Assembly: GCA_025453605.1 (NCBI GenBank)
Contig: JALOPZ010000002.1
Span: forward strand, 388,631 to 452,630
Length of the DNA: 64,000 bases
Origin: Candidatus Margulisiibacteriota bacterium
GTDB lineage: Bacteria > Margulisbacteria > WOR-1 > O2-12-FULL-45-9 > XYB2-FULL-48-7
Reading direction: 5' to 3'
Numbering within the stretch: position 1 is the first letter of the stretch; every line of letters begins with the position of its first letter. The translations under genes and the position numbers were made by a program. This document shows positions 1-64,000 of the stretch, piece by piece. The notes under the pieces are model-generated. The model saw only the letters and a program-made list of their open reading frames with translations. It did no database searches and had not been told where the DNA came from.

Positions 1-1588
1 TCTCAGGCTCCGGCTTTTCTGCGACCAGGACTTCGGTGGTCAGGAGCATCGCTGCGATCGACGCGGCGTTCTGCAGGGCTGACCGGGTGACCTTGAGCGG
101 GTCAACGATCCCGGCTTTGAACATGTCGCCGTAATCGAATTTCTGGGCATCAAAACCGATCCCCGTCTTCTCTTTCTTGAGCCGTTCGACCACGACCGAC
201 CCTTCCATTCCGGCGTTGGTCGCGATCTGCTTGAGCGGCTCTTCGAGCGAGCGCAGGACGATCCCGACGCCGACCTTTTCATCACCCGAGGTACCGGTAA
301 AGAGCTTTTCCATCGCCGGCAGGATGTGAATGAAGGCCGAACCGCCGCCGGAGATGATCCCCTCTTCGACCGCCGCGCGGGTGGCCGACAGAGCGTCTTC
401 GATCCGGTGCTTCTTTTCTTTGAGCTCGGTCTCGGTGGCCGCGCCGGCTTTGATGACCGCGACGCCGCCCGACAGCTTGGCTAAGCGCTCCTGCAGCTTT
501 TCCTTATCATAGGAAGAGTCGGAGAGCTCCACCTCTTTCTTGATCTGGGCGATCCGGTCCTTGACCGACTTGGCCGCGCCGGCGCCTTCGATGATCGTGG
601 TGTCCTCTTTGCGGACGACGATCTTCTTGGCCTTGCCGAACCAGCTTTCGTCGATGTTCTCCAGCGACAGGCCCTTCTCCTCAGAGACGACCTCGCCGCC
701 GGTCAGGATCGCGATATCCTCGAGCATCGCCTTGCGCCGGTCGCCGAAACCGGGGGCCTTGACGGCCACGGCGTTAAGCGTGCCGCGCAGTTTGTTGACG
801 ACCAGGGTCGCCAGCGCCTCGCCCTCGATCTCGTCGGCGATAATGAGGAGCGGCTTGCTCGCCTGGACCGTCTTCTCGAGCGACGGGAGCAGGTCCTTGA
901 CCGCGCTGATCTTTTTGTCGGTGATCAGCATGAAGCAGTCTTCCAGGACACATTCCATCCGCTCACGGTCGGTGACCATGTACGGCGACGCGTAGCCCTT
1001 GTCGAACTGCATCCCTTCGACGACCTCGAGGGTCGTCTCGATCCCCTTCGATTCCTCAACGGTGATAACGCCGTCCTTGCCGACCTTCTCCATGGCGTCG
1101 GCGATCAGGTTGCCGATCTCGGCGTCGTTATTGGCGGAGATCGACGCGACCTGAGCGATCGCTTCCTTGGTCTCCACCGGCCGGCTCTGCTTCTTGAGCT
1201 CGGCGATCGCGCCGTCGACCCCGAACTGGATCCCGCGCTTGAGCGCCATCGGGTTAACGCCGGACACGACGTTCTTGAGCCCTTCCCGGAAAATGATCTG
1301 GCCGAGCACGGTCGCCGTGGTCGTCCCGTCGCCGGCGATGTCATTGGTCTTGCTGGCGACCTCTTTCAGGAGCTGGGCCCCCATGTTCTCGTACGGATCT
1401 TCCAGATCGATCTCCTTGGCGATGGTCACGCCGTCGTTGGTGATCGTCGGCGACCCCCACTTCTTCTCCAGCACGACATTACGACCGCGCGGGCCTAAAG
1501 TGATCTTAACCGCGTTGGCGACTTTGGATACGCCCTTTTCGAGCTTGCGCCACGCTTCATCTCCGAACATCATCTCTTTTGCTGCCAT
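1..1588 (-). CDS. groL: Chaperonin GroEL, partial (C-terminal ~16 aa lie beyond window start)
   Basis: Minus-strand translation from the ATG at 1586-1588 gives MAAKEMMFG... and the window start reads ...[17 protein letters not shown], typical GroEL termini. It is not in the ORF track because it has no in-window stop. It lies downstream of groES. Confidence 0.9.
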
Positions 1589-1601
1589 TTTGGGTCACCT
1601 C

Positions 1602-1898
1602 CTATCCTTTAATTGCTAAAATATCCCGCTCGGCCAGGATTATGTATTCGTCACCCTCGATCTTGACCTCGGTCCCGCCGTACTTGCTGTAGATCACCTT
1701 ATCGCCGATCTTCACTTCCGGCAGTACTTTCTGGCCGTTGTCCAGGACCCGACCGCTGCCGACCGCGACGACCGTCCCTTCCGACGGTTTCTCCTTGGCG
1801 GCGTCCGGCAGGACGATCCCCGACTTGGTCTTGGTCTCTTCCGGCTCCGGCTTGATGACGATCCGATCGCCGATCGGTGTCAGTTTTTTACTTACCAT
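1602..1898 (-). CDS. groS: Co-chaperonin GroES
   Basis: The ORF 1602..1931 contains [21 protein letters not shown]...[14 protein letters not shown], a GroES signature. The start is trimmed to an internal Met so that the CIRCE operator lies upstream. Confidence 0.9.
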
Positions 1899-1924
1899 GT
1901 AGAATTCACCTCCTCGTTTTCTTA

Positions 1925-1951
1925 TTAGCACTCACTCTATGCGAGTGCTAA
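1925..1951. promoter_or_regulatory. CIRCE element (HrcA operator) TTAGCACTC-N9-GAGTGCTAA
   Basis: ttagcactcactctatgcgagtgctaa is a perfect match to the CIRCE consensus, about 27 nt upstream of the groES start. Confidence 0.9.
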
Positions 1952-1974
1952 CATGGTAACACGCCGCTCAAATT

Positions 1975-2006
1975 CTTGTCAAGAGGCAACCGGGATATGC
2001 TATAAT
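1975..2006. promoter_or_regulatory. Bidirectional promoter: palindromic -35 (cttgtcaag read as TTGTCA on plus and TTGACA on minus) plus extended -10 TGCTATAAT (1998-2006) 8 nt before the glucokinase ATG
   Basis: Sequence cttgtcaag...tgctataatctcccatcATG. The groES promoter would use the TTGACA reading on the other strand, with CIRCE downstream. Confidence 0.6.
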
Positions 2007-2014
2007 CTCCCATC

Positions 2015-2887
2015 ATGATCATCGGCATCGATCTGGGCGGGACCAAGATCGCGGCGGCGCTGGCCGCGCCGACCGGCAAGATCATCACCGACGTCAATAT
2101 TCCGACCGAGGCGGCCAAGGGCCAGGCTCAGGTGATCGATAACCTGAAAAAAGCGACCGACGCGCTGATCCGCGGCCAGAAAACCAAGGTCAGCTGTATC
2201 GGCATCGGCGTCCCCGGCCCGATCGACTACGAGACCGGCATTGTGATCGAGCCCCCCAATCTCCCCGGCTGGAAAAAGGTCAACCTGAAAAAGATCCTGG
2301 AAAAAGAGTTCAAGGTCCCGGTCCACGTCGATAATGACGCGAACTGCGCTGCCCTGGGCGAGGCTTATTTCGGCGCCGGCCGGCAAGTCCGGCATTTTAT
2401 CTATATCACCATCTCGACCGGGATCGGCGGCGGGATCATTATCGACCGCAAGCTCTACCGGGGGGCGATCGGCGCCGCCGGCGAGTTTGGCCACATGATC
2501 ATCGATCCGGCCGGCCCGCTCTGCGGCTGCGGCAACCACGGCTGTTTTGAGGCGCTCGCTTCGGGGACGGCGATCAAACGGCGCTCCGGCATGGACGCCA
2601 TTGCCGTGGAGCTGGCAGCGCGGCAGGGCGACGCCACCGCGCTGAAAGTGATCAACGAGACCGCCCATTACCTGGCGCTCGGCATCGCCAATCTGGTCAA
2701 CATTTTTAATCCGGAAATGGTCATCCTGGGGGGCGGCGTCTCCAAGATGCGAGAACTGCTGCTTAACCCGATCCGCGTCGAGTTCAAGAAGTACGCCCTC
2801 ACCCTCCCGGCCAAGCATGTCAAGATCGTCCGCGCCAAGCTCGGTTCCGAATCGGGCGTCCTCGGAGCGGTCGCGCTATGTCTCTAG
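2015..2887 (+). CDS. ROK-family glucokinase
   Basis: MIIGIDLGGTKIAAAL..., ...CGCGNHGCFEA, a ROK signature with the zinc-binding Cys motif. Confidence 0.8.
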   Translation: MIIGIDLGGTKIAAALAAPTGKIITDVNIPTEAAKGQAQVIDNLKKATDALIRGQKTKVSCIGIGVPGPIDYETGIVIEPPNLPGWKKVNLKKILEKEFKVPVHVDNDANCAALGEAYFGAGRQVRHFIYITISTGIGGGIIIDRKLYRGAIGAAGEFGHMIIDPAGPLCGCGNHGCFEALASGTAIKRRSGMDAIAVELAARQGDATALKVINETAHYLALGIANLVNIFNPEMVILGGGVSKMRELLLNPIRVEFKKYALTLPAKHVKIVRAKLGSESGVLGAVALCL

Positions 2888-3501
2888 TTATTGTCGATTA
2901 CGGCGCCGGCAATCTGCGGAGCGTGCAGAAGGCCTTCCAGCAGGTCGGCCTCGCCGCCGAGATCACCCGGGATAAAGCGACGATCCGCGGCGCCAAAGGG
3001 ATCGTCCTCCCCGGGGTCGGCTCGTTTGACGCGGCGATCGGCGAACTCCGCGGTTTTGGACTGGAAGCGGTGATCGAAGAGGCGATCGCGCTCGGCAAAC
3101 CGTTCCTCGGCATCTGCCTCGGCATGCAGCACCTCTTTGAAGCCTCGGCAGAAGGAAAACAAAAAGGGCTGGCCCTCCTCCGCGGCCAGGTCAAGAAGTT
3201 CAACTTCAGCGGCACCCCCTGGTCAGGTCAGAGCATCCCCCACATGGGCTGGAACCGCCTGCTGTTCAAGCGCAAGGCGCCGATCTTTGAGGGGATCGAT
3301 GAAGGAACGATGATGTACTTTGCTCACTCCTACTACGCCGACCCGACCGACGAGCAGATTGTCGCCGCCCGGACCGACTACGGGCCGGAGTTTGTCTCCA
3401 GCGTCTGGAAAGATAATATTTTCGGGCTGCAGTTCCACCCGGAAAAGAGCGGCGAACAAGGGTTGCACATTTTGCGGAATTTTGGTAGGTTATGCTCATG
3501 A
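2878..3501 (+). CDS. hisH: Imidazole glycerol phosphate synthase, glutamine amidotransferase subunit HisH
   Basis: MSLVIVDYGAGNLRSVQKAF...GICLGMQHLFE...FGLQFHPEKS, a class-I GATase signature. Confidence 0.85.
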   Translation: MSLVIVDYGAGNLRSVQKAFQQVGLAAEITRDKATIRGAKGIVLPGVGSFDAAIGELRGFGLEAVIEEAIALGKPFLGICLGMQHLFEASAEGKQKGLALLRGQVKKFNFSGTPWSGQSIPHMGWNRLLFKRKAPIFEGIDEGTMMYFAHSYYADPTDEQIVAARTDYGPEFVSSVWKDNIFGLQFHPEKSGEQGLHILRNFGRLCS

Positions 3502-4208
3502 GCTTTGAAGTAATTCCCGCGATCGATATCCTCGGCGGCAAGGTCGTCCGGCTTAAACAGGGCCGCTACGACGCCGCCGTCGTCTACTCCGACAACCCGG
3601 TCGAGTTCGCCCAGAAATGGGCCGCCGCCGGGGCGAAAAGGATCCACGTGGTTGACCTGGACGGTGCCCGCTCCGGCACACCGGAGAACGTTGAGGTCAT
3701 CAAGAACATCATCAAGGAGATCAGTATCCCGGTCCAGGTCGGCGGGGGGATCCGCTACCACGCCGTGATCGCCGATCTGATCAAGTTCGGCGTCGATCGC
3801 GTTATCCTCGGCACGACCGCGATCAAGAATCCCAACCTCCTGACCAACGTCTGCGAAAAATACGGCGAAAAGATCGCGGTGGCGATCGACGCCAAGGGCG
3901 AGGTCGCCGCCGGCGAAGGGTGGATGTATGTCACCAAGAAGAACATCTTCACCTTTGCCAAAGAGGCCACCACCCTCGGGGTCAAACGCTTCATCTACAC
4001 CGACATCAGCCGCGACGGAATGCTGGAGGGGCCCAATTTTGCCGGGATCGAGAAGTTCGCCGCCGAGATCAAGGTGCCGGTGATCGCCTCGGGCGGTGTT
4101 ACCACTAAAGAGGACATTGAGCGGCTGAAAACGATCGGCGTGGAAGGCTGCATCGTCGGCAAAGCGCTCTACGACGGAAAAGTTAGGCTGGAAGAGCTGG
4201 TCGCCTGA
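3492..4208 (+). CDS. hisA: HisA, 1-(5-phosphoribosyl)-5-[(5-phosphoribosylamino)methylideneamino]imidazole-4-carboxamide isomerase
   Basis: FEVIPAIDILGGKVVRLKQG...GGGIR...ASGGV. The HisA-type N-terminal motif is used rather than the HisF motif RIIPCLD. Confidence 0.8.
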   Translation: MLMSFEVIPAIDILGGKVVRLKQGRYDAAVVYSDNPVEFAQKWAAAGAKRIHVVDLDGARSGTPENVEVIKNIIKEISIPVQVGGGIRYHAVIADLIKFGVDRVILGTTAIKNPNLLTNVCEKYGEKIAVAIDAKGEVAAGEGWMYVTKKNIFTFAKEATTLGVKRFIYTDISRDGMLEGPNFAGIEKFAAEIKVPVIASGGVTTKEDIERLKTIGVEGCIVGKALYDGKVRLEELVA

Positions 4209-5255
4209 TCAGCGCAGCGCCGCCAGGATCGCCCGAGCCCGGTGCCGGTAAGTATGTTCCGCCAGGGTCCGTTTTTGGGCCGCAGCCATGACCGCCTGAC
4301 GGGCCGCCTCATCACGCAGATAATACTCGATCTTTTCCTTCATCTCCGCGACTGAACCGACGACGATCACTTCGCGGCCCGGTTCATAAAGTTTTCCCAG
4401 GTCGGGCCGACTGGCGTCAACCAGCTGAAAAGCGCCGAGTCCGGCCAGGAAAAAGGTCCGGTCGTTGGGCGACTGCGCCGTTACCTTCCCCTCGTTCTGG
4501 TCGATCGGCTGGCCATAGCTGTCGCGGTGGAGGTTGAGATTGATCCGGGCGCCGCGCATGTAGCGGCTCGCCTCCGGCCAGGGGGTGAACTGTTCGGTCA
4601 CAAATTCCTTTAGTTGGTCGTAATGACGCAGGTTCTGCGCCCACGACTCGGACAGGACATGCGAACCGATCAGCCTGACCCGGTAGCGGCTCAAGAAATC
4701 GGCCGCTTCGTCAAGCCAGCGGACGCGGGTGGAAGCGCGGAACGGCGTGCCGATAAAACAGATGTCGCTCCGGTATTGCGCGGTGATCTCCCCACCATCG
4801 AACTGAGGCAAATAAGCCAGGGGAAGATAGGTCGCCGCCGGGCAACCGCCGGCGCGGTGCAGGTCAAGCGTCGACGAATCGACCGAAAAGAGCCGATCGC
4901 AATGGCGGGAGACCTTGAGCGAGGCGTCAACGCAGTAAGGCTCGTCCAGCTCCCAGTCGGCGATCCGGACCCCACCCGCCCGCAAGCGAACGAATACCTC
5001 GGCCGGCAAAAACCGGCCGTTGAGCGCCAGCAGCCACGTGTCAGCGGCCCCTTTGAGCTGGTCGCAGAGGACCGTGGCGACCCGGGCCTTAGCTTGCGCC
5101 TGGTCAAGCCCCAGTTGGGCCTTGACCTGTTCAGCAAGGGCAACATACTCCACAACCTCGGGCTCGACCCCTTCCGCCTGAAAAGCGGCCGTGATCTGCC
5201 GGCTGATCGACCCGATCAGCGTGGAAGAGTCAAAATTAACGAAGATCAATCTCAT
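4209..5255 (-). CDS. CgeB-family (DUF3880 + Glyco_trans_1_2) glycosyltransferase-like protein
   Basis: The C-terminal region ...NLNLHRDSYGQ...RTFFLAGLGAFQLVD...YYLRDEAARQ resembles CgeB/YkvP-type spore-maturation glycosyltransferases. Confidence 0.5.
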   Translation of the reverse strand: MRLIFVNFDSSTLIGSISRQITAAFQAEGVEPEVVEYVALAEQVKAQLGLDQAQAKARVATVLCDQLKGAADTWLLALNGRFLPAEVFVRLRAGGVRIADWELDEPYCVDASLKVSRHCDRLFSVDSSTLDLHRAGGCPAATYLPLAYLPQFDGGEITAQYRSDICFIGTPFRASTRVRWLDEAADFLSRYRVRLIGSHVLSESWAQNLRHYDQLKEFVTEQFTPWPEASRYMRGARINLNLHRDSYGQPIDQNEGKVTAQSPNDRTFFLAGLGAFQLVDASRPDLGKLYEPGREVIVVGSVAEMKEKIEYYLRDEAARQAVMAAAQKRTLAEHTYRHRARAILAALR

Positions 5256-6685
5256 GACCGTAAATTCTGCCTCATGGTCAGTTCCAGTTGTTTGAGCATG
5301 GTCCGCAGGTCGCGCTTCAGGCCGCCGTAAGCTTTTAGCTGCTCCCGGTAATCGCCTTTCAATGCCTGATCGAACTTAACCTGCGAGACCGACGGATCGA
5401 CGTAATAGTTGCGCAGCTGCGAGCGCCGGTAATACTTTTTGGCCCCCTCTTTGTTGCCGGCTTCAAAATTGACCATTGCCATCAACATATCCCGGTCAAG
5501 GGCACTAGTATTGATCACGTTCCGGAAGGTCGGCACAAAGACCCGGACAGCCGGGATGCCGAGCCGGGGGTGGGTCTTGTCGATCAGAAAAACGTCGTGA
5601 CCTTCGCCCCGCAGGAGCGCCAGTAATTCCAGGACCTCGTCCCGAAAATCATCCCGGCTTAAATTCCGGAGCGCCTCCATTTTAACCGGCGCGGCCGGCA
5701 CGCTGAGCATCTCGTCATTGAGCAGGGCGAGGAAACCGTAATTCTGGCGCGGCATTTTGGCAAGCATGGCCGGCCAGTTGAAATGGAGCTCCTGCTCGAT
5801 ATTGGTCATCAGCGAATAGCCTTCAAAATATTCGGCCAGAGCGCGGATCAGCGCTTTGTCCGGATCGGTGTGGGCGCCGTAGCCGCAGCCGCGGAACGAG
5901 AGTTTGTTCTGGCGCTGCCCCGCCTGCCCGTAAACACAGAAAGTCGGCACCCCCAGCTCGAACGAGATATCCTTGACCGCGATCCTGACCCCGACCGCGG
6001 CGGCGCTGGCCAGCGTGCGAACGACCAGCGGGTGCTTGACCGATCGGAGATCGAGTTCCCGCGGCGTCTTTTTAGCCGCAAAGAATCGGAAGACGTTTTC
6101 CCGCTCGATCACCTCGCACAGGGCCTGCACGATCGCTTCTTCCAGGGCGTTGCCGGCCGCCAACCCGTTGGAAGTTTGCGTGTAATTGTGCCAGTTGAGC
6201 GGATAATAATACGGCCGGTAATCGTTGAGCGAAACGGCCTTGAGCCACTTAAGCGGAATATCCTTGACCTGCGCCAGTAATTCTTCCCTATTATCCCAGT
6301 CGGGAAAACAACGGAAAAAATAAGTTTCGTCGGGGACCGGGAAACTCCATTTTTTCATCTCGCTCCACGACTTGACCATGTAACCGGGGGCATGCTCGTA
6401 ATCAAAATGGAGCCAGGAGTAGCGTTCGGCAAATTCCATCACCGCGCTCGCCTCGGATTGGTCGGGCGTCAGTCCTTTGCCGTTGGTCGTCAACTGGTCG
6501 CTAACGCTGGCAAAAGAGAAGGCCCCATCGACGTCGATCGGCCGCTCCTCCAGCTTTAGATGAGAGAGATCGGGCTGCTTTTGCAGTTTGGCCAGCGTCG
6601 CCTTGACCGTTTCGGCCGGCGCCGCGGCCTTGTCCTGGTCTTCCCAGGAGTGTTTCAGACAGCTTGCGAGTCGAAACTCAGCCAC
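5252..6685 (-). CDS. YcaO-domain protein
   Basis: TSNGLAAGNALEEAIVQALCEVIERE is the hallmark YcaO ATP-binding motif. The start is placed at a GTG preceded by GAAAGGA (RBS) rather than the ATG at 6745, which would overlap the upstream gene by 68 nt. Confidence 0.7.
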   Translation of the reverse strand: MAEFRLASCLKHSWEDQDKAAAPAETVKATLAKLQKQPDLSHLKLEERPIDVDGAFSFASVSDQLTTNGKGLTPDQSEASAVMEFAERYSWLHFDYEHAPGYMVKSWSEMKKWSFPVPDETYFFRCFPDWDNREELLAQVKDIPLKWLKAVSLNDYRPYYYPLNWHNYTQTSNGLAAGNALEEAIVQALCEVIERENVFRFFAAKKTPRELDLRSVKHPLVVRTLASAAAVGVRIAVKDISFELGVPTFCVYGQAGQRQNKLSFRGCGYGAHTDPDKALIRALAEYFEGYSLMTNIEQELHFNWPAMLAKMPRQNYGFLALLNDEMLSVPAAPVKMEALRNLSRDDFRDEVLELLALLRGEGHDVFLIDKTHPRLGIPAVRVFVPTFRNVINTSALDRDMLMAMVNFEAGNKEGAKKYYRRSQLRNYYVDPSVSQVKFDQALKGDYREQLKAYGGLKRDLRTMLKQLELTMRQNLRS

Positions 6686-7076
6686 GTTTTTTTCCTTTCG
6701 CTGATCGCAATAAGAGAAATTCAGCGCCGCTCCCCTCGTCCACAAAGCCGACCAGGAACGCCGGCGCCTGGCGGTATTCTATCATCCCGGCGGCGATCTG
6801 TACCGCTTCATTTAACCGGCCGATCACCGTCACGACCGGACCGCGCAACCCGAGCGCGATCGAGACCATGCCGGCCGCCAGATTAAGGACCGTGTGGGGA
6901 AAACGGAGGGCGGAGGCGTGCGCCGGCCCGTGCTTTTTCAGGTCGCGTAGGAACTCTTTGGTACTGCTCCGCGGCCCGGTCAAGGTCGCCACCACCACGC
7001 CGGTGCCGGACGGAATGTTTTTTCGCCCGGCCGCCACCAGGGCCGCGTCAACCGCCAGCCGCGCAAACCGGTCCAT
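6678..7076 (-). CDS. Truncated beta-ketoacyl synthase N-terminal-half protein lacking the active-site Cys (chain-length-factor-like)
   Basis: KMDRFARLAVDAALVAAG...FPHTVLNLAAGMVSIALGLRGPVVTVIGRLNEA aligns with FabF residues ~60-200, but the Cys of the ACTSG motif is replaced and the His-His C-terminal half is absent. The start is trimmed to MDRF so it does not overlap the KS gene. Confidence 0.6.
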   Translation of the reverse strand: MDRFARLAVDAALVAAGRKNIPSGTGVVVATLTGPRSSTKEFLRDLKKHGPAHASALRFPHTVLNLAAGMVSIALGLRGPVVTVIGRLNEAVQIAAGMIEYRQAPAFLVGFVDEGSGAEFLLLRSAKGKKRG

Positions 7077-7086
7077 TTTCCGGTAT

Positions 7087-8175
7087 TTATTTTTTAAAAG
7101 CGAGGACCGCATTGCTCCCTCCAAACCCGAAATTGGCGGACAGGACAGCCCGCAGAGGGCGGGACCGGGCCTGGTTCGGTACATAATCGAGGTCGCACTC
7201 CGGATCGCGCTTTTTGTAATTGATCGTCGGCGGAATGAACGAGTAACGGATCGCCAGGACAGAGGCGAGCGCCTCCACCGCTCCCGCCGCGCCCATCAGA
7301 TGGCCGATCATCGATTTGCTCGAACTGACCGGCAGCTTGGTCGCCCGCACGCCGAAAACCCGCTTAAGCGCCCGGGTCTCCATCGCGTCGTTCTGCGGCG
7401 TCCCGGTCCCGTGGGCGTTGTAATAATCGATCTCACTCCGATCAAGGCGGGCGGCGGTCAGCGCCGCTTTGATCGCCCGGGCGGCGCCCCGGCCGCTCGG
7501 ATCGGGGGCAGTTTCGTGATAAGCGTCACCGGTCAGGCCGTAGCCGGCAAACTCTGCCCAAATGTCAGCGCCGCGGCGGAGCGCCCGCTCCCGCTCTTCC
7601 AGGATGAGAAAAGCCGCTCCTTCACCGATGACCAGCCCTTGCCGGGCCGCGTCGAACGGCCGGCAACAGAGCGGGTCAAGCGAGCGGAGAGCGTGGAATC
7701 CGGAGAAAGTTAAAAGCTCGAACGCTTCAGCCCCGCCGGCCAGGACAACATCGTGTTTGCCTTGCCGGACCAGGTCAGCGCCGCAAGCGAGCGCGGTCGC
7801 ACCGGCCGCGCAGGCGTTGCTGACGGTGATCCGCCGGCCGGAAAAACCGAGCTGCCGCGCCAGGACCTGAGCGGAGCAGCCGCCGCCGCTGACGGTCCCG
7901 ACCGAGATCCCCCACGGTCCGGCGCCGATCCCCGCCTGTTCACTCGCCTCCCGGGCCGCCAGTAAAGCCAACTGGGCAACGCGCTCGACTCCCGGCAACA
8001 ACCCGGTTAACCCGCGAACCTCACCGCCGATCCGGGCGCGCATCTCCCTGGTAGAGAAAGAGGTAATTCTGGTAATGCCGGAGCGGCCGTGCGCCAGAGC
8101 GCGGTGGAACGAACGGAGGCCGACTCCGTTGGGGGCGACAACGCCGAGGCCGGTGATAACGACCCGGCGCTTCAC
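7087..8175 (-). CDS. Beta-ketoacyl-ACP synthase (FabF-like KS, 362 aa)
   Basis: The active-site Cys (ITVSNACAAGATAL), His (YYNAHGTGTPQND) and His (KSMIGHLMGAAG) are all present. It is shorter than housekeeping FabF. Confidence 0.8.
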   Translation of the reverse strand: MKRRVVITGLGVVAPNGVGLRSFHRALAHGRSGITRITSFSTREMRARIGGEVRGLTGLLPGVERVAQLALLAAREASEQAGIGAGPWGISVGTVSGGGCSAQVLARQLGFSGRRITVSNACAAGATALACGADLVRQGKHDVVLAGGAEAFELLTFSGFHALRSLDPLCCRPFDAARQGLVIGEGAAFLILEERERALRRGADIWAEFAGYGLTGDAYHETAPDPSGRGAARAIKAALTAARLDRSEIDYYNAHGTGTPQNDAMETRALKRVFGVRATKLPVSSSKSMIGHLMGAAGAVEALASVLAIRYSFIPPTINYKKRDPECDLDYVPNQARSRPLRAVLSANFGFGGSNAVLAFKK

Positions 8176-8432
8176 TTTTTGCCGGTCAGTTTTTCGACGA
8201 ACTCAGCCAGGGTGCCGACCGTTTTGAAGACCTGATCCGGCTTTTTTAGATTGCGGTTGTTGATCTTGACCTTGAACTCGCGCTCGATCGCCACGATGAT
8301 CTCGAGCGAATCGACCGAATCAAGACCGAGCCCTTTCCGGAAGAGCGGCTCGCTGTCTGGGATCCTGGCTGGATCACGGTCCAGGTTCAACTGCTCGACC
8401 AGCATTTTTTTCAAGCGTTCTTTTACCGTCAT
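8172..8432 (-). CDS. Acyl carrier protein
   Basis: 86 aa with GLDSVDSLE, the phosphopantetheine-attachment Ser motif. Confidence 0.8.
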   Translation of the reverse strand: MTVKERLKKMLVEQLNLDRDPARIPDSEPLFRKGLGLDSVDSLEIIVAIEREFKVKINNRNLKKPDQVFKTVGTLAEFVEKLTGKK

Positions 8433-8450
8433 TAAAGCACCTCCGTGAGA

Positions 8451-9182
8451 TCAGGCGGTCAAACCGCCGTCAACGACCATGGTCTGGCCCTGGACATAGG
8501 ACGAATCGGCCGAAGCGAGAAAAACAACCGCGCGGGCGACCTCGGCCGGCTTTCCGGCCTTACCCAGCGGGATCATTTTCAGATATTTACTTTTCAATGA
8601 GTCGGTCAGTTCCGATTCGATCAGTCCGGGCGCGACCGAGTTGACCCGAATGTTATAACGCGAAACTTCTTGCACCAGCGAGCGGGTCAACCCCGCGATC
8701 CCCGCTTTGGCCGCCGCGTAGTTCGCCTGGCCCTCCACGCCGCGGAGCGCGGAGACAGAGGAGACGTTGACGATCGCGCCGCTCTTGCGGGCGATCATCG
8801 GCTTAAGGACCGCCTGGCAGCAGTTAAAGATCCCTTTCAAATTGACGTTCAAGACCTCATCCCATTCCGCTTCAGACATCAGCATTAAGAGTTTGTCGCG
8901 GACAATGCCGGCATTATTGACCAGAATGTCGATCCGGCCGAAGCGGCGGAGGACCTCGGCCACTGCTTTTTCGACCGCAGCCGACTTTTCAACTTGAATG
9001 GCTAACGGAAAGGCGCGTCCACCGGCTGCCTTGATCTGCTTGACTGTTCGGAGCGCGGCCGCTTTATTGCGCCCGTAACCAACAACTACCAACGCCCCTC
9101 CCCTGGCCAATTCAAGGGCGATGGCCCCACCCAGTGCGCCGGAACCGCCAGTCACCACTGCCACCTGATTTTCCAGCTTCAT
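8451..9182 (-). CDS. 3-oxoacyl-ACP reductase (SDR, FabG-like)
   Basis: VTGGSGALGGAIA...NNAG...YAAAKAG, with the Rossmann motif and the SDR Tyr-x3-Lys. Confidence 0.8.
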   Translation of the reverse strand: MKLENQVAVVTGGSGALGGAIALELARGGALVVVGYGRNKAAALRTVKQIKAAGGRAFPLAIQVEKSAAVEKAVAEVLRRFGRIDILVNNAGIVRDKLLMLMSEAEWDEVLNVNLKGIFNCCQAVLKPMIARKSGAIVNVSSVSALRGVEGQANYAAAKAGIAGLTRSLVQEVSRYNIRVNSVAPGLIESELTDSLKSKYLKMIPLGKAGKPAEVARAVVFLASADSSYVQGQTMVVDGGLTA

Positions 9183-9264
9183 TTTATTAGATAATAACGC
9201 AAAATGTTTGACTAAGCAATAACGTTGTGTTAGTTTATCGACCGAAGCCGTTAAGGAGGATATT

Positions 9265-9774
9265 ATGCTGCATTATTTCGGTAAATTCTGGACCAGGGTC
9301 CTGTTATGGTTGACCAGAATAACAGTTAAGATTGAGGGGGAGAAGAATATTCCGGCCGGGCCGGTCATCTACATTCAGGACCCGGCCGAAGCGCGTGACG
9401 GGATGGCAACACTCGCCTATCTCCCCGGTAAAGCGCACTTTATCTTTTCCTGCCGCCGCTTGGTCATCCCGCTCTTTGGTTTTCTGACGCTGGACCCAGC
9501 GAACCTGACCGTAATGCACGACGACGCGCTGGCGATCATCGGTAAACTGGAGAAGAAAGAAAGCGTCATTTTCTTTACTGACAAAGGAGAGATCAAGGGG
9601 GGAGTAACACTGATCGCACTGGAGACCAAACTGCCGGTCGTGCCGGTCAAAGTAAAACGTCAGGGGAAAGTAGTGACGATCAAGATCGGCAAACCGCTCC
9701 GCGCGGGGAACGCCGCCGACGACCACCGGCACCGGCAGGCGCTGAAAGCCGACCTGGAGAAGGCGCTGGCTTAA
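9265..9774 (+). CDS. PlsC/LPLAT-like acyltransferase-domain protein (catalytic HX4D not evident)
   Basis: Weak resemblance to 1-acyl-sn-glycerol-3-phosphate acyltransferases, with an N-terminal hydrophobic segment. It is convergent with the sigma-28-type island. Confidence 0.35.
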   Translation: MLHYFGKFWTRVLLWLTRITVKIEGEKNIPAGPVIYIQDPAEARDGMATLAYLPGKAHFIFSCRRLVIPLFGFLTLDPANLTVMHDDALAIIGKLEKKESVIFFTDKGEIKGGVTLIALETKLPVVPVKVKRQGKVVTIKIGKPLRAGNAADDHRHRQALKADLEKALA

Positions 9775-10085
9775 CTCGCGCCGAGGCCGCCAAGCTGGTC
9801 TTTGGCCTGCTCGATCGCGGCCAGGACCTTGTTCGCTCTGGCCTGTAAGGTGGGCGGGATCTGGCGAAGTTGTTTTTCCAGTTGGCCCAGCCGCTGCATC
9901 GTCTGTTCGCGCAGCTTGGTCTCGGCGATCTTATTCCCCTGCGAGACTTCCTCGTTGGTCTTCTGGTTGTAGTCCCGGATGATCCGCGAAACCTCCGCTC
10001 CCACGTTATCGATCTGCAGCGCCATCGCCTGGGCAGAATTGGCCAGCGAACCGAAACCGTAACTACCGTTTATATTCATGTTCAT
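9771..10085 (-). CDS. Hypothetical 104-aa coiled-coil protein (last gene of island operon 1)
   Basis: The ORF has host-like codon usage, is predicted helical (KLREQTMQRLGQLEKQLRQ) and lies 13 nt downstream of the 540-aa gene. Confidence 0.5.
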   Translation of the reverse strand: MNMNINGSYGFGSLANSAQAMALQIDNVGAEVSRIIRDYNQKTNEEVSQGNKIAETKLREQTMQRLGQLEKQLRQIPPTLQARANKVLAAIEQAKDQLGGLGAS

Positions 10086-10098
10086 CCTTCTCCTCCTT

Positions 10099-11721
10099 TT
10101 AAACCGCTTCGCGGACCAGGCGCAATTCCTGGCCGGGATTACCCAAATTGGACTCGGCGCAGAGCCGGGCGATCACGTCAGTCAGCAGCTTCTGCTTGCC
10201 GGTCAGGAACGCGACCGGCCCCCGGGCCTCGATCGCCGCCTTGACCACGGCCAGCTCTTCCTGGGCTTCCTGCAGCATCTTGGCGTTCGCCTTGTCGCGG
10301 AGCGAATCGAGCTCGGTCTGCGACAGAGCGACGCCGAGCTTTTCCAGATTCCGCAGGACCGTCTTGATCTTCTTTTCCGTGATCGACCAGGCGCTGCCGG
10401 ACAGCTTAGCATAGGTCGCCCGCTCTTCAAAGCCCTCGCGCAGCATTTCCATCAGTCGATAACGGGCCAACCCTTTCCCCTCCGTCTCGATCTGTTCTGT
10501 ATTGCTGACGCCGAGCTTGATCAGCCCGTTCTTGAGCTTGATCATCTTGAACTGGGTTTCCAGGATTGTCCGGGAGTCGCCGTTGACCGCGCGGCGCAGA
10601 TAGAGGGCGCGGAGCTTATCGGTCAGGATATCTTTTTCCTCGTCGGCCGTGTACTGGTACTGCCGCGGCCGTTCGTCGGCACTTCCCCCCTGCCCGCCGG
10701 CCGCCGCCTGGGCCCCCTGGTTATGGGCGATAACCGGCAGCAAGCCCTGGTCGAGACTGATGTCGGGGAGGCGCTGCATAAAGCCCTGGATGTCGAAACC
10801 GATCTTCTCGCCGAGCTTGAGGACCTGGTCGATCTCCTTGACGATCTTGTTTTCCGGCTGTTCGCCGACAGTCTTGCTGGTCAACCCCTCGGTCAGTTTT
10901 TCCGCCACAAAATCCTTGAGCTCCTGGGACTGGTCGCCTGTTTGGCGGTCGACCGCCCCTTTCAGGTCGCCCTCCCGGCCGCCGAAATCGTAACCGCCAA
11001 GCTTGTCGTTAAAGAAAGCAAAATCGATATACCCCTGGACCTCTTTCTTGCTGAGCAGCTCTTCGACCGATTTGCCGGGGGCGCAGAGCTGCTTGATGTA
11101 GCTCTGCTTGACCTGGCGCATGATCTCGGAGCGGACCGAATTGGCGGCGTTGAGCTTGACGCTCTGCAGTTCCTTGGGCGAAAAGCCTTTATCCTTGAGG
11201 AGCGAGGTTTCCAGCTGCTCCAGCTTTTTCTTCGCTTCGCCGCCGCCGGAGACTAAAAATTGCGAATAGGCGCCAAGATATTCCTTGACCGCCGCCCGGC
11301 TCGCCGGCCGCTGGTCAGCCTGCTGGCCGTCGGAACCGCCCTGCTGGCCGGGATCCTGCTTGGCCTTCTGGTTCTTACCGACATAATAGTCGGCCGACTT
11401 GATCTCTACCCGGTCACGGCCGCCCTCTTCCTTGTTCTCCAGGGCAAAGCCGAAATCCTCTTTCAGGCTCTGCATGATCTTGTTCGCCGGCATCTGCTGG
11501 GCCAGGCGGGCGGCGATCTGCGCCAGGATATGTTCCCCGGCTTTGCCTCCCCCTTTCTCCAGCGCTTTTTGCAGAGCGCTTTCGCTCAGAACGTTGCTCT
11601 GTTCCTGGTTCTGATCAACTTTTTTGTCGAGCGTGTTCTGGAGCAGCGTGTCCAGGCTCTGAGCCTGCGCCAGATTGGCGGCGACCGCTAACTGTTGATT
11701 ATTGGCTTGTTCGATCCCCAT
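10099..11721 (-). CDS. Hypothetical 540-aa protein (island operon 1)
   Basis: Long ORF with no recognised domain, Gln/Lys/Glu-rich with Gly-rich linkers, 2 nt downstream of the GT2-TPR gene. Confidence 0.6.
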   Translation of the reverse strand: MGIEQANNQQLAVAANLAQAQSLDTLLQNTLDKKVDQNQEQSNVLSESALQKALEKGGGKAGEHILAQIAARLAQQMPANKIMQSLKEDFGFALENKEEGGRDRVEIKSADYYVGKNQKAKQDPGQQGGSDGQQADQRPASRAAVKEYLGAYSQFLVSGGGEAKKKLEQLETSLLKDKGFSPKELQSVKLNAANSVRSEIMRQVKQSYIKQLCAPGKSVEELLSKKEVQGYIDFAFFNDKLGGYDFGGREGDLKGAVDRQTGDQSQELKDFVAEKLTEGLTSKTVGEQPENKIVKEIDQVLKLGEKIGFDIQGFMQRLPDISLDQGLLPVIAHNQGAQAAAGGQGGSADERPRQYQYTADEEKDILTDKLRALYLRRAVNGDSRTILETQFKMIKLKNGLIKLGVSNTEQIETEGKGLARYRLMEMLREGFEERATYAKLSGSAWSITEKKIKTVLRNLEKLGVALSQTELDSLRDKANAKMLQEAQEELAVVKAAIEARGPVAFLTGKQKLLTDVIARLCAESNLGNPGQELRLVREAV

Positions 11722-11723
11722 GT

Positions 11724-12767
11724 TCAGTTCCCCGCCCCGAACGGATAGATGGCGCGCGCCAGCGCCAGGTTCGCTTCGGCTTTCTCGCGTTCGCCTTTCT
11801 GCTTATAGGCCTGCCCGAGCAGGTAGTGCGGCAGCGCCTGATAGAGATACGGGTTCTCGACCGGGCTGTCCCACTTCTTGCCAGTGACCTCGGTCATGAT
11901 CTCGATCACCTGATCGGCCTTCCCCTGCATCAGGAACATGGTCGCAAAGACATCCTTGGCCGGAATATTTTCTTTATCAGCGGTATAAAGCTCCATTGCC
12001 GCCCGGCCGGCCGCCTGATATTCACCGAGCTGCAACAGATTGATCGCGATCTTCTCCTTAGCTTGCAAGACCAGGTCGGCAGCGGCTCCGAGCGTAACCA
12101 CCTGGCGGTAATGCTCGATCGCCTCCGCCTTGCGGCCGACCTCGGCCAGCGTGTTGGCCAGAAGAAAATGATAATACGGATCGGTCGGATTGGCGGCGCA
12201 GGCGGTGCCGTAGAGCTCCAGATAGCGTTCCCGTTTGGCCGCCATCTGCTCCGCCTCGCGCTGCTTACCCCAGTGATAAAGGGTGATCGGCAGCGCCGGG
12301 CCGCTGACGACCTTACCAGCCGCGTCGACCAGCTGCTCATTGATCGGCCTAACAAAGTGAATACCGAGGCCGTTCCGGAAAGCCTTGACCCGCTGGTAGC
12401 GGAACCCGTTCTGCGTCGTGCCGTAAGGGGCTTCGCACATCGTGATCTCGTAAGCCTCGGCCTTCCCGTTCTCAATGGCCGTACGCAGCTTCTTCAGTTC
12501 TGCGGTCTCCAGATACTCATCGGCGTCGATCCAGATGATCCAGTCGCCGGTCGCGTGCTTGAGCGATTCGTTGCGGGCGGCGGCAAAATCCTTGATCCAG
12601 GGGAAGTGATAGACCCTGGCGCCGTACTTTTCGGCAACCGCCACGGTCTGATCGGTCGAGCCGGTGTCGACCAGGATGAGCTCGTCGACCCCCTGGGCCA
12701 GCGCCGGAAGGACCAGCTGCAGAACAGCCGCTTCGTTCTTGACGATCATGCAGGCGGAGATTTTCAT
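11724..12767 (-). CDS. Family-2 glycosyltransferase with C-terminal TPR repeats
   Basis: MKISACMIVKNEAAVL...LVDTGSTDQT...WIIWIDADEYL is the GT2 DxD region. The C-terminal half has TPR-like repeats (EAIEHYRQVVTLGA..., LLGQAYKQKGEREKAEANLALA). Confidence 0.75.
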   Translation of the reverse strand: MKISACMIVKNEAAVLQLVLPALAQGVDELILVDTGSTDQTVAVAEKYGARVYHFPWIKDFAAARNESLKHATGDWIIWIDADEYLETAELKKLRTAIENGKAEAYEITMCEAPYGTTQNGFRYQRVKAFRNGLGIHFVRPINEQLVDAAGKVVSGPALPITLYHWGKQREAEQMAAKRERYLELYGTACAANPTDPYYHFLLANTLAEVGRKAEAIEHYRQVVTLGAAADLVLQAKEKIAINLLQLGEYQAAGRAAMELYTADKENIPAKDVFATMFLMQGKADQVIEIMTEVTGKKWDSPVENPYLYQALPHYLLGQAYKQKGEREKAEANLALARAIYPFGAGN

Positions 12768-13153
12768 CAGACCGCCACCTTGACCCGGGTCGGGTTAAGC
12801 TGTTGAGCGGCACGGCGGACCAATTTGGTATCGCCCTGTTCTTTTTCGAGCGTCTTGGTCAGCTGGGCCGCGTGCTGGGCCCGCAGGGCCTGCGCTTTGC
12901 GGATGTAGGAGTTGAGCCGTTCCAGCTTGATCAGGATCTCTTTTTTGTTGGTGCCGAAGATGCTCATCTCGTATTCAAGGTTCGATTTTTCCATGTAGAA
13001 ATCGCCGGTGATCCGGTCGATCGCTTCCAGCTTCATCTCCGAGAGCACGGCCGGCCGGTAATCGTGGCTGATGCCGAGCCGCTCCGCCTGGACCAGGAGC
13101 TGGTTCTTCAGTTCGGTAATGACTTTTTTCTGCGCTCTTTTTTTCTTGCTCAT
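12767..13153 (-). CDS. Hypothetical 128-aa protein (island operon 1)
   Basis: The start is set at the internal MSKKKRAQKK, which forms an ATGA overlap with the upstream gene's stop. The rest of the 181-aa ORF is antisense to that upstream coding sequence. Confidence 0.5.
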   Translation of the reverse strand: MSKKKRAQKKVITELKNQLLVQAERLGISHDYRPAVLSEMKLEAIDRITGDFYMEKSNLEYEMSIFGTNKKEILIKLERLNSYIRKAQALRAQHAAQLTKTLEKEQGDTKLVRRAAQQLNPTRVKVAV

Positions 13154-13680
13154 GCCAGTATCTCGTGCATCGTTTCGTCGTAAATGGTCTGCCGCATCGC
13201 CGTGTGGTTCTGGTCGATCTGGTCGGCGCGGACCTGGGAGCGGAGGTCGGAGAGCTCTTCGGCGCTGACACCGAAGTGAGCAAGCTGGTCCATGACGTTG
13301 CCGACGAGCCATTCGGAGACGCGGGCCAAAAGCCGGTTGTGCGAAAACATGTTGCCGTAGGCGCCGACGTAGGCTTTCTTGAAGCGGTTGACCAGCTCTT
13401 CGCGCATGGTGGCCGGTTTGGCGCTGTCGAGCTTCCCGCCGACAGTGGTGGTAGCTGACGCGAGCAGTGAGGTAGAATCGTCAAGCCCGGGGACGACCGC
13501 CTTAAAATCGGCGCCGCTATTATCCTCGACCCATTTCAGCTGCGATTCCCTAGTCGCGGCAGCGGATTTGTCGGTCAGCGACTGCTGTTCTTGCGGCTTT
13601 TGCTGGCCAAGCGCCAACTTCGCCTGGAGGGCGTACTCTTTGGCTCCCGAAAATCCGCTGGTAAGTGCTAGTTCGCTCAT
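13150..13680 (-). CDS. Hypothetical 176-aa protein (first gene of island operon 1)
   Basis: The ORF lies 16 nt downstream of sigma-28-like motif P1. No known domain. Confidence 0.55.
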   Translation of the reverse strand: MSELALTSGFSGAKEYALQAKLALGQQKPQEQQSLTDKSAAATRESQLKWVEDNSGADFKAVVPGLDDSTSLLASATTTVGGKLDSAKPATMREELVNRFKKAYVGAYGNMFSHNRLLARVSEWLVGNVMDQLAHFGVSAEELSDLRSQVRADQIDQNHTAMRQTIYDETMHEILA

Positions 13681-13696
13681 AGCTCTGCTCTAATAA

Positions 13697-13725
13697 TATA
13701 TCGGGCCAAGAGGGGGAAAACTTGC
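13697..13725 (-). promoter_or_regulatory. Sigma-28-like promoter motif P1: GCAAGTTTT-CCCCCTCTTGG-CCCGATATAT (gene strand)
   Basis: Reverse complement of tatatcgggccaagagggggaaaacttgc. It matches TAAAGTTT-N11-GCCGATAA in both elements and in spacing. The ATG lies 16 nt downstream. Confidence 0.65.
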
Positions 13726-13754
13726 ATCAAAAGAGCGTTTTTTTGTAGGCTAGA

Positions 13755-16031
13755 TCAGGCTTTTTTCGGCTTCTTTTCGGGAGCTTTCTGCAACTGGCGG
13801 CTCCGTTCGGCCCGTTCCGCGTTGCTCCGTTTATCGGCCGCCTTAGCGGTCGCTTCCCGTTCCTGCTGCCGTTTCTCAGCCGTTTTCTGGTCGGCGCGGC
13901 GGCTGGCCGCCTTTCTGGCTTCGTTGGCCGCCTCCACTTTTTTGTTAGCGGCGATCTCGTTGCCCTTTTCGGTAAAATCTTCCTTATCCTGATTATATTC
14001 GCGCTCGTTAGCTTTGCGCACATGCGCCCGCTCCCCGGCCAGGCGGAGCCCCATCCCGTTGCCGCTCTTGTAGAGCTGGCCGAGCAGGTGGACGACCCAG
14101 TTCTTGGTGTAGGCCGTGCCGGAGGTCGCGGTCGTCGAGTTCAGGCCAACAAACTGCATCCCGGAGTAAGCCGGGTGGTAATAATCCTCGTTCTGCTTGG
14201 TGTTCATCGTCACCCCATAGAGCGAGCTGACGATCGAACGCCAGTAAACCGTTTCGTCATTCGGGGATAACCTGGTCGCGCCTCCACCCGATCCGTTATT
14301 GGCGATCAGGATAACACTATCGGCAAATTTTCGGTCGTAACCGTAAGCGGCTGTCCGCTGCTCCGCGGCATACTTGTGAACGTTATAAACATATGCGCCG
14401 TTCACCGGGGTCCATTTAATATCTTCAGTAAAATCGGCCCCGCCCGGCCCGCCAAATTCGCCATAGCCGATCGCGACCCATTTCCCCTCTTTATCCTGGA
14501 CATAATCGTTGGTCCCGATCGTCACCGGAATCCCGCTGACCGCCAACCCGATCCCGAGGTCGCCGCCATAATTTACCTGGTTCGCCTCGCGAGCATAATA
14601 ATTTCCGAACCAGCTCTTGATAAAGGCATTAGCCTTGTCGTAGAGCTTCTTGCGGTTCAGAAAATCCTGCTTTTCCGCGTCGCTTAGCTCATCGACGTCC
14701 GTGTTGTCATATTGCTCCTGGGTCAGGCCGGAATAAGTGTACCGCCAGGTAAAAAGGTTCTGGCTGGCCAGGTCGGAATCCTGATCGACCGATGGGGTAT
14801 GATCGTTCATCCGATAATTTTCGTAGTCGCCCAGATAGTCGTTGAACTGGCGGGCCCCCATCGCCTGGGAAAAATCCCAGAACCGCATATTATCCAGCTG
14901 GGAGAGACTTAAACCAGCATTTTTGTTCCCTTCCCAGTACGCAGTCATGTGATTGGTGACGGTATGCTGGAGCTGAAAATAATTGGTAAAAAGGGAGATC
15001 TCATGGTAGTTATAATACGGCTTGTGCGCCCGAACAAAGGCATCGATATGCGTCATCATCTGTTTGTCATTACGCGTCTGATCGACCGGGCCAAAGACCT
15101 GTCGCTCCATGAACCAGATCCGGCGTGACGATTCCTTCATTGCCAGGGTGAGCATCATCTTACCGGTGGCGTCGAGGCCATTATAAGCCCCGCTCATGAC
15201 GATGTCGTAAAAGCTTTTGTTGCCAAAAGTGCTGTTCAACCAACTGGTCAACCGGGTAAAGCTCCAGCTCTCACCGGTCCAATCGCTAAGCAGCCCTAAT
15301 CCCTCGTCCCCATTGATAAAGTAGGCCTGATTGGCATCAGCCGCCCCTACCGCGTCCGGTGTCCCCGGCCGTTTGGCCCGGCTTAGGTGGTTCCACTCGC
15401 CGGCAGCGACCCGGAAATCGAGATTTTTGTACGATAACCCCATGTTCTTACCGGCCGAGACATTGGCCTGCTCATTGCTGCCGGGGCCGAACGAACCGGA
15501 TTTGTGCCGCTGGCCGGAGACCCAGTTATTGCGCCAATCGTTCAGGCCGCTACTGCCGGGATGCGACGCCTCCCAGGCTTTGAGTGAGACTTCGTTATCG
15601 ACCACGCCATTTTTGGCTAATCGTTTCATTTCTTCGTAATACCGGTACATCTTTTGGTCGTCCGCGTTGCTGCTCCCGGCCTTGCTCTTCCAATCGTCGG
15701 TGAACTGGCGCCATTCACTACCGTCGTTTTCATCGATCGTAAAGCCCCATTCGTTGAACTCTTTCAGCCAGTCATCCGTGACTCTGGTCGTTTCTTTGCC
15801 GTTCTGCAGCGCGACTCCCTCGCCTTCGTCGGCAAACGCGGTCCCTTCACAGTACATCTGCTCAAAGCCGGGGAGCCACTTCATCATCTCCTGGCCAAAA
15901 TTGGCCAGCCGGGCTAAGCCGGCATCTTTGGTGAGAAAGTTCTGCAGGTCGCGGGTCCGGGGCATAAGCTTGCGGCGCGGCGGCCGCAGCTGATATTCGT
16001 CCGTAGCGAGGAGGTTATTCCACGACGTCAT
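13755..16031 (-). CDS. Hypothetical 758-aa Trp/Tyr-rich protein with a ~110-aa Lys/Ala/Glu/Arg-rich C-terminal tail
   Basis: Long ORF. The tail ...NKKVEAANEARKAASRRADQKTAEKRQQEREATAKAADKRS...KKPKKA is histone-H1-like low complexity. Third gene of island operon 2. Confidence 0.6.
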   Translation of the reverse strand: MTSWNNLLATDEYQLRPPRRKLMPRTRDLQNFLTKDAGLARLANFGQEMMKWLPGFEQMYCEGTAFADEGEGVALQNGKETTRVTDDWLKEFNEWGFTIDENDGSEWRQFTDDWKSKAGSSNADDQKMYRYYEEMKRLAKNGVVDNEVSLKAWEASHPGSSGLNDWRNNWVSGQRHKSGSFGPGSNEQANVSAGKNMGLSYKNLDFRVAAGEWNHLSRAKRPGTPDAVGAADANQAYFINGDEGLGLLSDWTGESWSFTRLTSWLNSTFGNKSFYDIVMSGAYNGLDATGKMMLTLAMKESSRRIWFMERQVFGPVDQTRNDKQMMTHIDAFVRAHKPYYNYHEISLFTNYFQLQHTVTNHMTAYWEGNKNAGLSLSQLDNMRFWDFSQAMGARQFNDYLGDYENYRMNDHTPSVDQDSDLASQNLFTWRYTYSGLTQEQYDNTDVDELSDAEKQDFLNRKKLYDKANAFIKSWFGNYYAREANQVNYGGDLGIGLAVSGIPVTIGTNDYVQDKEGKWVAIGYGEFGGPGGADFTEDIKWTPVNGAYVYNVHKYAAEQRTAAYGYDRKFADSVILIANNGSGGGATRLSPNDETVYWRSIVSSLYGVTMNTKQNEDYYHPAYSGMQFVGLNSTTATSGTAYTKNWVVHLLGQLYKSGNGMGLRLAGERAHVRKANEREYNQDKEDFTEKGNEIAANKKVEAANEARKAASRRADQKTAEKRQQEREATAKAADKRSNAERAERSRQLQKAPEKKPKKA

Positions 16032-16049
16032 GCCTGCTCCCTAGCGGGG

Positions 16050-16376
16050 TTACCCGCCAAACAGGGAGAAGAGCTTATTGGAGAGATCGAGATCGTTCTT
16101 CTTGATAGCGAGGAGGCGATCGATCACGGAGAGCGTATCGGAGTTCCACTTGTCGGCCAGATAGGTGGCGGCCGCCGAGTCTTTTCTCACGATGTGGCCC
16201 TGGATCTCGACCGTTTCGGTCGTGTCGTCCGACATCGCTTCAACATAGGTCTTCATGTCCTGGTTGAACTTCTGCCAGAAATCGACGATCTTATCGGTAA
16301 CGCTGCTGGCGTCCTTTTCGTAGGAAGCCCCCTGTAGCTGGGATAATATTGCGTAACCGCTCTGAATTTCACTCAT
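16050..16376 (-). CDS. Hypothetical 108-aa acidic protein
   Basis: ORF between the 111-aa and 758-aa genes. It could be chaperone-like (small, acidic), but this is speculative. Confidence 0.45.
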   Translation of the reverse strand: MSEIQSGYAILSQLQGASYEKDASSVTDKIVDFWQKFNQDMKTYVEAMSDDTTETVEIQGHIVRKDSAAATYLADKWNSDTLSVIDRLLAIKKNDLDLSNKLFSLFGG

Positions 16377-16463
16377 CTTTTTCCATCTCCTTTTCCGTCC
16401 GCTTCAACCAGGGTTGCCTGATTTAAGAGGACGGGGCCCCCGGAGGGGCCACCGTCAACATTC

Positions 16464-16799
16464 TTACAGCTTCTGGGACAGCTTCGCATTGATCTGCTTG
16501 TCGAGGTTCGAGGCAGAGGCCAAGCCGCTCGCCTGGTTCTGCTGCCGCATGCTAAATTGTTCATTGACGTACAGGAAAGCCGAACCGTCAACCTTGACCG
16601 CTTTCCCGGCGCTGGTGACCACGCAACCGGCCGCATTCGCTTCGGCAGTCGTGTGACCTTTTCCCGCGTTGTAATCCGAAGCCTGGATGTCAGCACCAGA
16701 GTTCGCGTCAACGCCTTCGAAAGCATTGATGACCTGGTTTTGCCACGCATCGGTCTTTTGGTCCATCTTTATAAAAGAATCTGTCATATCTACGCTCAT
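16464..16799 (-). CDS. Hypothetical 111-aa protein (first gene of island operon 2)
   Basis: Preceded by the RBS AAAAGGGGGTGA and a ~95-nt leader from motif P2. Confidence 0.5.
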   Translation of the reverse strand: MSVDMTDSFIKMDQKTDAWQNQVINAFEGVDANSGADIQASDYNAGKGHTTAEANAAGCVVTSAGKAVKVDGSAFLYVNEQFSMRQQNQASGLASASNLDKQINAKLSQKL

Positions 16800-16869
16800 G
16801 TTCTTTCACCCCCTTTTAGTTTGGCCCGCCTGTCGAGAGCGAGCCTGATCTCCGATCCCCTTCCAATTG

Positions 16870-16898
16870 CTTATCGGGTCGAGCCCCGCAAAACTTGC
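16870..16898 (-). promoter_or_regulatory. Sigma-28-like promoter motif P2: GCAAGTTTT-GCGGGGCTCGA-CCCGATAAGC
   Basis: Reverse complement of cttatcgggtcgagccccgcaaaacttgc. It is the closest match to the E. coli FliA -10 GCCGATAA. Confidence 0.65.
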
Positions 16899-16901
16899 AT
16901 C

Positions 16902-17156
16902 CTAGACAACGGTATTTTGGACCAGCATCCCGGGGAGCGGCAGCCCGCCGAGCCCGGCCATGTAGCTTTTCACTTCGTGGGCCGCCGGCATAATAGCGTC
17001 GAGCTTGGCGCCGGCGCCGGCCGTCCCCGACCCGTCATTCCCCAAACCGAGCGCCTGGGAGACGTTATCACCGAGGGAATTAAGCGAGAGACCGCCTCCG
17101 CTCAGGTCGATCCCGTATTTGCTCTTGAGAGACTCTTCGGCGCGCAGCATGCTCAT
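16902..17156 (-). CDS. Hypothetical 85-aa Gly/Leu-rich protein
   Basis: The track ORF 16902..17219 is trimmed to the internal MSMLRAEE, because motif P3 lies inside the longer ORF's first 20 codons. Gly-rich (LGLGNDGSGTAGAGA...AGLGGLPLPGML). Confidence 0.45.
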   Translation of the reverse strand: MSMLRAEESLKSKYGIDLSGGGLSLNSLGDNVSQALGLGNDGSGTAGAGAKLDAIMPAAHEVKSYMAGLGGLPLPGMLVQNTVV

Positions 17157-17165
17157 GGCACTGTT

Positions 17166-17194
17166 ATTATCGGGGGGAGAGGCGGAAAACTTGC
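17166..17194 (-). promoter_or_regulatory. Sigma-28-like promoter motif P3: GCAAGTTTT-CCGCCTCTCCC-CCCGATAATA
   Basis: Reverse complement of ttattatcggggggagaggcggaaaacttgc. The ATG lies 9 nt downstream (leaderless-type). Confidence 0.6.
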
Positions 17195-17219
17195 ATTGCG
17201 GAGGTGACAGGGAAAACAC

Positions 17220-17408
17220 TAATTCTCACTAATTTGTCCGCTCGCGAATAACGCTAATGGGATTTTCACTAATTAGGCGAAGCACTCTAATTGACGCTTA
17301 TATCGCGAATATTGAGTAACATTAAATAATTAGCGTAGATTAGTGATGATTAGCGTCTTTAGCAAAATCCCATTAGCGATATTAGAGATCCTGGGTAATT
17401 AGTGATAA
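17220..17408. repeat. AT-rich (~35% GC) spacer with reiterated TAATTAGCG / CACTAATTAG motifs and a perfect 15-bp inverted repeat (cgctaatgggatttt at 17252-17266, aaaatcccattagcg at 17364-17378)
   Basis: Read directly from the sequence. It lies between the end of the giant operon and motif P3. No ORF of 60 aa or more. Confidence 0.7.
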
Positions 17409-17720
17409 TTAGCGTTTTGAGGGGTGGCCCAGGTCATTTAGGAGCTGGCGGATCCGGTCTATCGACGATTCCAGGGCTTTTTCTTCTTCTTCGCTGAAGC
17501 TGAAAAGCTTTTCCAGCTTCTCTTCTTTCTGCTTGTTGAGGTTCAGCAGAGCGGCCGAATTACCGTCGGCAATTTGCAGGTTGGCCGACTTGGCCAGCTG
17601 GCTCAGGTTCGCCGCAAAGCTCGGGCCGTTCTGGGCCTGGCTCGACGAACTCTGCTTATTGGCCGGCTTGATCGCCGCCGCGTCGTTGATAATATTCGGA
17701 TTCACGTTCCCGATGTTCAT
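17409..17720 (-). CDS. Hypothetical 103-aa Ser/Asn/Ala-rich, likely disordered protein, translationally coupled (ATGA overlap) to the giant gene
   Basis: MNIGNVNPNII...AANLSQLAKSANLQ...EEKLEKLFSFSEEEEKALESSIDRIRQLLNDLG. The size and composition are reminiscent of FlgM-type anti-sigma-28 factors, but similarity is weak. Confidence 0.45.
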   Translation of the reverse strand: MNIGNVNPNIINDAAAIKPANKQSSSSQAQNGPSFAANLSQLAKSANLQIADGNSAALLNLNKQKEEKLEKLFSFSEEEEKALESSIDRIRQLLNDLGHPSKR

Positions 17721-20700
17721 GCTGAATAGTTCCTTCCGACCCCGGCCAGAACAGCTTCTTCCTGCTGGGCCGCCAGATACCGGTCGTAGGCCGACGCCGG
17801 CTTGGCGAACCGGGGCTGCTTGGTTTCTTTCTTGACGCTGGCCTCGGTCCGGGCCGCGGCAACCTCGATCTTCTTCGCCGGCTTCTCTTCCTTGACCGGG
17901 AGCTCGCCGACACTTGCCAGGATCATCCCGGCCCGCTCAACCTCAAGATTATACAACCGCGGCGGCTGAGGCGCCAGCGGGACAACCGGGACCGGCTGCG
18001 GTTGGACCGCTGCCGTTTTGACCGGCCGGGCCGCCGCCAGCTTCTTCAAGATCTCTTCGACCGTCGCCTTATCAACCCCCTTGAGCAGAGCGAGACAGGT
18101 ATTCTCGTCCTTATTTCTCAGGTTGAGATCGGCGATCAGCTGATCGGCTTTGGAGACATAGATATCCTGCTCTTCTTCGACCCGGTGGGCATTGGCTGCC
18201 TTGGCGTCGGCCGCCTTTTGCGCGGTTGCTTCGTCGATCTTCCGGCCGGCATCCAGAGCCGCCTGTCCGGCCGCCACGATCTGCTCCCCTGCCTGCTGCG
18301 CGGCCGGTGTCGCAACGCTGGCCAGAGTCGTTGTCTGGGTCGTCGATCCGCTGCCGCTTTCGACCGCTTCACCCAGGTTCTTGAGCATGGTCTGCAGGGC
18401 GGCGATCTCTCTGTTCAGCTCCTTGATCTCGCCGCGGTTCCCTTTGATCTCCCCCATCAGTTCGTCGATCTTCCCTTTGGCCGCCTCGGTCCCGGCCAGG
18501 GCCGCTTTATGAGCTAGCTTGGCGTTCCGATATGAATCATTAATAGCTATTTTGATATTCTCTTTCTTCGTCAGGTCTGCCTGCTTAGTTTTCCGCTCTG
18601 CCGCTGTCAGCTTACCGCTCTCCAACTCCTGCCGGAGCGCGGCGATCTCCTTCTTATTCTGAACATACTGTTGCTCCAGGCTGGTCAGGTTATTGGCTGT
18701 TTTGACGACCGTCAGCGCGGCTGTCCCCTTGGCTGTCGCCAGCTCGTTGCGCTGGGCGACCAGAGCGGTGATCTCCGCCTGTTTCTGGGCGATCTCCGCC
18801 TGTTTCTGGGCGATCAGCGTCTTGATCTCCGTTTTGGTCAGCTGCTCGGGGTTACCGGCTGCCGCCTGGTTCGGAGCGGTTTTGAACTGGCCTTTGAGGC
18901 CGGATACTTCCTGTTCCAGCTTGACCTGAGCCGCTTTCCCCGATTCGATCTTGGCGTCAAAAGATTTGGTCAGGGCGTCAAGCGAATCGGCCAGGACTTT
19001 CTGGGAGCGGGCCGCCTGTTCCTGCCGCTGGAACTGGTGGGTCACGACCTGCTGGGCCGCCGCCGGATTGCCGGCCGCCGCCGCACCCGCTTCACCGGCC
19101 CGGGTCTGATCGGACGCAGTTGCCTTCTCCAGTTCGTTAACGGTCGCGATATCCGGGTTAAGGAAACTCTGGATAGTATAAACGGAGCTCTCCGGCATCA
19201 TCTTAAAGAACGAAAGGGCGGCATCGGCCTGCATTGATTTAAAACCGAGAACGTCCATCCCCTCTTCGCTCTGCGCCATCATATACTGGTGGGTCTCGAT
19301 GTCAGACTCCATACTATCGAGCGCGCCGGCAAAACCGGCCCCCTCTTCTTCACGCTCTTCAGTCGCGCAGGCGTTATTCTCTTCCTTCTTCTCTTTCCCG
19401 TCCGTTTTCTTCCCGCTCAGATCATTATGGACCGTATTCGATTTTTCATCATCGCCGGTGAAGCAGAGCGGGATCAGAGCGTTCAAGGAGCGGCCGACCA
19501 GATTGATGGTTGAGGAGAGTTTACCAACATTGCGCATGCTCCGGATCAGTTCACCCTTCTGGGAATTCAGCTTTTCTTTATCGACGTTCGATTGCGCCGG
19601 ATAGCTCTCCGCGATCTGCTTATCGATCTGCGCGATCTCTTTCTTCGTCCCGGCCCTGGCGATCGAGCACGAGAGCGAGATGGTCGAGACCGCGGCGCCA
19701 ACGAACGCCTGGGTCATCTGAACATATGCTTCGCGCTTCTGGTTCTCGCGCTGAACGATCGACTCCAGCGTCCCCTTGAGCGCCTCCAGGATCGAGAGGG
19801 CCGCCGAGCGGTTCGCTTCGACGATATCGGTCAGACTGGTGGAGGCCTGGAACTTGCCCATCGCCGCCTTGATCTCGCGCATGATCTGCATCGCCATGGC
19901 GATCGCCAGCTTGGCGTTGTATAAGCGCTCCATCCGGGTGTTGACCAACGCGGTATCGCCGCTGACGGACGAAAGACCGTAGTCGAGCGAGTTGATCAGA
20001 TCGGTCGACATCTGGCGCATGATCTCGTCTTCGCGCGCGTCCAGCTCGTCGGTCCAGTCGCCGGTTTTTTCGCTCTTCTTTTTGCCGTTCATTTCGTCGA
20101 CCGTGTCGTTGACATTGTAGTTCTTGAGCGCGCCGATATCGGCATTGGTCGTGTTGTTCGCTTCGATCACGCTGTACATGTTGGCGGCCAGGTTGCCGAG
20201 GGCCGGCAGGACCTCAGCCAACGCCATCCCGAACGAGCCGGCGGAGGTGGTCGCCATCAGGGACATGCTGGCGGCCGAGCAGGCGATATTGATCCCGCCG
20301 GTAATGCCGGCGTTGATCAGCTGTTTCTCGGCGTCACGCCCCTGGTTCATTACCGCCGCGGTCGTCCGCAGGTCGGCCGCCAGGTTGCTGACGATCCGGA
20401 GAGCGGCCGAGAAGCTGGCCTGATTGACCGATTTGGTCAGCTCCTCGGCGGCGGTCCCCGGCGCGACGCCGGTCAGCTCGCGCTGGACCGCGGCCCGGAC
20501 CTTGGCGCCGAGCGTCAAGGCATCGGAGAGGACCTGCTTCAGGGTGAAGATCCGCTGGATCTGCTTGATCGTTTTGGCGAGCTGGCTGTTGTTAAGCCCG
20601 TGGTAGCCGTCGCCGGTCCCGATCAGACCATTGGCCAGGAAGTCGAGCATCGCCTGCGCTTCCATCCGATCCAGTTTCCCCTCGATCGAATCGTCGTTGG

Positions 20701-23677
20701 CCGCCCGATTCGCCAGAAAAGCGTCCATCTCTTTGTCATTGGACCGATAGCTGATATTGCGCGATTCGTTGCTGGCGGCCAGACCGATCGAAACAGCCGA
20801 GCCGGCGATCGCCGCGCCGAGGTTAATGAACGCCCCGGCGACCGAACCGGCCGGTAAGAGCGAGACGATAAAACCGGCGATCGCGCCGACGCTCTGCCCC
20901 GCCGCGCCAGCGTTCATTTTGCCAAGGGCGATCTGCTTCTGGGTCTCCATGTTCCGGGCGGTGATGTACTGCGACAGCTGGAAGGTGATCGCCGAGGCGA
21001 CCGCCTGCCGCTGAGCAAGGAGCGCTTCGACGCTCTTCATCGTCAACCCTTCGATCGTCGATTCGCCCAGGCTCCCGCCGAAGGTCGCCTTGACCAGCCG
21101 GTTAATATCCTGCTTCTGTTTGGCGAGATAAAAAAGGACGCGGATCGCGTTGTTAAGGGCGTTCAGCTTCCGCTCGAAATTGGCGATCGCCTTGGAATCG
21201 AGGTGGTACATCCCGTCCTTGGTTTTGACCAGAAAAGCGTCGCCTTTGGCGAGGGCGCTCTCCATCTGGGCGATCTCGGCGTCAATGCTGTTAAAGACGT
21301 CGACGACCGTCTCGCCGGTGGAAGCGGTATCCGCTACCACATCAGAAGGAGTCGGCGCGCTGACATTGGGGGTGTCGATATCGCTCAAGATCTGGGAAGC
21401 GGCCAAAGCGGCGGTAGCGCCGAGCGCCGCACAAGCCGCGCCGACCGCGGTCAGCGCCGGCACCCAGGCTGGTGTCGAGGAACCGAGAGAGGCGACCGTG
21501 CAGATCGCGGCGATCACGACCGACGCGATCATCAGAACAATAGCGGCCGCCTGCATCGCCTTGGCCTGCTCCAGCCGGTCAAAGGTGTCGATGTTGAGGA
21601 GGAGCTGGTTGAAAACCGCCGCCCGCATCATCAGCTGCGAGAGGGCGGCGTCGACGATCTGGGTGGTCGGGCCGGTCATCAAGTCGGCCCCGGCGGCGAC
21701 CAGTTCGGCGTTGGTGGCAAAACCGCTCAGGCCGGTCAGCTCGCGGTAAACAGTGTTGCGGATCTCGCTCTTGAGCACGGCCAGGGCGGCGGCCATCCGG
21801 TAAGCGTTCTGTGCTTTGACGACGTTCCCCCGAACGACCTTAACCAGCTGGTCGATGTGCAGGTCCTGGATCGCGTCGCTGTTGTAGAAACCCGGTTCCG
21901 CCCATTTCACCGCTTTACCGTTGCTGCTGTAGTAGATCCCGTCGGACGAATCGCCGTCGGGATCGAAATCTTCGATCCCGAAATAATCGCGCTGGCCCGG
22001 ATCTTCTAAACTATCGAGGACCATGCCTCCAGGCACCAAAAGAATGCCGTAACCGCCCAGCTTGTCGTTGACATAATTCCAGGCCCGGGAGATCCCCTCG
22101 TACAGGACAAAGCGGATCCCGTCGACGAGATTATCGAGCACGATGTTGTCGAGGATATCGTCAACGACGACCCGGCCGATCCACTGGATAGCGTCGCCAA
22201 CACCGCCGTGAGTGCCGTAACCGCCATCCGCCCCCCACCCCTCTTTGGACGCCCAGGCCTTCTCCCACCCTTCGCCGCTAGTCCAGTTCTCGTTATCGTA
22301 GGCCCAGCCGAAAAGGGTCCAAATGATGTGGTCGACGAACTCGCCGATATAATTGAGCGCCGTGGCGATCACGTCAAGGATATTGGCTACCAGGGTCAGA
22401 CAAAACTCGACCGGGTTACGGGTCATATTGATCCCCATCTGACCCAGGTTAAGGACCTGGCCGATGATCGCACCACCGACCCCCAGTTCTTCTCCCAGCC
22501 AGTTCTGGCCGGCGCGCAGACACCCCCCCATACCGGACCAGAATTCATCCCAGCCGCCCGACCACATCTTGTCCCAGGCGGCGTCGCAGTCGTCGATCGC
22601 CTCCATCTCCTCGAGCTTCTTGTTGACTTCCTCCATCTTATCGTCGATCTGCTTGCCGAATTCATCCAGCTTGACCGTCAGCGCGCCCAGCCCGGAGGCG
22701 ACCGAAAGGGCCAGCATCCCCATCGCGCTGTTCTCCGGCATCTGCGCCAGCCCGTCGGTCATCTCTTTGATCATCGTCTGGATCAGCTGCTTGAACACTT
22801 CCAGGTTCCGCTTCATCGCTTCCAGGTACTGTTTCTGGTCCTGGCAGATCTTCCGGTTCAGCTTCTGGGCCTCATAACCTTGCGACCACCAGTTCGACCA
22901 CTTAAAGCCGCTGCTGTTCGACTCGTTCTGAGCGTCGGCCAGCTTTTTGTTGTAAACCGCGGTGTTATGGGTGTTGACCTCTTCCAGCATCTTGGCAAAA
23001 CCTTGCTGAGAAGCTTTCAGGATACCGGAGAAAAGCTTGAGGACGCCGGCGCGCATACTGGCCGATTTACCGCCGTTATCCATCTGCTGGCCGGTATAGA
23101 TCTCGTCGATCAGGTTGTTGATATCCCCCTTGAGCGACATGGCGATCGCCAGGCCGAGGAGCATGTTGAGGTAATGCATCATCTTGCGGGTGAACTCTTT
23201 AAGCGCCTCGTCCTTGAGGTAATAATAACCGTCGGCGCCGGCGCTGGTGTCGATCATTTTATCGGGATCAAAACCGCTGAAGAGGCCGTCCAGCCCTGCG
23301 TCAACAGTGCCGAAAGCTTCTTCCGCGCCGTAGTCGCCGGTCTCGGTCGGGGCGCCGGTCTGGCCAGCGCCAGTAGTCGGGCAAGCATCGCCAGGCTGAC
23401 CGACGCCAGGGTTAACCGGCATGGTCGCCAGGCCGTAAGCGGCAGAGTTGACAACGTAGTTGTCGCCTTCCCGCCCGGCGGCGCGAATATGGGGAGCGGG
23501 GGGATTGGTCCCGGCGGTGACGGTTGCCGCGTCGGGGCCGTTCAACTCCGCCCCGGCCGCCAGGATCGGATCGGCGGTCACAAACTGCGGTTGAGCGGCA
23601 GCGGCGGATGAGCCAAGGAGCTCACCATCGCGGGTGATGTTCTTAATATCAGGGGCTTGAATGGTCGGTGCTGTCAT
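17717..23677 (-). CDS. Giant 1986-aa protein with multiple Ala/Gly-rich hydrophobic segments and a ~600-aa C-terminal coiled-coil region
   Basis: Single uninterrupted ORF with host codon usage. Hydrophobic or glycine-zipper stretches (AAAIVLMIASVVIAAICTVASLG..., AGFIVSLLPAGSVAGAFINLGAAIAGSAVSIGLAA, GITGGINIACSAASMSLMATTSAG). Heptad-like repeats (IAQKQAEIAQKQAEITALVAQRNELA). Trp-rich acidic segment (WDKMWSGGWDEFWSGMGG). Preceded by motif P4. Confidence 0.7.
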   Translation of the reverse strand: MTAPTIQAPDIKNITRDGELLGSSAAAAQPQFVTADPILAAGAELNGPDAATVTAGTNPPAPHIRAAGREGDNYVVNSAAYGLATMPVNPGVGQPGDACPTTGAGQTGAPTETGDYGAEEAFGTVDAGLDGLFSGFDPDKMIDTSAGADGYYYLKDEALKEFTRKMMHYLNMLLGLAIAMSLKGDINNLIDEIYTGQQMDNGGKSASMRAGVLKLFSGILKASQQGFAKMLEEVNTHNTAVYNKKLADAQNESNSSGFKWSNWWSQGYEAQKLNRKICQDQKQYLEAMKRNLEVFKQLIQTMIKEMTDGLAQMPENSAMGMLALSVASGLGALTVKLDEFGKQIDDKMEEVNKKLEEMEAIDDCDAAWDKMWSGGWDEFWSGMGGCLRAGQNWLGEELGVGGAIIGQVLNLGQMGINMTRNPVEFCLTLVANILDVIATALNYIGEFVDHIIWTLFGWAYDNENWTSGEGWEKAWASKEGWGADGGYGTHGGVGDAIQWIGRVVVDDILDNIVLDNLVDGIRFVLYEGISRAWNYVNDKLGGYGILLVPGGMVLDSLEDPGQRDYFGIEDFDPDGDSSDGIYYSSNGKAVKWAEPGFYNSDAIQDLHIDQLVKVVRGNVVKAQNAYRMAAALAVLKSEIRNTVYRELTGLSGFATNAELVAAGADLMTGPTTQIVDAALSQLMMRAAVFNQLLLNIDTFDRLEQAKAMQAAAIVLMIASVVIAAICTVASLGSSTPAWVPALTAVGAACAALGATAALAASQILSDIDTPNVSAPTPSDVVADTASTGETVVDVFNSIDAEIAQMESALAKGDAFLVKTKDGMYHLDSKAIANFERKLNALNNAIRVLFYLAKQKQDINRLVKATFGGSLGESTIEGLTMKSVEALLAQRQAVASAITFQLSQYITARNMETQKQIALGKMNAGAAGQSVGAIAGFIVSLLPAGSVAGAFINLGAAIAGSAVSIGLAASNESRNISYRSNDKEMDAFLANRAANDDSIEGKLDRMEAQAMLDFLANGLIGTGDGYHGLNNSQLAKTIKQIQRIFTLKQVLSDALTLGAKVRAAVQRELTGVAPGTAAEELTKSVNQASFSAALRIVSNLAADLRTTAAVMNQGRDAEKQLINAGITGGINIACSAASMSLMATTSAGSFGMALAEVLPALGNLAANMYSVIEANNTTNADIGALKNYNVNDTVDEMNGKKKSEKTGDWTDELDAREDEIMRQMSTDLINSLDYGLSSVSGDTALVNTRMERLYNAKLAIAMAMQIMREIKAAMGKFQASTSLTDIVEANRSAALSILEALKGTLESIVQRENQKREAYVQMTQAFVGAAVSTISLSCSIARAGTKKEIAQIDKQIAESYPAQSNVDKEKLNSQKGELIRSMRNVGKLSSTINLVGRSLNALIPLCFTGDDEKSNTVHNDLSGKKTDGKEKKEENNACATEEREEEGAGFAGALDSMESDIETHQYMMAQSEEGMDVLGFKSMQADAALSFFKMMPESSVYTIQSFLNPDIATVNELEKATASDQTRAGEAGAAAAGNPAAAQQVVTHQFQRQEQAARSQKVLADSLDALTKSFDAKIESGKAAQVKLEQEVSGLKGQFKTAPNQAAAGNPEQLTKTEIKTLIAQKQAEIAQKQAEITALVAQRNELATAKGTAALTVVKTANNLTSLEQQYVQNKKEIAALRQELESGKLTAAERKTKQADLTKKENIKIAINDSYRNAKLAHKAALAGTEAAKGKIDELMGEIKGNRGEIKELNREIAALQTMLKNLGEAVESGSGSTTQTTTLASVATPAAQQAGEQIVAAGQAALDAGRKIDEATAQKAADAKAANAHRVEEEQDIYVSKADQLIADLNLRNKDENTCLALLKGVDKATVEEILKKLAAARPVKTAAVQPQPVPVVPLAPQPPRLYNLEVERAGMILASVGELPVKEEKPAKKIEVAAARTEASVKKETKQPRFAKPASAYDRYLAAQQEEAVLAGVGRNYSA

Positions 23678-23684
23678 TACAAAT

Positions 23685-23714
23685 ATATATCGGTCCGAAG
23701 GGGGAAAAACTTGC
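23685..23714 (-). promoter_or_regulatory. Sigma-28-like promoter motif P4: GCAAGTTTT-TCCCCCTTCGG-ACCGATATATA
   Basis: Reverse complement of tatatatcggtccgaagggggaaaaacttgc. The ATG lies 8 nt downstream of the CCGATATA element. Confidence 0.6.
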
Positions 23715-23731
23715 GTAATTTGGGGACTTTT

Positions 23732-24964
23732 TTAGCTGGCGGATGGGACAGCAACCTGCCCCTTATTTTGCCTAATACCGTCTAAAATCTGACCGATCCG
23801 GCCGACATCCGTTTGACCTAATTGTTTAAGTGTTACCCTGATCTGCCAAAAAGCCTTGCTGTAGCCTGGCTCTTTGACATCGACCCGGGCGAGTTTCGCC
23901 TCAATTTCCGGGTTTTTAAGCTCCCGAAGCTTGCCGAGCGCCTTATCGTTCCACTCTGATTCTTCGATCGCCTTGCGCTCCGGCAGCTTACCCTCGATCA
24001 TGTACTGCCTGAGAATGGTCGCCGCGAACCGGTCGCGGGAGAGAGCGTCTGTCAACTCCATATCCAGCCCGTCGCGGGACATTTCGCCCTGAAGCTGCAA
24101 AGCCAGTTTGTAAAAGACCATCAGCGCCTGCTGTTGTTCGTGCTTTGAACCGTTGAGCAGCTCAGCCAGTTGGCTGGCCACGTCGTCGGCCCGGTATTCG
24201 CCGTCCTGAGGCGGGAAGTAAGCCTCCATCAGCGCCCGATGCCGCGAGGTCATCAGCTTGAGTTCTTCATGATTGTTTTCCGTCAATCCTCTGGCCACCG
24301 CCAGCAGGTTTTTGGCGCCGATCAATGTCCGGATCCGGGAGGCGGACAAAAAAGTCCGCGCGTCCTGACCGGTCCCACGCAAATAGGTTTTCCCCTGGCG
24401 CAAATTCTCGACCAGTTCACCGGTTGAGACTTTGTCCTTATCACCCATCAGACTGTGCCACTGCTGTTCGCCCACTTTCTGGCCGATCATCTCGGCAAAA
24501 TCCTCTCTGGTGATCCCCCCGCGCAGCTCCGCGGCGGTAAGGACCCTCATAAATTTATCCCGCGGCAGGCTGGCGACGTCGCCGCTCAGAAAATAGACAG
24601 TTTCAAAATAAGCATCCACCCCATCGTTAGCCGGCCGTCCGTTGGGTACAGCGGTCTGGCGCCCCCCCGCGACAGCCACCTTCCCACCCCCGGCCGCTGG
24701 GGCATCCCCTTTGATCTCCGTATCGGCCAGCAACCCGTCATCCCCGGCCACCGCTTTCCACTCCTTTTCGGAGAGAGAGATCTTGACCGTGTCGGAGCAA
24801 TAATCCTGCAGCTCCTTCAGGCTGATCTGTTTATCGCCATCCTGATCGAGCAGCTTGATCTCCCCATCGGCCCCCTGTTTGCTCGAGGAGGCGCTAAGCT
24901 TATTCTTACCGACATATGACGCCACCTGCCGGGCGCTCAATAAGACTTTACCGGTTTCGTTCAT
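23732..24964 (-). CDS. Hypothetical 410-aa protein with an N-terminal EF-hand-like Ca-binding loop
   Basis: DQDGDKQISLKELQDY fits the canonical 12-residue EF-hand loop D-x-D-x-D-x-x-I-x-x-x-E. The rest is unrecognised. Last gene of island operon 5. Confidence 0.55.
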   Translation of the reverse strand: MNETGKVLLSARQVASYVGKNKLSASSSKQGADGEIKLLDQDGDKQISLKELQDYCSDTVKISLSEKEWKAVAGDDGLLADTEIKGDAPAAGGGKVAVAGGRQTAVPNGRPANDGVDAYFETVYFLSGDVASLPRDKFMRVLTAAELRGGITREDFAEMIGQKVGEQQWHSLMGDKDKVSTGELVENLRQGKTYLRGTGQDARTFLSASRIRTLIGAKNLLAVARGLTENNHEELKLMTSRHRALMEAYFPPQDGEYRADDVASQLAELLNGSKHEQQQALMVFYKLALQLQGEMSRDGLDMELTDALSRDRFAATILRQYMIEGKLPERKAIEESEWNDKALGKLRELKNPEIEAKLARVDVKEPGYSKAFWQIRVTLKQLGQTDVGRIGQILDGIRQNKGQVAVPSAS

Positions 24965-25191
24965 TTTTTATCCCTCTGCTCGCGCAGCGCCGTCTTCAGG
25001 TCGGTCAGCTGGGAGCGCATCTTCTGCTGGACCTGCTCCAGATGCGCCTGGGCCGCTTTGGTCCGCCGCCGGGCAGCCGCCAGGGCGACATAGCCGGTCA
25101 GCACCCGCCCGATCGCCGAAACGATCAGCAAGAACGAGAGCGCCAGCGAAAAGCTGACCAGATTAAAGTTTTGCGCCAAATAATCGAACAT
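24961..25191 (-). CDS. Hypothetical 76-aa single-pass membrane protein with coiled-coil tail
   Basis: LVSFSLALSFLLIVSAIGRVLTGYVALAAA is a predicted TM helix, followed by a charged helix. Confidence 0.45.
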   Translation of the reverse strand: MFDYLAQNFNLVSFSLALSFLLIVSAIGRVLTGYVALAAARRRTKAAQAHLEQVQQKMRSQLTDLKTALREQRDKK

Positions 25192-25201
25192 TATTCTCCC
25201 C

Positions 25202-25489
25202 TTATTTCAAAAGCGAGATCGTCGCCGTATTGAACCACTGACGGACTTTCCCCTGAATAAGATCCGGCATAGTCGAACCTTGGGCGGCCGCGCCCACCTT
25301 GGGCTGGCCGTTCCGGTCAGTCCGCTGGACCGCGTTCTGCGCCGCTTTGGTATCGCCCTGGACCGGCGAATGAAGCATATCCAAACACCGTTCGGCCGCC
25401 TCATCGGTCGCCCGCCGGCGCTCGCCGAGATTTTGCCGGCCCGGGCACTTGTTCGAGTCGGCGAGCTGATTGGTCATTTGGACGCCCAT
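25202..25489 (-). CDS. Hypothetical 95-aa protein
   Basis: ORF in island operon 5. No domain recognised. Confidence 0.4.
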   Translation of the reverse strand: MGVQMTNQLADSNKCPGRQNLGERRRATDEAAERCLDMLHSPVQGDTKAAQNAVQRTDRNGQPKVGAAAQGSTMPDLIQGKVRQWFNTATISLLK

Positions 25490-25662
25490 TACAGCAACTC
25501 CTTACGGGCGGCGGCGTAGTCGCCCTTGTTGCCCGACGGTATTTCCTCGGGCGTGATGCCGGACCGGTTCTCCAGAGCGAGCAGATCGGTAACCTCTTTA
25601 CAGAGGGTATCGATCTCCGCTCCGAGCTTATTCAAATTGATGTTTTCGACCGTCGATTCCAT
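25489..25662 (-). CDS. Hypothetical 57-aa protein (first gene of island operon 5)
   Basis: The start is set at the ATG preceded by GGAGGG (9-nt spacing) rather than the upstream GTG. It lies 25 nt downstream of motif P5. Confidence 0.4.
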   Translation of the reverse strand: MESTVENINLNKLGAEIDTLCKEVTDLLALENRSGITPEEIPSGNKGDYAAARKELL

Positions 25663-25684
25663 ATCTGATAGTCCCTCCACTGGT

Positions 25685-25713
25685 TATATCGGGCTTACCC
25701 CCAAAAAACTTGC
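25685..25713 (-). promoter_or_regulatory. Sigma-28-like promoter motif P5: GCAAGTTTT-TTGGGGGTAAG-CCCGATATAA
   Basis: Reverse complement of ttatatcgggcttacccccaaaaaacttgc. Confidence 0.6.
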
Positions 25714-25720
25714 ATCGGGA

Positions 25721-26440
25721 TCACGGTTTTTTTACGGCCTCAACCAGGGGGGCAAAAAAGGCGCGGATCCGGTCAACTGTCCCAGCCTCCCCGGGGTCCC
25801 AGCTCTTCCCCAGGACCAGGTCAACCTCGCCCAGGAGAAAGATATCCCGGTTAGGCTTGTTCCCCTCGCCGACCGTCCTGATCGTCAGCGGACGGACGGT
25901 CGCCCCGGCTTTAGCCGCCAGACTAAGCAATTTCTCCAGTTTTTCGCGGGAATGACGGCTTTCTCCGTAGAAGATCTCATAGTAAATAACGACCGGTTTT
26001 TCGGACTGCAGCCGCTGATAGATCGCCCCGGCAAATAGCCAGGCAGCCGGCCGGTCATCATCCCGACGCGGATAGGGGATATAACCGAGGGTCCGCAAGA
26101 CCCGGCCGACGATCCAGAGCTTGAGGAGCGAATCGGCTACCACCATCGGGAGCTCGGACGAGAGGGCGGCTACCAGGTAGAGAGGAGCGTTGCGGCACGG
26201 TCGGTTGACCAGCAGAATGGTCCGGCCGGCGGCCAGCACCGCCTGACCGGGGGCGACGATCCGGACCCCGCCCAACCGGAGAAAAAAGGCGACGATCACC
26301 CGGGCGATCTGACGGTATAACACTTTTCCCGCCGGGCCCCATGGGGCGATCAGCCAGGAAAACAGGTAAAAGAAAAGAAAGAGCAGCCTAATCCCGAGCC
26401 AGTAATAAAGGTTGGCGATCAGGCGCCGCAGCCATCTCAT
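25721..26440 (-). CDS. PlsC/LPLAT-like acyltransferase-domain membrane protein (degenerate; no canonical HX4D)
   Basis: N-terminal TM region, then ...RTILLVNRPCRNAPLYLVAAL..., an acyltransferase-like fold with Arg in place of the catalytic His. Confidence 0.4.
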   Translation of the reverse strand: MRWLRRLIANLYYWLGIRLLFLFFYLFSWLIAPWGPAGKVLYRQIARVIVAFFLRLGGVRIVAPGQAVLAAGRTILLVNRPCRNAPLYLVAALSSELPMVVADSLLKLWIVGRVLRTLGYIPYPRRDDDRPAAWLFAGAIYQRLQSEKPVVIYYEIFYGESRHSREKLEKLLSLAAKAGATVRPLTIRTVGEGNKPNRDIFLLGEVDLVLGKSWDPGEAGTVDRIRAFFAPLVEAVKKP

Positions 26441-26646
26441 GGCTTGTTATCGTCGTCAACCTGGCTGAAAAAATCGATCTTATAAACCTCGGCCGTTTTC
26501 TGTTCCAGGGCGCTCTTTTCTTTTTCCAGCCGGTCGATGGTCTCACGCAGGCTCGCGGCGCTGGCCGCGGCGGCGACCGTATTCCGCACGACCAAACTGA
26601 TCAGCACGATCAGGACCACCAGCACGATCAGCCAGATGATCATCAT
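26437..26646 (-). CDS. 69-aa single-pass membrane protein with coiled-coil (FtsB/FtsL-like architecture)
   Basis: MMIIWLIVLVVLIVLISLVV followed by ...LRETIDRLEKEKSALEQKTAEVYK. Confidence 0.4.
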   Translation of the reverse strand: MMIIWLIVLVVLIVLISLVVRNTVAAAASAASLRETIDRLEKEKSALEQKTAEVYKIDFFSQVDDDNKP

Positions 26647-27323
26647 TTCCCCTCCTCCAACACCCGAAATAAATTCGCCAAAGTGCTCTTTTCGGCTGGA
26701 CCGGCGGGCCGCCAGGGGGAACCGATCTTAAGCCGGACCCGGCCGGGGTTGATCAAATACTCCGACGTGACCGGCGGCTGCTCGATCAGGAGCGGGATGA
26801 TCGCCGCTCCGCACAGGCGCGCGGTCCTGACCAGCGCGTCGTCAAGTTCGGCCGGTTTGCTGACCAGCCGCCGCAAGGCGGGCGGAAAGACCAACACCTG
26901 CTCTCCCCGCTGCAGCGCCTCCCGCAGGGATAAGAGAAAGGCGACGTCGGTCCCACCCAATTCGTAGATCAGGCAACCGGCGCTTTTTAAAACCCGGCCG
27001 AGGAGCGGAACCCGTAAAATATTGGAATCGGCGACCAGGCGCAAACGCTCCGGCCGGGCGGCGACCAGGTAAAGCGGTTCCAGTAAACCGGGATGCTCGG
27101 CTACCCAAAGAGAGCCGCCGCGCATTTTTCCCTGCGGCGCGCCGACCACTTCTACCCTGATAAAAGTGCAAGCCAGCAGAAGCTTCATCATTTGTCGGAA
27201 TATAGCGTAATACAGCGGACGAGCCAGGTCGCCCAGCGGCAACAGCAGCCAGGCCAGAACAGCCAGGATCAGCAAACCGATCAGGCAGAGGAGAAAGAAA
27301 TACGCCGAGAAAAGCCATGCCAT
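26643..27323 (-). CDS. PlsC/LPLAT-like acyltransferase-domain membrane protein (HX4E variant: EHPGLLE)
   Basis: N-terminal TM helix, then WVAEHPGLLEPLYLVAARP...VFPPALRR, an acyltransferase-like protein paralogous to 25721..26440 and 9265..9774. Confidence 0.4.
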   Translation of the reverse strand: MAWLFSAYFFLLCLIGLLILAVLAWLLLPLGDLARPLYYAIFRQMMKLLLACTFIRVEVVGAPQGKMRGGSLWVAEHPGLLEPLYLVAARPERLRLVADSNILRVPLLGRVLKSAGCLIYELGGTDVAFLLSLREALQRGEQVLVFPPALRRLVSKPAELDDALVRTARLCGAAIIPLLIEQPPVTSEYLINPGRVRLKIGSPWRPAGPAEKSTLANLFRVLEEGK

Positions 27324-27365
27324 GATGGGGGGATTATAGCAAATCGACCGGCCGGTGACTATCGT

Positions 27366-28271
27366 TTAGATCTCGTTCAAACCGGCCCGTTTGGCACTGG
27401 TTTCCGGTTCCGGCAGGATCGAGACCGACCAGTAGTGGACCGGGCTGGTCCGGTTCAAATAGGCGTAATCGAGGTTGATCCCGCCGACGCTGATCCCGAG
27501 TCCGGTCGTCGTGCAATCGGTGGAACGGCCGGTCCGCAGCGCTAAACCCTTGACCGGCGTCCATTCACAGCCGAGCTCCTCGCCTTCGACCGTCCAGGTG
27601 ACATTGCCGTCAAACAGCCGGCCGGCCGCGCCGGCCAAAACCGCGTACTGCTTCCGGTCGACGGTCGAGAGATTGGCAATGGCGCTCTTGTCATTCCCCA
27701 TAAAGTTCTGGACCGCCAGACCGAGCGACAGGTCGCCGTTCGGCTTAAAGATCGTCGCCAGGTCGAGGTCGACGCTGGAGCCGCCATCCTGGGCGAGACC
27801 GTTGGCGATGCCGATCTTCCGGCTCGATAATTTCACGTTCATCCCGAGCTGCAGGGAACCGAGGCTGGCGGGGACCCGCATCGCCTGGTTCAGGTCGCGG
27901 GCCATCGTGATATAAAGTGTCTGGGTCGTGTATTTGACCGGGCTGTCGCCGTCATAGGTCGTGACCGGGACAGTCCCCTCGATCGGATCGCTGGAGCCGA
28001 TGTAACCGATCCCGAGATTACCGAACGGGGTCGTTTCCACTCCGCCGATCATCGTATATTCCCGACCCTCCTGAAGCCTGGTGGCGGCCATGACCGATTC
28101 CCGCTTCAACCCGGCAATACCGGCCGGATTAATGAAGATCGCGTTGACGTCATCGGACATCGCGACCCAGGCGCCCCCCATCCCCATCGGCCGGGCCCCG
28201 AGGTTTTCCTGAGCCAGCGCCGGAACCATTAACATAACTAATAGGAGCGCACAGAGAGTTGTTTTGTTCAT
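27366..28271 (-). CDS. Outer-membrane beta-barrel protein, PorV/FadL/UPF0164-like
   Basis: Signal peptide MNKTTLCALLLVMLMVPALA, then MGMGGAWVAMSDDVNAIFINPAGIAGL, which is characteristic of this OMP superfamily. Preceded by motif P6. Confidence 0.6.
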   Translation of the reverse strand: MNKTTLCALLLVMLMVPALAQENLGARPMGMGGAWVAMSDDVNAIFINPAGIAGLKRESVMAATRLQEGREYTMIGGVETTPFGNLGIGYIGSSDPIEGTVPVTTYDGDSPVKYTTQTLYITMARDLNQAMRVPASLGSLQLGMNVKLSSRKIGIANGLAQDGGSSVDLDLATIFKPNGDLSLGLAVQNFMGNDKSAIANLSTVDRKQYAVLAGAAGRLFDGNVTWTVEGEELGCEWTPVKGLALRTGRSTDCTTTGLGISVGGINLDYAYLNRTSPVHYWSVSILPEPETSAKRAGLNEI

Positions 28272-28280
28272 TTCACTAAC

Positions 28281-28309
28281 TCTATCGGGCCGAAGGGAGG
28301 AAAACTTGC
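28281..28309 (-). promoter_or_regulatory. Sigma-28-like promoter motif P6: GCAAGTTTT-CCTCCCTTCGG-CCCGATAGAG
   Basis: Reverse complement of tctatcgggccgaagggaggaaaacttgc. The ATG lies 9 nt downstream. Confidence 0.6.
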
Positions 28310-28316
28310 GTGGTTT

Positions 28317-29408
28317 TTAGCCTAAATTATCGGGCCGGATCCGGCTCTGGGGAGGGACCTCCTGGCCGGGGCGGATGACTGCCCGGTTGGCGATCACCGT
28401 GCCGGCACCGATCCGGGCTTTTTTGCCGAGGTGGGAGAACGAACCGACCACCGCGCCGTCGACCACCGCCTCTTCGCAAACGACCACGTCTGACCAGATG
28501 ACCGACCCGGTCACCGCCGCGCCGTCGGCGATCACGCATTTGTCGCCAATGACTGAATCCTTGATATAGACGTCCCGGCCGATCCGGCAGCGGTCGCCGA
28601 TGATCACCGACCCCTCGAACCGGGCGCTCCGGTCGATGTTCTCCCGCTCGCCGACCCAGGTAGAGCTGGCCAGTTTTTTGCCGGGGATGCTGATCTTGAG
28701 CGCGCCGCTCATCGCGTCGTAATTGGAGCGGATGTACTGGTCAAGCCCGCCGACATCGTTCCAGTACTCAACCATCTGGTAGCCGAACAGCGGGGCCTGC
28801 TCCTTGACCAGGCGGGGAAAGAGCTGCTTGCCAAAGTCGTAAAAACCGTCCGGGATCAGATCAAGAATGGCCGGCTCAAAAATATAGATCCCGGTATTGG
28901 CCAGATCGCTCAAGGCGACCGCCGGCTCCGGCTTCTCCTGGAAACCGGTCACCCGCCCCTGCTGGTCCTGCAGAACTACGCCAAACCCCCTGACATCGGG
29001 GACCTTAGCCAGCGCGATGGTCGCCAGCGCTTTTTTCTCCCGGTGATAAGCAAGAAACCGGCCCAGGTTGATGCTGGTCAGCGCGTCGGACGATAAAACG
29101 AGGAATGTTTCGTCGACCCGGGCGATCCCGGCCATCTTTTTGACCCCGCCGGCTGTCCCGAGCAGCGTCTCTTCGTAGGAGTAATCGATATTGACGCCGA
29201 AGGAGTGCCCGTCGCCAAAGTAGTTCTCGATCTGCTCCGGGTGGTAGTGGATGTTAGCAACGATCTCGGAAAAACCGTGCTGTTTGAGCAGCTCGATATT
29301 ATGCTGCATCGTCGGCAGATTGACGATCGGGACCATCGGCTTGGGGACCGCCAGGGTCAGCGGTTCGAGCCGGGTCCCAAAACCGGCCGCCAGGATCAGG
29401 GCCTTCAC
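28317..29408 (-). CDS. Sugar-1-phosphate nucleotidyltransferase with C-terminal left-handed beta-helix (GlmU/GCD1/ManC-like)
   Basis: [25 protein letters not shown], then C-terminal hexapeptide repeats (VIGDRCRIGRDVYIKDSVIGDKCVI...). Confidence 0.75.
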   Translation of the reverse strand: MKALILAAGFGTRLEPLTLAVPKPMVPIVNLPTMQHNIELLKQHGFSEIVANIHYHPEQIENYFGDGHSFGVNIDYSYEETLLGTAGGVKKMAGIARVDETFLVLSSDALTSINLGRFLAYHREKKALATIALAKVPDVRGFGVVLQDQQGRVTGFQEKPEPAVALSDLANTGIYIFEPAILDLIPDGFYDFGKQLFPRLVKEQAPLFGYQMVEYWNDVGGLDQYIRSNYDAMSGALKISIPGKKLASSTWVGERENIDRSARFEGSVIIGDRCRIGRDVYIKDSVIGDKCVIADGAAVTGSVIWSDVVVCEEAVVDGAVVGSFSHLGKKARIGAGTVIANRAVIRPGQEVPPQSRIRPDNLG

Positions 29409-29836
29409 TTATCGATCTTCCTTAACCGCCTCAGGTGGCGCTCGTCACCGGAGAACGGGGTTTTTAACCAGATCCCGAGGAGTTTAAGCGCTTTAGCCGC
29501 GGTGATCACCCGACCGCCGAAACAGATGATGTTGCTGTCCCCGTGCTCCCGACTCTGTTTAGCTGTATAAGCGTCGGTGACGACCACCGCCCGCACCCCT
29601 TTGACCCGGTTCGCCGTGATGGAAACGCCGACACCGGAGCCGCAGACCAGTATCCCCCGGTCATACTTTTTCGCGGCAACCGCCCGGGCGACCGGATAAG
29701 CAAAATCGGGATAATCGCACGACTCCTCGGCAAAAGTGCCGAAATCCTTGAATTCGATCCCCCGCTTTTTCAAATACGCCAGGATCCTGGTTTTTAACGG
29801 AAACCCGCCGTGGTCGGAACCGAGTGCGATCTTCAC
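29405..29836 (-). CDS. rpiB: Ribose-5-phosphate isomerase B
   Basis: [15 protein letters not shown]...[12 protein letters not shown], an RpiB/LacAB signature. Confidence 0.85.
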
Positions 29837-30561
29837 TTGATAGCCTCCTTCATCTCCCGGGTCGCCTCTTCCAGGCCGACCAACAGGCCGCGGGCAATTA
29901 TCGCAAAGCCAATGTTAAGCTCTTCCAGCCCCGGGATCCGGGCGACCGGCCCGACATTCTGATAATCGAGTCCGTGCCCGGCGTTGATCCGCAGACCGAT
30001 CAATCTCGCCTGCTGGGCGGCGACCCCAAGTTTTTCCAATTCACGGGGCGCTCTTTTCCGGCAATAACGACCGGTGTGCAGTTCGATAAAATCGGCCTGG
30101 AGCACCGCCGCTTCGGCGACCTGATCGTGATCGGGGTCGATAAAGAGGCTGACGAGTATCCCTTTGTCCTGTAATTTCCGAATGACATTCCTTAATTTTG
30201 AATTTTTACTTTTTACTTTTGACTTAAGGTCGAGCCCGCCCTCAGTGGTGAGCTCGCGCCGTTTCTCGGGAACAATGGTGACCAGATCGGGTTTTAGTCT
30301 GATAGCGATCCGGGCCATCTCGTCGGTCGCGGCCATTTCCAGGTCGAGCCGGCCCGGCAAAGCGCGCAAGCGGCGGACGTCGGCGTCCTGAATATGCCGG
30401 CGGTCTTCGCGCAGGTGGCAAACCACTCCGTCGGCCCCGCCGGCAATGACCGCCCGGGCGGCGCTGACCGGATCAGGGATTGTTTCCTGACGGGCCTGGC
30501 GCAGGGTCGCAACGTGGTCGATATTTACCCCGAGTCTCATAGCTCTTTGTGGATCAGACAA
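29833..30561 (-). CDS. pdxJ: Pyridoxine 5'-phosphate synthase
   Basis: [16 protein letters not shown]...HLREDRRHI...TTEGGLD...LHTG aligns along its length with E. coli PdxJ. It carries a 4-aa-longer loop encoded by an AT-rich repeat (KSKVKSKNS). Confidence 0.85.
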
Positions 30562-31013
30562 ACCGCGTAAGCCTTGATCCCCTGCCTGGTCCCGGTAAAA
30601 CCGAGCCCTTCCTCGGTTTTCCCCTTGACGTTGACCAGCTCGGGCGCGATCTTTAGCGCGCCGGCGATCCGGCTCTTCATCGTCTCAAGGTAAGGAGCGA
30701 TCCGCGGCGCTTCGGCGACGACCGTCGAATCAATATTGTTGATAAAATAACCGCGGCTGCTGACCAGTTCACTGACAAAGGCGAGCATTTTTAAGCTATC
30801 GGCACCCTGCCATTCCGGGTCGCCAGGCGGAAAATGCCGGCCGATATCCCCCTCGCCGAGCGCGCCGAGGAGCGCATCGATGATCGCGTGGAGGAGAACG
30901 TCGGCGTCCGACCACCCCTCCAGCCCCTGGGGATGCTTAATCTCCACCCCGCCGAGGAGGAGCTTTCCCCCTTTTTTGAACTTATGAACGTCGTAACCAA
31001 AACCGATTTTCAT
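30537..31013 (-). CDS. ispF: 2-C-methyl-D-erythritol 2,4-cyclodiphosphate synthase
   Basis: [12 protein letters not shown]...GWSDADV..H, the IspF metal-binding motif. Confidence 0.85.
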
Positions 31014-31044
31014 TACTTTTTACTTTTTAATTTTTAATTTTGAG

Positions 31045-31641
31045 TTAATAGCCCTTAAAAAAGTATAACACATTGGCCACATACTCCCAAACAACGAACC
31101 CGGTGTCTTCGTGTCGGGTCCACCAGCGGTCGGGATTGAATTCGCTCCGGCGGCACGGGTACGAGATCACCCTGATCCCGGCCGGGGCAAAGACCTTGCG
31201 AAAGACGACCGCCGCCCGGCGGCTGTGGTAAGGGGAAGTGACCAAAATAACGCTCCGCGCCCCGCTCTCCTTCACCTGCGGCAGGGAAAAAATCGCGTCT
31301 TCGAGGGTCGAACGGGATTCGGCCTGGAGGCTGATCGCCGCCGCCGGGACTCCCGACTCGACCGCCTGCTTTTTCATCCACTGCGCGGCGGTCAGGTGCC
31401 AGGCGAGCGGACCGCCCGACATCAGGAGGCGCGGCGCGTAACCGGCCTTATAAAGACCGACCGCCTCCGCGACCCGCTCGCCGTTGTTGTCCCCGCTCAG
31501 CACGATGATCAGGTCGGCCCGGTCAAGGCTGTCGCGGACGACCAGATGATCGGCCAGGAACGGGAGAAAATACGGCTGCGTCAGGTAGATGCCGAGCGCC
31601 AGAATGAACAGGGTTAAAAGAAAACCTGCTAACCTTTTCAT
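31045..31641 (-). CDS. YdcF/ElyC (DUF218) family protein
   Basis: N-terminal TM segment and DLIIVLSGDNNGERVAEAVGLYKAGYAPRLLMSGG, a DUF218 core. Confidence 0.6.
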   Translation of the reverse strand: MKRLAGFLLTLFILALGIYLTQPYFLPFLADHLVVRDSLDRADLIIVLSGDNNGERVAEAVGLYKAGYAPRLLMSGGPLAWHLTAAQWMKKQAVESGVPAAAISLQAESRSTLEDAIFSLPQVKESGARSVILVTSPYHSRRAAVVFRKVFAPAGIRVISYPCRRSEFNPDRWWTRHEDTGFVVWEYVANVLYFFKGY

Positions 31642-32777
31642 CGCGGCAACCGGAAGAGCGACCGGAAGAGGAAGCGCGGATTGCGCGCCAGCCCCATCAG
31701 GAGGGCGCCGATCGTCGGGTAAGTGCGCGGATTGGAGACCAGGCTCCAGATGACCGACGAATGGTTCTCAAAATCACCGATCTTCTCGATCAGCCGGGAG
31801 TTGTCCCGGACATACTCGAACATTTTTTTCAGGACGTCTTCGCCCATGTTTTCCAGAATATTGCGCAGGAGGAGGCAGATCCGGATCTCCTGCTCGAACT
31901 CTTCCGACCAGCGGGTCTGATACTGGGCCAGGTTATTGTCCCGGACTGCGTCGACCAGCATTTCCGCCGCTTTTAACCCGTAGTAGATGCCGCCGGAGGT
32001 GATCGGTTTGACCTGGCAGGCGGCGTCGCCGACCAGCATTGCCTGCCCTTTAACCAGCTCGCAGGTGCCGATCGGGATCGCGCCGGCGTTTTTCTCGATG
32101 ATCTCCCCGGTCAATTTATGCTTTTCCAGGAAGCGGTTCAGTTCCTGGTACGGATTATTGCAGATCGTGCCGACCCTGGCCACCCCATTCCCTTCCGGGA
32201 TCAACCAGGTAAAAAGGGAGAACGGTTTGACGTAGTCGACTTCGACCGCGTCGAGCCGCTCGGGGGTCATTTTGATCCGGTACTGATAGCCGCGGTACAG
32301 CTTCATGTCGGAATTAAAACCGAGCGCCTTGCGGACCCGGGAATTCGGCCCGTCCGCGCCGATCACCAGGTCAGCAAAATACTCGCCGTTATTAGTCTTC
32401 AGAAAGTACCCTTCCCGGATCGGGTGGATGTCCTGCAAGGTGGTATTGAACTCAATCTCCAGTTTGTGGCTTAACTCCTGGTCAAAAAGAGCGCGATCGA
32501 CGATGTAGGCGACCGTCTGGCGATGGAGGTCAAAAGCGGCGCCATTGTAGCTGACCCGAGCGCCGTTGATCGTGTTCTGGATCGATCGCCGCGAGAGAGG
32601 GAGCCGAAGCTCTTCGAACAGCCCCTTCCCGACTATCCCGGCGCAGGAGACCGGCCGGCCGACCTGCGCGTGCTCTTCCAGCAGGAGCGGATTATAACCG
32701 GCGTGTTTTAAAAGCTGGGCGGTGTAGCAGCCGATCGGCCCGGCGCCGACAATGATGATCTTGGCGTTCTTTTTCAT
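31638..32777 (-). CDS. FAD-dependent geranylgeranyl-reductase-family oxidoreductase
   Basis: IIVGAGPIGCYTAQLL (FAD dinucleotide fold). The length and central motifs are typical of GGR/ChlP-like reductases. Confidence 0.6.
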   Translation of the reverse strand: MKKNAKIIIVGAGPIGCYTAQLLKHAGYNPLLLEEHAQVGRPVSCAGIVGKGLFEELRLPLSRRSIQNTINGARVSYNGAAFDLHRQTVAYIVDRALFDQELSHKLEIEFNTTLQDIHPIREGYFLKTNNGEYFADLVIGADGPNSRVRKALGFNSDMKLYRGYQYRIKMTPERLDAVEVDYVKPFSLFTWLIPEGNGVARVGTICNNPYQELNRFLEKHKLTGEIIEKNAGAIPIGTCELVKGQAMLVGDAACQVKPITSGGIYYGLKAAEMLVDAVRDNNLAQYQTRWSEEFEQEIRICLLLRNILENMGEDVLKKMFEYVRDNSRLIEKIGDFENHSSVIWSLVSNPRTYPTIGALLMGLARNPRFLFRSLFRLPR

Positions 32778-32836
32778 GTCGCAGCGTTAATTATAGCGTA
32801 TTTGCGGCGGCCGGTAAAGAATGGTAGAATCACGCC

Positions 32837-35221
32837 GTGCAGCGCTGGTTGCTCCTCACTCTGATCGTTCTGCTCGGCGGGACGGCATTCGCCGCGCCCC
32901 GGTTGACCGTCGACCAATCCGGCGCCCTTTACCAATCCTGGCTGGCCCCGACCGGTGAAAGCCTCGCCCTGACTATCCGCCGCTCCCCCGATCAGGGGAT
33001 CAACTTCGGTCCGGCGCAGATCCTTTACCGCTGTTCGGCGGAAACAACGAGCGCCGATCTCGCCTTCGGCCCCAACCGCGCGCTCGCCCTGGTCTATGGC
33101 ACTACCCGGGAAGCCTGGTTCACCTTCTCGGCCGATAACGGCCGCACCTTCTCCTTGCCGCAGCAGTTAACCGGCGAAGCGGCAACGGACCCGGCGGTCG
33201 CTCTGGATGGGGCCGGCCAGCCGCATTTTCTTTACCTGGTCAAGATAGCGGACCGCGATCTGACCGAACTCCGCTACGTCCCCGGTCTGTCGACCGAAGC
33301 GGTCGTCCTGGAGCGCTCAGCCGACACGCTCGGCGCGCCGCGGCTGTTCGCCTCCCCCTGGGGACTGATCGCCCTCTTCACCAAAACTTACCAGACCAGG
33401 CAGAACACTTTTTACGCCGTCTCCCCCGATAACGGCCGCCATTTTAGCCGTCCCCAGCTCCTCGACCCGGCGCCGGAGATCGCCGCGTTCATTTACCAAT
33501 ACCGGAACGGTAAACTGGATCTCCCCCGGCCCGCACCACCCGAACCGCACACACCTTCCCCCGAGGCGATCAGTAACAGCGCCACGGTCGAGATCAGTTA
33601 CCGGCAGCCGGCGACCGATCCGGTCGTCACCCGCCTCGATCTCTCGACCGACCCTGATTTTCCTGCCGACCGGACCTGGACCTTTGAACGGCTCGATCTC
33701 CCGGCGACCGGGGAAGGAGTGTATCGGCTGCCGATCGCTCTCGCCGACGCCGTTTACTACTGGCGGCTGATGACCTTTAACGGAGTGACCGCCAGCCAGT
33801 CCTCACCGACCAGGGTCCTCCGGCTCGACCGGCAAGCGCCGCTGATCACGCTGACCGGACCGGCGGGGACGACCAGCGAAGCGCGGCAGATCACCGTCAC
33901 CGGTCTGTTGAGTGAAAAAGGGACGCTGACGATCAACGGGACGGCGACGACCGTGGAGTCGGGAGGTAAGTTTTCCCGGCCATGGACGCTGGCGCCCGGG
34001 GCCAATCAATTGCGGCTGATCGCGACCGATGAGGCCGGTAACGCCGGCACCCTGACCCGGCCGGTCGCTTATTCGACGGTCAAGCCGCTGCTGACCGTCC
34101 TCAAGCCGCGCCCGGATGATTGGTTCAGACCCGATTCGAGCATTCTTTTTTCTATAACGGTCACCGACCTGCAGGCGGACGTCGCCGACGAGAGCGAAGC
34201 CGAGCTGGTGATCGCCGGCCAGAGCGTGCCGGACCAGCTTATTTACAGCCGGGACGACGGCTCGCTCTCCGGTTTTATCAAGCTGCCGATCGAGCTGGGC
34301 GACGGGCGGTTCAACGTCACCATCCGGTTGCGCGACGAGGCCGGCAACCTGGCCGAGGAAAGGTTGACACTGAACATCGATCGGACGGCGCCGGTTTTAG
34401 TGCTGGCCAGCGGTGAGGCGTTCTTCTGCAACGCGCCAGCCCTCGTCCCCCTGCCGCTCTGCGACACCGGAGCCGGGCTTGATCCGGCCGGCACGCTGGT
34501 CAACCTGCTCGGAACATCAGGCGAAGTTGTCGTCTCCGGCGAGGCCCTTCTGCTTAAACCGGTCAGATCGCTCGCGCCCGGTAGTTACGAAGTGATCGTC
34601 ACCCCGCGCGACCGGATCGGCAACACCGGACCGCAAACTATTTTTACCCTGGTGATCGACGATCAAGCGCCGACGCTGATCATCACCGGAAGTCAGGAGA
34701 GCGGCGGACGCCTTCGCCTGGCAGGAGAAGTAGTCGATCAGTCCCCCGACCGCCTCAAGGTTTATAATAGCGGCAAGCTGATCGATAATTACCAGCTATG
34801 TGGCCCCCTCTTTATCCGCGAGTTCCCGCTGACGGCCGGTCACAATGAACTGCGGATCGAGGCGGTCGATCGGGCCGGCAACAGCAGCAGTCAGCAGTTG
34901 AGCGTCCAGGTCGCGGCGATCCAGCGTTCAGCCACGGTCGCCAGGCTCGGCCACGCCCCCAACCCATTTACCGCCGGCTCCGGCGAAATGTACTTTACTT
35001 ACGTCCTGAACTCAAGTGCCGATCTCAAGTTCTTCATTTTCGACCTGAGCGGCACGCTGATCTGGCAGCGGACGCTGACCGGAACAGGCAGCGGCAGTTT
35101 GGCCTGGAACGGGATCGATCACTTCGGGCGGACCGTGGCGCGGGGGGTTTATCCTTACATTGTCCAGGTGGCGGCTGGCGGGGTTGACGAGCTCTACCGC
35201 GGTAAAATAATCGTTTACTAA
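32837..35221 (+). CDS. Secreted 794-aa multi-domain protein with C-terminal FlgD-Ig/T9SS-type sorting-like domain
   Basis: Signal peptide MQRWLLLTLIVLLGGTAFAA. The C-terminal ~80 aa (...LKFFIFDLSGTLIWQR...GVYPYIVQVAAGG...YRGKIIVY) resemble the C-terminal Ig-like sorting domain of T9SS cargo. Confidence 0.5.
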   Translation: MQRWLLLTLIVLLGGTAFAAPRLTVDQSGALYQSWLAPTGESLALTIRRSPDQGINFGPAQILYRCSAETTSADLAFGPNRALALVYGTTREAWFTFSADNGRTFSLPQQLTGEAATDPAVALDGAGQPHFLYLVKIADRDLTELRYVPGLSTEAVVLERSADTLGAPRLFASPWGLIALFTKTYQTRQNTFYAVSPDNGRHFSRPQLLDPAPEIAAFIYQYRNGKLDLPRPAPPEPHTPSPEAISNSATVEISYRQPATDPVVTRLDLSTDPDFPADRTWTFERLDLPATGEGVYRLPIALADAVYYWRLMTFNGVTASQSSPTRVLRLDRQAPLITLTGPAGTTSEARQITVTGLLSEKGTLTINGTATTVESGGKFSRPWTLAPGANQLRLIATDEAGNAGTLTRPVAYSTVKPLLTVLKPRPDDWFRPDSSILFSITVTDLQADVADESEAELVIAGQSVPDQLIYSRDDGSLSGFIKLPIELGDGRFNVTIRLRDEAGNLAEERLTLNIDRTAPVLVLASGEAFFCNAPALVPLPLCDTGAGLDPAGTLVNLLGTSGEVVVSGEALLLKPVRSLAPGSYEVIVTPRDRIGNTGPQTIFTLVIDDQAPTLIITGSQESGGRLRLAGEVVDQSPDRLKVYNSGKLIDNYQLCGPLFIREFPLTAGHNELRIEAVDRAGNSSSQQLSVQVAAIQRSATVARLGHAPNPFTAGSGEMYFTYVLNSSADLKFFIFDLSGTLIWQRTLTGTGSGSLAWNGIDHFGRTVARGVYPYIVQVAAGGVDELYRGKIIVY

Positions 35222-36627
35222 TACGCGCCGCTCCCGGTCAGCGTGACCGGGATGGTGCGGAGCAAGATCTTCAGGTCCTGCCAGAGCGACCAGTTCTCGA
35301 TGTAATAAATATCAAGCCTCACCATATCCTCGAACGGCAGATGCGACCGGCCGGAAACCTGCCAGAGCCCGGTGATCCCGGGACGGACCCGCAGGCGTTT
35401 GCGGTGCCAGGCGTTATATTTGGCTACCTCGCGGGGCAGAGGAGGCCGCGGTCCGACCAGGCTCATCTGGCCGAACAAAACATTGATCAGCTGCGGCAGC
35501 TCGTCGATGCTGAAGCGGCGCAAAAACCTGCCGGGCGGGGTCAGGCGGGGATCGTTCTTCATCTTGAAAATATGCCCTGCCACCTCGGACCGGTCCGCCA
35601 GCTGGTCGATCATTTTGTCCGCGTCCTTGATCATCGAGCGAAATTTATACATCGGAAAGGTGCGCCCGTCGAGCCCGACCCGCTCCTGCGCGTAGAGGAC
35701 CGGTCCGGGCGAGGTCAGCTTGACCAGCAGGGCGACCGCGCCGAGCAGCGGCGACAGGAGGAGCAAGCCGAGACCGGACGCGAGGAGATCGACCGACCGT
35801 TTAACTGCCGCGTTCAAACCTTGCAGCCTGATCTCGGAGACGGTCAGCAGCGGGACGCCGGCGATCTCGTCGACGTCGACCCGGCTGGCGATCAACTCCA
35901 GGATCCCCGGGACGATCTTAAACTCGACGCCGAACCGCTCGCACTCGGTAATGATATCGAGGACCTTGTCGGCCGGGATCTTGGCGCTGGCGATCAGCAC
36001 CTCATTGATCCGTTCGCGCGGGATAATGTCTCTGACCGCCGCCAGCGTCCCGAGGACCGGCACCCCTCTGATGCACTGCTTCTGCTTAGCCGGATCGTCG
36101 TCCAGATAACCGACCACCCGGTAGCCGAGCCCCCGGTCCAGCAGCAGCTTGGCGACCAGCGTCTCTCCCATCTCCCCCGCCCCCAGGACGAGCGTATTCT
36201 TGACGCCGCGACCGCAAGCGCGCAGCAGGCGCTGGCCGCCCGCCAGCGCGATCCGGCTGAGCGCCAGCAGGAGAAATGATATCCACCAGGCGTTCAAGAC
36301 GACCAGGCGGGAGAACCAGAGCTCGCGGTAGAGAAAAAGAAAGCCGACCAGCACCAGCGAGGAGACCGAGACGCTGAAAAAGAGGAGCGCCAGTTCATCG
36401 ACCAGCGCGGTGAACTTTTTATTGTCGTAGAGGCCGATCAGCTTGTTGATCGCCAACCAGACGATCACCACAAAAGCGAGCGTGTTAAAGTAACGTTCAA
36501 AGATCGGCAGCGACTGGGGGGCGAGAAAGAGCATGACCTTGAACCGGAGATAGTAAGCCAGGATGAAAGAGAGGATGATGCCGCCGGCATCGATCAGCGC
36601 TTTCAGGATCATCTCACTCTTTCCCAC
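35218..36627 (-). CDS. Polyprenyl-phosphate hexose-1-phosphate transferase (WbaP/exopolysaccharide 'bacterial sugar transferase' family)
   Basis: N-terminal TM helices plus a C-terminal catalytic domain ...MSLVGPRPPLPREVAKYNAWHRKRLRVRPGITGLWQVSGRS. Confidence 0.8.
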   Translation of the reverse strand: MGKSEMILKALIDAGGIILSFILAYYLRFKVMLFLAPQSLPIFERYFNTLAFVVIVWLAINKLIGLYDNKKFTALVDELALLFFSVSVSSLVLVGFLFLYRELWFSRLVVLNAWWISFLLLALSRIALAGGQRLLRACGRGVKNTLVLGAGEMGETLVAKLLLDRGLGYRVVGYLDDDPAKQKQCIRGVPVLGTLAAVRDIIPRERINEVLIASAKIPADKVLDIITECERFGVEFKIVPGILELIASRVDVDEIAGVPLLTVSEIRLQGLNAAVKRSVDLLASGLGLLLLSPLLGAVALLVKLTSPGPVLYAQERVGLDGRTFPMYKFRSMIKDADKMIDQLADRSEVAGHIFKMKNDPRLTPPGRFLRRFSIDELPQLINVLFGQMSLVGPRPPLPREVAKYNAWHRKRLRVRPGITGLWQVSGRSHLPFEDMVRLDIYYIENWSLWQDLKILLRTIPVTLTGSGAY

Positions 36628-38804
36628 GCTTTGTACAGTTCCAGGTTATCAGGGAACTTGTCGAGGCCGTCCTTGATCAGCCGGCGGGCGCTGACGAGCC
36701 GGCCGACCTGCCGGTCGAGCGCTTCCATCTGGTGGAGGACACCGGGAACCGTCGGATTAACGTAAAACGCCCGTTCGAACATCTCGGCCGCTTCGCGCAA
36801 GCGGCCTTCACTCTGCAGGAGCTGGCCGCGCGTTTCGTACGCTTCGGCATAGTACGGATCGATCTTCAGGGCGATCTCGATATTACGCCAGGCCAGCTCG
36901 CGGTTCCCCTGCGAATAGTAAACGCGGGCGAGCATATAATAGTTATCGGCGTTGAGCGGATCGACCTTCGTGCCGTATTGGAGGTATTTCAGCGCGGCCG
37001 AAGTGTCCCCCTGGTTCAGGTAGACGATCGCCAGGTGGGAGATCGTCGTCCCTTCGAACGGCATGATCCGGAGCGCCTGCTGCAGCTCGGCCGCCGCGGT
37101 CGGCAGCTGGCGCATTTCCATGTAAGTCTTACCGCTCTTAAAGTGGATGTCCTGGCGGAACGAAATGAACCCGACCGAAATAATGGCCGCGGCAATTAAG
37201 GCAATGACCGCGACCGCCAGCCACGGGAGCTCCGACCAGACGATCGGCGCCGCTTTCTCTTCCCGGCGTTCTCCGGCGACCATCACCATCCCCCAGAGGA
37301 CCCAGAAGAGCGAGGTGATTGCGACGACGCCAAAACTGAACTGGTTCTGGACCAGGTAAGCGACGATCGCCGCCAGCAGACCGGCCAGCATCAGCCGCTC
37401 GTGGTCGCTGGCCCGCGCCAATTTCTGCCAGCCGGTGGCAAAGACCGTCCCGATAATCAGCAAGTAGAGGAAGAACGAGATCAGCCCCTTGGTGACCGGG
37501 ACGTCAAAGGTCTCGTTGTGGCACCGGTCCTGCTTAACGTGAAAAGCCTCTTTGAAGCGGAAGAGATCGGTCTCGTAGCGGGGAAAGACCATCTTCAGGA
37601 CTTCCGGTCCGACCCCGAAGAGCGGATTATCGGCGACCACGCCGAACGCGCTTTTCCAGGTCTCGCCGCGCGAACCGGCCGCCCCTTTCAGCTCCAGTTT
37701 GCTGGTCACCTCACCCTGCCCGGCGCTCTCCTGCTTGGCGCCGATCTCGCCGGCAAACCGTTCGAACGGCGAATATTCCGGCCGGAGCATGGTAAAGAGC
37801 GAGATCGCGACGATGACCAGCCCCAGCACGCTCAATTCGCGCCAGTTGCGGAAAAGCCAGCGCCGCCCGGCGACGACGACAAAGAGGACCGCGCCGGTAA
37901 AAAAGCCCATGTAGCCCCCCCGGCTTTGCGTGTAGAGGAGACAGATGTAGATCAGCGTCAGCGCACCGCCCCAGAGCGTGTCCAGGACCAGCGGCTGCAG
38001 CCGGTCGGAGTGGAAGGCGAACAAAAGCGCCGCGGCGGTCGCCAGCGCAAAACCGAGATACCAGACCACGACATCGCTGGCCTGCAGGGTAAAGAGCATC
38101 GCGATAAAAACAATCTGGGCGGCCGCAAAATAACTGAGCGGCAGGATCTGCAGGGTCCAGTCGGTTTCTTTGACCGGTTTTTTCTCTTCCAGAAAAAGGT
38201 AGAGGCCGAGGAAGAAAGCCATCAGAATATAAGCGGCCAGGAAGTTCGGCTGGCCGATCGTGCCGATCACCCTCTGCCAGGTGATGACCCCGCCCCAGGC
38301 GTAGGGATCGAGCTCCTGGCGCTGAATGACGCCGTAAACCGCCATCGCCACCCCGGACTGAACGACGATGATGATCAGCCTTTTGAGCCGGTCGGCGGAA
38401 GCGGCAAAATTGGTCGTGATAAAGAAGAGGAGCCCGAACAGGTACCAGGTGGTCAGCCCTTCAAAGCGGCCGTAGAAGCCGGTAAAGCTGGTGTAAACGT
38501 GGACCGAGGTGATCGTGGCGACCGTGGTGGTTAACAGAAAGGAAACGACCGGCCAGTCGAGCGCGGTCCGGATAAAACGGTGCTCGCGCAGAACGATCAG
38601 CTTGAGCGACCAGACGCCGAGCGCGACGACCACAAAACAGCGGAGCCAGGCGACCTTAGTGCCGGAAAAAACGATCCCGAGCCGGCGGTCAAAAATGATC
38701 GGGATCAGAAAAACAATGACCAGCAGGCAGATCTCCATGATCTGGTCAAAGGAAATTGTCGTCCCGAAATTAGCGCCGCCGCTCTTGACCGAACTTTTCT
38801 TCAT
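36609..38804 (-). CDS. O-antigen-ligase/Wzy-like polytopic membrane protein with C-terminal TPR repeats
   Basis: About 12 predicted TM helices in the N-terminal 500 aa. The C-terminus has TPR-like repeats (ALKYLQYGTKVDPLNADNYYMLARVYYSQGNRELAWRNIEIALKIDPYYAEAYETRGQL). Confidence 0.6.
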   Translation of the reverse strand: MKKSSVKSGGANFGTTISFDQIMEICLLVIVFLIPIIFDRRLGIVFSGTKVAWLRCFVVVALGVWSLKLIVLREHRFIRTALDWPVVSFLLTTTVATITSVHVYTSFTGFYGRFEGLTTWYLFGLLFFITTNFAASADRLKRLIIIVVQSGVAMAVYGVIQRQELDPYAWGGVITWQRVIGTIGQPNFLAAYILMAFFLGLYLFLEEKKPVKETDWTLQILPLSYFAAAQIVFIAMLFTLQASDVVVWYLGFALATAAALLFAFHSDRLQPLVLDTLWGGALTLIYICLLYTQSRGGYMGFFTGAVLFVVVAGRRWLFRNWRELSVLGLVIVAISLFTMLRPEYSPFERFAGEIGAKQESAGQGEVTSKLELKGAAGSRGETWKSAFGVVADNPLFGVGPEVLKMVFPRYETDLFRFKEAFHVKQDRCHNETFDVPVTKGLISFFLYLLIIGTVFATGWQKLARASDHERLMLAGLLAAIVAYLVQNQFSFGVVAITSLFWVLWGMVMVAGERREEKAAPIVWSELPWLAVAVIALIAAAIISVGFISFRQDIHFKSGKTYMEMRQLPTAAAELQQALRIMPFEGTTISHLAIVYLNQGDTSAALKYLQYGTKVDPLNADNYYMLARVYYSQGNRELAWRNIEIALKIDPYYAEAYETRGQLLQSEGRLREAAEMFERAFYVNPTVPGVLHQMEALDRQVGRLVSARRLIKDGLDKFPDNLELYKAWERVR

Positions 38805-39879
38805 ATTTCTCCCTTATCAAACCGGCGATCCGCTCCAAAAAGAGCGGTTTGCTGAACCGCTGCGCTTGCTGCCGGACCCGCGCTTTAGCGAACTGCCGGA
38901 AGCGGAATTGGTGCAGGACCGCGGTCAGGGCGGCCGCGGTTTGCGGCGTAAAGAACAGGCCGCTCTCCCCTTCGACCACCGTTTCCCGGGCGCCGCCCGC
39001 CTTGTAAGCGATCACCGGTCGGCCGCAGGCCATCGCTTCCAGCGGCGTGATGCCAAAATCCTCTTCCCCGGGGAAAAGGAGGGCGCGGCAGCCGGCCAGT
39101 TGCGCGGCGACCTCCCGGTCGCCAAGCCGGCCGAGAAAAACAGTGTTCGGCCCGGCCCGTTTTTCCAGGGCGGCGCGGGCCGGACCTTCGCCGATGACCC
39201 GGAGCGGCACGTCGGCCGCGCGGCAGGCGTCGATCGCCACGTCGAGCCGCTTGTAAGCGGCGAGGCGGGAAACGACCAGAAAATAATCGCCGTCAACGCT
39301 CCCCGGCCGGAACAGATCGCTCTCGACCGGCGGATTTATTATAACAGAATCGCGACCGTAAATCCCGCGGATCCGTTCGGCCACGGTGGCCGAATTGGCG
39401 ATGAATTGGTCGACCCGGGCACTGGTCTGCAGGTCCCACGTTTTCAGCGGTTCCAGAAAAAAAGGGAGGATCTGTTTGACCAGCTCGGGTAAGCCTTCCC
39501 GGGCGACGTAATCGTCGTAGCGCCAGACAAAGCGCATCGGCGTATGGCAGTAGCAGAGGTGAAGTTGGTCGGGGCGCTTTTTGACCCCCTTGGCGTAGGC
39601 CGAGCTTGACGAAATGATCACGTCGTACTCGCCCAGGTCAAAGCGCTCGAACGCCAGCGGGTAAAAGAGGAACAACGCTTTGAACCAGCGGCTAGCCAGC
39701 GGAATATTTTGCAGCCAGGAGGTCCTGATATCCATCCGGCGGAAATTATCCGGCAGCCGGGTTGGATCGTAGAGCGAAGTGTAGATCGGCGCGTCGGGAT
39801 AAAGCTCATGGAGGGCGGCCACCACCCGCTCCGCGCCGCCGAACTGGACGAGGTAATCGTGGACGATCGCCACTCTCAT
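38770..39879 (-). CDS. GT4-family (GT-B) glycosyltransferase
   Basis: MRVAIVHDYLVQFGGAERV... and the C-terminal EDFGITPLEAMACGRPVIA motif. Confidence 0.75.
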   Translation of the reverse strand: MRVAIVHDYLVQFGGAERVVAALHELYPDAPIYTSLYDPTRLPDNFRRMDIRTSWLQNIPLASRWFKALFLFYPLAFERFDLGEYDVIISSSSAYAKGVKKRPDQLHLCYCHTPMRFVWRYDDYVAREGLPELVKQILPFFLEPLKTWDLQTSARVDQFIANSATVAERIRGIYGRDSVIINPPVESDLFRPGSVDGDYFLVVSRLAAYKRLDVAIDACRAADVPLRVIGEGPARAALEKRAGPNTVFLGRLGDREVAAQLAGCRALLFPGEEDFGITPLEAMACGRPVIAYKAGGARETVVEGESGLFFTPQTAAALTAVLHQFRFRQFAKARVRQQAQRFSKPLFLERIAGLIREKYEEKFGQERRR

Positions 39880-40967
39880 TTCAGCAGCCTGGCGGCCAGG
39901 AGCTCAAAGTTCCGGTCGGCCAGCCTTTTCAGGCTTTCCCGGACGCCGGTCAGCTTTGCCCGGATATCATTGGCCTGCTCCAGGCTCCGGACGATCCGGT
40001 CGCTCAGAGTGGAAAGGTCGTTAAGATCGAGGCACGGCTGATTGATCGTCGCCAAAAACGAGCGGACTTTGGGATCGTAGGTCAGGCCGATCAGCGGGAC
40101 GGCAGCCAGAGCGGCAAAGATCAGGCTGTGCAATCTCATCCCGACCAGGAGATCGAGCCCGGCCACGATCGTCAGCATTTCGGCGGGTCGGCAGAGGCGA
40201 AAAACGACTTCCGACCGTTCCTGCATCAGCTCGCTGATCCGGCGGGCCTGGCGGAGGTCTTCGGGGCATTGGAAGAGGAGAAAGACCGGGCGGACCCCTT
40301 TGTCGCGAACCAGGCGATCGAGCGCGGCGGCCAGATCGCTAGCCGACTGTTCACTCAGTAACGTCCGGTTGCGCCGCGAGCGGAGCGCGATCCCGGCGAG
40401 CGGCCGGTCAAGCGGGATCCCTTCCAGCGCCAGCAATCGTCTCCCCTCCGCCCGGTCCGGCAGAGGGAGAAGCGCGGTCGGATCGCCAGTCACGGCGAGC
40501 GGCGGGCGGTTCACACCGAGCCCGCGCAAGCCGGTTTCCGCGTCGGTGTCGCGCACGGTGATCAGATCGACCCGATTAAGGACCCAACGGGCCAAAAAAC
40601 GGTTGAACGGCCAGTTGAGCGGACCGTAGCCCTGGCCGAGGACCATCACTTTTTTGCCGAATAATTTCGCCAGCCAGACGATGCCGAGGTAATACCAGAG
40701 GCTGCGCGCGCTGGTCACGTCCTGGAAGAGGGTCCCGCCGCCGCTGATCACGATGTCGCTCCAGCGGAGCGCCCGCCAGACCGCACGTAATTTTCCGCGC
40801 GGGACGCCCGCCACATTGTAATAGGCGGCGGTTAATTGCGGCGCGGCCGAGAGCACGGCGATCTCAACGTCCGGCACGCGCCGGCGCAGGCCGATAACGA
40901 TCGACTCCAGCACCGCCTCGTCGCCGACGTTGTTGTAACCGTAGTAACCGGATAGGAGGACCCTCAT
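39876..40967 (-). CDS. Polysaccharide pyruvyl transferase (CsaB-like)
   Basis: MRVLLSGYYGYNNVGDEAVLESIV...ISGGGTLFQD, a PS_pyruv_trans signature. Confidence 0.7.
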   Translation of the reverse strand: MRVLLSGYYGYNNVGDEAVLESIVIGLRRRVPDVEIAVLSAAPQLTAAYYNVAGVPRGKLRAVWRALRWSDIVISGGGTLFQDVTSARSLWYYLGIVWLAKLFGKKVMVLGQGYGPLNWPFNRFLARWVLNRVDLITVRDTDAETGLRGLGVNRPPLAVTGDPTALLPLPDRAEGRRLLALEGIPLDRPLAGIALRSRRNRTLLSEQSASDLAAALDRLVRDKGVRPVFLLFQCPEDLRQARRISELMQERSEVVFRLCRPAEMLTIVAGLDLLVGMRLHSLIFAALAAVPLIGLTYDPKVRSFLATINQPCLDLNDLSTLSDRIVRSLEQANDIRAKLTGVRESLKRLADRNFELLAARLLK

Positions 40968-42865
40968 TCTTCCGCCTTGATATAGCGGGCGGCGATCAGC
41001 GCGACGAGCGCGCCGACGACCGCACCGAGGCAGAGGGCGTTGAGCGTCCGGACCAGCGAAATAAGGAGCGGCGTGTGGATGTGGGAAAAAGTATTAAAGA
41101 CCGAGGTCGAAGCGACCGCGCCGACCGTCGCCGCCAGCCAGAGCCAGGTCCGGTTGCCGCGCCAATAACAAAGCGCCGCCACCATCAGCGCCGGATAACC
41201 GATCAGGAATTCTTTGGTCCGCGGCCGGACGAACATCACGATCTCCAGCCAGTTGCGCAGGTATTTTTCGACCCCCGGCACCGGAATAATAAAGTTACCG
41301 GAGCGGGCAACGAGCAGCGCCACCGCCCCCAGACCGCAAAGGCCGAGGCCAAGCGTTAGCAGACTAACGCGGACGCTCAGAAAGGTCCGCAGCCGGTCGC
41401 GGAGAAAATAGGCGGCGACGATCAAAAGCGGGACCGTCAACGCCAGTTTAACCGCCGGAAAGACCTCGATCCCGCTTAAGAAGCGGCTATCGGCAAGGAG
41501 CCCGATCATTAGGATAATTCCGAGACCGGTCGTCAGGACGACGCCGAACAGGACCAGCCACGACTTAAGTAACCACTGTTTTTCGTCCCGGCCGCTCCCG
41601 CTCAGATTGGCGATCACCGCGTAGGAGGGGAAGACCAGACTAGCGAGAAAGGCGAGCCCCTTTTGCAGCAACAAAGTTTGGCCAAACTGCTCCGCCAGCG
41701 CGAGCCCCTCCACCCCGCCGAGCAGGATGATCAGGCTGAGCCAGCCCGGGATCTTAATGAACCGGTCAAGCAGAAAGAGGGAGCCGCAAAGGACGCCGGC
41801 CCCAAGTAGAATGATCTGCCACCCCTGAGGCGTCAGCGGTCGGGCGGCCGTCGCTCGCCCCAGAGTAAAACCGGCGCCTTGCAGGCGTTCGGTCAGCTCC
41901 CGGAAATAGCGGAGATTATAGGCGACCGGGAAAGCGTCGATCTGCGGCGGGAGGAAGGGCCGGAGGTAGATCAACCTGACTCCCCGTTCCCGGACCGCGC
42001 GGACGAAACGGTCGAGCGCCTCAGCTTTATCGATCTTGGCCAGCTCATCTTTGGGAACGCTGTGGACCCGGACGACGCTTTGCCCCATCAGTTTTTTAAG
42101 CCGCTGGTCGCCCTCCTGCTTGACGATCTCAACATATCCATAATTTACCCGGCTCTTGCGCAGAGCGTCGGCCAGGGCCGGGATCGCGTCGGGGTAACCG
42201 AGGAGCTCTTCGCCGTCAAAGATCACCAGGCCGTACGGCCGGAGCGCTTCGATCTTGCCGCCGAGGTTGCCGAGGTGATAATGCGGGTCGTTCCAGACCC
42301 GCGGGACAACGGTGAAACCGAATTTACGCAGGTACTGGAGCTGGACCTCCGAAAGACCGAGCCCGAGGAGCCGGAGATCTTCTTCCAGTTCATCGAGCTC
42401 AAGGACATTGCGGCCAAGGAAGCGGGCGCTCCGGTCGCCGAGCGCCCAGCGGAGCTGATCGGCGACGCGCCGGCGCGCCCCAGCGTCAAGGAGATATACA
42501 TAGGTCCGATCAGGTTTAATTAGGCCTCTGGCGGCCAGCGCCGACAACGCCGCCGGTCGCTCCTTAAGCCGCAATAAGCCCGACCCCTTGACGTAAAATA
42601 GCTCGCCGTTCGCCGCTCCGTCCGGCAAGGTCTCCTCAAAAACTCCGAGCTCGGTGATCCCGAGCGCGCGGACCTCCTGCAGGACCGTCCCGATCGGTTT
42701 TTTCTCGAACGCGGCCATCTTCTTCAAATCGTTCAGGTCGAGGACCAGTTCCACCGCCCGGCCGCCGCTTTCGGCGGTCAAGCGGAGCAGGCCAAGGTAG
42801 GCGCCGAGCAGCACCGCGGCGGTCAGGACCAGGAGCAGGATCGCCCGATTCAGTTTATCGATCAT
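40964..42865 (-). CDS. Large polytopic membrane protein (DUF5693-like), often adjacent to CsaB
   Basis: N-terminal TM anchor, a large soluble domain, then ~10 C-terminal TM helices. Family assignment is from memory, with low confidence. Confidence 0.4.
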   Translation of the reverse strand: MIDKLNRAILLLVLTAAVLLGAYLGLLRLTAESGGRAVELVLDLNDLKKMAAFEKKPIGTVLQEVRALGITELGVFEETLPDGAANGELFYVKGSGLLRLKERPAALSALAARGLIKPDRTYVYLLDAGARRRVADQLRWALGDRSARFLGRNVLELDELEEDLRLLGLGLSEVQLQYLRKFGFTVVPRVWNDPHYHLGNLGGKIEALRPYGLVIFDGEELLGYPDAIPALADALRKSRVNYGYVEIVKQEGDQRLKKLMGQSVVRVHSVPKDELAKIDKAEALDRFVRAVRERGVRLIYLRPFLPPQIDAFPVAYNLRYFRELTERLQGAGFTLGRATAARPLTPQGWQIILLGAGVLCGSLFLLDRFIKIPGWLSLIILLGGVEGLALAEQFGQTLLLQKGLAFLASLVFPSYAVIANLSGSGRDEKQWLLKSWLVLFGVVLTTGLGIILMIGLLADSRFLSGIEVFPAVKLALTVPLLIVAAYFLRDRLRTFLSVRVSLLTLGLGLCGLGAVALLVARSGNFIIPVPGVEKYLRNWLEIVMFVRPRTKEFLIGYPALMVAALCYWRGNRTWLWLAATVGAVASTSVFNTFSHIHTPLLISLVRTLNALCLGAVVGALVALIAARYIKAEE

Positions 42866-43933
42866 CCCGTTTCACTCCTCTCAAAGAGGCTTCGATGAAC
42901 GGATCGAGGTCACCGTCGATCACCCGCTGAACGTCGCCGACGTCGATCCCGGTCCGGTGGTCCTTGACCATCGTGTACGGCTGAAAAACATAGGAGCGGA
43001 TCTGGCTCCCCCACTCGATCTTCTTCTTTTCGCCGCGCAGCTCCTCGATCTTCTCTTTATGCTGGGCGAGCATCATCTCGTACAGTTTCGCCTTGAGCAG
43101 CCGCATGGCGATATCACGGTTGTTATGCTGGGAGCGGTCGCTCTGGCTCTGGGTGACCAGGCCGGTCGGCAGGTGAGTGATGCGGATAGCCGAGCTGACC
43201 TTGTTGACATTCTGCCCGCCGGGGCCGGAAGCGCGGTAAGTGTCGACCCGCAGGTCGCTCGGGTTGATCTCCACTTTGATGTCCTCGGTCGTCTCGGGAA
43301 TGACCTCGACCGAGGCGAACGAGGTATGCCGTTTCCCTTCGGACGAGAACGGCGAGATCCGGACCAACCGGTGGATCCCCGACTCATTTTTCAGATAACC
43401 GTAAGCGTACGGTCCGGAGATCATCATGGTGACGCTTTTTAAACCAGCCTCTTCCCCGTAGGAAAGTTCCGGGACCTCTACGCTAAACCCTTTCCCCTCC
43501 GCCCAGCGGCTGTACATCCGGTGGAGGATCTGGGCCCAATCCTGGGCGTCGGTCCCGCCGGCGCCGGCGTTGATCGCCAGAATGCAGTTGTTGGCGTCGT
43601 ATTCGCCGGACATCAGCGTGGCGATCTCCAGTTCGTCGGCTTTTTTACTCAGCTCTTTGAGTTCGGCCGCCAGCGCGTCGACATCGTCCTGCCCGGCCAT
43701 CCCGGCCAGCTCCGCCAAGTCAGCCACGCCGTGCTTGAGCGCCGCCCAGGTGGCGAGCGCTTTTTCCACGCTCTTCTTCTCCTGGAGGACGCTTTTCGCT
43801 TTGGCCTGGTCGCTCCAGAGCTGGGGGTCGGCCGCCTGCTGGTCGAGCGCCGCCAGGCGGGCGCGTTTTTTATCGAGGGCGATGATCTTTTCGATCTCCG
43901 CGCTCCGCGCCGTGAGGCCGGCGACCTTATCCC

Positions 43934-46435
<2,502 letters not shown>

Positions 46436-46441
46436 CGGCGG

Positions 46442-46816
46442 TCAAAGCTCAGGCGGGAGACCGGGGGACTTAAGGCGCGACTCGATCTTAAGCTTTTGCG
46501 CTTCGCGCTTCTTTTCGTGGCCGAGCTTTTCTTTGTGTTTCTCGACCTGCCGTTTAGCTTCGTCAAGCGCCAGGTCAAAGGCGGCGTACGCGTCCTGGCC
46601 CGCCTCCTGCGCCTGGATCACTTTTTTGCCGCTCAACCAGGCGCGGATCTCCGCCACCTGGCGCTGGTTATCATCGTAATTGGCCCGAGCTTCGAGGACG
46701 ACCTCGACCTTTTGGATCCCGCTGAAAAACTCTTCCAGCTTGGTGATCTTGCCCTGGACGTAATCGCGCAGCGCTGGGGTCAGTTCGAGCTTCTGGCCGG
46801 TGATTTGTATCTGCAT
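46442..46816 (-). CDS. hpf: Ribosome hibernation-promoting factor (HPF/RaiA family)
   Basis: MQIQITGQKLELTPALRDYVQGKITKLEEFF is the canonical HPF N-terminus. Confidence 0.8.
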   Translation of the reverse strand: MQIQITGQKLELTPALRDYVQGKITKLEEFFSGIQKVEVVLEARANYDDNQRQVAEIRAWLSGKKVIQAQEAGQDAYAAFDLALDEAKRQVEKHKEKLGHEKKREAQKLKIESRLKSPGLPPEL

Positions 46817-46825
46817 ACTCTTATT

Positions 46826-47452
46826 CTACTCGACCGCCCGGGAGAGTGTCAATATCTCGATCCGCCGGGCCCCGGCAGTTTTCAAGGCGCGAACGCACTC
46901 GCCGACCGTCGAACCGGTGGTGTAGATGTCATCGACCAGCATCACCTTGCGGTTTTGGACCGCCGCCCGGTCGCCGACCCGGAAGGCCTCTTTCAGGTTG
47001 GTGAACCGCTCCTGCCGCGGCAGGTCGAATTGAGCGTGGGTGTTGCGCTGCCGTTCCAGCGCCGTGACGACCGGTTTGTCGTAGTAGCGGCCGATCACGC
47101 GGGCCAGGAGCTCTGCCTGATTATACCCCCGCTGCCGCAGACGTTTCCGGTGGAGCGGGACCGGCACCAGCGCCTCGACCTCGCTCATCTTCAGGCCGGG
47201 GGCCTGGCTCAGGTACTGGACCAGGAGGACGCCGAGCGGCTCGGCCAGCCCTTGCCGGCCTTGGAATTTAAAGCGGTGGAGCGCCTCTTTGACGACCCCG
47301 TCGTAAACTGCCGCCGAGTAAACGCCAAGCTGCGGCCGGAGAAATTTGATCTGCCGGCAGCACTCCGGACAAAGCGCGTCCCGGCCGGGCTGGCGGCAAA
47401 CCTCGCATTTAGGGGGAAAGATCAGGTCGAGCAGCGCCTTGAACATTGCCAT
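46826..47452 (-). CDS. ComF-family phosphoribosyltransferase-domain protein
   Basis: N-terminal Cys4 (CEVCRQ...CPECC) plus the C-terminal PRTase motif VMLVDDIYTTGST. Confidence 0.7.
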   Translation of the reverse strand: MAMFKALLDLIFPPKCEVCRQPGRDALCPECCRQIKFLRPQLGVYSAAVYDGVVKEALHRFKFQGRQGLAEPLGVLLVQYLSQAPGLKMSEVEALVPVPLHRKRLRQRGYNQAELLARVIGRYYDKPVVTALERQRNTHAQFDLPRQERFTNLKEAFRVGDRAAVQNRKVMLVDDIYTTGSTVGECVRALKTAGARRIEILTLSRAVE

Positions 47453-47483
47453 TGATTATAGCATATGCTACGATTAACCCAAC

Positions 47484-48104
47484 ATGACCTGGGACGACAT
47501 TCTCGAGCTGATGGGGCAAGGCGAAGGCCAGTCGGTCGAGTTCGAAAAGAGCATCCCCGCGGCCGACGACATTGCCCGCGAACTGGTCGCCTTCTCTAAC
47601 GCCGACGGCGGCAAGATCATCTACGGTATCGACGACAAAAACCAGCATTTGGTCGGGGTCGACATCGACGGCCGGTTTGAAGATTGGGTCAAAGAGATCG
47701 GCAAAGAGCACTGTTCTCCGCCTATTACTCCGACCCTTGACTTGGTCAATAAAGCCGACAAAAAGATCGTGGTCATCACCGTCCCCGAGGGGCTTGATAA
47801 GCCGTATAAATCGGACGAGATCTGTTATGTGCGCGATGGCAGCACTTCCCGACCGGCCAAGGACAACGAGGAGCAGGAGATGACCAATCCATGGTCAGGC
47901 AAAGGATTAAACAAGCGCCAGATCCGTTCCCTGCAGCTGATGACCGAACACGGCGCCATTACCAATCGGGAATACCGCGAAGCGTTCAATGTCTCCCACA
48001 AGACCGCCCATTTGGAACTGACGATGCTGGAGGACAAAGGGCTGGCCAAGTCAGAAGGGGCCGGCCGCTCGACCCGCTACATCGTCGTCCCGCAAGCGGC
48101 GTAA
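47484..48104 (+). CDS. AlbA_2 (Schlafen-like divergent AAA) + HTH putative DNA-binding regulator
   Basis: DILELMGQGEGQSVEFEKS...ELVAFSNADGGKIIYGIDD is the AlbA_2 motif. The C-terminal region is HTH-like. Confidence 0.5.
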   Translation: MTWDDILELMGQGEGQSVEFEKSIPAADDIARELVAFSNADGGKIIYGIDDKNQHLVGVDIDGRFEDWVKEIGKEHCSPPITPTLDLVNKADKKIVVITVPEGLDKPYKSDEICYVRDGSTSRPAKDNEEQEMTNPWSGKGLNKRQIRSLQLMTEHGAITNREYREAFNVSHKTAHLELTMLEDKGLAKSEGAGRSTRYIVVPQAA

Positions 48105-48107
48105 TAG

Positions 48108-49064
48108 CTAGCCGCGTCTGACCAGGGAGCCGACGATCTCCAACCCGGCGAACCGGCCGGTCCCGGCAAAGATCTCGGCCCGACCGTTCTTCACCTTGGC
48201 GTATAACCTGACCCGGACGGTGGCCGGCAAATGTTCAAAGATCCGCCCCTCCATCGCCCCGACGACCGGAGCGGCAAGCTCTGTCCCGCCGGCCGCGCCG
48301 CCAACCGCCCCGATGTCGAGCACGTAATCCTTATCCTCAAAGGTCAGGGTCACGCCATTCGGCTGGTAAGTGAGCTCCTTGAGCCGGGAACCCAAATAGG
48401 TGGTGAACCGGTAGAGTTTACCGCCATGCCGGAAGCCGACGATGAAACCGTTGAACGACATCCCGAGCCACGGGACCCGCGCTACAGAAACGGACAAAGA
48501 AGTCCCCTCCGGCGCAAAATCGTTGCTCTGCAGCCAGACCCACGCTTTGGGCATAGAATGGCCCCAATCTTTCTCAATGTACCCGCGCCCGCCGGTGTAA
48601 TTCTCCTTACTGCCGCCAACTGTCAGTTGGCCGGTCAGGGAATGATCAAAACTGATGATCCCGTGCTGGCACTCCATCCGGGGAACAAAAGCGAACGGCC
48701 CCATCGCGCCGGGAGAGAATAAACTGACCGGCCACGGCTGCAGCCGGCCAAAAGTGACCGCCCCCTTAATCCCGGGGAGATCCAAAGCAAACCCCGCGCC
48801 GGAAAAATGGTTCGGACCGACCCGGAGATCGAACTTTTTCGGATCGGCTTTAAAGTCGGTGACCGGAAAACGGTGGTACGCTGACTGGTGGCTGCCGCCA
48901 TCCAGGATCTGGATAAATGAGTGCGCGTCGTTACGGGTGAGCGAAACCCCGGGGATAATGGCGATCGGCCGGACACCGGCCGGATCGACCAGCTTAAAGT
49001 ACCACCCTTCGAAATAACCGCTCTGCCGACCGGAGCCTTGAAAAGAAGCCGGCTCGTACAACAA
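48108..49064 (-). CDS. Hypothetical 318-aa protein (possible lipocalin/CrtC-like fold)
   Basis: ORF with host codon usage. The weak motif GWYFK hints at the hydroxyneurosporene-synthase/lipocalin-like family, which is uncertain. Confidence 0.3.
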   Translation of the reverse strand: MLYEPASFQGSGRQSGYFEGWYFKLVDPAGVRPIAIIPGVSLTRNDAHSFIQILDGGSHQSAYHRFPVTDFKADPKKFDLRVGPNHFSGAGFALDLPGIKGAVTFGRLQPWPVSLFSPGAMGPFAFVPRMECQHGIISFDHSLTGQLTVGGSKENYTGGRGYIEKDWGHSMPKAWVWLQSNDFAPEGTSLSVSVARVPWLGMSFNGFIVGFRHGGKLYRFTTYLGSRLKELTYQPNGVTLTFEDKDYVLDIGAVGGAAGGTELAAPVVGAMEGRIFEHLPATVRVRLYAKVKNGRAEIFAGTGRFAGLEIVGSLVRRG

Positions 49065-49067
49065 GGT

Positions 49068-49592
49068 TTAAAAGTTCACCCGATAAACCGGCACGCCAGG
49101 CTCAACGATATAGATCAGCCGGACCGGGTTATAGTCGCTCGGGATCTGGGCGACATAGCAGGCTTTGAGGCCGGCCGCCGGCAAAAGCCGCCGCGGTGAT
49201 TCCCATTTTTTCCAATCGTTCCGGTTGACGTGGCGGACCTTTTCAAAAAGCTGATCATCGGCGTCAACCAGCTGCAGCTTGCAGTTGACCCCGCCGTAGG
49301 AACCGGTGAACTTGCGGGCGTTCTTGACCTCGGTCTCGATAACGATCCACTTTTCGTCTTTTCCCGGCTTCTCCCCTTTGGGGCCGACCTCCGGGTATTC
49401 AACGCTGATCACCTTGAATTTGCTTGTCCCGTTAAAAAGCTGAGCCCCGATCTTTCCTTCGTCAATCCCTTTGAGCTGGTTCTGCCCGCCCGGGATGACC
49501 TTCTTCTGGACCGCTTCGGCCCGGCAGGTAAAACCGCCGACCAGGATCAGGGCGGTCAGGGAGAGGGAGATGATCTTGATTAGTTTTGTCAT
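49068..49592 (-). CDS. Secreted hypothetical protein (signal peptide)
   Basis: MTKLIKIISLSLTALILVGGFTCRAEA followed by a ~150-aa beta-rich domain. Confidence 0.45.
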   Translation of the reverse strand: MTKLIKIISLSLTALILVGGFTCRAEAVQKKVIPGGQNQLKGIDEGKIGAQLFNGTSKFKVISVEYPEVGPKGEKPGKDEKWIVIETEVKNARKFTGSYGGVNCKLQLVDADDQLFEKVRHVNRNDWKKWESPRRLLPAAGLKACYVAQIPSDYNPVRLIYIVEPGVPVYRVNF

Positions 49593-49594
49593 GT

Positions 49595-50095
49595 TTACAG
49601 CTTCGCTCCCGCCCGGTTGTCCCAACCCTGGGTGCTCTCCCCGCTCTTTGAACCGTCGGGGTGGAGCTCGATATTGTTCCAGCTGATCGTCTCATAGGCG
49701 AGCGTCACTTCTTCGATCAGCGCGCTCTCATACTTCAGCTCGACATTCTTGACAGTCGCTTTACCGAGCGTGATCTTGGTCACGACCATCATGCTGCCGC
49801 CGACCGGCTTCATCACATCGATCACCAGCGAAGGGTAAACGGTACCGTCCAGACAGGCCGCGAACAGCGTGTTGCTCGCCGCGTCCAGGTTTTTCTCGAT
49901 GACCAGCGGCCCCGAGCCGCCCGTCTTGTTCGACATTTTCAGCGCCACGAGCCCGACCCCGTCCCGGTGTTCCCGGTCGGTCACCTCACCCTTGAGCCCC
50001 GGCCCGGTCAGGACCATATTGTAAGCGGCAAAAGCGGGGACAACCGTCAGAGCCAGCAGGATCAGAACACCAACTAACTTTGTTTTCATTTGCAT
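49595..50095 (-). CDS. Hcp-family (T6SS tube/phage tail tube-like) protein carrying an N-terminal Sec signal peptide
   Basis: After MQMKTKLVGVLILLALTVVPAFA, the mature part aligns with Hcp1. GLKGEVTDREHRDGVGLVALKMS matches DVKGESKDKTHAEEIDVLAWSWGMS, NLDAASNTLFAACLDGTVYP matches YIDKSTPNLMMACSSGKHYP, and the C-terminal ETISWNNIE...GWDN matches that of Hcp1. Confidence 0.6.
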   Translation of the reverse strand: MQMKTKLVGVLILLALTVVPAFAAYNMVLTGPGLKGEVTDREHRDGVGLVALKMSNKTGGSGPLVIEKNLDAASNTLFAACLDGTVYPSLVIDVMKPVGGSMMVVTKITLGKATVKNVELKYESALIEEVTLAYETISWNNIELHPDGSKSGESTQGWDNRAGAKL

Positions 50096-50155
50096 CCTCC
50101 TTATCCAACTTATAAAGTATAGCATAAAGCATCATTTGGCCGTCCAGACCACTTG

Positions 50156-50164
50156 TGCTATATT
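50156..50164 (+). promoter_or_regulatory. Extended -10 (TGCTATATT) 6 nt upstream of the ABC-F ATG
   Basis: Direct read. Part of a recurring TGnTATAAT-ATG leaderless-type arrangement (also 1998-2006, 51993-52001, 58838-58846, 57029-57034). Confidence 0.5.
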
Positions 50165-50170
50165 GAATAT

Positions 50171-51970
50171 ATGCTGCAGATCAACGACCTTTCATTATCG
50201 TTCGGCGGGCAGGAACTGCTCGACGAGATCAGCTTTAACATCCACAACGGGGAAAGGATCGGGCTGGTCGGCCGGAACGGCTCGGGGAAGACGACCCTGT
50301 TTCGGTTAATAACCGGCGAAGTAAAACCGGATGAAGGGCGCATTTCACTGCCGAAGAACTACACCATCGGTTACCTTAAACAGCATCTCAAGTTCAGCCA
50401 GCCAACCGTACTGGAAGAAGCTTGCCTTGGCCTGCCGGAAGAGGAAAAGGACCAGATCTGGAAGGCGGAGAAGATCCTGACCGGGCTCGGGTTCGGCGAA
50501 GACGATCTGGCCAAGTCGCCGGCCGAGTTCTCCGGCGGCTTCCAGGTTCGCCTTAACCTGGCCAAAGTGCTGCTGGCAGAACCGCATCTCCTGCTGCTCG
50601 ACGAACCGACCAACTATCTGGACATCGTCTCGATCCGCTGGTTTACCCGCTTTCTGCAGCGCTGGCCCAACGAAATGATGATCATCACCCACGACCGCGA
50701 CTTTATGAACAGCGTCACCACTCACACCATGGCCATTCACCGGCGCAAGGTCAAAAAGATCGAGGGGGACACGGCCAAACTGTTCGAACAGATCGCGGTC
50801 GAAGAAGAAGTTTACGAAAAGACCCGCCAGAAAGAAGAGAAAAAGCGGGAAGAGACGATCGAGTTCATCAACCGGTTCCGCGCCCTCGCCGCCCGCGCCA
50901 GCCTGGTCCAGTCGCGCGTCAAGGCACTGGAGAAGATGGGAAAAAAGGAAGAGCTGGCCAAGATCATGGACCTCGGTTTCCGTTTCAACGCCCAGGAGTT
51001 CCCGGCCAAGCAATTGATGCGGGTCAACGAAATTTCCTTTGGTTACACTCCGGACCGGACCCTGATCGACCAGCTGTCGCTCAATATCGCCAAAAGGGAC
51101 CGGATCTGCGTCGTCGGCAAGAACGGCAAAGGGAAATCGACCCTCTTAAGACTGCTGGCGGGCGAACTCAAGCCGCAGTCCGGCGAGATCACCAGCCATG
51201 ACAACTGTCAGATCGGCTATTTCGGCCAGACCAATATCGAGCGGCTCAACGAGAGCCTGACGATCGAGCAGGAATTCAGCAAGCTCCGGCCCGATCTGCG
51301 CTACACCGAGATCCGCAAGACGTGCGGCGCGATGATGTTCGGCGGCGACCTGGCGTTGAAGCCGATCTCCGTCCTCTCCGGCGGCGAAAAGAGCCGGGTT
51401 TCGCTGGGGAAGATACTCCTCTCCCCGACCAATCTCCTCCTCCTGGACGAACCGACCAACCATCTCGACGTCGAATCGTGCGATTCGCTGATCGCCGCCC
51501 TCGACGAGTTCCCCGGTGCGGTCATTATCGTCACCCACAGCGAGATGTTCCTCCACCATCTGGCCAAGCGGCTGATCGTTTTTAATGAAGACAAGACGTT
51601 CGTCTTCGATGGGAGCTACCAGGACTTTCTCGACAAGGTCGGCTGGGAAACGGAGACGAAAAAGCCGAAAAAAGAAAAGGCGGCCGCGGCTGCCCGCCAC
51701 GCGCAGGAAAAGCGCGCAGCGGAATACCAAAAACAGCGCAGCGCGCTGCTGGCCAAAACGACCGCGGTCGAAAAAATGATCGACGACGAAGAAGTTGCGC
51801 TCGAAGCGGCCAATCTCAAGCTGGCAGAAGCGGCCGGCAAGCTCAGCGGCGAAGAGATCCAAAAACTGCAGATCAAAGCCCACCAGCATCAGGAAGTGCT
51901 CGACGCCGCCTACCGCCAGCTGGAACAACTGATCGCGGAGCTGGACACTCTGGACAAAGCGAAGCCGTGA
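50171..51970 (+). CDS. ABC-F family ATPase (two ABC domains, no TMD; EttA/Uup-like)
   Basis: Two Walker A motifs (GRNGSGKTT, GKNGKGKST), two ABC signatures (FSGGFQ, LSGGEKSR), an inter-domain linker and a C-terminal coiled-coil. The start is trimmed to MLQINDLSL, 6 nt after TGCTATATT. Confidence 0.85.
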   Translation: MLQINDLSLSFGGQELLDEISFNIHNGERIGLVGRNGSGKTTLFRLITGEVKPDEGRISLPKNYTIGYLKQHLKFSQPTVLEEACLGLPEEEKDQIWKAEKILTGLGFGEDDLAKSPAEFSGGFQVRLNLAKVLLAEPHLLLLDEPTNYLDIVSIRWFTRFLQRWPNEMMIITHDRDFMNSVTTHTMAIHRRKVKKIEGDTAKLFEQIAVEEEVYEKTRQKEEKKREETIEFINRFRALAARASLVQSRVKALEKMGKKEELAKIMDLGFRFNAQEFPAKQLMRVNEISFGYTPDRTLIDQLSLNIAKRDRICVVGKNGKGKSTLLRLLAGELKPQSGEITSHDNCQIGYFGQTNIERLNESLTIEQEFSKLRPDLRYTEIRKTCGAMMFGGDLALKPISVLSGGEKSRVSLGKILLSPTNLLLLDEPTNHLDVESCDSLIAALDEFPGAVIIVTHSEMFLHHLAKRLIVFNEDKTFVFDGSYQDFLDKVGWETETKKPKKEKAAAAARHAQEKRAAEYQKQRSALLAKTTAVEKMIDDEEVALEAANLKLAEAAGKLSGEEIQKLQIKAHQHQEVLDAAYRQLEQLIAELDTLDKAKP

Positions 51971-52010
51971 CGTTTGTTATCCGTTTGGCGTGTGCTATAA
52001 TATTTCCACT

Positions 52011-52751
52011 ATGACAAGAAAACCGATCATGGCCGGCAACTGGAAAATGTACAAGACCCCGACCGAGGCGGCGGATTTCGTTAAGGCGCTCGCCCCCCAG
52101 GTGAAGGATGTCCACGACAAGACGATGCTCCTCTGCGCTCCGTTCACGGCGCTGCAGAAATTGAGCGACGCCGCGGTCGGGACCAATATCGCCGTCGGCG
52201 CGGAAAATCTCTACTGGGAAGACGAAGGGGCCTTTACCGGCGAAGTCTCCGCCCCGATGCTCAAAGCGGTTGGCTGCACCTATGTTATCATCGGCCACTC
52301 CGAACGGCGGCAGTACTTCGGCGAGACCGACGCGACGGTCAATAAGAAGCTGTTTGCGGCGCTCAAGCACAATCTTCTGCCGATCATCTGCGTCGGCGAG
52401 ACTTTAGCCCAAAGAGAAGGGAACGAAACCTTTAAAGTAATCGAAACACAGATCAACGGAGCATTCCAGGGCGTGACCAACAGCCACTGGACGTCGATCA
52501 TAATCGCCTACGAACCCGTTTGGGCGATCGGCACCGGCAAAACGGCGACCCCGGCCCAGGCCCAGGAAGTCCACGCTTTTATCCGGAAGTTATTACCCAA
52601 AGATGTCGCCAACGATATCCGGATCCTCTACGGCGGTTCGGTCAAACCGGAGAACGTCAAGGAATTGATGGGTCAGCCGGATATCGACGGCGGGCTGGTC
52701 GGCGGGGCGGCCTTAAAAGTCGACAGCTATCTCAAGCTGATCAAGTACTAA
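52011..52751 (+). CDS. tpiA: Triosephosphate isomerase
   Basis: IMAGNWKMYKT...IIGHSERR...AYEPVWAIGTG, a canonical TIM. The start is trimmed to the Met 9 nt after TGCTATAAT. Confidence 0.9.
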   Translation: MTRKPIMAGNWKMYKTPTEAADFVKALAPQVKDVHDKTMLLCAPFTALQKLSDAAVGTNIAVGAENLYWEDEGAFTGEVSAPMLKAVGCTYVIIGHSERRQYFGETDATVNKKLFAALKHNLLPIICVGETLAQREGNETFKVIETQINGAFQGVTNSHWTSIIIAYEPVWAIGTGKTATPAQAQEVHAFIRKLLPKDVANDIRILYGGSVKPENVKELMGQPDIDGGLVGGAALKVDSYLKLIKY

Positions 52752-53767
52752 ATACTCTTGGCGATCGTCTGAAGCAGCCGCCGGTAAAGCAGTTTTTGCG
52801 TCAGTTCGTCCTTGTACGCCGCGCGTTCGTACTTCGGCCGGGCCTTCAACCCTTTGATCTCATCCGCCACTCGCTCTTGCTCCGCGCCCAGGCCAACCAC
52901 CATAATCGTCGGCAGTTTTTTGGGGAGCGCGGCCGAGAGGCCGGCCGCGAACCGGGCGACCAGCCCGCGCCTGGTCAAAGCGTCGCGGAAGATCTTTTCG
53001 CTTAGCCCCCGGCGAAGATAATCGATCGGCCCGACGTTGGTGGCGATCTCGGAGAGATTGCTGATCCGGACCTCGACCCCTTTCTTTGTCTCGACAAAGA
53101 TAAAATGGCTCGGGTTAAGATTCGACATGCCAACTTGCTCGTCCAGCGCTAAGATCCGGCCAAAGATCTCGCCGAGCGCGAAAATGTGCCGGTCGGTCAG
53201 CCTCTTTTTTTCGACCAGATCGTGCAGGGTGTCGCCAGCGATGTATTCCCGGACAAAAAGCGGCACGGTCACCCCCGGGCCGAGTTCGATCATATAGATC
53301 CCGTAATGTTTGGCCAGTAGGCCGGAGCGGCGGAGCCCATTGGGGACCCGCTCTTCCTTGACCAGTGCCTCCATCGCCCGCATTTTGCTGTCGCGCAGCG
53401 GCAGCATCAGCGCCAGCGCGCCGCTGCTTCCCAACGCGACCTGGCCGACCACATATCCGTCATCGTTAAAGACCCTGACCAGGGAACACTCGCCGACCGG
53501 TTTTCCGCCGAGCCGCCGGCCGATCATGGCGGCAAAATCGTTATCCCAACGCCGGTCGGTCAACAGCTTTCCCAAAAAGCGGATCAGCCGCTCGTGATTA
53601 CCGCCGACCTCCAGCCGGGCTTTCGGGGTCAGCAGGAAATTAGAACTGCCGGCCCGGACAACGCCGGCGAACGGCAGACACGACTGCCTCGCCTGACCGC
53701 CCGCTTTGATCCTTTTAATGCCGTTCATAGTTACCTGCTTATCGGCCCCCGGTCCGGATAATTTCAT
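52748..53767 (-). CDS. Kinase-fold protein (Kdo/RIO/APH-like), possibly degenerate
   Basis: VGMSNLNPSHFIFV resembles the HGDLNPGNIL catalytic loop of Kdo/WaaP-type kinases, with substitutions. Confidence 0.3.
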   Translation of the reverse strand: MKLSGPGADKQVTMNGIKRIKAGGQARQSCLPFAGVVRAGSSNFLLTPKARLEVGGNHERLIRFLGKLLTDRRWDNDFAAMIGRRLGGKPVGECSLVRVFNDDGYVVGQVALGSSGALALMLPLRDSKMRAMEALVKEERVPNGLRRSGLLAKHYGIYMIELGPGVTVPLFVREYIAGDTLHDLVEKKRLTDRHIFALGEIFGRILALDEQVGMSNLNPSHFIFVETKKGVEVRISNLSEIATNVGPIDYLRRGLSEKIFRDALTRRGLVARFAAGLSAALPKKLPTIMVVGLGAEQERVADEIKGLKARPKYERAAYKDELTQKLLYRRLLQTIAKSI

Positions 53768-53839
53768 CTTTTTTTGCCGGCTGATCTATGATAATATTGT
53801 AACGGTTCAACGCTGAAATAAACGAGGGGAGCGGATAAA

Positions 53840-54820
53840 ATGGCAAAAAGATTGTACGAAGAAATGGGCCTGGTCAACACGAAAGAGATGTTCCGGAAAG
53901 CAATGGCAGGGAAGTACGCGGTCCCGGCTTATAACTTCAATAATATGGAGCAGCTGCAGGCGATCATCGGCGGCTGCGCGGAGAGCAATTCCCCGGTCAT
54001 CATCCAGGTTTCGAGCGGGGCGCGAAAATACGCCAACCAGACCCTCCTCCGCTACATGGCGCAGGGGGCGGTCGAAATGTGCCGTAAAGATCTAAAATCG
54101 AACATTCCGATCTGTCTCCACCTTGATCACGGCGACACCTTTGAGCTGTGCAAATCGTGCATCGACTTTGGTTTCTCTTCGGTCATGATCGACGGCTCTG
54201 CCCACACTTATGAAGACAACATCGCGCTGACCAAAAAGGTCGTCGACTACGCCCACCAGTTCGATGTCACGGTCGAAGGGGAACTCGGCGTCCTGGCCGG
54301 GATCGAGGACGAGGTCAAGGCTGAGAAGCACACTTACACCGACCCGGCCCAGGTCGAGGATTTCGTCAAACGGACCGGCGTCGATTCACTGGCCATCTCG
54401 ATCGGCACCTCGCACGGCGCCTACAAGTTCAAGGTCAAGCCGGGCGAGTCGGTCCCCCCGCTCCGCTTTGATATCCTGGCCGAAGTGGAAAAAAGACTGC
54501 CCGGCTTCCCGATCGTCCTGCACGGTGCCTCTTCGGTCGTCCAGGAATATGTCGCCCTGATCAACAAGTTCGGCGGCAAGATGGACAACGCGGTCGGCAT
54601 CCCCGAAGAACAGCTGCGCAAAGCGGCCGGCTCGGCCGTCTGCAAGATCAACATCGACAGCGACGGCCGCCTGGTGATGACCGCGATCATCCGCAAGGTC
54701 TTCGCGGAATCACCGTCCGAGTTTGATCCGCGCAAATACCTCGGCCCGGCCCGCGAAGAATTAAAGAAGCTGATCGTCGCCAAGAACACGAATGTATTAG
54801 GTTCGGCTGGAAAAGCCTAA
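53840..54820 (+). CDS. fba: Class II fructose-bisphosphate aldolase
   Basis: AVPAYNFNNMEQLQAIIGGCAESNSPVIIQVSSGAR...HLDHG is the class II FBA/TBP aldolase signature. A conventional RBS GAGGGGAG lies upstream. Confidence 0.85.
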   Translation: MAKRLYEEMGLVNTKEMFRKAMAGKYAVPAYNFNNMEQLQAIIGGCAESNSPVIIQVSSGARKYANQTLLRYMAQGAVEMCRKDLKSNIPICLHLDHGDTFELCKSCIDFGFSSVMIDGSAHTYEDNIALTKKVVDYAHQFDVTVEGELGVLAGIEDEVKAEKHTYTDPAQVEDFVKRTGVDSLAISIGTSHGAYKFKVKPGESVPPLRFDILAEVEKRLPGFPIVLHGASSVVQEYVALINKFGGKMDNAVGIPEEQLRKAAGSAVCKINIDSDGRLVMTAIIRKVFAESPSEFDPRKYLGPAREELKKLIVAKNTNVLGSAGKA

Positions 54821-54836
54821 GAAAGAGGGATAACAG

Positions 54837-56045
54837 ATGAAGGTCAAGTTTCAGGGTAAAGAGCTGAATATTAAGCGGATCGGGATCCTGACCGGCGGCG
54901 GCGACTGCGCCGGCCATAACGCGGTGATCGTCGGCCTGCTCCGGCGGATCAACCAGGCTAACCTTACCCTTCCCACCGACGAAAAAATGGAACTGGTCGG
55001 CCTGCTGGAGGGGTGGAAATCGCTGACCCGCGATCCCGGGACAGAAATGGCTAAGATCGTTAAACCGCTCAACCTGATGGAGATCGAAGAATCTTTTACC
55101 GTCGCGGGAACTATCCTGAAATCTTCCCGCACCAACCTCTTCTCCAAGGCTAATCTCGAAGCCAAGCTGCCCGAGAAAGCGATGGCCAACCTGAAAAAGC
55201 TGAACATTGACTGTCTCTGCGTTCTGGGCGGTGACGATACTTTGGGCGCGGCCGGGAAATTGGGCCAGCAGTTTGTTTTCCCGATGTTCGGCGCCCCCAA
55301 GACGATGGACAACGACGTCCACGGGACCGAGATGACCTATGGGTTTGAATCAGCGGTCGAAGAAGCGACCCACTTTATCGAGAACATCCGGACGACCGCG
55401 GAATCGCACAACCGCTGCTTCGTCGTTGAGCTGCTCGGCCGCTCGGCCGGTTGGGTTGCCCTCTGGGCCGGGATCGCCGGCGGCGCGGAGGTCACCCTCC
55501 TCCCCGAAGAGAACCTCAACCTCGATAACGTCATCAAACAGGTCGAGCACGCCATCAAGCTGAAACAACACTGCCTCGTCGTCGTTTCGGAAGGGGTCCG
55601 CCTCTTCGACACCCGCTACCCGGCAGCGATCAACCAGCGGCATAAAGAGATGCTCGAAGCGGTCAAGGCCGATCCCAAATACGCGCTGGTCAAGGCGCGC
55701 GACGAAATGCCGAAAAAGAAAGATTCGTTCGGCAACGAACAGCTCGGCGGGATCGGCGAGTATATTTTCGCTATTCTGGAGAAACACACCAAAGGGTTTG
55801 AATACCGCTACCAGAACTGCGGTCACGCCATCCGCGGTGGCGTCGCTCACGTCATGGACCGGATCCTCGGGCTGCGCTACGGCGACGCGATCTTCCAGTT
55901 CATGAAGGATGGCCAGTTCGGGGTTTATCCGGGGCTGGAAGCCGATAAGATCATGGCGCGCGACTTATTGAAAGTCAAAGGCGAACGGTTCGTGCCGCAA
56001 GACCACCAATTATTCGCGATGCGCAACGCGGTCGAGTACTACTGA
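54837..56045 (+). CDS. Phosphofructokinase-family protein, likely PPi-dependent type
   Basis: GILTGGGDCAGHNAVI...LGGDDTLGAAGKL...TMDNDV has GGDD rather than the GGDGS of ATP-PFKs. 402 aa. Confidence 0.65.
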   Translation: MKVKFQGKELNIKRIGILTGGGDCAGHNAVIVGLLRRINQANLTLPTDEKMELVGLLEGWKSLTRDPGTEMAKIVKPLNLMEIEESFTVAGTILKSSRTNLFSKANLEAKLPEKAMANLKKLNIDCLCVLGGDDTLGAAGKLGQQFVFPMFGAPKTMDNDVHGTEMTYGFESAVEEATHFIENIRTTAESHNRCFVVELLGRSAGWVALWAGIAGGAEVTLLPEENLNLDNVIKQVEHAIKLKQHCLVVVSEGVRLFDTRYPAAINQRHKEMLEAVKADPKYALVKARDEMPKKKDSFGNEQLGGIGEYIFAILEKHTKGFEYRYQNCGHAIRGGVAHVMDRILGLRYGDAIFQFMKDGQFGVYPGLEADKIMARDLLKVKGERFVPQDHQLFAMRNAVEYY

Positions 56046-56047
56046 GG

Positions 56048-57022
56048 TCAAGTCGCCAGCATGTTGGCCAGCTTGTAGGCGGCCAGGTCGAGCTTCTTTT
56101 TGCGGCGGGCGACCTCGTCGATCGGGGTTTCCACCACTTTATCCGAGATAATACCGACCATTAAGGCCGATTTTCCCTCGATCAACAATTGAACAGCCCG
56201 GGCGCCAAGCTTGCAGGCGACTTCACGGGAGAGCGCCGACGGCGATCCGCCCCGCTGCATGTGTCCCAGAATGCTGACGCGGACGTCGAGCGTCGTCCGC
56301 TTGCGCAGATGGACGGCGACCTCGTTGGCCGAGATCGCCCCTTCGGCGACGACGATTATAAAACTCGATTTCCCCCGCTGCTGGCCGTAACGGATCTTCT
56401 GGCCGATCGCGTCGATGTTGTACGGGATCTCCGGAATAATGATCGCCTCGGCGCCGGCCGTCAGCCCAACGTCAAGCGCGATAAAACCGTTGTTCCGGCC
56501 CATCACTTCGATCACGAAAACCCGCTCGTGGGAGGTGGCGGTGTCGCGGATCTTGTCGATCGCTTCCAGGGCGGTGTTGACCGCCGTGTCAAAGCCGATG
56601 CTGTAGTCGGTCCCGTAAATATCGTTGTCGATCGAGGCCGGGATATTGATCACCCGGGTGCCGAATTCCTTGTGCAGGGCGTGGGCGGCCCCCAGCGACC
56701 CGTCGCCGCCGATCACCACCAGCCCTTCGATGTTGTAAGCGCACAGATTTTCGTAGGCCTTTTTGCGGGCCGCCTTCTGGCGGAACTCGGGACAGCGGTG
56801 AGTGTGGAGGATCGTCCCGCCGTGGTTGATGATCCCGCTGACCGAAGCGAGCTCCATGTTGATGATCTTGTTGTCGATCAGGCCGCGCCAACCCCGCTCG
56901 ATCCCGTAAACCTTTAGCCCGCTGAAGATCGCCGTCCGGACCACCGCCCGGATGGCCGTGTTCATCCCCGGCGCGTCGCCGCCCGGTGTAATGACGCCGA
57001 TCGTCTTGATTTTTTTACTCAT
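56048..57022 (-). CDS. pfkA: ATP-dependent 6-phosphofructokinase
   Basis: Trimmed to the internal MSKKIKTIGVITPGGDAPGMN. ...IGGDGSLGAA...PASIDNDI...MGRN. The upstream 87 codons of the track ORF are non-PFK and would overlap leuA. Confidence 0.85.
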   Translation of the reverse strand: MSKKIKTIGVITPGGDAPGMNTAIRAVVRTAIFSGLKVYGIERGWRGLIDNKIINMELASVSGIINHGGTILHTHRCPEFRQKAARKKAYENLCAYNIEGLVVIGGDGSLGAAHALHKEFGTRVINIPASIDNDIYGTDYSIGFDTAVNTALEAIDKIRDTATSHERVFVIEVMGRNNGFIALDVGLTAGAEAIIIPEIPYNIDAIGQKIRYGQQRGKSSFIIVVAEGAISANEVAVHLRKRTTLDVRVSILGHMQRGGSPSALSREVACKLGARAVQLLIEGKSALMVGIISDKVVETPIDEVARRKKKLDLAAYKLANMLAT

Positions 57023-57041
57023 AGTTAGTATAGTATATGTT

Positions 57042-58580
57042 ATGACGAGAAAAATCAAGATATTCGATACCACCCTGCGCGACGGCGAACAGTGCCCCGG
57101 CGCCTCGCTCAATCCGGAAGAAAAGCTGGAGATCGCCCGCCAGCTGGCCAAACTTAACGTTGACGCCATCGAAGCCGGTTTCGCCATCGCTTCCCCCGGC
57201 GATTTTGAGTCGGTCAAGCAGATCGCCGAGCAGATCAAAGGGCCGATCATCTGCTCGCTCGCCCGCGCTAAGAAAGAAGACATTCAGCGCGCCTGGGACG
57301 CGGTCAAATATTCGGCCAAACCGCGCATTCACGTTTTCCTGGCCACCTCCCCGATCCACATGGAGAAAAAACTCCGCATGACCCCCGAGGCAGTGCTTAA
57401 AACAGCGGTCGAGATGGTCAAATTCGCCTGCTCGCTCTGCCCCGACGTCGAATTTTCACCGGAGGATGCCGGCCGCTCCGAACCGGAGTTCCTTTATAAG
57501 GTCATCGGCGCGGTGATCGACGCCGGCGCCCAAACGATCAACGTCCCCGACACGGTCGGCTACACCACCCCGTGGGAGTTCGGCCAGCTGATCGAGAATA
57601 TCATCAAGCACGTGCCTCAAGTCAGGGCCAAGAACGTGACGATCTCGGTCCACTGCCATAATGACCTCGGCCTGGCGACGGCCAATTCGCTCGCCGCGGT
57701 CCGGGCCGGCGCCACTCAGGTCGAATGCACGCTCAACGGGATCGGCGAACGGGCCGGCAACGCCTCGTTCGAGGAAGTCGTCATGACGCTCAAGACCCGG
57801 CGCGATTTCTTCGCTGCCCAGGTCGACATCAACACCCGGGAGATCTATAAGGCGAGCCGGATGGTCAGCAATCTGACCGGGCTCGTCGTCCAGCCGAACA
57901 AGGCGGTCGTCGGAGCCAACGCCTTTGCCCACGAAGCGGGGATCCATCAGGCCGGCGTCCTGCGCGCCCGCGAAACCTACGAGATCATGCGGCCGGAAGA
58001 TATCGGGCTGACGGAGAACAAGCTGGTCCTGGGCAAGCACTCCGGGCGCCACGCGGTGGCGGAGCGGCTCAAGGCGCTCGGTTACGACCTTAACGAAGCG
58101 AACCTCGAAAAAGCGTTCAATAAGTTCAAAGAGCTGGCGGACAAGAAAAAAGAGGTCGGCGACCGCGATCTGGAGGCGATCGTTTCCGACGAGGTCTACG
58201 TCGTGCCGGAGACCTACACGCTCGAGGCGGTCGAGATCGCGTCCGGCACCCACACCAAACCGACCGCCAGGGTCAAGCTCCTTTATCAGGGGAAGGTGAA
58301 AGAAGTTAACGTGGCCGGGGTCGGCCCGGTCGACGCCATCTACTCCGCCATGCAAAAGATCACCGGGGTGGCGCCGGAGCTGGTCGATTTCACTATTCAG
58401 GCGATCACCGGGGGGACCGACGCGCAGGGGGAAGTGACGGTCCGGATCAAGGAGAACGGCCGGATCTACGTCGGCCACGGGGCGTCAATGGACATCATTA
58501 TGGCGAGCGCCAAAGCGTTCCTCGCCGCGATCAACCGGCTCCTCTACGCCAGAACAAACCCGACTACTCTTCGACAGTGA
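57042..58580 (+). CDS. leuA: 2-isopropylmalate synthase / citramalate synthase family
   Basis: Trimmed to MTRKIKIFDTTLRDGEQ...HCHNDLGLATANSLAAV. The LeuA_dimer regulatory domain is present. The LeuA versus CimA distinction is not possible from sequence alone. Confidence 0.8.
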   Translation: MTRKIKIFDTTLRDGEQCPGASLNPEEKLEIARQLAKLNVDAIEAGFAIASPGDFESVKQIAEQIKGPIICSLARAKKEDIQRAWDAVKYSAKPRIHVFLATSPIHMEKKLRMTPEAVLKTAVEMVKFACSLCPDVEFSPEDAGRSEPEFLYKVIGAVIDAGAQTINVPDTVGYTTPWEFGQLIENIIKHVPQVRAKNVTISVHCHNDLGLATANSLAAVRAGATQVECTLNGIGERAGNASFEEVVMTLKTRRDFFAAQVDINTREIYKASRMVSNLTGLVVQPNKAVVGANAFAHEAGIHQAGVLRARETYEIMRPEDIGLTENKLVLGKHSGRHAVAERLKALGYDLNEANLEKAFNKFKELADKKKEVGDRDLEAIVSDEVYVVPETYTLEAVEIASGTHTKPTARVKLLYQGKVKEVNVAGVGPVDAIYSAMQKITGVAPELVDFTIQAITGGTDAQGEVTVRIKENGRIYVGHGASMDIIMASAKAFLAAINRLLYARTNPTTLRQ

Positions 58581-58797
58581 TACAGGTCAGGGTCCGGGCC
58601 ACGCAACCGGTCGCCTGGATCTTTTTAACGATAAAATCGCCCAGCGACTTCAGGTCAGCCGTTTCCACAAAAGCGATCACGTCGTAGGGACCGGTCACCA
58701 GGTGGACGGTCTTCATCCCCGGCAGGTTCTTGATCGCGTTGATCAGCTCGATCGCTTTGCCCGGCAGCGCTTCAACCAAGATATAAGCTCTGGTCAT
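58564..58797 (-). CDS. Stand-alone Lrp/AsnC C-terminal (RAM) ligand-binding domain protein
   Basis: 77 aa, MTRAYILVEALPGKAIELINAIKNLPGMKTVHLVTGPYDVIAFVE, an AsnC_trans_reg fold. Confidence 0.6.
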   Translation of the reverse strand: MTRAYILVEALPGKAIELINAIKNLPGMKTVHLVTGPYDVIAFVETADLKSLGDFIVKKIQATGCVARTLTCITVEE

Positions 58798-58854
58798 GAA
58801 AAAGCACCCCCCTTATCTGGCCAAAGTATAGCACAAATGGTATAATGGCAATAG

Positions 58855-59487
58855 ATGAACGCTTTTTGGGCAAAACTGAGCACATATTTCGTCCGCGGAC
58901 TGATCACTCTGCTGCCGCTCCTGGTCACGATCTGGCTTCTCTGGTTCATGTTCTCGTTCCTCGACGGGATCCTCGGCAATATCATCACCCTCTTCATCGG
59001 CCACCCGCTGCCGGGGGTCGGTTTTATCATCACTATCGCTCTGATCTTCATCGCGGGATACTTCGGCACTCAGCTCTTCGGCGTCCGGCTCTTTAAGTTC
59101 GGCGAGACTCTCCTCTCCCGGGTCCCGATCGTCAAGAGCATCTACTCGGCGACCAAGCAGGTTAACGACGTCCTCTTCCAGGAAAAATCGGCCGATGAGT
59201 ACCGGCGCGCCTGTATCGTGGAATATCCGCGCAAGGGGATCTGGTCGCTCGGTTTCGTCACCTCGGACGCGGCGGCAGAGATCGAAGCGAAAGCCAAGGA
59301 AAAGATGATCAATATCTTTATCGCCAACACCCCCACTCCGGCGACCGGTTTTCTGATCATGGTCCCGGCCCGCGAGGTTATCCTGCTCGACATGAAGATC
59401 GAAGACGCGATCAAGTACCTGATCTCCGCCGGCGTGCTTAAGCCCGCCACCATCCCCCAGGAAGTGCCGATCAAAAAAGAGTCATAG
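58855..59487 (+). CDS. DUF502 family membrane protein
   Basis: LITLLPLLVTIWLLWFMFSFLDGILG... is the characteristic DUF502 N-terminus. TGGTATAAT lies 8 nt upstream of the ATG. Confidence 0.65.
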   Translation: MNAFWAKLSTYFVRGLITLLPLLVTIWLLWFMFSFLDGILGNIITLFIGHPLPGVGFIITIALIFIAGYFGTQLFGVRLFKFGETLLSRVPIVKSIYSATKQVNDVLFQEKSADEYRRACIVEYPRKGIWSLGFVTSDAAAEIEAKAKEKMINIFIANTPTPATGFLIMVPAREVILLDMKIEDAIKYLISAGVLKPATIPQEVPIKKES

Positions 59488-62400
59488 GCCGAGGTTAAAG
59501 TAGATCTGCTCTGTTCCGCCGCTGTCCAGCCCCCTGGCGTAACCGATCTTAAAACTGAAGAGATAATAGCTCCAAAAAGCGCTCCAGTCGATATTTAACT
59601 CCGCCCCGATCCCGCGTTTGAGCGGCATCTCGGTTATCCGGCCGGCGGTCGCATTCCCCAGATCAAAAAAGAGCGCCCCCCAGAACCGGTCGTAAAAGGT
59701 CATGCCGTAAAGCGGCCCGTTCTCCGGGTAGCCGAGCGGAAAGCGGTACTCCAGCGAACCGGCGGCCCCTTTATCACCGGTCAGATCACCGTAGTTATAA
59801 CCGCGGACATTGATGTATTTATAGTTAAAGTTCCCCTGCGCCATTTGGTGGCCGCGGCTGGCAAAGCCGTTCACCCTCGCCGCCAGGACGTGGTGGGCCG
59901 GCGGCAACCGAAAGTAGCTGCTCAGCACGCCGCTGTAGTTGGTGAAAGCAAAAGCGCTGTTCAGGTTCGGCGTATAGCTCTCCACTTTGCAGGAGAGATC
60001 GAACCCGTCTTCGTTGCTGATCGAAGCGGCATAAGCCCGGGTGTTAAGATAACGCCAGCCCAGGATCACGCCGTTCAAGGTCCCCCGGTCAGGGAACGGC
60101 GGGGTCAGACCGGCCGGATCGGTAACGCTGCTCAGGTTGATCGACTCCAGCCCGATCGTGAAAGCCTGTTTATCATATTCCCGGAACAGCCGGTTCTGGA
60201 ACCAGGAAAAGAGAAGACTGGCTGCCTGCTGTTCCTCCCAGTAGGCCTGGCCGCTCCAGTCGTAGCCGACCGTGTAGCGGTAGAGCCCGAGATTGATCTG
60301 CGGCGCGTATTGGTTATTGACGTAAGCGAGGGCGTAAAACGGTTTACCGGCGGCAAAATCCCACCCCCCGGTCAGCGAATAAAGGTGCTGGCCGAGCGGA
60401 TCGATCCCGGCCAGGTAGACCGACGTCTGGCCGCCGGTATTGGAAACGTAGCTCTCCGGCAGCCAGAACCGCGGTCTTAGCTCAGGCCACGGGTTGTAAT
60501 CCCTGATCGTCCAGCTTTCCGGTGACGCTTGCCGCTTTTCGCCCGACGTTTCGCGCTTCGCAACCGCCACCGCATTTCGCACTTCTGTCCAGCTAGCAGG
60601 GTTCAAGTCCAATACCGCGATATCATAACCGCGGGACGAATAAGAGACATAGGCCAGCTGCTTGCCGTCCGGGCTGACATCGGGCATCATCGCCCCGCCG
60701 ATCATATTCGTCACCTGGAATAATCGACCGGAAGCCAGATGTAAGGCGTACAGGTTAATGAAACCGGAATAGTCCGCATCGAAGAAAAGGTACTCGCCAG
60801 CCGGGGAAAAGACCGGGTTGGCTTCGCTGAACGCTCGGGTAAAAGGCCGGGCGGCATCGGTCAGTTCAACTTCGACCCCGGTCGCGGTATCGGCCAGAAC
60901 GATCACCTGGTTGCCGCTTGCCAGCTTCTTGGCGACCGCGATCTGCCGGTTGTCCGTTCCGAGGGCCGGGGCAAAATATTGGGCACCCGCCTCCGCCGAA
61001 AATATTCTGGTCTGGGCGAGACGGCCATTGTAAGCGGCAAAGGCCAGGCGCCGCTGCCCTCCCCGATTAACGATATAAGCAACGGTCTTACCGTCCGCGG
61101 CCAGGGTTGGGTCGGTCGCTCGCGCCCCTTCGCTCAGACGAGTGAGCCCGCCGCTCCCCAGGTCGAGCCGGTAAAGGTCCTTGTAAGTGTAATAATTGCG
61201 GTAAATATCCGCTTTAGCAAAGAGGAGCGACCGGCCATCCGGGGTAAAGGTAAAACGATCGTCACTGACCCGCGCTTCGAGCACTTTCTCGTCCCGCCGG
61301 TTGACGGGGTCGATCCGCCTGATCTGCGGATAGTCGTCCACGTTCTGCTGGAGATAATAAATGGCGCGGCCGTCGCGCGACCATTTGGGCTGCAGGTTGT
61401 AATTACCGCTCCGCGTCAACAGCCGCGGCTCGGTCAGCTTACCCAGCCCCGCGGCCTGCCGCTGATAAGTGAGCTTGCTCTTGTCCAGCCACTCTTGCCA
61501 GAGGGTTTTCAGGTTCTTACCGAAGTGGGCCTGGAACGCCTCGTCGATCCCGGTCGAAAAAAGGTAATCGCCGTAATCGTGGGTCAGCGCGATCAGTTCG
61601 CCCTCGCCGTAAGTTTTGGCCAGATACTGGAGGAACATCACCCCGTAAAGGTAGCGTAAATGGCCCTGCGGCCAACGGACGGTCGTCACCGCCGCCTGAT
61701 CGATGCTCTTGACGTTGTTCTCCAGCACGTCCATCCGCATCATCATCTGCCAGCGCGGGTCCCGCCCCCGGCCGGCGTTGGTGTAGGCGGTCTCCAGATA
61801 GGTAGCGATCCCTTCCGTCATAAAGGCCGGTTCGATCGCGTTGGGAAAGATCAGCCGGCCGATCACCGCGCGCGAGGCGGCAAAACCGTCCTCGACCATA
61901 TCCAGGTGGACGGCGTGGACATATTCGTGGAGAAAAAGATAACGGAGGTAATCGTCGTACTTGTAGGGGGTCAGATTGCTGCTTAGATCGGTCAGATAAA
62001 GAATGATGTTGGGGTACGGAAAGACCGTCGTCATTCCGTTACCATAGTCGGTCACGTCCATCAGCGCCACATGGGTCTTGAGGTCTAACCGGTATTTGAA
62101 GATCCCGCTGATCGTGGCGTGGACCTCTTCGGCCAGCGGCGCCAGCTGCCGCGCCTGCTCTTCGACCGCCGGATAGAAGTGGATGAAGAAGTGTTCGGTC
62201 TCCAGGGTTTTCCACTTTAGAGCGGGATCAAGATAGGTCGCGGCCTGGGCCGGCATGATCAGAGCAAGCCCCAGCAGCAGACCGGCCAGAACGGTCTTAA
62301 AACCCTTGACCAGAGCGTCGGCCAGCTCTTCAAACGACGGTGTCCGGCCGATGATCTCCGCGACGCTGACTGCGGTGAGGTCGTCAGACGGTTTTTTGAG

Positions 62401-62970
62401 AACGCGCAACATTTCCGCCGGGGTCTGACGGACAAAAACTGAGCCTTGCTGCAGCAAGGCTTTGCGGCCCCTCTTCTGTGCCGAGCCAACGATCTTTTGG
62501 CCGCCGACCACCACTTCATATTCAGCCGGGTAAGAGAAGCATAATGATGAATTCTCCGCCTTCGGCGGACCTAATGCCGAATTTTGGATTTCCGCCTGGA
62601 CTCCGCAACTATTTAAAGCGAAAACCACCGCCTCAGAGATTTTTTTGTACGCAGGGACCAGACCTTTGGGCAAGATCGGGTCATCTTTGTCCATGACCAG
62701 CGAGTATGTCACTTCCGCTTCGTTATGGAAGACGATCCCGCCGCCGGTCGGTCTTTTAATGACATCCCAGCCGCGCGCCGCCGCCAGTTCAACGTTGATC
62801 TCCGCATCTATTATTTGACTGTGGCCGAGCGTAATGCAGGCTGGCCGCCAGGAGTAGAGCCGCAGGGTTGGTGCGATCTTCCCCTGTTCAAAGTCGTGGA
62901 AGAGCTGGAGGTCGAACTCCATATTGGCCAGGCCGGTCGTCTGCGGAGTCTTTAGGAGTTGCCAGTCCAT
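59482..62970 (-). CDS. 1162-aa ORF. N-terminal LplA/LipM-like lipoate/octanoate-protein ligase domain (~225 aa), fused in-frame via a hydrophobic segment to an HExxH zinc metallopeptidase-like region, TolB-like PD40 beta-propeller repeats and a C-terminal beta-barrel-like region
   Basis: N-terminus [17 protein letters not shown]...GGGIVFH is a BPL_LplA_LipB signature. Then [14 protein letters not shown] (signal or TM), HEYVHAVH, repeated [11 protein letters not shown]-type PD40 motifs, and an aromatic-rich C-terminus. No stop codon separates the parts. Confidence 0.55.
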
Positions 62971-64000
62971 CGCAGGTCGGGCTCGCGGGCGGCCCTGGCT
63001 TCATCCAGGCGGCTGACGGGAGTGTGGTGTGGAGCGGACCTGACGAGCTCCGGATCAGTCGCGCATTCCCGGGCGATCTTGATCAGGGCAGCGCAAAAAG
63101 CGTCGAGCGTCGCCCGGGACTCGCTTTCCGTCGGCTCGATCATCAGCGCCTCCTCGACGATCAGCGGAAAATAGATCGTCGGCGGATGAAAACCGTAATC
63201 GATCAAGCGTTTAGCGATGTCGAGCGCCCTGATCCCGAACTTTTCCTTCTGCCACTTGGCCGAAATAACGAACTCATGCTGACAGGTCCGGTCGTACGGG
63301 AGGTAGTAATGGTCTTTCAACTGGTTCATCATGTAATTGGCGTTCTCGACCGCTTTTTCCGACGCGGCCTTCAGCCCGGCCGCCCCGAGCGACCGAATAT
63401 AAGCGTAAGCCCTAATTATGACGCCGACGTTACCGTGGAACGAATGGACGCGACCAATCGATCTGGGGTAGCTCTCGGCCGTTAGTTGGAAGCCGGCAGG
63501 CCCTTTAATTACCCTAGGAACAGGCAGGAAAGGTTCCAGCTTCCTGGTAACGCCGACCGGGCCGGAGCCCGGGCCGCCCCCGCCGTGCGGGGTGGAGAAT
63601 GTTTTGTGTAGGTTGAAATGAGCAACGTCAAAGCCCAGGTCGGCCGGACGGCAGATCCCCAGATTGGCATTGGCATTTGCTCCGTCGTAGTAGAGCAACC
63701 CTCCCGCCTGGTGCACCAGCTCGGCCACCTCCAGGATATGCTCATCGAAGAGCCCGAGGGTGTTGGGATTGGTCAGCATCAGGCCGGCGGTGTCATCCCC
63801 CAGCGCCTGCCTAAGCGCCGCCAGATCGACGTTCCCCCGCCCGTTCGATTTGATCACCACCGGCGTAAAGCCGACCATCGAAACGGAGGCCGGGTTCGTC
63901 CCATGCGACGAATCCGGAATAATGATCTTATTCCTCACTTTCAAATTTTGACTTTTTACTTTTGACTTATTCTCCTCGTGGTACGCTTTGATCATCATCA
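62952..64000 (-). CDS. gcvPB: Glycine dehydrogenase (decarboxylating) subunit 2, partial (N-terminus beyond window end)
   Basis: ...[14 protein letters not shown]...[14 protein letters not shown]...[20 protein letters not shown] aligns with B. subtilis GcvPB residues ~150-488. It contains a 7-aa insertion (KSKVKSQ) encoded by an AT-rich repeat. Confidence 0.85.

Follow-up and report, generated by a model that had tools for sequence, protein, structure and literature searches.

The locus studied here raises the question of whether a YcaO-domain protein encoded beside a ketosynthase (KS), a truncated KS-like partner (half-KS), an acyl carrier protein (ACP) and a ketoreductase (KR) takes part in the same pathway as these neighbours. 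In the window (the whole 64,000-nucleotide stretch of DNA that we analysed), a first-pass annotation had described such a combination together with a CgeB-type glycosyltransferase (GT), and every gene that it named was found at, or within a few codons of, the position it gave, with strong statistics. What our sequence comparisons argue against is the reading of the YcaO and the KS/chain-length factor (CLF)/ACP/KR set as one biosynthetic unit. The best explanation is rather that this Margulisbacteria-group bacterium carries a variable island of cell-envelope glycosylation genes and that the locus is its end near hisA, holding two units of separate histories, an acyl-chain cassette and the YcaO.

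Organisation of the locus

On the minus strand, the genes run in the order KR (8451-9182, 243 aa), ACP (8172-8432, 86 aa), KS (7087-8175, 362 aa), half-KS (6678-7112, 144 aa), YcaO (5252-6685, 477 aa) and CgeB-like GT (4209-5255, 348 aa), KR being the first gene of the operon and the GT the last. The YcaO and the GT do adjoin the KS, but they had been placed upstream of it, whereas in the direction of transcription both lie downstream. Consecutive genes overlap by 4 nt (ACP/KS), 26 nt (KS/half-KS), 8 nt (half-KS/YcaO) and 4 nt (YcaO/GT), and the stop of the GT gene abuts that of the convergent hisA. Divergently from KR, orf169 (9265-9774, plus strand, 169 aa) encodes a PlsC/LPLAT-like protein, and the 82 bp between them (9183-9264), the sole non-coding gap of the locus, presumably form the promoter region. 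A sigma-70-like match lies there on the plus strand (9238-9266), such matches being no more numerous in the region than expected by chance, and terminator-like sites at the locus did not exceed the shuffled expectation.

The surroundings are rich in GT genes. The CgeB-like GT matches PF13524 (Glyco_trans_1_2, 104.8 bits) and DUF3880 (30.1 bits), and its slot is variable, being occupied by GT2 and GT4 genes in L049, by GT4 and GT2 genes in L038, and by a radical SAM gene, a CgeB-like GT and a methyltransferase in L003 (L numbers denote related loci). Upstream, orf104, orf540 and a GT2-TPR gene (9771-12767, minus strand) travel with the module; homologues of the latter two precede it in L003, L042 and L049, and also in L038, which has no YcaO. 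Neither orf104 nor orf540 belongs to a Pfam family, while the GT2-TPR protein combines Glycos_transf_2 (E 5e-23) with TPR and has a weak SunS-family match (69 bits vs 350). In every locus, GTs of the GT2-TPR, GT4, GT9-TPR and CgeB-like types flank the cassette. Some versions of the island add a radical SAM gene (L003), a radical SAM-SPASM gene (L049) or a B12-radical SAM gene (L041). The radical SAM proteins and the SunS-like GT2-TPR, enzymes of the sort that tailor peptides, hint at a peptide or protein substrate over a lipid.

A conserved cassette with a paired KS and half-KS

The PlsC-like gene, KR, ACP, KS and half-KS recur together in at least six Margulisbacteria/Saganbacteria lineages (the window, L049, L003, L042, L038-L040 and L041). 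The earlier view that the pair comes with its own ACP and KR is thereby upheld, with the PlsC-like protein as a further member of the conserved cassette. The KS has both the N- and the C-terminal ketoacyl-synt domains and, as had been proposed for this short protein, an intact triad, Cys122-His255-His292 being invariant in our alignment A2. Its closest relatives are proteins of 385-392 aa from Margulisbacteria and WOR-1, identity being 54-70% across the cassette loci and 44-51% to housekeeping FabFs, and we regard it as a predicted compact, FabF-derived enzyme. A 29-aa in-frame deletion (columns 111-139 of A2) is found in the window only, all close relatives keeping the segment. The nearest KS relative examined outside the family, P0163 of a deltaproteobacterium (45% identical, locus L048), adjoins a second KS, a LolA-like protein and radical SAM genes.

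The half-KS matches the PF00109 profile at positions 81-170 only (E 6.6e-8) and the fabF profile at positions 60-186 only, the C-terminal half of a ketosynthase being absent, and it has Leu at the FabF Cys position (Leu or Ile in its family). Homology to the N-terminal half and loss of the Cys, as described for a 133-aa product of 6678-7076, are therefore borne out, but the start has to be revised. It is most likely the ATG at 7112, which has the GGAGGGAG Shine-Dalgarno sequence ahead of it, is also the start in the JGI call and gives 144 aa; the residues that it adds ahead of MDRF are conserved among relatives, which supports this choice. The half-KS is conserved in L003, L039, L041, L042 and L049 (34-70% identity), the window copy having a 13-aa deletion. 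Among 1.84 billion proteins, the short family comprises only about 7 representative clusters, and the next profile matches are mostly KS/CLF-like proteins of 230-440 aa or second KS-like domains within longer proteins (about 740-970 aa). Its best PDB match is 6KXD_B (E 2.4e-6), the chain of Iga12, which is the CLF in a highly reducing type II PKS. The KS/CLF-like pairing that had been suggested is thus real and conserved, and the suspicion that the half-KS could be a fragment absent from relatives is contradicted: it is no pseudogene, its ORF being retained intact and translationally coupled in at least six lineages.

Degeneration of the two proteins has been complementary. Kept in the half-KS is the FabF-like interface segment GP..AS..FP.TV.N..AG.VSI..GL.GP, and the same segment is degenerate in the partner KS of the relatives and deleted in that of the window. 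This complementarity fits a pair with a single active site, as in KS-CLF or AmcF-AmcG, and the two proteins most likely depend on each other as an obligate heterodimer of this kind. A predicted monomer model was discarded (pLDDT 56.6).

The KR (adh_short, E 4.4e-60; KR domain, E 7.7e-23 in Pfam) scores 281 bits against TIGR01830, under the cut-off of 297.75, and passes the FabG subfamily model NF009466 (239 vs 222); we regard it as a FabG-like SDR ketoreductase. The KRs that occupy this position in L003, L038, L041 and L042 share 52-79% identity with it. In the ACP (PP-binding, E 1.2e-10), the phosphopantetheine Ser39 (LGLDSVDSLE) is invariant; the protein has a pI of 9.5 and a 7-aa insertion relative to E. 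coli AcpP. It reaches 46.2 of the 70.45 bits of the AcpP equivalog and 56 vs 70 for PRK09184, its best curated model. The PlsC-like gene is divergent, as had been noted, but orf169 itself matches no Pfam or NCBIfam model, is truncated and lacks the HX4D His. Its assignment comes through PF01553-positive relatives, namely the proteins of 267-279 aa that adjoin KR divergently in L038, L041 and L042 (34-39% identity over full length by tblastn, 38-44% in the MAFFT alignment A3) and the L049 copy (176 aa), which matches PF01553; identity to the L003 copy is 79%. About 84 N-terminal residues are missing from orf169, and across the copies of the window, L003 and L049 this AT-like protein is shortened by about 84-100 aa. 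Where PlsC has the motif NHxxxxD, the family reads IQDPAEARDG or VQD....LDG, and since the catalytic His is missing in every lineage, the LPLAT-like protein may not be an acyltransferase. With its 29-aa KS deletion, 13-aa half-KS deletion and truncated AT, the window copy looks eroded.

The YcaO and the readings of the locus

The YcaO starts at the GTG at 6685 and is a 100% match to P0001. Its identification as a YcaO-domain protein with an ATP-binding motif is confirmed: PF02624 is matched with 210.8 bits, SNGLAAGNALEEA is nearly invariant in the family, and 36 family members share the ATP/Mg motifs ME.xER, SNGLAxGN..EEA and CEVIERE without variation. It passes TIGR00702 (113.7, cut-off 75.65) and falls far under the SagD, McrA-type and S12-type equivalog cut-offs. 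We predict an intact ATP-dependent amide-activating enzyme. The first-pass annotation had named the housekeeping S12-modifying type among the things that would undo its proposal; the protein is not of this E. coli type (71 bits vs 700), but it still behaves as a stand-alone gene. A scan of 185,579 species genomes recovered 29 species-level loci with this YcaO family (23-49% identity), and none of the 29 has a KS, ACP, KR or GT homologue within 10 kb of it; the lineages have no neighbouring gene in common. In Saganbacteria, the same hisA-hisH-ROK-groESL spot carries the YcaO without the cassette (L009, L050) or the cassette without the YcaO (L038-L041), and the two occur together in a single sublineage (the window, L049, L003 and L042). 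Membership of the YcaO in the same biosynthetic unit is thus not sustained, and the partners that would have been expected near it (TfuA, an E1-like protein, an RRE or a recognisable precursor peptide) were not found there.

The YcaO could nevertheless work on what the cassette makes, or share a substrate with it, for example where an amino acid, peptide or protein N-acylated by the module is glycosylated by the GTs and its YcaO-activated amide is turned into a thioamide, amidine or azoline; we consider this rather unlikely. In its favour, the catalytic motifs of the YcaO are intact, a radical SAM (L003) or radical SAM-SPASM (L049) gene lies beside it with the SunS-like GT2-TPR upstream, and in the window translational coupling joins the YcaO both to the half-KS and to the GT. 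The first of these junctions is retained in the other loci of the sublineage (the 8-nt overlap also in L003 and L049; L042 with a 9-nt gap), where YcaO identity falls as low as about 54%, and coupling retained so far often means shared function, which counts against separate units. Yet the whole neighbourhood (hisA-hisH-ROK-groESL-nusA-infB) is syntenic in the clade, so the conserved adjacency carries little weight. The YcaO stands alone not only in all 29 recovered loci but also in L004, L005, L007, L009 and L050, the cassette does without it in L038-L041, and the coiled-coil-like orf104 has no Cys/Ser/Thr-rich core. Moreover, we know of no YcaO in an ACP-dependent pathway, and none of the papers found by a full-text search on YcaO together with ketosynthase and acyl carrier protein reports such a system in its title or abstract. 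The link between YcaO and cassette is weak, and the YcaO is probably a mere neighbour.

Other readings concern the cassette itself. It could be losing function in the window lineage, the operon being kept mainly for the YcaO and the GT. The deletions in KS (unique to the window) and half-KS, the shortened AT-like protein of the window, L003 and L049, and a shift of the pI of ACP, KS and half-KS to 9.5-11 would agree with this. We find it improbable all the same: the ORFs are all intact and in frame, with triad and phosphopantetheine Ser kept, and the identity to the L003 copies (91% for the ACP and 79% for orf169 vs 67% for the KS) argues for purifying selection; the deleted KS segment, moreover, would line a pocket that the half-KS does not have, so that its loss may be tolerated. 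That these are the housekeeping type II FAS genes of the organism is very improbable, even though the fabG-acpP-fabF order resembles a canonical fab operon, fabF, acyl_carrier and 3oxo_ACP_reduc score best among the curated models, and the KS is as close to housekeeping FabFs as given above. The KS reaches 372.7 bits where the fabF equivalog demands 493.75 (372-383 when full-length relatives are included), and the ACP and KR are likewise under their equivalog cut-offs, full-length relatives included. As every curated FabF/AcpP cut-off is missed, the cassette would not be a canonical housekeeping set, in line with the earlier claim. In addition, fabD, fabH, fabZ and acc are not adjacent to it, no other fab genes were seen among the ORFs scanned in the 64-kb window, the cassette is missing from the syntenic locus of L009 and L050, the ACP is basic and carries an insertion, and the half-KS has no counterpart in FAS II. 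An orthologue of AmcF-AmcG or Cfa3-Cfa4, building a five-membered carbocycle as in cispentacin or coronafacic acid, is just as hard to credit. Among the curated models, only AmcF aligns with the window KS over its full length without a break (residues 5-361 on profile positions 2-368 of 369), and a truncated CLF-like partner is what AmcG is too; but the scores for AmcF (242 bits), AmcG (17.3) and AmcB (45) stay under the cut-offs of 325, 80 and 80, the half-KS relatives have no AmcG match at E 1e-3, homologues of the adenylate-forming 2-oxoglutaryl-ACP ligase AmcH and of AmcC, AmcD and AmcE are absent, and the KR present here is outside the Amc core.

A proposed acyl-chain module and its known counterparts

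We give about even weight to an explanation in which an accessory acyl-chain module feeds an envelope glycoconjugate, while a partner-less YcaO, probably protein-modifying, is co-transcribed with it through inherited gene order. The KS would supply the Cys-His-His of the heterodimer and the half-KS the segment with which, in FabF dimers, the partner subunit lines the acyl pocket, so that it would act like a chain-length or cyclisation factor. Together they would condense malonyl-ACP onto an acyl primer on the dedicated ACP, with housekeeping FabD taking over the malonyl loading as it does for cispentacin and coronafacic acid, and the KR would reduce the 3-keto group. The 3-hydroxyacyl or further processed chain could then pass through the LPLAT-like protein to an envelope lipid or glycoconjugate made by the flanking GTs. 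The product is not derivable from the locus, which lacks genes for a dehydratase, an enoyl reductase, a thioesterase and a starter-loading enzyme. The YcaO next to hisA would have become co-transcribed with the cassette in one sublineage, and its most likely role, unconnected with the acyl module, is to modify the backbone of a protein or peptide, thioamidation being one example.

Several known systems resemble parts of this arrangement. The KS-CLF pairs of highly reducing type II PKS and aryl-polyene-type systems (Iga11-Iga12, PDB 6KXD) share with it a partner whose catalytic Cys is replaced, Iga12 being the nearest relative of solved structure to the half-KS. Known CLFs, however, are full-length thiolase folds (378 aa for Iga12), whereas the half-KS proteins have 144-191 aa covering FabF positions of about 55-200; the KS is nearer to FabF (274-294 bits) than to Iga11 (233 bits) or the actinorhodin KS (244 bits), and the locus encodes no dehydratases, thioesterase, AMP-ligase or exporter. 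By analogy only, the rhizobial lipid A genes AcpXL-FabF1XL/FabF2XL-LpxXL also group a dedicated ACP, FabF paralogues and an acyltransferase in an envelope-biogenesis context, their product going to a glycolipid, but with two full-length KSs, a dehydratase and an LpxL-family transferase. AmcF-AmcG of cispentacin and Cfa3-Cfa4 of coronafacic acid likewise pair a compact Cys-bearing KS with a far smaller KS-derived partner without catalytic motifs, AmcF-AmcG being a heterodimer of a KS and a truncated CLF-like protein that borrows FabD and FabI (PMC10698177). As here, the genes adjoin in one operon with a dedicated ACP, and malonyl loading, possibly also reduction, would presumably be borrowed from the housekeeping FAS. 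The present locus differs in its scores under the NCBIfam equivalog cut-offs, in having no AmcH-type starter ligase, AmcC, AmcD or AmcE, in its additional FabG-like KR and LPLAT-like protein, and in host phylum and GT context. For the YcaO, the counterparts are partner-less enzymes that modify proteins, the E. coli YcaO thioamidating uL16 (Met82) and that of methanogens the McrA glycine of MCR (PMC13063428). The window YcaO is distinct from these in score (102 bits vs 365 for the McrA type, besides the E. coli-type shortfall given above), in pI (7.15 vs about 4.4) and in its C-terminal tail (about 90 aa vs a 150-aa TPR domain). It nevertheless shares with them the conserved ATP/Mg motifs, a neighbourhood free of E1-like or TfuA genes, and a stand-alone occurrence, with no conserved partner, across many genomes.

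Gene organisation of the operon

The window belongs to a metagenomic contig of 527 kb (JGI Ga0392394_0000002), and the closest named relatives of its proteins are from Candidatus Margulisiibacteriota/Margulisbacteria. On the minus strand, positions 9182 to 4209 hold a single closely packed string of genes encoding, in the direction of transcription, a ketoreductase (KR, 8451-9182, 243 aa, adh_short/KR), an acyl carrier protein (ACP, 8172-8432, 86 aa, PP-binding), a ketosynthase (KS, 7087-8175, 362 aa, GTG start, N- and C-terminal ketoacyl-synt domains), a short KS-homologous partner or half-KS (6678-7112, 144 aa, matching PF00109 at profile positions 81-170 only), a YcaO protein (5252-6685, 477 aa, GTG start, PF02624 at 210.8 bits) and a CgeB-like glycosyltransferase (GT, 4209-5255, 348 aa, Glyco_trans_1_2 and DUF3880). 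The KR and ACP genes are separated by an 18-nt gap, and the genes that follow overlap one another (ACP/KS by 4 nt, KS/half-KS by 26 nt, half-KS/YcaO by 8 nt, YcaO/GT by 4 nt). The GT has the CgeB architecture, with PF12996 at residues 101-170 (30.1 bits) and PF13524 at residues 179-345 (104.8 bits). hisA is convergent with the operon, the two stop codons of hisA and the GT abutting, and terminator-like hairpins are no commoner than in shuffled sequence (8 observed against 8.8 expected). At the other end, an intergenic region of 82 bp separates the KR operon from the divergent orf169 (9265-9774, plus strand, 169 aa).

Gene content and motifs, like the conservation of the cassette (orf169, KR, ACP, KS and half-KS) and the separability of the YcaO, are direct results of the tools used. 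As the domain assignments are unambiguous, the gene content described in the first-pass annotation is confirmed, with five small corrections. Among these, the half-KS had been started at 7076; the most likely start is the ATG at 7112, which has a Shine-Dalgarno sequence (GGAGGGAG) and restores residues before MDRF that are conserved in relatives. The YcaO start is placed at 6685, and the YcaO and the GT, previously described as upstream of the KS, both lie downstream of it in the direction of transcription. The other two corrections concern the window KS, which has an in-frame deletion, and orf169, which is shortened at its N-terminus and has lost the HX4D His.

A ketosynthase with a putative shortened partner

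The intact Cys-His-His triad proposed for the KS holds, as Cys122, His255 and His292 are invariant in the KS alignment and both Pfam KS domains are present. Its nearest relatives are proteins of 385-392 aa from Margulisbacteria and WOR-1/Saganbacteria (54-70% identity), beyond which identities level off at 43-49% across a wide range of FabF-like proteins. Among these close relatives, an in-frame deletion of 29 aa (alignment columns 111-139) is unique to the window KS. The best structural match is PDB 9S5H, a heteromeric KS on which a search by its code returned nothing relevant.

Reading KS, ACP and KR as housekeeping type II fatty acid synthesis (FAS) is scarcely credible, and we reject it on the equivalog cut-offs, all three of which are missed. 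The KS falls below every curated threshold (fabF 372.7 against 493.75; PRK07314 361.5 against 387), as its full-length relatives do for fabF (376-383 bits). The ACP, whose phosphopantetheine Ser sits in LGLDSVDSLE and which carries a 7-aa insertion relative to E. coli AcpP, reaches 46.2 against 70.45 for acyl_carrier, its best model being PRK09184. The KR scores 281.4 against 297.75 for TIGR01830; what it does pass is the broad FabG subfamily model NF009466 (239 against 222). No second KS, ACP, KR or other fab gene was found among the ORFs scanned in the 64-kb window.

The half-KS had been described as a KS partner lacking the catalytic Cys, and this is what we find: the FabF catalytic Cys column holds Leu or Ile in all family members, and the gene adjoins the KS in every locus, overlapping its stop by 26-38 nt in the window and in the related loci L049, L003, L042, L039 and L041. 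That it might be a pseudogene fragment is contradicted by an ORF kept intact in these same loci (168-191 aa in relatives and, according to which start codon is used, 144-168 aa in the window), with 34-70% identity across loci. That the cassette as a whole is an eroding remnant in the window's lineage is, in our estimate, decidedly unlikely. The likeness to a KS/chain-length factor (CLF) pair stands in that an active KS has an adjacent Cys-less partner; it fails in that this partner is not full-length like known CLFs. It aligns to about positions 60-186 of the FabF profile (about 53-197 only for the family, 144-191 aa) and does not have the full-length two-half thiolase fold of a CLF partner. 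Its best solved relative is a CLF, Iga12 of the ishigamide highly reducing type II PKS (6KXD_B, E 2.4e-6).

A word-indexed homologue search returned four close relatives of the half-KS, and a profile of four sequences, run against 1.84 billion representative proteins, retrieved only about seven short clusters of the family; after these, most matches were KS/CLF-like proteins (about 230-440 aa) or fell in the second KS-like domain of proteins some 740-970 aa long. A metagenome scan with the half-KS alignment gave just five loci, of which two duplicate known contigs, two are too short for context and one is a weak match. The AlphaFold2 monomer of the half-KS, built from a shallow alignment, has a mean pLDDT of 56.6 and was not used to look for similar folds, since matches to a model of such low confidence would carry no meaning.

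When KS, half-KS and FabF are aligned, the half-KS retains the segment GP..AS..FP.TV.N..AG.VSI..GL.GP and has lost the Cys together with the whole C-terminal half and its two His, whereas the KS retains the triad and has this same segment degenerate in relatives and deleted in the window. The corresponding stretch of FabF-type dimers forms part of the dimer interface and of the partner's acyl pocket. Judged from this complementary degeneration in the alignment, KS and half-KS look like the halves of an obligate heterodimer with a single active site. If this model holds, the half-KS would be essentially the interface and pocket-lining segment of FabF and, at 144-191 aa, the smallest KS partner known to us. 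The KS/half-KS module itself is real, conserved and distinct from canonical FAS.

Several further features of these proteins were noted. The segment deleted from the window KS corresponds to the FabF segment kept in the half-KS, and the window half-KS lacks 13 aa near its C-terminus. The ACP (8172-8432, minus strand) is basic, with a pI of 9.5 that is very unusual for an ACP, and shares 91% identity with its L003 counterpart (8113-8373), though the KS shares just 67%. The window's sublineage has a basic KS and half-KS too (pI 10-11), while those of L039 and L041 are acidic to neutral; L042 is mixed, with ACP (5.4) and KS (6.8) in the acidic to neutral range and the half-KS at 9.5. A tie between basic pI and the presence of the YcaO was rejected, L042 being YcaO-positive with an acidic ACP. 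Synonymous sites between the window and L003 or L049 are saturated at 60-79% protein identity, and dN/dS was dropped for this reason. Outside the family, a KS relative from Deltaproteobacteria SM23_61 (P0163, 45% identity) belongs to a gene group at 4596-9373 of locus L048 that is made up of a LolA-like protein, two KSs and a B12-radical SAM, which suggests an aryl-polyene-like or unusual-lipid cluster.

The divergent orf169, earlier called PlsC-like, has no Pfam match of its own. It shares 79% identity with the copy in L003, and the L049 copy (176 aa) matches PF01553. Along its full length it is 34-39% identical by tblastn, and 38-44% in a MAFFT alignment, to PF01553 (PlsC/LPLAT) proteins of 267-279 aa occupying the same divergent slot beside the KR in L038 (8120-8923), L041 (6405-7244) and L042 (5742-6581). 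The homology part of the call stands, and the LPLAT fold is probably retained in the family. HX4D is the catalytic motif of PlsC/LPLAT acyltransferases. As its His is replaced by V, P, I or F in every copy, canonical dyad catalysis by the family is doubtful. About 84 N-terminal hydrophobic residues are missing from the window, L003 and L049 copies. All of the module's LPLAT/PlsC-like proteins keep an MHDD motif and an N-terminal His.

The YcaO family and its separability from the module

The YcaO is a single-domain protein that passes TIGR00702 (113.7 against a cut-off of 75.65). An alignment of 36 sequences shows no variation in its ATP/Mg motifs (ME.xER, SNGLAxGN..EEA and CEVIERE) or at E84, E87, R88, N173, G174, N179, E183, E191, E194 and R195. 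It is about equidistant from cyanobactin heterocyclases, M. jannaschii YcaO and E. coli YcaO, and it belongs to none of the characterised subclasses, scoring 107.6 against 219.25 for the SagD type (TIGR03604), 101.8 against 365 for the McrA type and 71 against 700 for the E. coli S12/uL16 type (NF040716). The last score also disposes of the S12-type housekeeping role that the first-pass annotation had allowed for. Proteins of the E. coli type are recognised by a TPR domain at the C-terminus and by their acidic pI, about 4.4 (PMC13063428), whereas the window YcaO has a pI of 7.15 and no TPR. No E1-like/Ocin-ThiF partner, fusion or precursor peptide was seen among the annotated neighbours in the window, L003 and L049, and neither a TfuA family nor an E1-like partner in any YcaO neighbourhood examined. 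We thus rejected an azoline-forming (TOMM cyclodehydratase) YcaO, given the low SagD score and the missing E1-like partner, and set aside a YcaO-TfuA thioamide pair, TfuA not being adjacent. It is by now established that some YcaOs modify proteins without a partner: the target is uL16 in E. coli and MCR in methanogens, and the modification is a thioamidation in both cases (PMC13063428). The present family is a widespread partner-less clade in Margulisbacteria, Saganbacteria, 'Deltaproteobacteria' and Aminicenantes, and is a good candidate for proteome-wide substrate prediction as done for E. coli YcaO.

A family-alignment scan of one genome per species (185,579 species) yielded 29 YcaO loci at 23-49% identity, which are a sample and not a census since relatives are detected only via three short peptide patterns. 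They come from Saganbacteria, Margulisiibacteriota, Marinamargulisbacteria, Termititenax, 'Deltaproteobacteria', Aminicenantes and others. By tblastn with twelve window proteins, KS, ACP, KR, half-KS and CgeB-like GT were found within 10 kb in none of the 29. Further YcaO homologues have annotated neighbourhoods that are mutually unrelated. A conserved YcaO neighbour was likewise rejected: neither all-against-all ORF clustering over 32 loci nor BLAST with the large neighbours revealed one common across lineages, the sole shared neighbours being lineage-internal synteny and giant proteins within Marinamargulisbacteria. As side observations, the YcaO homologues of Marinamargulisbacteria and Termititenax include a tandem duplicate in L021 (10001-12789), and in L007, L022, L024 and L025 the YcaO adjoins proteins of >3000 aa with a weak transglutaminase-core match, upstream of 10001; and in the Saganbacteria loci L009 and L050, proteins of 974 aa and 2200-2977 aa lie upstream of it. 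No sequence relation was found between these giant proteins and the large proteins of the window.

The decisive comparison is between four states of the position hisA-hisH-ROK-groES-groEL-nusA-infB. Type A has module and YcaO (the window; L049, L003 and L042, with YcaO identities of 64%, 60% and 54%, the last partial); type B has the module followed by GT4 and GT2 without YcaO (L038-L040, WOR-1); in type C the module abuts hisA directly, again without YcaO (L041); and in type D the YcaO abuts hisA directly, the module is missing and giant proteins lie upstream (L009 and L050, both 49%). The slot after the YcaO holds different GTs per lineage. The YcaO is thus anchored to hisA with the module on its other side, and either may be missing. 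Since gene order is conserved throughout the neighbourhood in this clade, the adjacency preserved in type A counts for little.

The first-pass proposal of one unit joining the YcaO to the KS/CLF/ACP/KR set is not supported by this comparison, the 29 loci being module-free and types B to D keeping the two apart. The YcaO within the KS set most likely reflects inherited gene order rather than a common pathway, and the adjacency should not be taken as a hybrid biosynthetic gene cluster. The sole argument for a functional link is that the half-KS stop overlaps the YcaO start, an arrangement kept in type-A loci; set against the separate occurrences, an integrated YcaO-acyl pathway is conceivable but unlikely. 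It is also unlikely that, in this Margulisbacteria sublineage, the translationally coupled KR, ACP, KS, half-KS, YcaO and GT form a single pathway, with the YcaO activating an amide either in an acylated intermediate that derives from the ACP or in a lipidated peptide or protein. If true, the product would be a thioamide-, amidine- or azoline-bearing glycolipid or lipoglycopeptide, and this would be the first YcaO in a carrier-protein-dependent fatty-acid/polyketide-like pathway, with a minimal 'half-CLF' ketosynthase.

Surroundings, proposed role and known systems

On the upstream side, the module is accompanied by a GT2-TPR protein with weak SunS-family resemblance and by a 540-aa protein without Pfam family. 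Both are likewise upstream in the YcaO-less L038, together with GT4 and TPR-GT9. Type-A loci (window, L003, L042, L049) also share hydrophilic uncharacterised proteins of about 104, 128, 176 and 758 aa, and radical SAM genes occur in L003, L049 (with SPASM) and L041 (B12-type). The first of these proteins, orf104, was rejected as a RiPP precursor: its 104 aa are poorly conserved, helical and Lys/Glu/Gln-rich, with no Cys/Ser/Thr-rich core. In the window, a conserved Pfam-less run (9771-23677, minus strand) holds orf104, orf540, orf128, orf176, orf758 and a 1986-aa protein, all hydrophilic and partly Lys/Glu/Gln-rich; homologues of orf104 to orf758 go with the module in L003, L042 and L049, and the 1986-aa protein had no match in the loci searched. 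Further along the same strand are two tandem PF01553 acyltransferases (239 and 226 aa) followed by a porin-like outer-membrane gene with a weak Porin_4 match (25721-28271), and a polysaccharide locus with Bac_transf, a Wzy_C O-antigen-ligase-like-TPR fusion, GT4, polysaccharide pyruvyl transferase and DUF5693 (35218-42865). The remaining content includes housekeeping genes and, at 59482-62970 (minus strand), an unusual fusion of 1162 aa with an N-terminal lipoate/biotin protein ligase-like LplA-B_cat domain and PD40/WD40-like beta-propeller repeats.

The best overall explanation, to which we give about an even chance, is an accessory acyl module for an envelope glycoconjugate next to an independently acting YcaO. 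The putative heterodimer of KS and half-KS, with one active site, would extend an acyl primer on the dedicated ACP using malonyl units supplied via housekeeping FabD; the KR would yield 3-hydroxyacyl-ACP, possibly processed later by housekeeping FabZ and FabI. The chain could then be passed to an envelope lipid or glycoconjugate made by the flanking GTs, with the LPLAT-like protein as transferase or adaptor, and the YcaO would act on its own, most likely on a protein or peptide amide. Margulisbacteria and Saganbacteria are uncultured sister lineages of Cyanobacteria, and the cassette may mark an uncharacterised envelope-lipid or glycoconjugate trait in both. The genome paper on these lineages makes no statement on lipids or the envelope (PMC6349859).

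A close parallel is the AmcF-AmcG system, which borrows FabD and FabI from primary metabolism; AmcG, a CLF-like protein that is truncated and devoid of motifs, needs AmcF to be soluble (PMC10698177). The cispentacin cluster also requires an AmcH-type adenylate-forming 2-oxoglutaryl-ACP ligase (PMC10698177). KS and half-KS would follow the one-active-site logic of KS-CLF pairs and of AmcF-AmcG. We rejected membership of the Amc family, and a cispentacin-type carbocycle pathway is highly improbable: the equivalog scores are far under the cut-offs (AmcF 242 against 325, AmcG 17.3 against 80, AmcB 45.4 against 80) and no AMP-binding family (AmcH-type ligase) is present among genes within 10 kb in the window's own locus, L003 and L049. 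If the heterodimer is true, it would extend the 2023 idea drawn from AmcG, of truncated CLF-like proteins reprogramming a FabF-type ketosynthase, and define the minimal contribution required of a KS partner subunit. A KS with a truncated CLF has been known since 2023; here the partner is distinct and smaller, the phylum is new, and so is the gene context, with a KR, a His-less LPLAT-like protein and GTs.

Follow-up and report, generated by a model that had tools for sequence, protein, structure and literature searches.

A putative sigma-28-like bipartite promoter motif marks a conserved gene cluster and a wider predicted regulon in the Margulisbacteria/Saganbacteria lineage

Introduction

Non-flagellar regulons of the sigma-28 family (FliA/SigD/WhiG) are exemplified by Streptomyces WhiG, and sigma-28 tolerates promoter spacings of 11–12 nt. 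ECF (group 4) sigma factors use promoters of the (T)GnAAC-N16/17-CGT type with a T-tract after the −35 core, and are commonly autoregulated and encoded with an anti-sigma factor. The ECF sigma HrpL of Pseudomonas syringae and Erwinia reads the hrp box GGAACC-N15/16-CCACNNA, activating a secretion apparatus together with many unrelated effector genes, and the box can be used for repertoire discovery. Some bacteria use GT2-TPR enzymes to glycosylate their flagellins. The uncultivated lineage studied here is a sister of Cyanobacteria. In Escherichia coli, the sigma-28 promoter consensus is TAAAGTTT-n11-GCCGATAA, and the aer promoter loses much of its activity when the T at its first −35 position is changed to C (PMC2859248). 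The sigma-28 late regulon of Chlamydia comprises only two targets, hctB and tsp (PMC12282069). Some Margulisbacteria carry flagellin and FlgV, the latter co-conserved with sigma-28 (PMC7018530, PMC11607428).

Here we analyze a promoter-like motif in a 64-kb stretch of DNA from a Candidatus Margulisbacteria MAG (the window). Like sigma-28 promoters, it is bipartite, with a long AAGTTT-containing −35 box, a −10 box with a CGATA core, nearly equal box-to-box distance and all-or-none, stringent sites suited to switching a discrete late set. Unlike them, its −35 box begins (A)YGC rather than TA, its spacer has one extra base if the two are aligned on AAGTTT, many of its units are predicted to be leaderless or to start at a Shine–Dalgarno sequence, and its regulon is much larger and without recognizable flagellar, chemotaxis or sporulation genes. 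The Chlamydia regulon resembles it in combining a sigma-28-type promoter with developmental or late rather than flagellar targets, one of them with a Lys/Ala-rich histone-like region; in contrast, the motif here precedes six units in the window and, in relatives, genes of dozens of families, and the products share no sequence relationship. With the HrpL system it would share the placement of one dedicated alternative-sigma promoter before a conserved cluster of apparatus or helper genes and before many unrelated, scattered, fast-evolving, signal-less proteins. However, the two systems have different box sequences, the analysis revealed no secretion machinery of type III or any other kind, and the lineage, free-living or uncharacterized (sediment and groundwater metagenomes), is not a known pathogen.

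Results

Six strand-specific sites in the window

The pattern GCAAGTTTT-N12-CCGATA occurs in the window as six exact copies, all on the minus strand (Table 1), against 0.10 expected even with two mismatches; none of 100 shuffles reached six. The octamer GCAAGTTT is likewise found six times (1.5 expected), always within these sites. A weight matrix built from 26 sites in eight genomes (the window and seven relatives) scores the six at 32.8–44.7 bits, and no other position on either strand of the 64 kb, housekeeping genes included, reaches 8 bits (shuffle maximum, 11.4). The sites are all intergenic and directly upstream of minus-strand transcription units, with the first start codon 10–72 nt after CGATA. 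Six near-identical minus-strand motifs, each immediately upstream of a minus-strand unit and absent from the housekeeping genes of the window, are what the original prediction had described, with coordinates correct to within 2–3 nt at the 3′ end. Its N11 spacing stood only in the form with an optional extra C, which equals N12-CCGATA; the literal GCAAGTTTT-N11-CCGATA has no match in the window, even with two mismatches.

The consensus reads A-Y-GCAAGTTTT-N13-CGATA; about six A/T positions come next, often with TGGAAG/GGAGG after them. The groES promoter in the same window is of the sigma-70 type (TTGACA-N17-TACCAT with a CIRCE element), and this comparison supports a motif distinct from the sigma-70-type promoters of the organism. 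The motif, bipartite and strand-specific, is real and is positioned like a promoter.

Table 1. Promoter sites and predicted transcription units (TU) of the island. For each promoter, the exact copy located by pattern search on the minus strand and the matrix score are given.
Feature	Position	Strand	Details
Promoter 1 (ACGCAAGTTTT-N13-CGATA)	28283..28311	−	Copy 28283-28309; 34.6 bits; drives TU1; ATG 11 nt after CGATA
TU1	25721..28271	−	Four genes
TU1 PorV/PorQ-like outer-membrane barrel	27366-28271	−	301 aa; signal peptide present
TU1 PlsC-type acyltransferase	26643-27323	−	
TU1 single-pass membrane protein	26437-26646	−	69 aa
TU1 degenerate acyltransferase-like protein	25721-26440	−	239 aa
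Promoter 2	25687..25715	−	Copy 25687-25713; 35.6 bits; GGAGGG at +9 to +14 after CGATA; ATG +25
TU2	23732..25662	−	Four genes
TU2 57-aa protein	25489-25662	−	
TU2 95-aa protein	25202-25489	−	
TU2 76-aa membrane protein	24961-25191	−	
TU2 410-aa protein	23732-24964	−	Fast-evolving; one EF-hand-like loop
Promoter 3	23688..23716	−	Copy 23688-23714; 41.1 bits; ATG of giant 10 nt after CGATA, leaderless-like
TU3	17409..23677	−	Giant and 103-aa gene
TU3 1986-aa giant	17717-23677	−	
TU3 conserved 103-aa protein	17409-17720	−	Start overlaps stop of giant
Promoter 4	17168..17196	−	Copy 17168-17194; 42.8 bits; ATG 11 nt after CGATA, leaderless-like
TU4 84-aa protein	16902..17156	−	Gly-rich
Promoter 5	16872..16900	−	Copy 16872-16898; 32.8 bits; 72-nt leader with strong Shine–Dalgarno sequence at its end
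TU5	13755..16799	−	Three genes
TU5 111-aa protein	16464-16799	−	Candidate abundant subunit
TU5 108-aa protein	16050-16376	−	
TU5 758-aa protein	13755-16031	−	~650-residue globular domain and 90-residue Lys/Ala/Glu-rich helix
Promoter 6	13699..13727	−	Copy 13699-13725; 44.7 bits; ATG 18 nt after CGATA
TU6	9771..13680	−	Five genes
TU6 176-aa protein	13150-13680	−	
TU6 basic coiled-coil protein	12767-13153	−	128 aa
TU6 GT2-TPR glycosyltransferase	11724-12767	−	347 aa
TU6 all-helical protein	10099-11721	−	540 aa; phylum-restricted family
TU6 104-aa protein	9771-10085	−	

Leaders and start architecture

Shine–Dalgarno sequences are absent at promoter-proximal genes and of the GGAGG type at internal genes. 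Promoter 1 is leaderless-like, since its ATG follows CGATA so closely without a Shine–Dalgarno sequence, and at promoter 3 the stretch from the −10 box to the ATG is identical in the related locus L003. At promoter 2, the positions of GGAGGG and the ATG would place the Shine–Dalgarno sequence at the extreme 5′ end of the predicted mRNA. The promoter 5 leader contains AAGGAGGTGA in five aligned relatives and AAGGGGGTGA in the window. Start codons at +10/+11 and a conserved GGAAG/GGAGG at +9 to +13 are compatible with transcription start 6–9 nt downstream of the −10 box. Transcription would begin about 7–9 nt after CGATA, giving either leaderless mRNAs (ATG at +10/+11; the barrel gene, the giant and the 84-aa gene) or mRNAs that open directly with a Shine–Dalgarno sequence. 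The best reading is a promoter class predicted to yield leaderless or very-short-leader mRNAs.

Conservation and the wider regulon

The gene cluster, with the motif at orthologous intergenic positions, is kept in seven other Margulisbacteria/Saganbacteria loci, despite GC contents of 44–60% and orthologue identities down to 23–40%. Footprinting showed both boxes and their spacing retained at these positions while the spacer sequence drifts; promoter 6, the best conserved site, is present in all seven relatives that cover its position. All 26 sites in the eight genomes lie on the coding strand, and 187 kb of sequence gave no site on the opposite strand. The motif class is probably specific to the Margulisbacteria/Saganbacteria lineage. 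The conserved synteny that had been proposed as a check was found, the cluster neighborhood recurring across the phylum. The earlier view that the island is not a recent insertion also held up: GC and GC3 are like those of the flanks and mobility genes are lacking. Together with the phylum-wide synteny, these features support an ancient, chromosomal island.

The core cluster encodes proteins of 84, 111, 108, 758, 176 and 128 aa, the GT2-TPR enzyme, and proteins of 540 and 104 aa; the giant and the 103-aa protein precede it, and two further units accompany it. A metagenome scan returned at least 120 further loci (one overlaps L132, and L189 and L129 apparently lie, without overlapping, on one 708,195-bp contig), 36 of 120 with two or more motif copies. 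T(+8)/A(+11), which lie outside the search pattern, were found in 67 of 124 metagenomic matches (~9 expected). Only 14 downstream ORFs at these loci match cluster families; the motif-driven genes fall into at least 81 families, mostly without Pfam domains, and in related genomes the same promoter class stands at many other loci before dozens of further unrelated families. Among 94 motif-driven products, 39 have at most 140 aa, 15 have at least 800 aa and five have a signal- or TM-like N terminus. The island had been taken for a dedicated alternative-sigma regulon; the dedicated promoter class stands, whereas its being self-contained does not. On this distribution, the window holds what is predicted to be the conserved core cluster of a regulon that is much larger.

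Products of the island

The driven genes had been called overwhelmingly unrecognizable, and indeed gave few domain matches, mostly below threshold. Among the individual descriptions offered, the GT2-TPR enzyme, the 1986-aa giant and the 758-aa tail are sound, and the others correspond to weak matches. The GT2-TPR assignment is solid (N-terminal GT2 domain, then TPR repeats), with a SunS-type peptide glycosyltransferase as best NCBIfam match (2.9e-19; 69 bits against a cut-off of 350). In this architecture the enzyme resembles SunS/ThuS and the GT2-TPR flagellin glycosyltransferases, which are of the protein/peptide rather than the lipid-carrier type; unlike them, it has no glycocin-like precursor or flagellin nearby. 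Residues 24–190 of the barrel-like TU1 protein match PorV/PorQ (NF033709; E = 7.1e-13; 48.8 bits against a cut-off of 90). One acyltransferase lies above and one below the Pfam cut-off, the match of the small membrane protein to FtsL is weak, and the 410-aa protein has a single sub-threshold EF-hand loop and shares only 23% identity with the orthologue in L003. The giant carries hydrophobic hairpins at about 423–444, 704–760 and 929–968 and a variable, coiled-coil C-terminal third. The Lys/Ala/Glu-rich tail of the 758-aa protein was confirmed; its confident structure model has no PDB fold match, and structure and profile searches against solved structures gave no fold or sequence relative for any core protein.

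The products are mostly without Sec signals and Cys-poor, and fall into conserved and fast-evolving classes. The scarcity of Sec signals, the mixture of conserved ~100-aa proteins, large proteins that diverge fast and polytopic giants, and the presence alongside them of a glycosyltransferase of the protein type, an outer-membrane barrel and acyltransferases tentatively suggest an exported or envelope-associated repertoire, a reading to which we give somewhat less than even weight. It could be a surface structure, or secretion substrates with their helpers, possibly glycosylated. Composition and context, from which this function is read, probably point in this direction.

The sigma factor reading the motif

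AAGTTT and CGATA, both part of the E. coli sigma-28 consensus, are present in the motif. At the −10 box, compared with GCCGATAA, CGA, the essential core of a sigma-28 −10 element, is present in 26/26 sites, CGAT in 24/26 and CGATA in 22/26, and C or A precedes the core in 24/26. At the −35 box, the invariant AAGTTT accounts for six of the eight positions of TAAAGTTT, positions 1–2 being GC rather than TA; in an alternative register (CAAGTTTT), five of eight match. The spacer between the 8-mers, fixed in 26/26 sites, is 12 nt with AAGTTT aligned and 11 nt, as in E. coli, in the other register. A sigma-28 match had been claimed for both half-sites and the spacing: both boxes are indeed recognizable, and with AAGTTT aligned there is an extra base in the spacer and a mismatch at each of the first two −35 positions. 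A cognate sigma may have co-evolved with the altered −35 box. A search for sigma genes gave none in the window and its ~20 kb of added flank (together ~84 kb of the 527-kb contig), and none up to 10 kb from the cluster in the seven relatives.

The motif is very probably a promoter class for an alternative sigma factor. That the sigma reading it belongs to the sigma-28 family is an evenly balanced proposition; overall, we favor, with some reserve, one alternative-sigma promoter class, most likely group-3 sigma-28/FliA-like. An RNA polymerase holoenzyme with such a dedicated sigma would recognize both the long −35 box and the −10 box CGATA, and control of this one factor would switch the whole gene set on together, because every unit has a near-identical strong site and not even a weak site occurs elsewhere in the 64 kb.

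Discussion

Since no sigma gene lies within ~84 kb, an ECF-type sigma is a serious rival, although we rate it as distinctly the less probable source of the motif. It would bring HrpL/hrp-box-like logic, one sigma serving an apparatus and many effectors, and the dozens of unrelated, fast-evolving, signal-less proteins and giants do look more like an effector regulon than like a classical sigma-28 regulon. The GCAAG-N17-CGATA geometry likewise resembles ECF promoters: 17 nt from AAG to CGA fits, and the spacer exceeds the sigma-28 consensus by one base. However, AAG stands for AAC, with an invariant G in place of the critical C, and CGA for CGT; the −10 box is CGATA, the exact sigma-28 core, rather than CGTC/CGTA; the −35 box is long (9–11 conserved bases) with AAGTTT as in sigma-28; and no sigma/anti-sigma pair adjoins the cluster in any of the eight genomes. 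Conservation by itself would suit equally well the operator of a DNA-binding repressor or activator, transcription coming from overlapping sigma-70 promoters whose −10 hexamer could be the A/T-rich, TATAT-like stretch right after CGATA. This we think improbable: AAGTTT occupies the place, 16–18 nt upstream of that stretch, where a TTGACA-like box would be needed, a generic sigma-70 scan found no site at the six positions, the motif is asymmetric with one invariable orientation, and with start codons as close as 10 nt a separate promoter would not fit downstream.

A highly diverged late-flagellar (class 3) set, with filament, cap and hook-associated proteins, chaperones, FlgM and a flagellin glycosyltransferase, would account for a sigma-28-type promoter. 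Gene sizes and order loosely recall the flaG-fliD-fliS-fliT and flgM/flgK operons, GT2-TPR enzymes act on flagellins, the products are poor in Cys and without Sec signals, and in L130 a protein faintly annotated as Flg_hook (FliK) lies ~9 kb downstream of the cluster, with a homologue directly behind the motif in L236. Yet classical sigma-28 targets (flagellin, FlgM, hook-associated, Mot and Che proteins) are missing from the 19 island proteins and the 81 metagenomic families, none of which has a flagellar or chemotaxis domain. The absence of flagellar and chemotaxis genes noted originally was reproduced with Pfam and NCBIfam, in which no flagellar family appeared among the island proteins even at permissive thresholds; profile searches against solved structures found no flagellin, FlgM, FliS or FliD, and the 758-aa and 540-aa models are unlike any flagellar fold. 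The divergent-flagellar reading is accordingly disfavored, and we hold it to be quite improbable. A prophage remnant, mobile element or anti-phage defense island with its own promoter type could be imagined from the many small ORFs of obscure function, the tape-measure-like composition of the giant and weak ZorA-like matches of the 104-aa protein. Against it, ten island proteins have no PHROG match, IMG/VR viral contigs hold no relative, no viral fold was matched, PADLOC returned coiled-coil noise only, no integrase, transposase or tRNA is present, and base composition matches the host in a chromosomal neighborhood conserved across the phylum. These negatives and the synteny effectively refute it.

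Returning to the favored alternative-sigma promoter class, one possibility, offered tentatively and as the less probable outcome, is that the Margulisbacteria/Saganbacteria sigma regulon (AYGCAAGTTTT-N13-CGATA) encodes a cell-surface or protein-export system of a kind not described before. If so, its core would consist of small helpers or subunits, a polytopic giant, a protein glycosyltransferase and the 758-aa new-fold protein, and the genome-scattered, rapidly diversifying, signal-less proteins would be its cargo or effector-like partners. The logic would be analogous to that of the HrpL/hrp-box effector regulon, but with all parts novel.

A bipartite element precedes each unit of the island

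The island was originally predicted to comprise six minus-strand units, each headed by a near-identical motif that is missing from the housekeeping genes of the window. As the literal string GCAAGTTTT-N11-CCGATA, this motif has no match in the window. The form with the optional extra C that the prediction allowed, GCAAGTTTT-N12-CCGATA, has six exact matches, all on the minus strand, where 0.10 is expected by chance with two mismatches permitted. Inspection of the sequence placed each in the intergenic gap immediately 5' of a minus-strand ORF, and all GCAAGTTT octamers in the window fall within these six sites. With a weight matrix built from 26 sites in eight genomes, the six sites score 32.8-44.7 bits, all other positions on both strands score below 8 and the best score after shuffling is 11.4. 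The window sites are all-or-none, and both parts of the prediction were confirmed. The motif is strand-specific and bipartite, lies at a fixed short distance 5' of each unit's first gene and has no competing sites. The promoter of groES is of the canonical sigma-70 type; housekeeping promoters are thus canonical, and the island motif represents another class.

Six co-oriented units, delimited by promoters and gene spacing (a simple terminator scan gave no clean boundaries), follow the six sites. In three of them the promoter-proximal gene (the PorV-like barrel, the giant and the 84-aa gene) has its ATG 10-11 nt after CGATA without a Shine-Dalgarno sequence; genes internal to units carry one of the GGAGG type. 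A dedicated holoenzyme would start transcription approximately 7-9 nt after CGATA. An ATG at +10/+11, counted after CGATA, would then yield leaderless mRNAs, and in the other units the mRNA 5' end would lie at the Shine-Dalgarno sequence (GGAAG/GGAGG, +9 to +13). Leaders of the 111-aa family span 45-72 nt and end in a strong Shine-Dalgarno sequence, an arrangement that would suit an abundant product. AAGGAGGTGA is common to five aligned relatives, and the window variant is AAGGGGGTGA. The leader segment CCGC-CTCGACA-GCGG, conserved in the window and in two related loci (L003 and L129), could form a small hairpin.

Coordinates and annotations of the features discussed
Feature	Location	Strand	Description
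Motif site	window 13699-13725	minus	exact GCAAGTTTT-N12-CCGATA
Motif site	window 16872-16898	minus	exact GCAAGTTTT-N12-CCGATA
Motif site	window 17168-17194	minus	exact GCAAGTTTT-N12-CCGATA
Motif site	window 23688-23714	minus	exact GCAAGTTTT-N12-CCGATA
Motif site	window 25687-25713	minus	exact GCAAGTTTT-N12-CCGATA
Motif site	window 28283-28309	minus	exact GCAAGTTTT-N12-CCGATA
groES upstream	window ~1931-2000	minus	TTGACA-N17-TACCAT and perfect CIRCE operator TTAGCACTC-N9-GAGTGCTAA
111-aa gene leader	window 16800-16871	minus	72 nt, strong Shine-Dalgarno at end
111-aa gene leader	L003 9159-9229		
111-aa gene leader	L129 4865-4942		
Block beside cluster	window 4209-9774		Glyco_trans_1_2/DUF3880 glycosyltransferase, YcaO, two KAS-like genes, ACP, FabG
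Polysaccharide genes	window 35218-42865	minus	include the next two entries
Pyruvyl transferase	window 39876-40967	minus	PS_pyruv_trans
DUF5693 gene	window 40964-42865	minus	
Hcp gene	window 49595-50125	minus	T6SS_HCP, 5.6e-16; followed by uncharacterised 185-aa protein (stretch 49068-50125)
Weaker motif	L129 21447-21478	plus	21.8 bits, -10 box CGATG; 5' of small lipoprotein-like gene (MKKLIAFALFAVITFALC...)
Flg_hook-annotated protein	L130 21030-21623		faint annotation (FliK C-terminal domain), Pro/Ser/Thr-rich N-terminus
Flg_hook-annotated protein	L236 2-472	minus	homologue of the L130 protein
GT2-TPR glycosyltransferase			Pfam GT2 5e-23; best NCBIfam SunS-type peptide glycosyltransferase 2.9e-19, below cut-off
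226-aa acyltransferase			PlsC-type, over Pfam cut-off
239-aa protein			degenerate acyltransferase-like, below cut-off
301-aa barrel with signal peptide			PorV/PorQ-like, 7e-13, below cut-off
410-aa protein			single EF-hand-like loop, below cut-off

The products are largely new protein families

The driven genes had been described as mostly unrecognisable, and they are: apart from the five annotated in the table, the island proteins matched no Pfam, NCBIfam, PHROG or PADLOC family. Of the gene descriptions offered, those of the GT2-TPR enzyme and the 226-aa PlsC-type protein held above cut-off, whereas the 239-aa acyltransferase, PorV-like barrel and EF-hand assignments are all sub-threshold. 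The core proteins have no signal peptides or transmembrane segments, and hydrophobic hairpins occur in three regions of the giant. When profiles of six cluster families were compared with PDB sequences, only designed helical proteins or noise came up and no natural relative. For at least one regulon family, a structure predicted with confidence resembles no solved fold.

For the 758-aa protein, a word-indexed search found only two relatives, and no related locus was found in GTDB genomes. A profile search recovered only the three known proteins and missed orthologues in five related loci (L129-L133), the Lys/Ala/Glu tail having probably saturated the 8000-candidate word prefilter; an exhaustive search gave 64 representatives. 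Pfam found no domain in the remote relatives, and conserved His, Glu and Asp positions in the family (H176, H215, E300, D322, H343, H356, D566 and H619) may point to an enzyme or a metal site. The 540-aa family has approximately 50 members of 525-581 aa, save one partial 457-aa entry, and nearly all of those with a named source belong to Margulisbacteria/Margulisiibacteriota or Saganbacteria.

Cluster and motif are conserved in a chromosomal setting

Synteny, proposed as a check in the original prediction, was compared across seven related loci (L003, L006 and L129-L133). All seven keep the order (giant, ~99 aa), ~80, ~110, ~106, ~700, ~172, ~128, GT2-TPR, ~535, and several also share the neighbours FabG-ACP-KAS-YcaO, ROK and HisF/H. 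Housekeeping proteins of the window and of L003 share 64-81% identity. One class of island proteins (108, 103, 111, 128, GT2-TPR and 540) is conserved at 70-82%, and another evolves fast (176, 49%; giant, 42%; 758, 40%; 410, 23%). The motif lies at orthologous intergenic positions in all relatives, including genomes of 44-47% GC and Saganbacteria. All 26 sites from the eight genomes are on the coding strand, and the 187 kb covered contain no opposite-strand copy. Their consensus is A-Y-GCAAGTTTT-N13-CGATA, with a pyrimidine-rich spacer of unconserved sequence and an A/T-rich stretch after CGATA; 15 of the 26 also have an A-tract 5' of the -35 box, against a background of 19%. Judged from sequence, a promoter recognised by one specific sigma factor would show this pattern. 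L129 also carries a weaker motif 5' of a lipoprotein-like gene that is missing at the equivalent place in the window.

The island is flanked by chromosomal genes (SecA, RF2, PdxJ, IspF, RpiB, FabG/ACP/KAS, GroES/EL, NusA/IF2, glycolysis and a polysaccharide cluster), and extending the contig by 10 kb per side added solely housekeeping genes. Island GC and GC3 are in line with those of the flanks, and scans of the window found no tRNA, Rfam or mobility genes. Together with the gene order shared by relatives, this upholds the view that the island is not a recent insertion. Prophage, mobile-element and defence readings were rejected, as searches of the island proteins against PHROGs, PADLOC and viral contigs and the search for mobility genes were all negative.

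The 4209-9774 block adjoins the cluster in L003 and L129 too, and may therefore be functionally linked to it, as a lipid or modified-peptide pathway. Its 169-aa gene is divergently oriented and has an L003 counterpart with an acyltransferase domain. The lone Hcp gene has no further type VI secretion genes beside it in the window or flanks. Pyruvyl-transferase-type polysaccharide chemistry anchors SLH-domain proteins; the window encodes a pyruvyl transferase, and one motif-driven metagenomic protein carries SLH domains.

The regulon extends far beyond the island

A motif scan of GTDB genomes gave single chance matches, with no Margulisbacteria among the matches listed. Recurrent Achromobacter and Saccharibacteria matches were rejected as lying within coding sequence (a chemoreceptor N-terminus and DnaK), and those in L117 and L054 were discounted as single and probably coding. 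A stricter pattern of approximately 18 informative positions found at least 120 loci with the motif in JGI metagenomes, and lineage assignment of these counts is provisional, since the taxonomy of most contigs is unverified. The listed contigs come mainly from sediment, groundwater and lake samples, White Oak River included. Among the matches listed, CGATA-W6-N-TGGAAG emerges as a strong bias at positions outside the search pattern, T(+8) and A(+11) occurring together in 67 of 124 (approximately 9 expected). Two or more copies are present in 36 of 120 listed loci, one listed locus overlaps L132, and L189, a metagenomic locus whose contig is as long as that of L129 (708,195 bp) but which has no overlap with L129, suggests separate sites in one genome. 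On these four grounds we consider the listed matches largely genuine.

Downstream ORFs of the listed loci matched cluster families in 14 cases and did not in 88. They form 81 families, most without any Pfam domain and none with a flagellar, chemotaxis or pilus domain; scattered EF-hand, GGDEF, SLH, LysM, Ig-like and C39-like domains occur, along with a few probable chance loci. Among 94 first ORFs of listed loci, 39 are of at most 140 aa and 15 of at least 800 aa; a signal- or TM-like N-terminus is present in only 5. The original reading, an island of six operons, proved too narrow, given at least 120 metagenomic loci and 81 downstream families. What emerges appears to be a much larger alternative-sigma regulon that spans the lineage and has the island as its conserved core.

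Candidate sigma factors and competing explanations

The sigma-28 consensus is TAAAGTTT-n11-GCCGATAA (PMC2859248). The proposed match to it stands in part: AAGTTT and CGATA are exactly common to both, but the window -35 box opens with GC instead of TA, and in that register the spacer is one base longer. Non-flagellar sigma-28 regulons exist, as for Chlamydia hctB and tsp (PMC12282069). Flagellin and FlgV, the latter co-conserved with sigma-28, occur in some members of the phylum (PMC7018530, PMC11607428). In the literature searched on these lineages, flagella, sigma factors and the motif are undescribed beyond passing lists. The sigma-28 label is plausible for the promoter class, and we give even odds to a cognate sigma of that family. 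ECF promoters have a similar geometry, and the effector-like regulon content recalls HrpL; however, the ECF-critical AAC and CGT cores are here AAG and CGA, and the cluster has no sigma/anti-sigma pair beside it. Reading by an ECF sigma is rather unlikely, and the remaining probability falls to another or unknown sigma.

If the motif were instead the operator of a regulator, a separate promoter would be needed, for which there is no room; this reading is disfavoured because, in addition, the element is asymmetric and strand-locked and no sigma-70 site is present at the six positions. A diverged flagellar gene set is likewise disfavoured, because flagellar signal was absent from all searches. 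FlgM, flagellin, FliS and FliD gave no match in the six-family PDB profile searches, and no sigma factor, flagellar or chemotaxis gene was found across ~84 kb (window plus flanks). The earlier observation that no flagellar or chemotaxis gene is recognisable therefore extends from the island to these ~84 kb and the 81 listed metagenomic families. Only the Flg_hook annotation in L130 and L236 hints at a connection with flagella or a type III system; the L236 homologue begins 9 nt after a motif, and neither copy extends as far as the domain in question.

Implications

The feature is genuine and wider in scope than originally proposed. It is known in kind, an alternative-sigma regulon, with unusually novel content, nearly all of it uncharacterised proteins. 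Sigma control would switch on the whole gene set together. The products might be exported or associated with the envelope, forming a surface structure or else serving as secretion substrates with their helpers; the GT2-TPR enzyme possibly glycosylates these products, and the barrel and acyltransferase unit may modify the outer membrane.

The cell biology of Margulisbacteria and Saganbacteria, uncultivated sister lineages of Cyanobacteria, is essentially unknown. Through a near-invariant, information-rich promoter, one coordinated programme of these lineages becomes accessible by computation alone. As almost all of the regulon consists of families without known relatives, at least one of them with a confidently predicted structure unlike any solved fold, it packs much new protein biology into one gene set. 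Should the sigma prove FliA-like, this would be, to our knowledge, the largest non-flagellar sigma-28 regulon, and if the products are exported or surface-assembled, they would represent a new envelope or secretion system.

Follow-up and report, generated by a model that had tools for sequence, protein, structure and literature searches.

The AT-rich spacer analysed here is a single imperfect palindrome assembled from inward-facing 7-nt words, and we consider it probable that it is an ORF-less, MITE/REPIN-like member of a family of word-array palindromes associated with genes for GxxExxY proteins. Members of this family are dispersed through other bacterial genomes, the arrays of the family are linked to GxxExxY genes, and the palindrome is absent from the corresponding sites of the orthologous loci. 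Judged by these sequence comparisons, the spacer is not a control region specific to its operon. It is most likely an inserted repeat that ends one gene and precedes the next promoter, rather than a bespoke regulatory region, and the operator, small-RNA and terminator functions that an earlier sequence-only reading had suggested for it are at best partly right. The window denotes the whole stretch of 64,000 nucleotides that was analysed.

Architecture of the palindrome and its locus

The palindrome lies in a series of minus-strand genes that follow each other in the order 1986 aa, 103 aa, palindrome spacer, 84 aa, 111 aa, 108 aa and 758 aa. The features of the element and its immediate surroundings are as follows.

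17717-23677, minus strand: giant 1986-aa gene; no Pfam match
17409-17720, minus strand: 103-aa gene, the last of the giant-gene operon; no Pfam match; its final codons and stop lie inside the element
17213-17418, no strand: whole element, with concentric inverted repeats, RNA and DNA fold z-scores and the sole profile HMM match in the window
17213-17234, plus strand: outer left terminal repeat AAAACACTAATTCTCACTAATT, two heptamers 10 nt apart; inverted repeat I2, 22 nt, 91%
17397-17418, minus strand: outer right terminal repeat, minus-strand reading AAAACGCTAATTATCACTAATT; I2; holds the stop codon of the upstream gene
17242-17266, plus strand: middle left arm, CGCGAAT (17243) and CGCTAATGGGATTTT (17252-17266); inverted repeat I1, 25 nt, 88%
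17364-17388, minus strand: middle right arm including AAAATCCCATTAGCG (17364-17378); I1; the 15-mer core is perfect
17284-17301, plus strand: inner left arm with the degenerate heptamers CTCTAAT (17285) and CGCTTAT (17295)
17328-17355, minus strand: inner right arm, three phased heptamers (17329, 17339, 17349)
17302-17327, no strand: central loop, largely unpaired in the MFE structures, without ORF remnant
17217, 17227, 17252, 17267, plus strand: CRCTAAT in the left half (n = 4)
17329, 17339, 17349, 17372, 17398, 17408, minus strand: CRCTAAT in the right half (n = 6)
17243 and 17304: CGCGAAT variants
17167-17194, minus strand: sigma-28 (FliA)-like promoter GCAAGTTT-N12-CCCGATAA; flanking context, outside the element
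16902-17156, minus strand: 84-aa gene, downstream, ATG at 17156; gene call in L001; no Pfam match

The 206-bp element is wider than positions 17220-17408, to which the spacer had originally been assigned. Because its inverted repeats are concentric around ~17315, the whole spacer is one long imperfect palindrome. The sequence-only reading had recognised an AT-rich spacer packed with repeats and dyads, which is real, but it missed this concentricity, and the repeats are more ordered than it described. The GC content of the element is 35% compared to 59.5% in the window (the genome had been put at ~68%), and 17220-17408, at 35.4%, is the lowest-GC 200-bp stretch of the window.

The order is most evident in the words. 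Ten of the 11 CRCTAAT matches in the 64 kb fall inside the palindrome. All its heptamers read towards the centre, mostly at 10-nt spacing, and doublets with a 10-nt period stand at both ends (17217/17227 and 17398/17408). When variants are counted, the left arm carries six heptamers on the plus strand and the right arm six on the minus strand, seen as CRCKAAT in the 5' arm and ATTMGYG in the 3' arm. The phased doublet CRCTAATNNNCRCTAAT, with two mismatches or fewer, was matched six times in the window and five of these matches were within the element, whereas 0.61 matches were expected; a count of six was reached by none of 100 shuffles. The 15-bp perfect inverted repeat noticed earlier was recovered as described (CGCTAATGGGATTTT/AAAATCCCATTAGCG at 17252-17266 and 17364-17378, with the arms 97 nt apart), and the element indeed contains no ORF of 60 aa or more. 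The motif counts given for the spacer held in part: the exact strings are fewer than claimed (AATTAGCG twice, CACTAATTAG once), and the five copies exist as the 7-mer ATTAGCG or its complement. No other long palindrome was found in the 64-kb window, and neither a tRNA/tmRNA scan nor a promoter/terminator scan detected anything within this one.

On its upstream side the element reaches into coding sequence, as the TAA stop codon of the 103-aa gene (17409-17411) falls within the outermost heptamer, CGCTAAT. The word CRCTAAT contains TAA and its complement contains TAG, and three words at 10-nt spacing stop all three frames; the three words of the inner right arm accordingly place a minus-strand TAA in every frame. 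On the downstream side, the sigma-28-like promoter begins 19 bp past the end of the palindrome and leaves 11 bp to the ATG that starts the 84-aa gene. The consensus of sigma-28/FliA promoters is TAAAGTTT-N11-GCCGATAA, which GCAAGTTT-N12-CCCGATAA closely resembles. A second GCAAGTTT-N12-CCCGATAA is present at 16871-16898 on the minus strand, ahead of the next small orphan gene, and the motif is kept in both related loci (L003 at 8847-8872 and L006 at about 1306-1335). No flagellar, FliA or FlgM Pfam domain was detected near the sigma-28-like promoters, and the idea that the neighbouring small proteins are FlgM or flagellar proteins was dropped, as it had no Pfam support even at E = 10.

The surrounding minus-strand orphan cluster (13755-24964; 410, 1986, 103, 84, 111, 108 and 758 aa) has no Pfam match at all. 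For its 758-aa protein, named 'TolA' by NCBI, 5.8 billion clustered proteins yielded only two homologues (40% and 33% identity), and the gene order of the cluster is kept in the two metagenomic lineages that carry them. The wider neighbourhood consists of chromosomal housekeeping and orphan genes (ispF, pdxJ, secA, prfB). The precomputed annotation also places a T6SS Hcp (PF05638) gene at 49595-50125 on the minus strand, and no other T6SS genes were noticed in the window.

An identical palindrome sequence is present in the metagenomic contig Ga0392394_0000002. In an independent assembly of the same organism (L002, 4308-4323; sample 3300037408) the contig ends 17 nt into the palindrome, a break that fits a repeat or hairpin which assembles poorly.

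A dispersed family of word arrays

When a 20-mer of the terminal repeat was used as a probe against JGI metagenome contigs, a collection that does not include the window's own contig, 35 loci were found, and about 10 of them had additional phased heptamers, variants of the CACGAAT/CGCGAAT type or a small gene beside the array. A three-heptamer pattern matched at least 120 loci from at least 85 assemblies in the GTDB species genomes, against a chance expectation of ~12 loci estimated for equiprobable bases. The exact 15-mer CGCTAATGGGATTTT was also tried on viral contigs; its 45 single matches were taken as chance and the probe was dropped. Among the matches listed, the hosts were Bacteroidota, Verrucomicrobiota, Planctomycetota, Omnitrophota, many CPR lineages, Chloroflexota, Desulfobacterota and others, and cultured Pedobacter and Flavobacterium carry the arrays as well. 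The arrays occur in unrelated intergenic contexts, put at hundreds, across at least 10 phyla and may be numerous within one assembly: they were seen on at least 10 contigs in Opitutaceae Nm470_bin120 and on at least five contigs each in Sphingobacteriaceae nzgw119 and Omnitrophota MAG073. Two sibling copies (L093 and L107) lie in different genomic contexts of one genome.

The GTDB loci listed contain 128 clusters of at least four heptamers, 38 of them convergent and 2 divergent, and among these matches only 3 of the 128 clusters lie inside long ORFs. The arrays are AT-rich whatever the GC content of the host (e.g., 0.29-0.34 in hosts of 0.63-0.67), and the 7-nt words are conserved across hosts ranging from 27% to 67% GC. 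The dominant word spacing is 10 nt (253 cases, versus 70 at 9 nt). We built a profile HMM (nhmmer) from the 38 convergent GTDB palindromes, none of which came from the window, and all its matches in the window were located within 17202-17429 (best E = 1.1e-11). The window palindrome thus belongs to the family, since a profile of independent members matches the window there and nowhere else. It is larger than the usual gene-less copies (206 bp versus 80-130 bp), and its arms are unusually complementary. No second copy and no GxxExxY gene were found in the window and both its flanks, i.e., in ~81 kb of the 527-kb contig.

In the family, symmetry dies away 3-4 nt beyond the outer heptamers and no direct repeat recurs there; the flanks of the window palindrome have CCCT on both sides, which is the only candidate for a target-site duplication and is not convincing. 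Among ORFs of at least 90 codons in the related loci, none extends more than 35 nt into an array, and 30 of the 149 ORFs that end near arrays stop inside the first words, as does the 103-aa gene of the window.

Some sites recur. In two distant CPR lineages, a palindrome of 4 + 4 heptamers fills the rplN-rplX junction both in a Paceibacterota MAG (L129, 3542-3619) and in a Moranbacteria MAG (L158, 1657-1747), and another common site lies beside an mraY-like gene (L111, L131, L198). Such sharing could point to a role for the host rather than selfish spread, or to a hot spot for insertion. In Opitutaceae Nm470_bin120 (L104, L107, L115, L127, L130, L177) the intergenic regions that hold CACTAAT palindromes also contain palindromic arrays made of other words (CACGGAT, CACAGAT, CGCGAAA, ACGAAGG), and a CACTAAT core is nested within the longer palindrome GGTTCGTTTTTTGTTAAC...GTTAACAAAAAACGAACC.

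The Rfam search that the sequence-only reading had proposed as a check for a structured RNA assigned the palindrome to no family. With Rfam 15 at the gathering threshold nothing in the window matched at the palindrome, and in E-value mode the sole match there was a generic long-hairpin miRNA precursor, at 23 bits against a threshold of 110 bits. In 18 related loci no Rfam family overlapped the arrays, the Flavo-1 matches lying elsewhere in those loci. The searchable literature gave no description of the word arrays under GxxExxY, PF13366, TIGR04256 or the heptamer strings. The word-array palindromes are apparently a widespread, undescribed class of small repeat elements.

Association with GxxExxY genes

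The only protein family enriched beside the arrays is a ~125-aa GxxExxY protein, which matches TIGR04256 'GxxExxY protein' and PF13366 PDDEXK_3 at E = 1e-33 to 1e-38. The residues of the G..E..Y signature and the predicted nuclease residues D71, E81 and K83 are invariant in the alignment, and a sequence search of the PDB with this protein retrieved no solved relative. The PF13366 family has been given as 'function unknown, multiple transfers' (PMC3424549).

The arrays often enclose such a gene. When a plus-strand array was followed by a minus-strand array with 251-1500 bp between them (n = 12), a GxxExxY ORF was present in 8 pairs, and in 7 of these 8 it was the sole ORF of at least 60 aa. Arms that lie 0.4-0.6 kb apart usually enclose exactly one GxxExxY gene, which may face either way and is often separated from the arrays by just 10-40 nt. 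We also carried out the reverse test, starting from seven GxxExxY genes whose selection took no account of flanking arrays: six from viral contigs, retrieved by a protein-only search, and a bystander in L065 located ~6 kb from a heptamer match. All seven were bounded by their own 16-36-nt inverted repeat, and in six of the seven this repeat consisted of 2-3 tandem words. The words differ between elements (e.g., CCAGATGAAC, CGGAATAAA, CACGAAAGA, CGCAGAAA and CGCGAAAAG), and the mean alignment score of upstream and downstream repeats was 22.7 for cognate pairs compared to 9.3 for non-cognate ones. Taken as sequence evidence, these data define a class of ~0.5-kb cassettes in which a GxxExxY gene stands between word-array inverted repeats, together with gene-less palindromes with like arms. 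The relation of the two forms resembles that of an IS to a MITE or of a RAYT to a REPIN (PMC3116915, PMC3337134).

Several individual loci illustrate how such cassettes vary. In related phage contigs from IMG/VR (L240-L245, around 1250-2100) a GxxExxY cassette occupies the same intergenic site between two conserved genes and the word sequences differ, so the arms of these phage-contig cassettes change together at a fixed site. In a Bacteroidales MAG (L109, 2350-2657) a tandem array of 22 same-strand heptamers with a ~43-bp period, far longer than the usual arms, lies directly downstream of a GxxExxY cassette. A Sphingobacteriales MAG (L088, about 1068-2116) and Pedobacter psychrophilus (L151, 6003-6898) have the flanking genes in common; in one of the two loci the GxxExxY cassette is intact, and in the other a GxxExxY remnant is interrupted and the arrays are expanded. 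A frameshifted GxxExxY copy is present in L204.

The reading that we propose is as follows. In the family, the terminal inverted repeats consist of 7-nt words set in tandem (for this element C[AG]C[TG]AAT), which always face the centre. Full-length members of ~0.5 kb carry between their arms a single gene, that for the GxxExxY protein (TIGR04256/PF13366) with its predicted PD-(D/E)XK nuclease fold (D...ExK), and in gene-less members the two arms are folded together into an 80-200-bp palindrome dispersed in intergenic DNA. A cognate GxxExxY nuclease, supplied in trans, may recognise the words and may copy or move the element. At the locus studied here, the element would supply the stop codon of the 103-aa gene, its 10-nt-phased words would stop all three frames, and a read-through transcript would fold into an imperfect stem of roughly 100 bp, which likely uncouples or insulates the downstream promoter-driven genes from the giant operon.

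The architecture of short words in convergent arrays, whether or not they enclose a GxxExxY gene, is easy to recognise and recurs in many phyla as well as in phage contigs. We put forward, as a tentative generalisation that may well fail, that the PF13366/TIGR04256 GxxExxY proteins are the nucleases of an unrecognised cross-phylum class of ~0.5-kb minimal mobile cassettes, with words of 7-10 nt particular to each element and with gene-less hairpin derivatives, including this spacer, that range from CPR bacteria to Bacteroidota and phages; such cassettes would be an analogue of REPIN-RAYT systems based on a different enzyme. If the link is true, it gives a large uncharacterised protein family a testable role and accounts for many odd AT-rich intergenic palindromes in GC-rich genomes. 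It would also provide a marker for insertion polymorphisms and for assembly breaks in metagenomes.

Alternative readings and known systems

The palindrome could instead be an RNA element under selection, i.e., an intercistronic hairpin that terminates or attenuates transcription, is processed by RNase III or stabilises mRNA between two transcription units, although we regard this as unlikely. The mRNA-sense strand does fold very stably: a folding check, as the sequence-only reading had recommended, gave an RNA MFE of -66.4 kcal/mol compared to -37.7 ± 3.8 for shuffled sequences (z = -7.6), and none of 200 shuffles folded as well. In addition, A4 and U4 tracts flank the stem, and 24 of 29 family members are located between co-directional genes. 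However, a long hairpin is expected in any read-through RNA because the element is palindromic, and the two strands fold nearly equally well (-65.4 versus -66.4 kcal/mol); as DNA, the palindrome has an MFE of -38.6 kcal/mol (z = -6.2). The suggestion of a simple rho-independent terminator finds no counterpart in 17213-17418, where neither strand has a G+C-rich stem with a U tract. The lack of an Rfam match and the absence of the hairpin from the orthologues likewise speak against a selected RNA.

The family permits a further distinction between DNA-level and RNA-level function. In an asymmetry test of G-U versus A-C, neither the window palindrome nor the family showed a strand bias, the mRNA-sense strand being favoured in 10 cases of the family versus 14 for the antisense. 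Moreover, the 3-nt spacers between the outer heptamers are 31% complementary between the arms compared to 28% in shuffled sequences, so a simple hairpin requirement is disfavoured. Conserved words, spacers with chance-level complementarity and strands without bias together point to recognition of the words by a protein and argue against selection for an RNA hairpin. The obvious candidate for the word-recognising protein would be the cognate GxxExxY nuclease, and the RNA effects may be by-products of insertion.

A protein could also recognise the words in a purely local role, in which a dedicated regulator or a nucleoid-associated silencer sits on the heptamers, phased at 10 bp, and governs either the adjacent sigma-28-like promoter or read-through from the giant operon. 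We judge this to be quite improbable. The 10-bp phasing does place the heptamers on the same helix face, it is the words and not their pairing that are conserved in the family, the palindrome ends 19 bp upstream of the -35 motif, and the tract is AT-rich in a GC-rich genome. No regulator gene adjoins the palindrome, however, no other cluster in the 81 kb makes a regulon visible, and identical arrays stand in unrelated contexts across at least 10 phyla. The orthologous loci, whose 758-aa homologues are 40% and 33% identical to the window protein, also speak against this reading: both keep the gene order and the promoter motif and neither has the motif cluster, an absence that the sequence-only reading had itself named as refuting. 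The corresponding spacer of L003/L005 is 51 bp long, with the promoter retained and the palindrome missing, and that of L006 is an unrelated sequence of 146 bp with no heptamer cluster. The promoter is therefore conserved and the array is not, so that of the multi-site array proposed by the sequence-only reading, recognition by a protein is plausible (the words are conserved, the pairing of the arms is not), whereas a dedicated operator of this operon is unsupported. Since the related loci retain gene order and promoter without it, the palindrome has the look of sequence inserted after a stop codon and ahead of a promoter rather than of a conserved control region. This empty-site comparison (51 bp without the element in L003/L005) involves distant relatives, with 33-40% protein identity, and thus the absence of the palindrome from them cannot date an insertion.

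It is very improbable that the palindrome serves in replication or partition (as iterons or a parC-like centromere) or is what remains of an integrated plasmid or phage: two short-repeat arrays phased at 10 bp do resemble iterons or parC, yet the arrays are convergent and not direct, rep, par and phage genes are missing nearby, the neighbourhood is one of chromosomal housekeeping and orphan genes (ispF, pdxJ, secA, prfB), and the GC skew is unchanged. Readings as an integron attC site, as iteron/parC or as a replication origin were rejected on orientation, missing partner genes and context. A chance low-complexity AT-rich spacer or an assembly artefact, which would account for the low GC content and nothing else, can practically be dismissed, as the shuffles matched neither the phased-doublet count (0/100) nor the fold (0/200), the same sequence occurs in independent assemblies and the flanks are syntenic with relatives.

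The reading of the spacer as a member of the GxxExxY-associated family can be set beside several known systems. Dispersed extragenic palindromes as such are already known; the GxxExxY-associated word-array type, as far as sequence matching can tell, appears in neither Rfam 15 nor the searchable literature. Iteron or parC-type arrays and the direct-repeat operators of OmpR/PhoB-type regulators likewise consist of short words with a period of ~10 bp in two blocks. In contrast to these, the two blocks in our element are mutually inverted, there is no cognate rep, par or regulator gene, and the array is not conserved at the orthologous promoter. The intervening sequences of 23S rRNA genes in Leptospira and Coxiella form a long stem with a small ORF in its loop and are tolerated within transcription units. 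In both these sequences and the present family, one small ORF of an otherwise orphan family may sit inside a long stem. However, the word-array elements are not in rRNA, and the ORF, which encodes a four-helix bundle in the intervening sequences, is here a GxxExxY gene.

Bacterial MITEs, such as Correia elements (CREE) of Neisseria, ERIC/IRU, RUP and Nezha, are non-coding intergenic elements of 100-200 bp that are bounded by terminal inverted repeats, are co-transcribed with their neighbours and form long hairpins. The window palindrome resembles them in its terminal inverted repeats (22 nt, 91% complementary) and in the existence of a longer, gene-bearing element with the same ends. It differs from them in lacking a clear target-site duplication and in having terminal repeats built of tandem words; in addition, the putative autonomous partner is a predicted nuclease of 125 aa and not a DDE transposase, and one copy was seen in ~81 kb.

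A further parallel is offered by the REP/BIME sequences and REPIN-RAYT systems of Enterobacteria and Pseudomonas, in which extragenic palindromes are dispersed through the genome and an inverted doublet is the hairpin-forming unit (PMC3116915, PMC3337134). The RAYT gene is small and flanked by inverted REPs, and the repeat sequence is specific to the gene copy (PMC3116915, PMC3337134). Our element contains no REP unit with a GTAG/CGTC-type head and no RAYT partner, its words being CRCTAAT. The likeness lies in the combination of dispersed hairpin palindromes with a small, repeat-flanked gene whose repeats are copy-specific. The differences are these: the unit is a 7-nt word in tandem arrays instead of a 20-40-nt REP with a GTAG head, the elements are AT-rich whereas REPs are GC-rich, and the partner has the predicted PD-(D/E)XK fold of GxxExxY proteins and is not a Y1 transposase of the IS200/IS605 type. 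Moreover, in the word-array family the same words span many phyla and the gene sits inside the palindrome.
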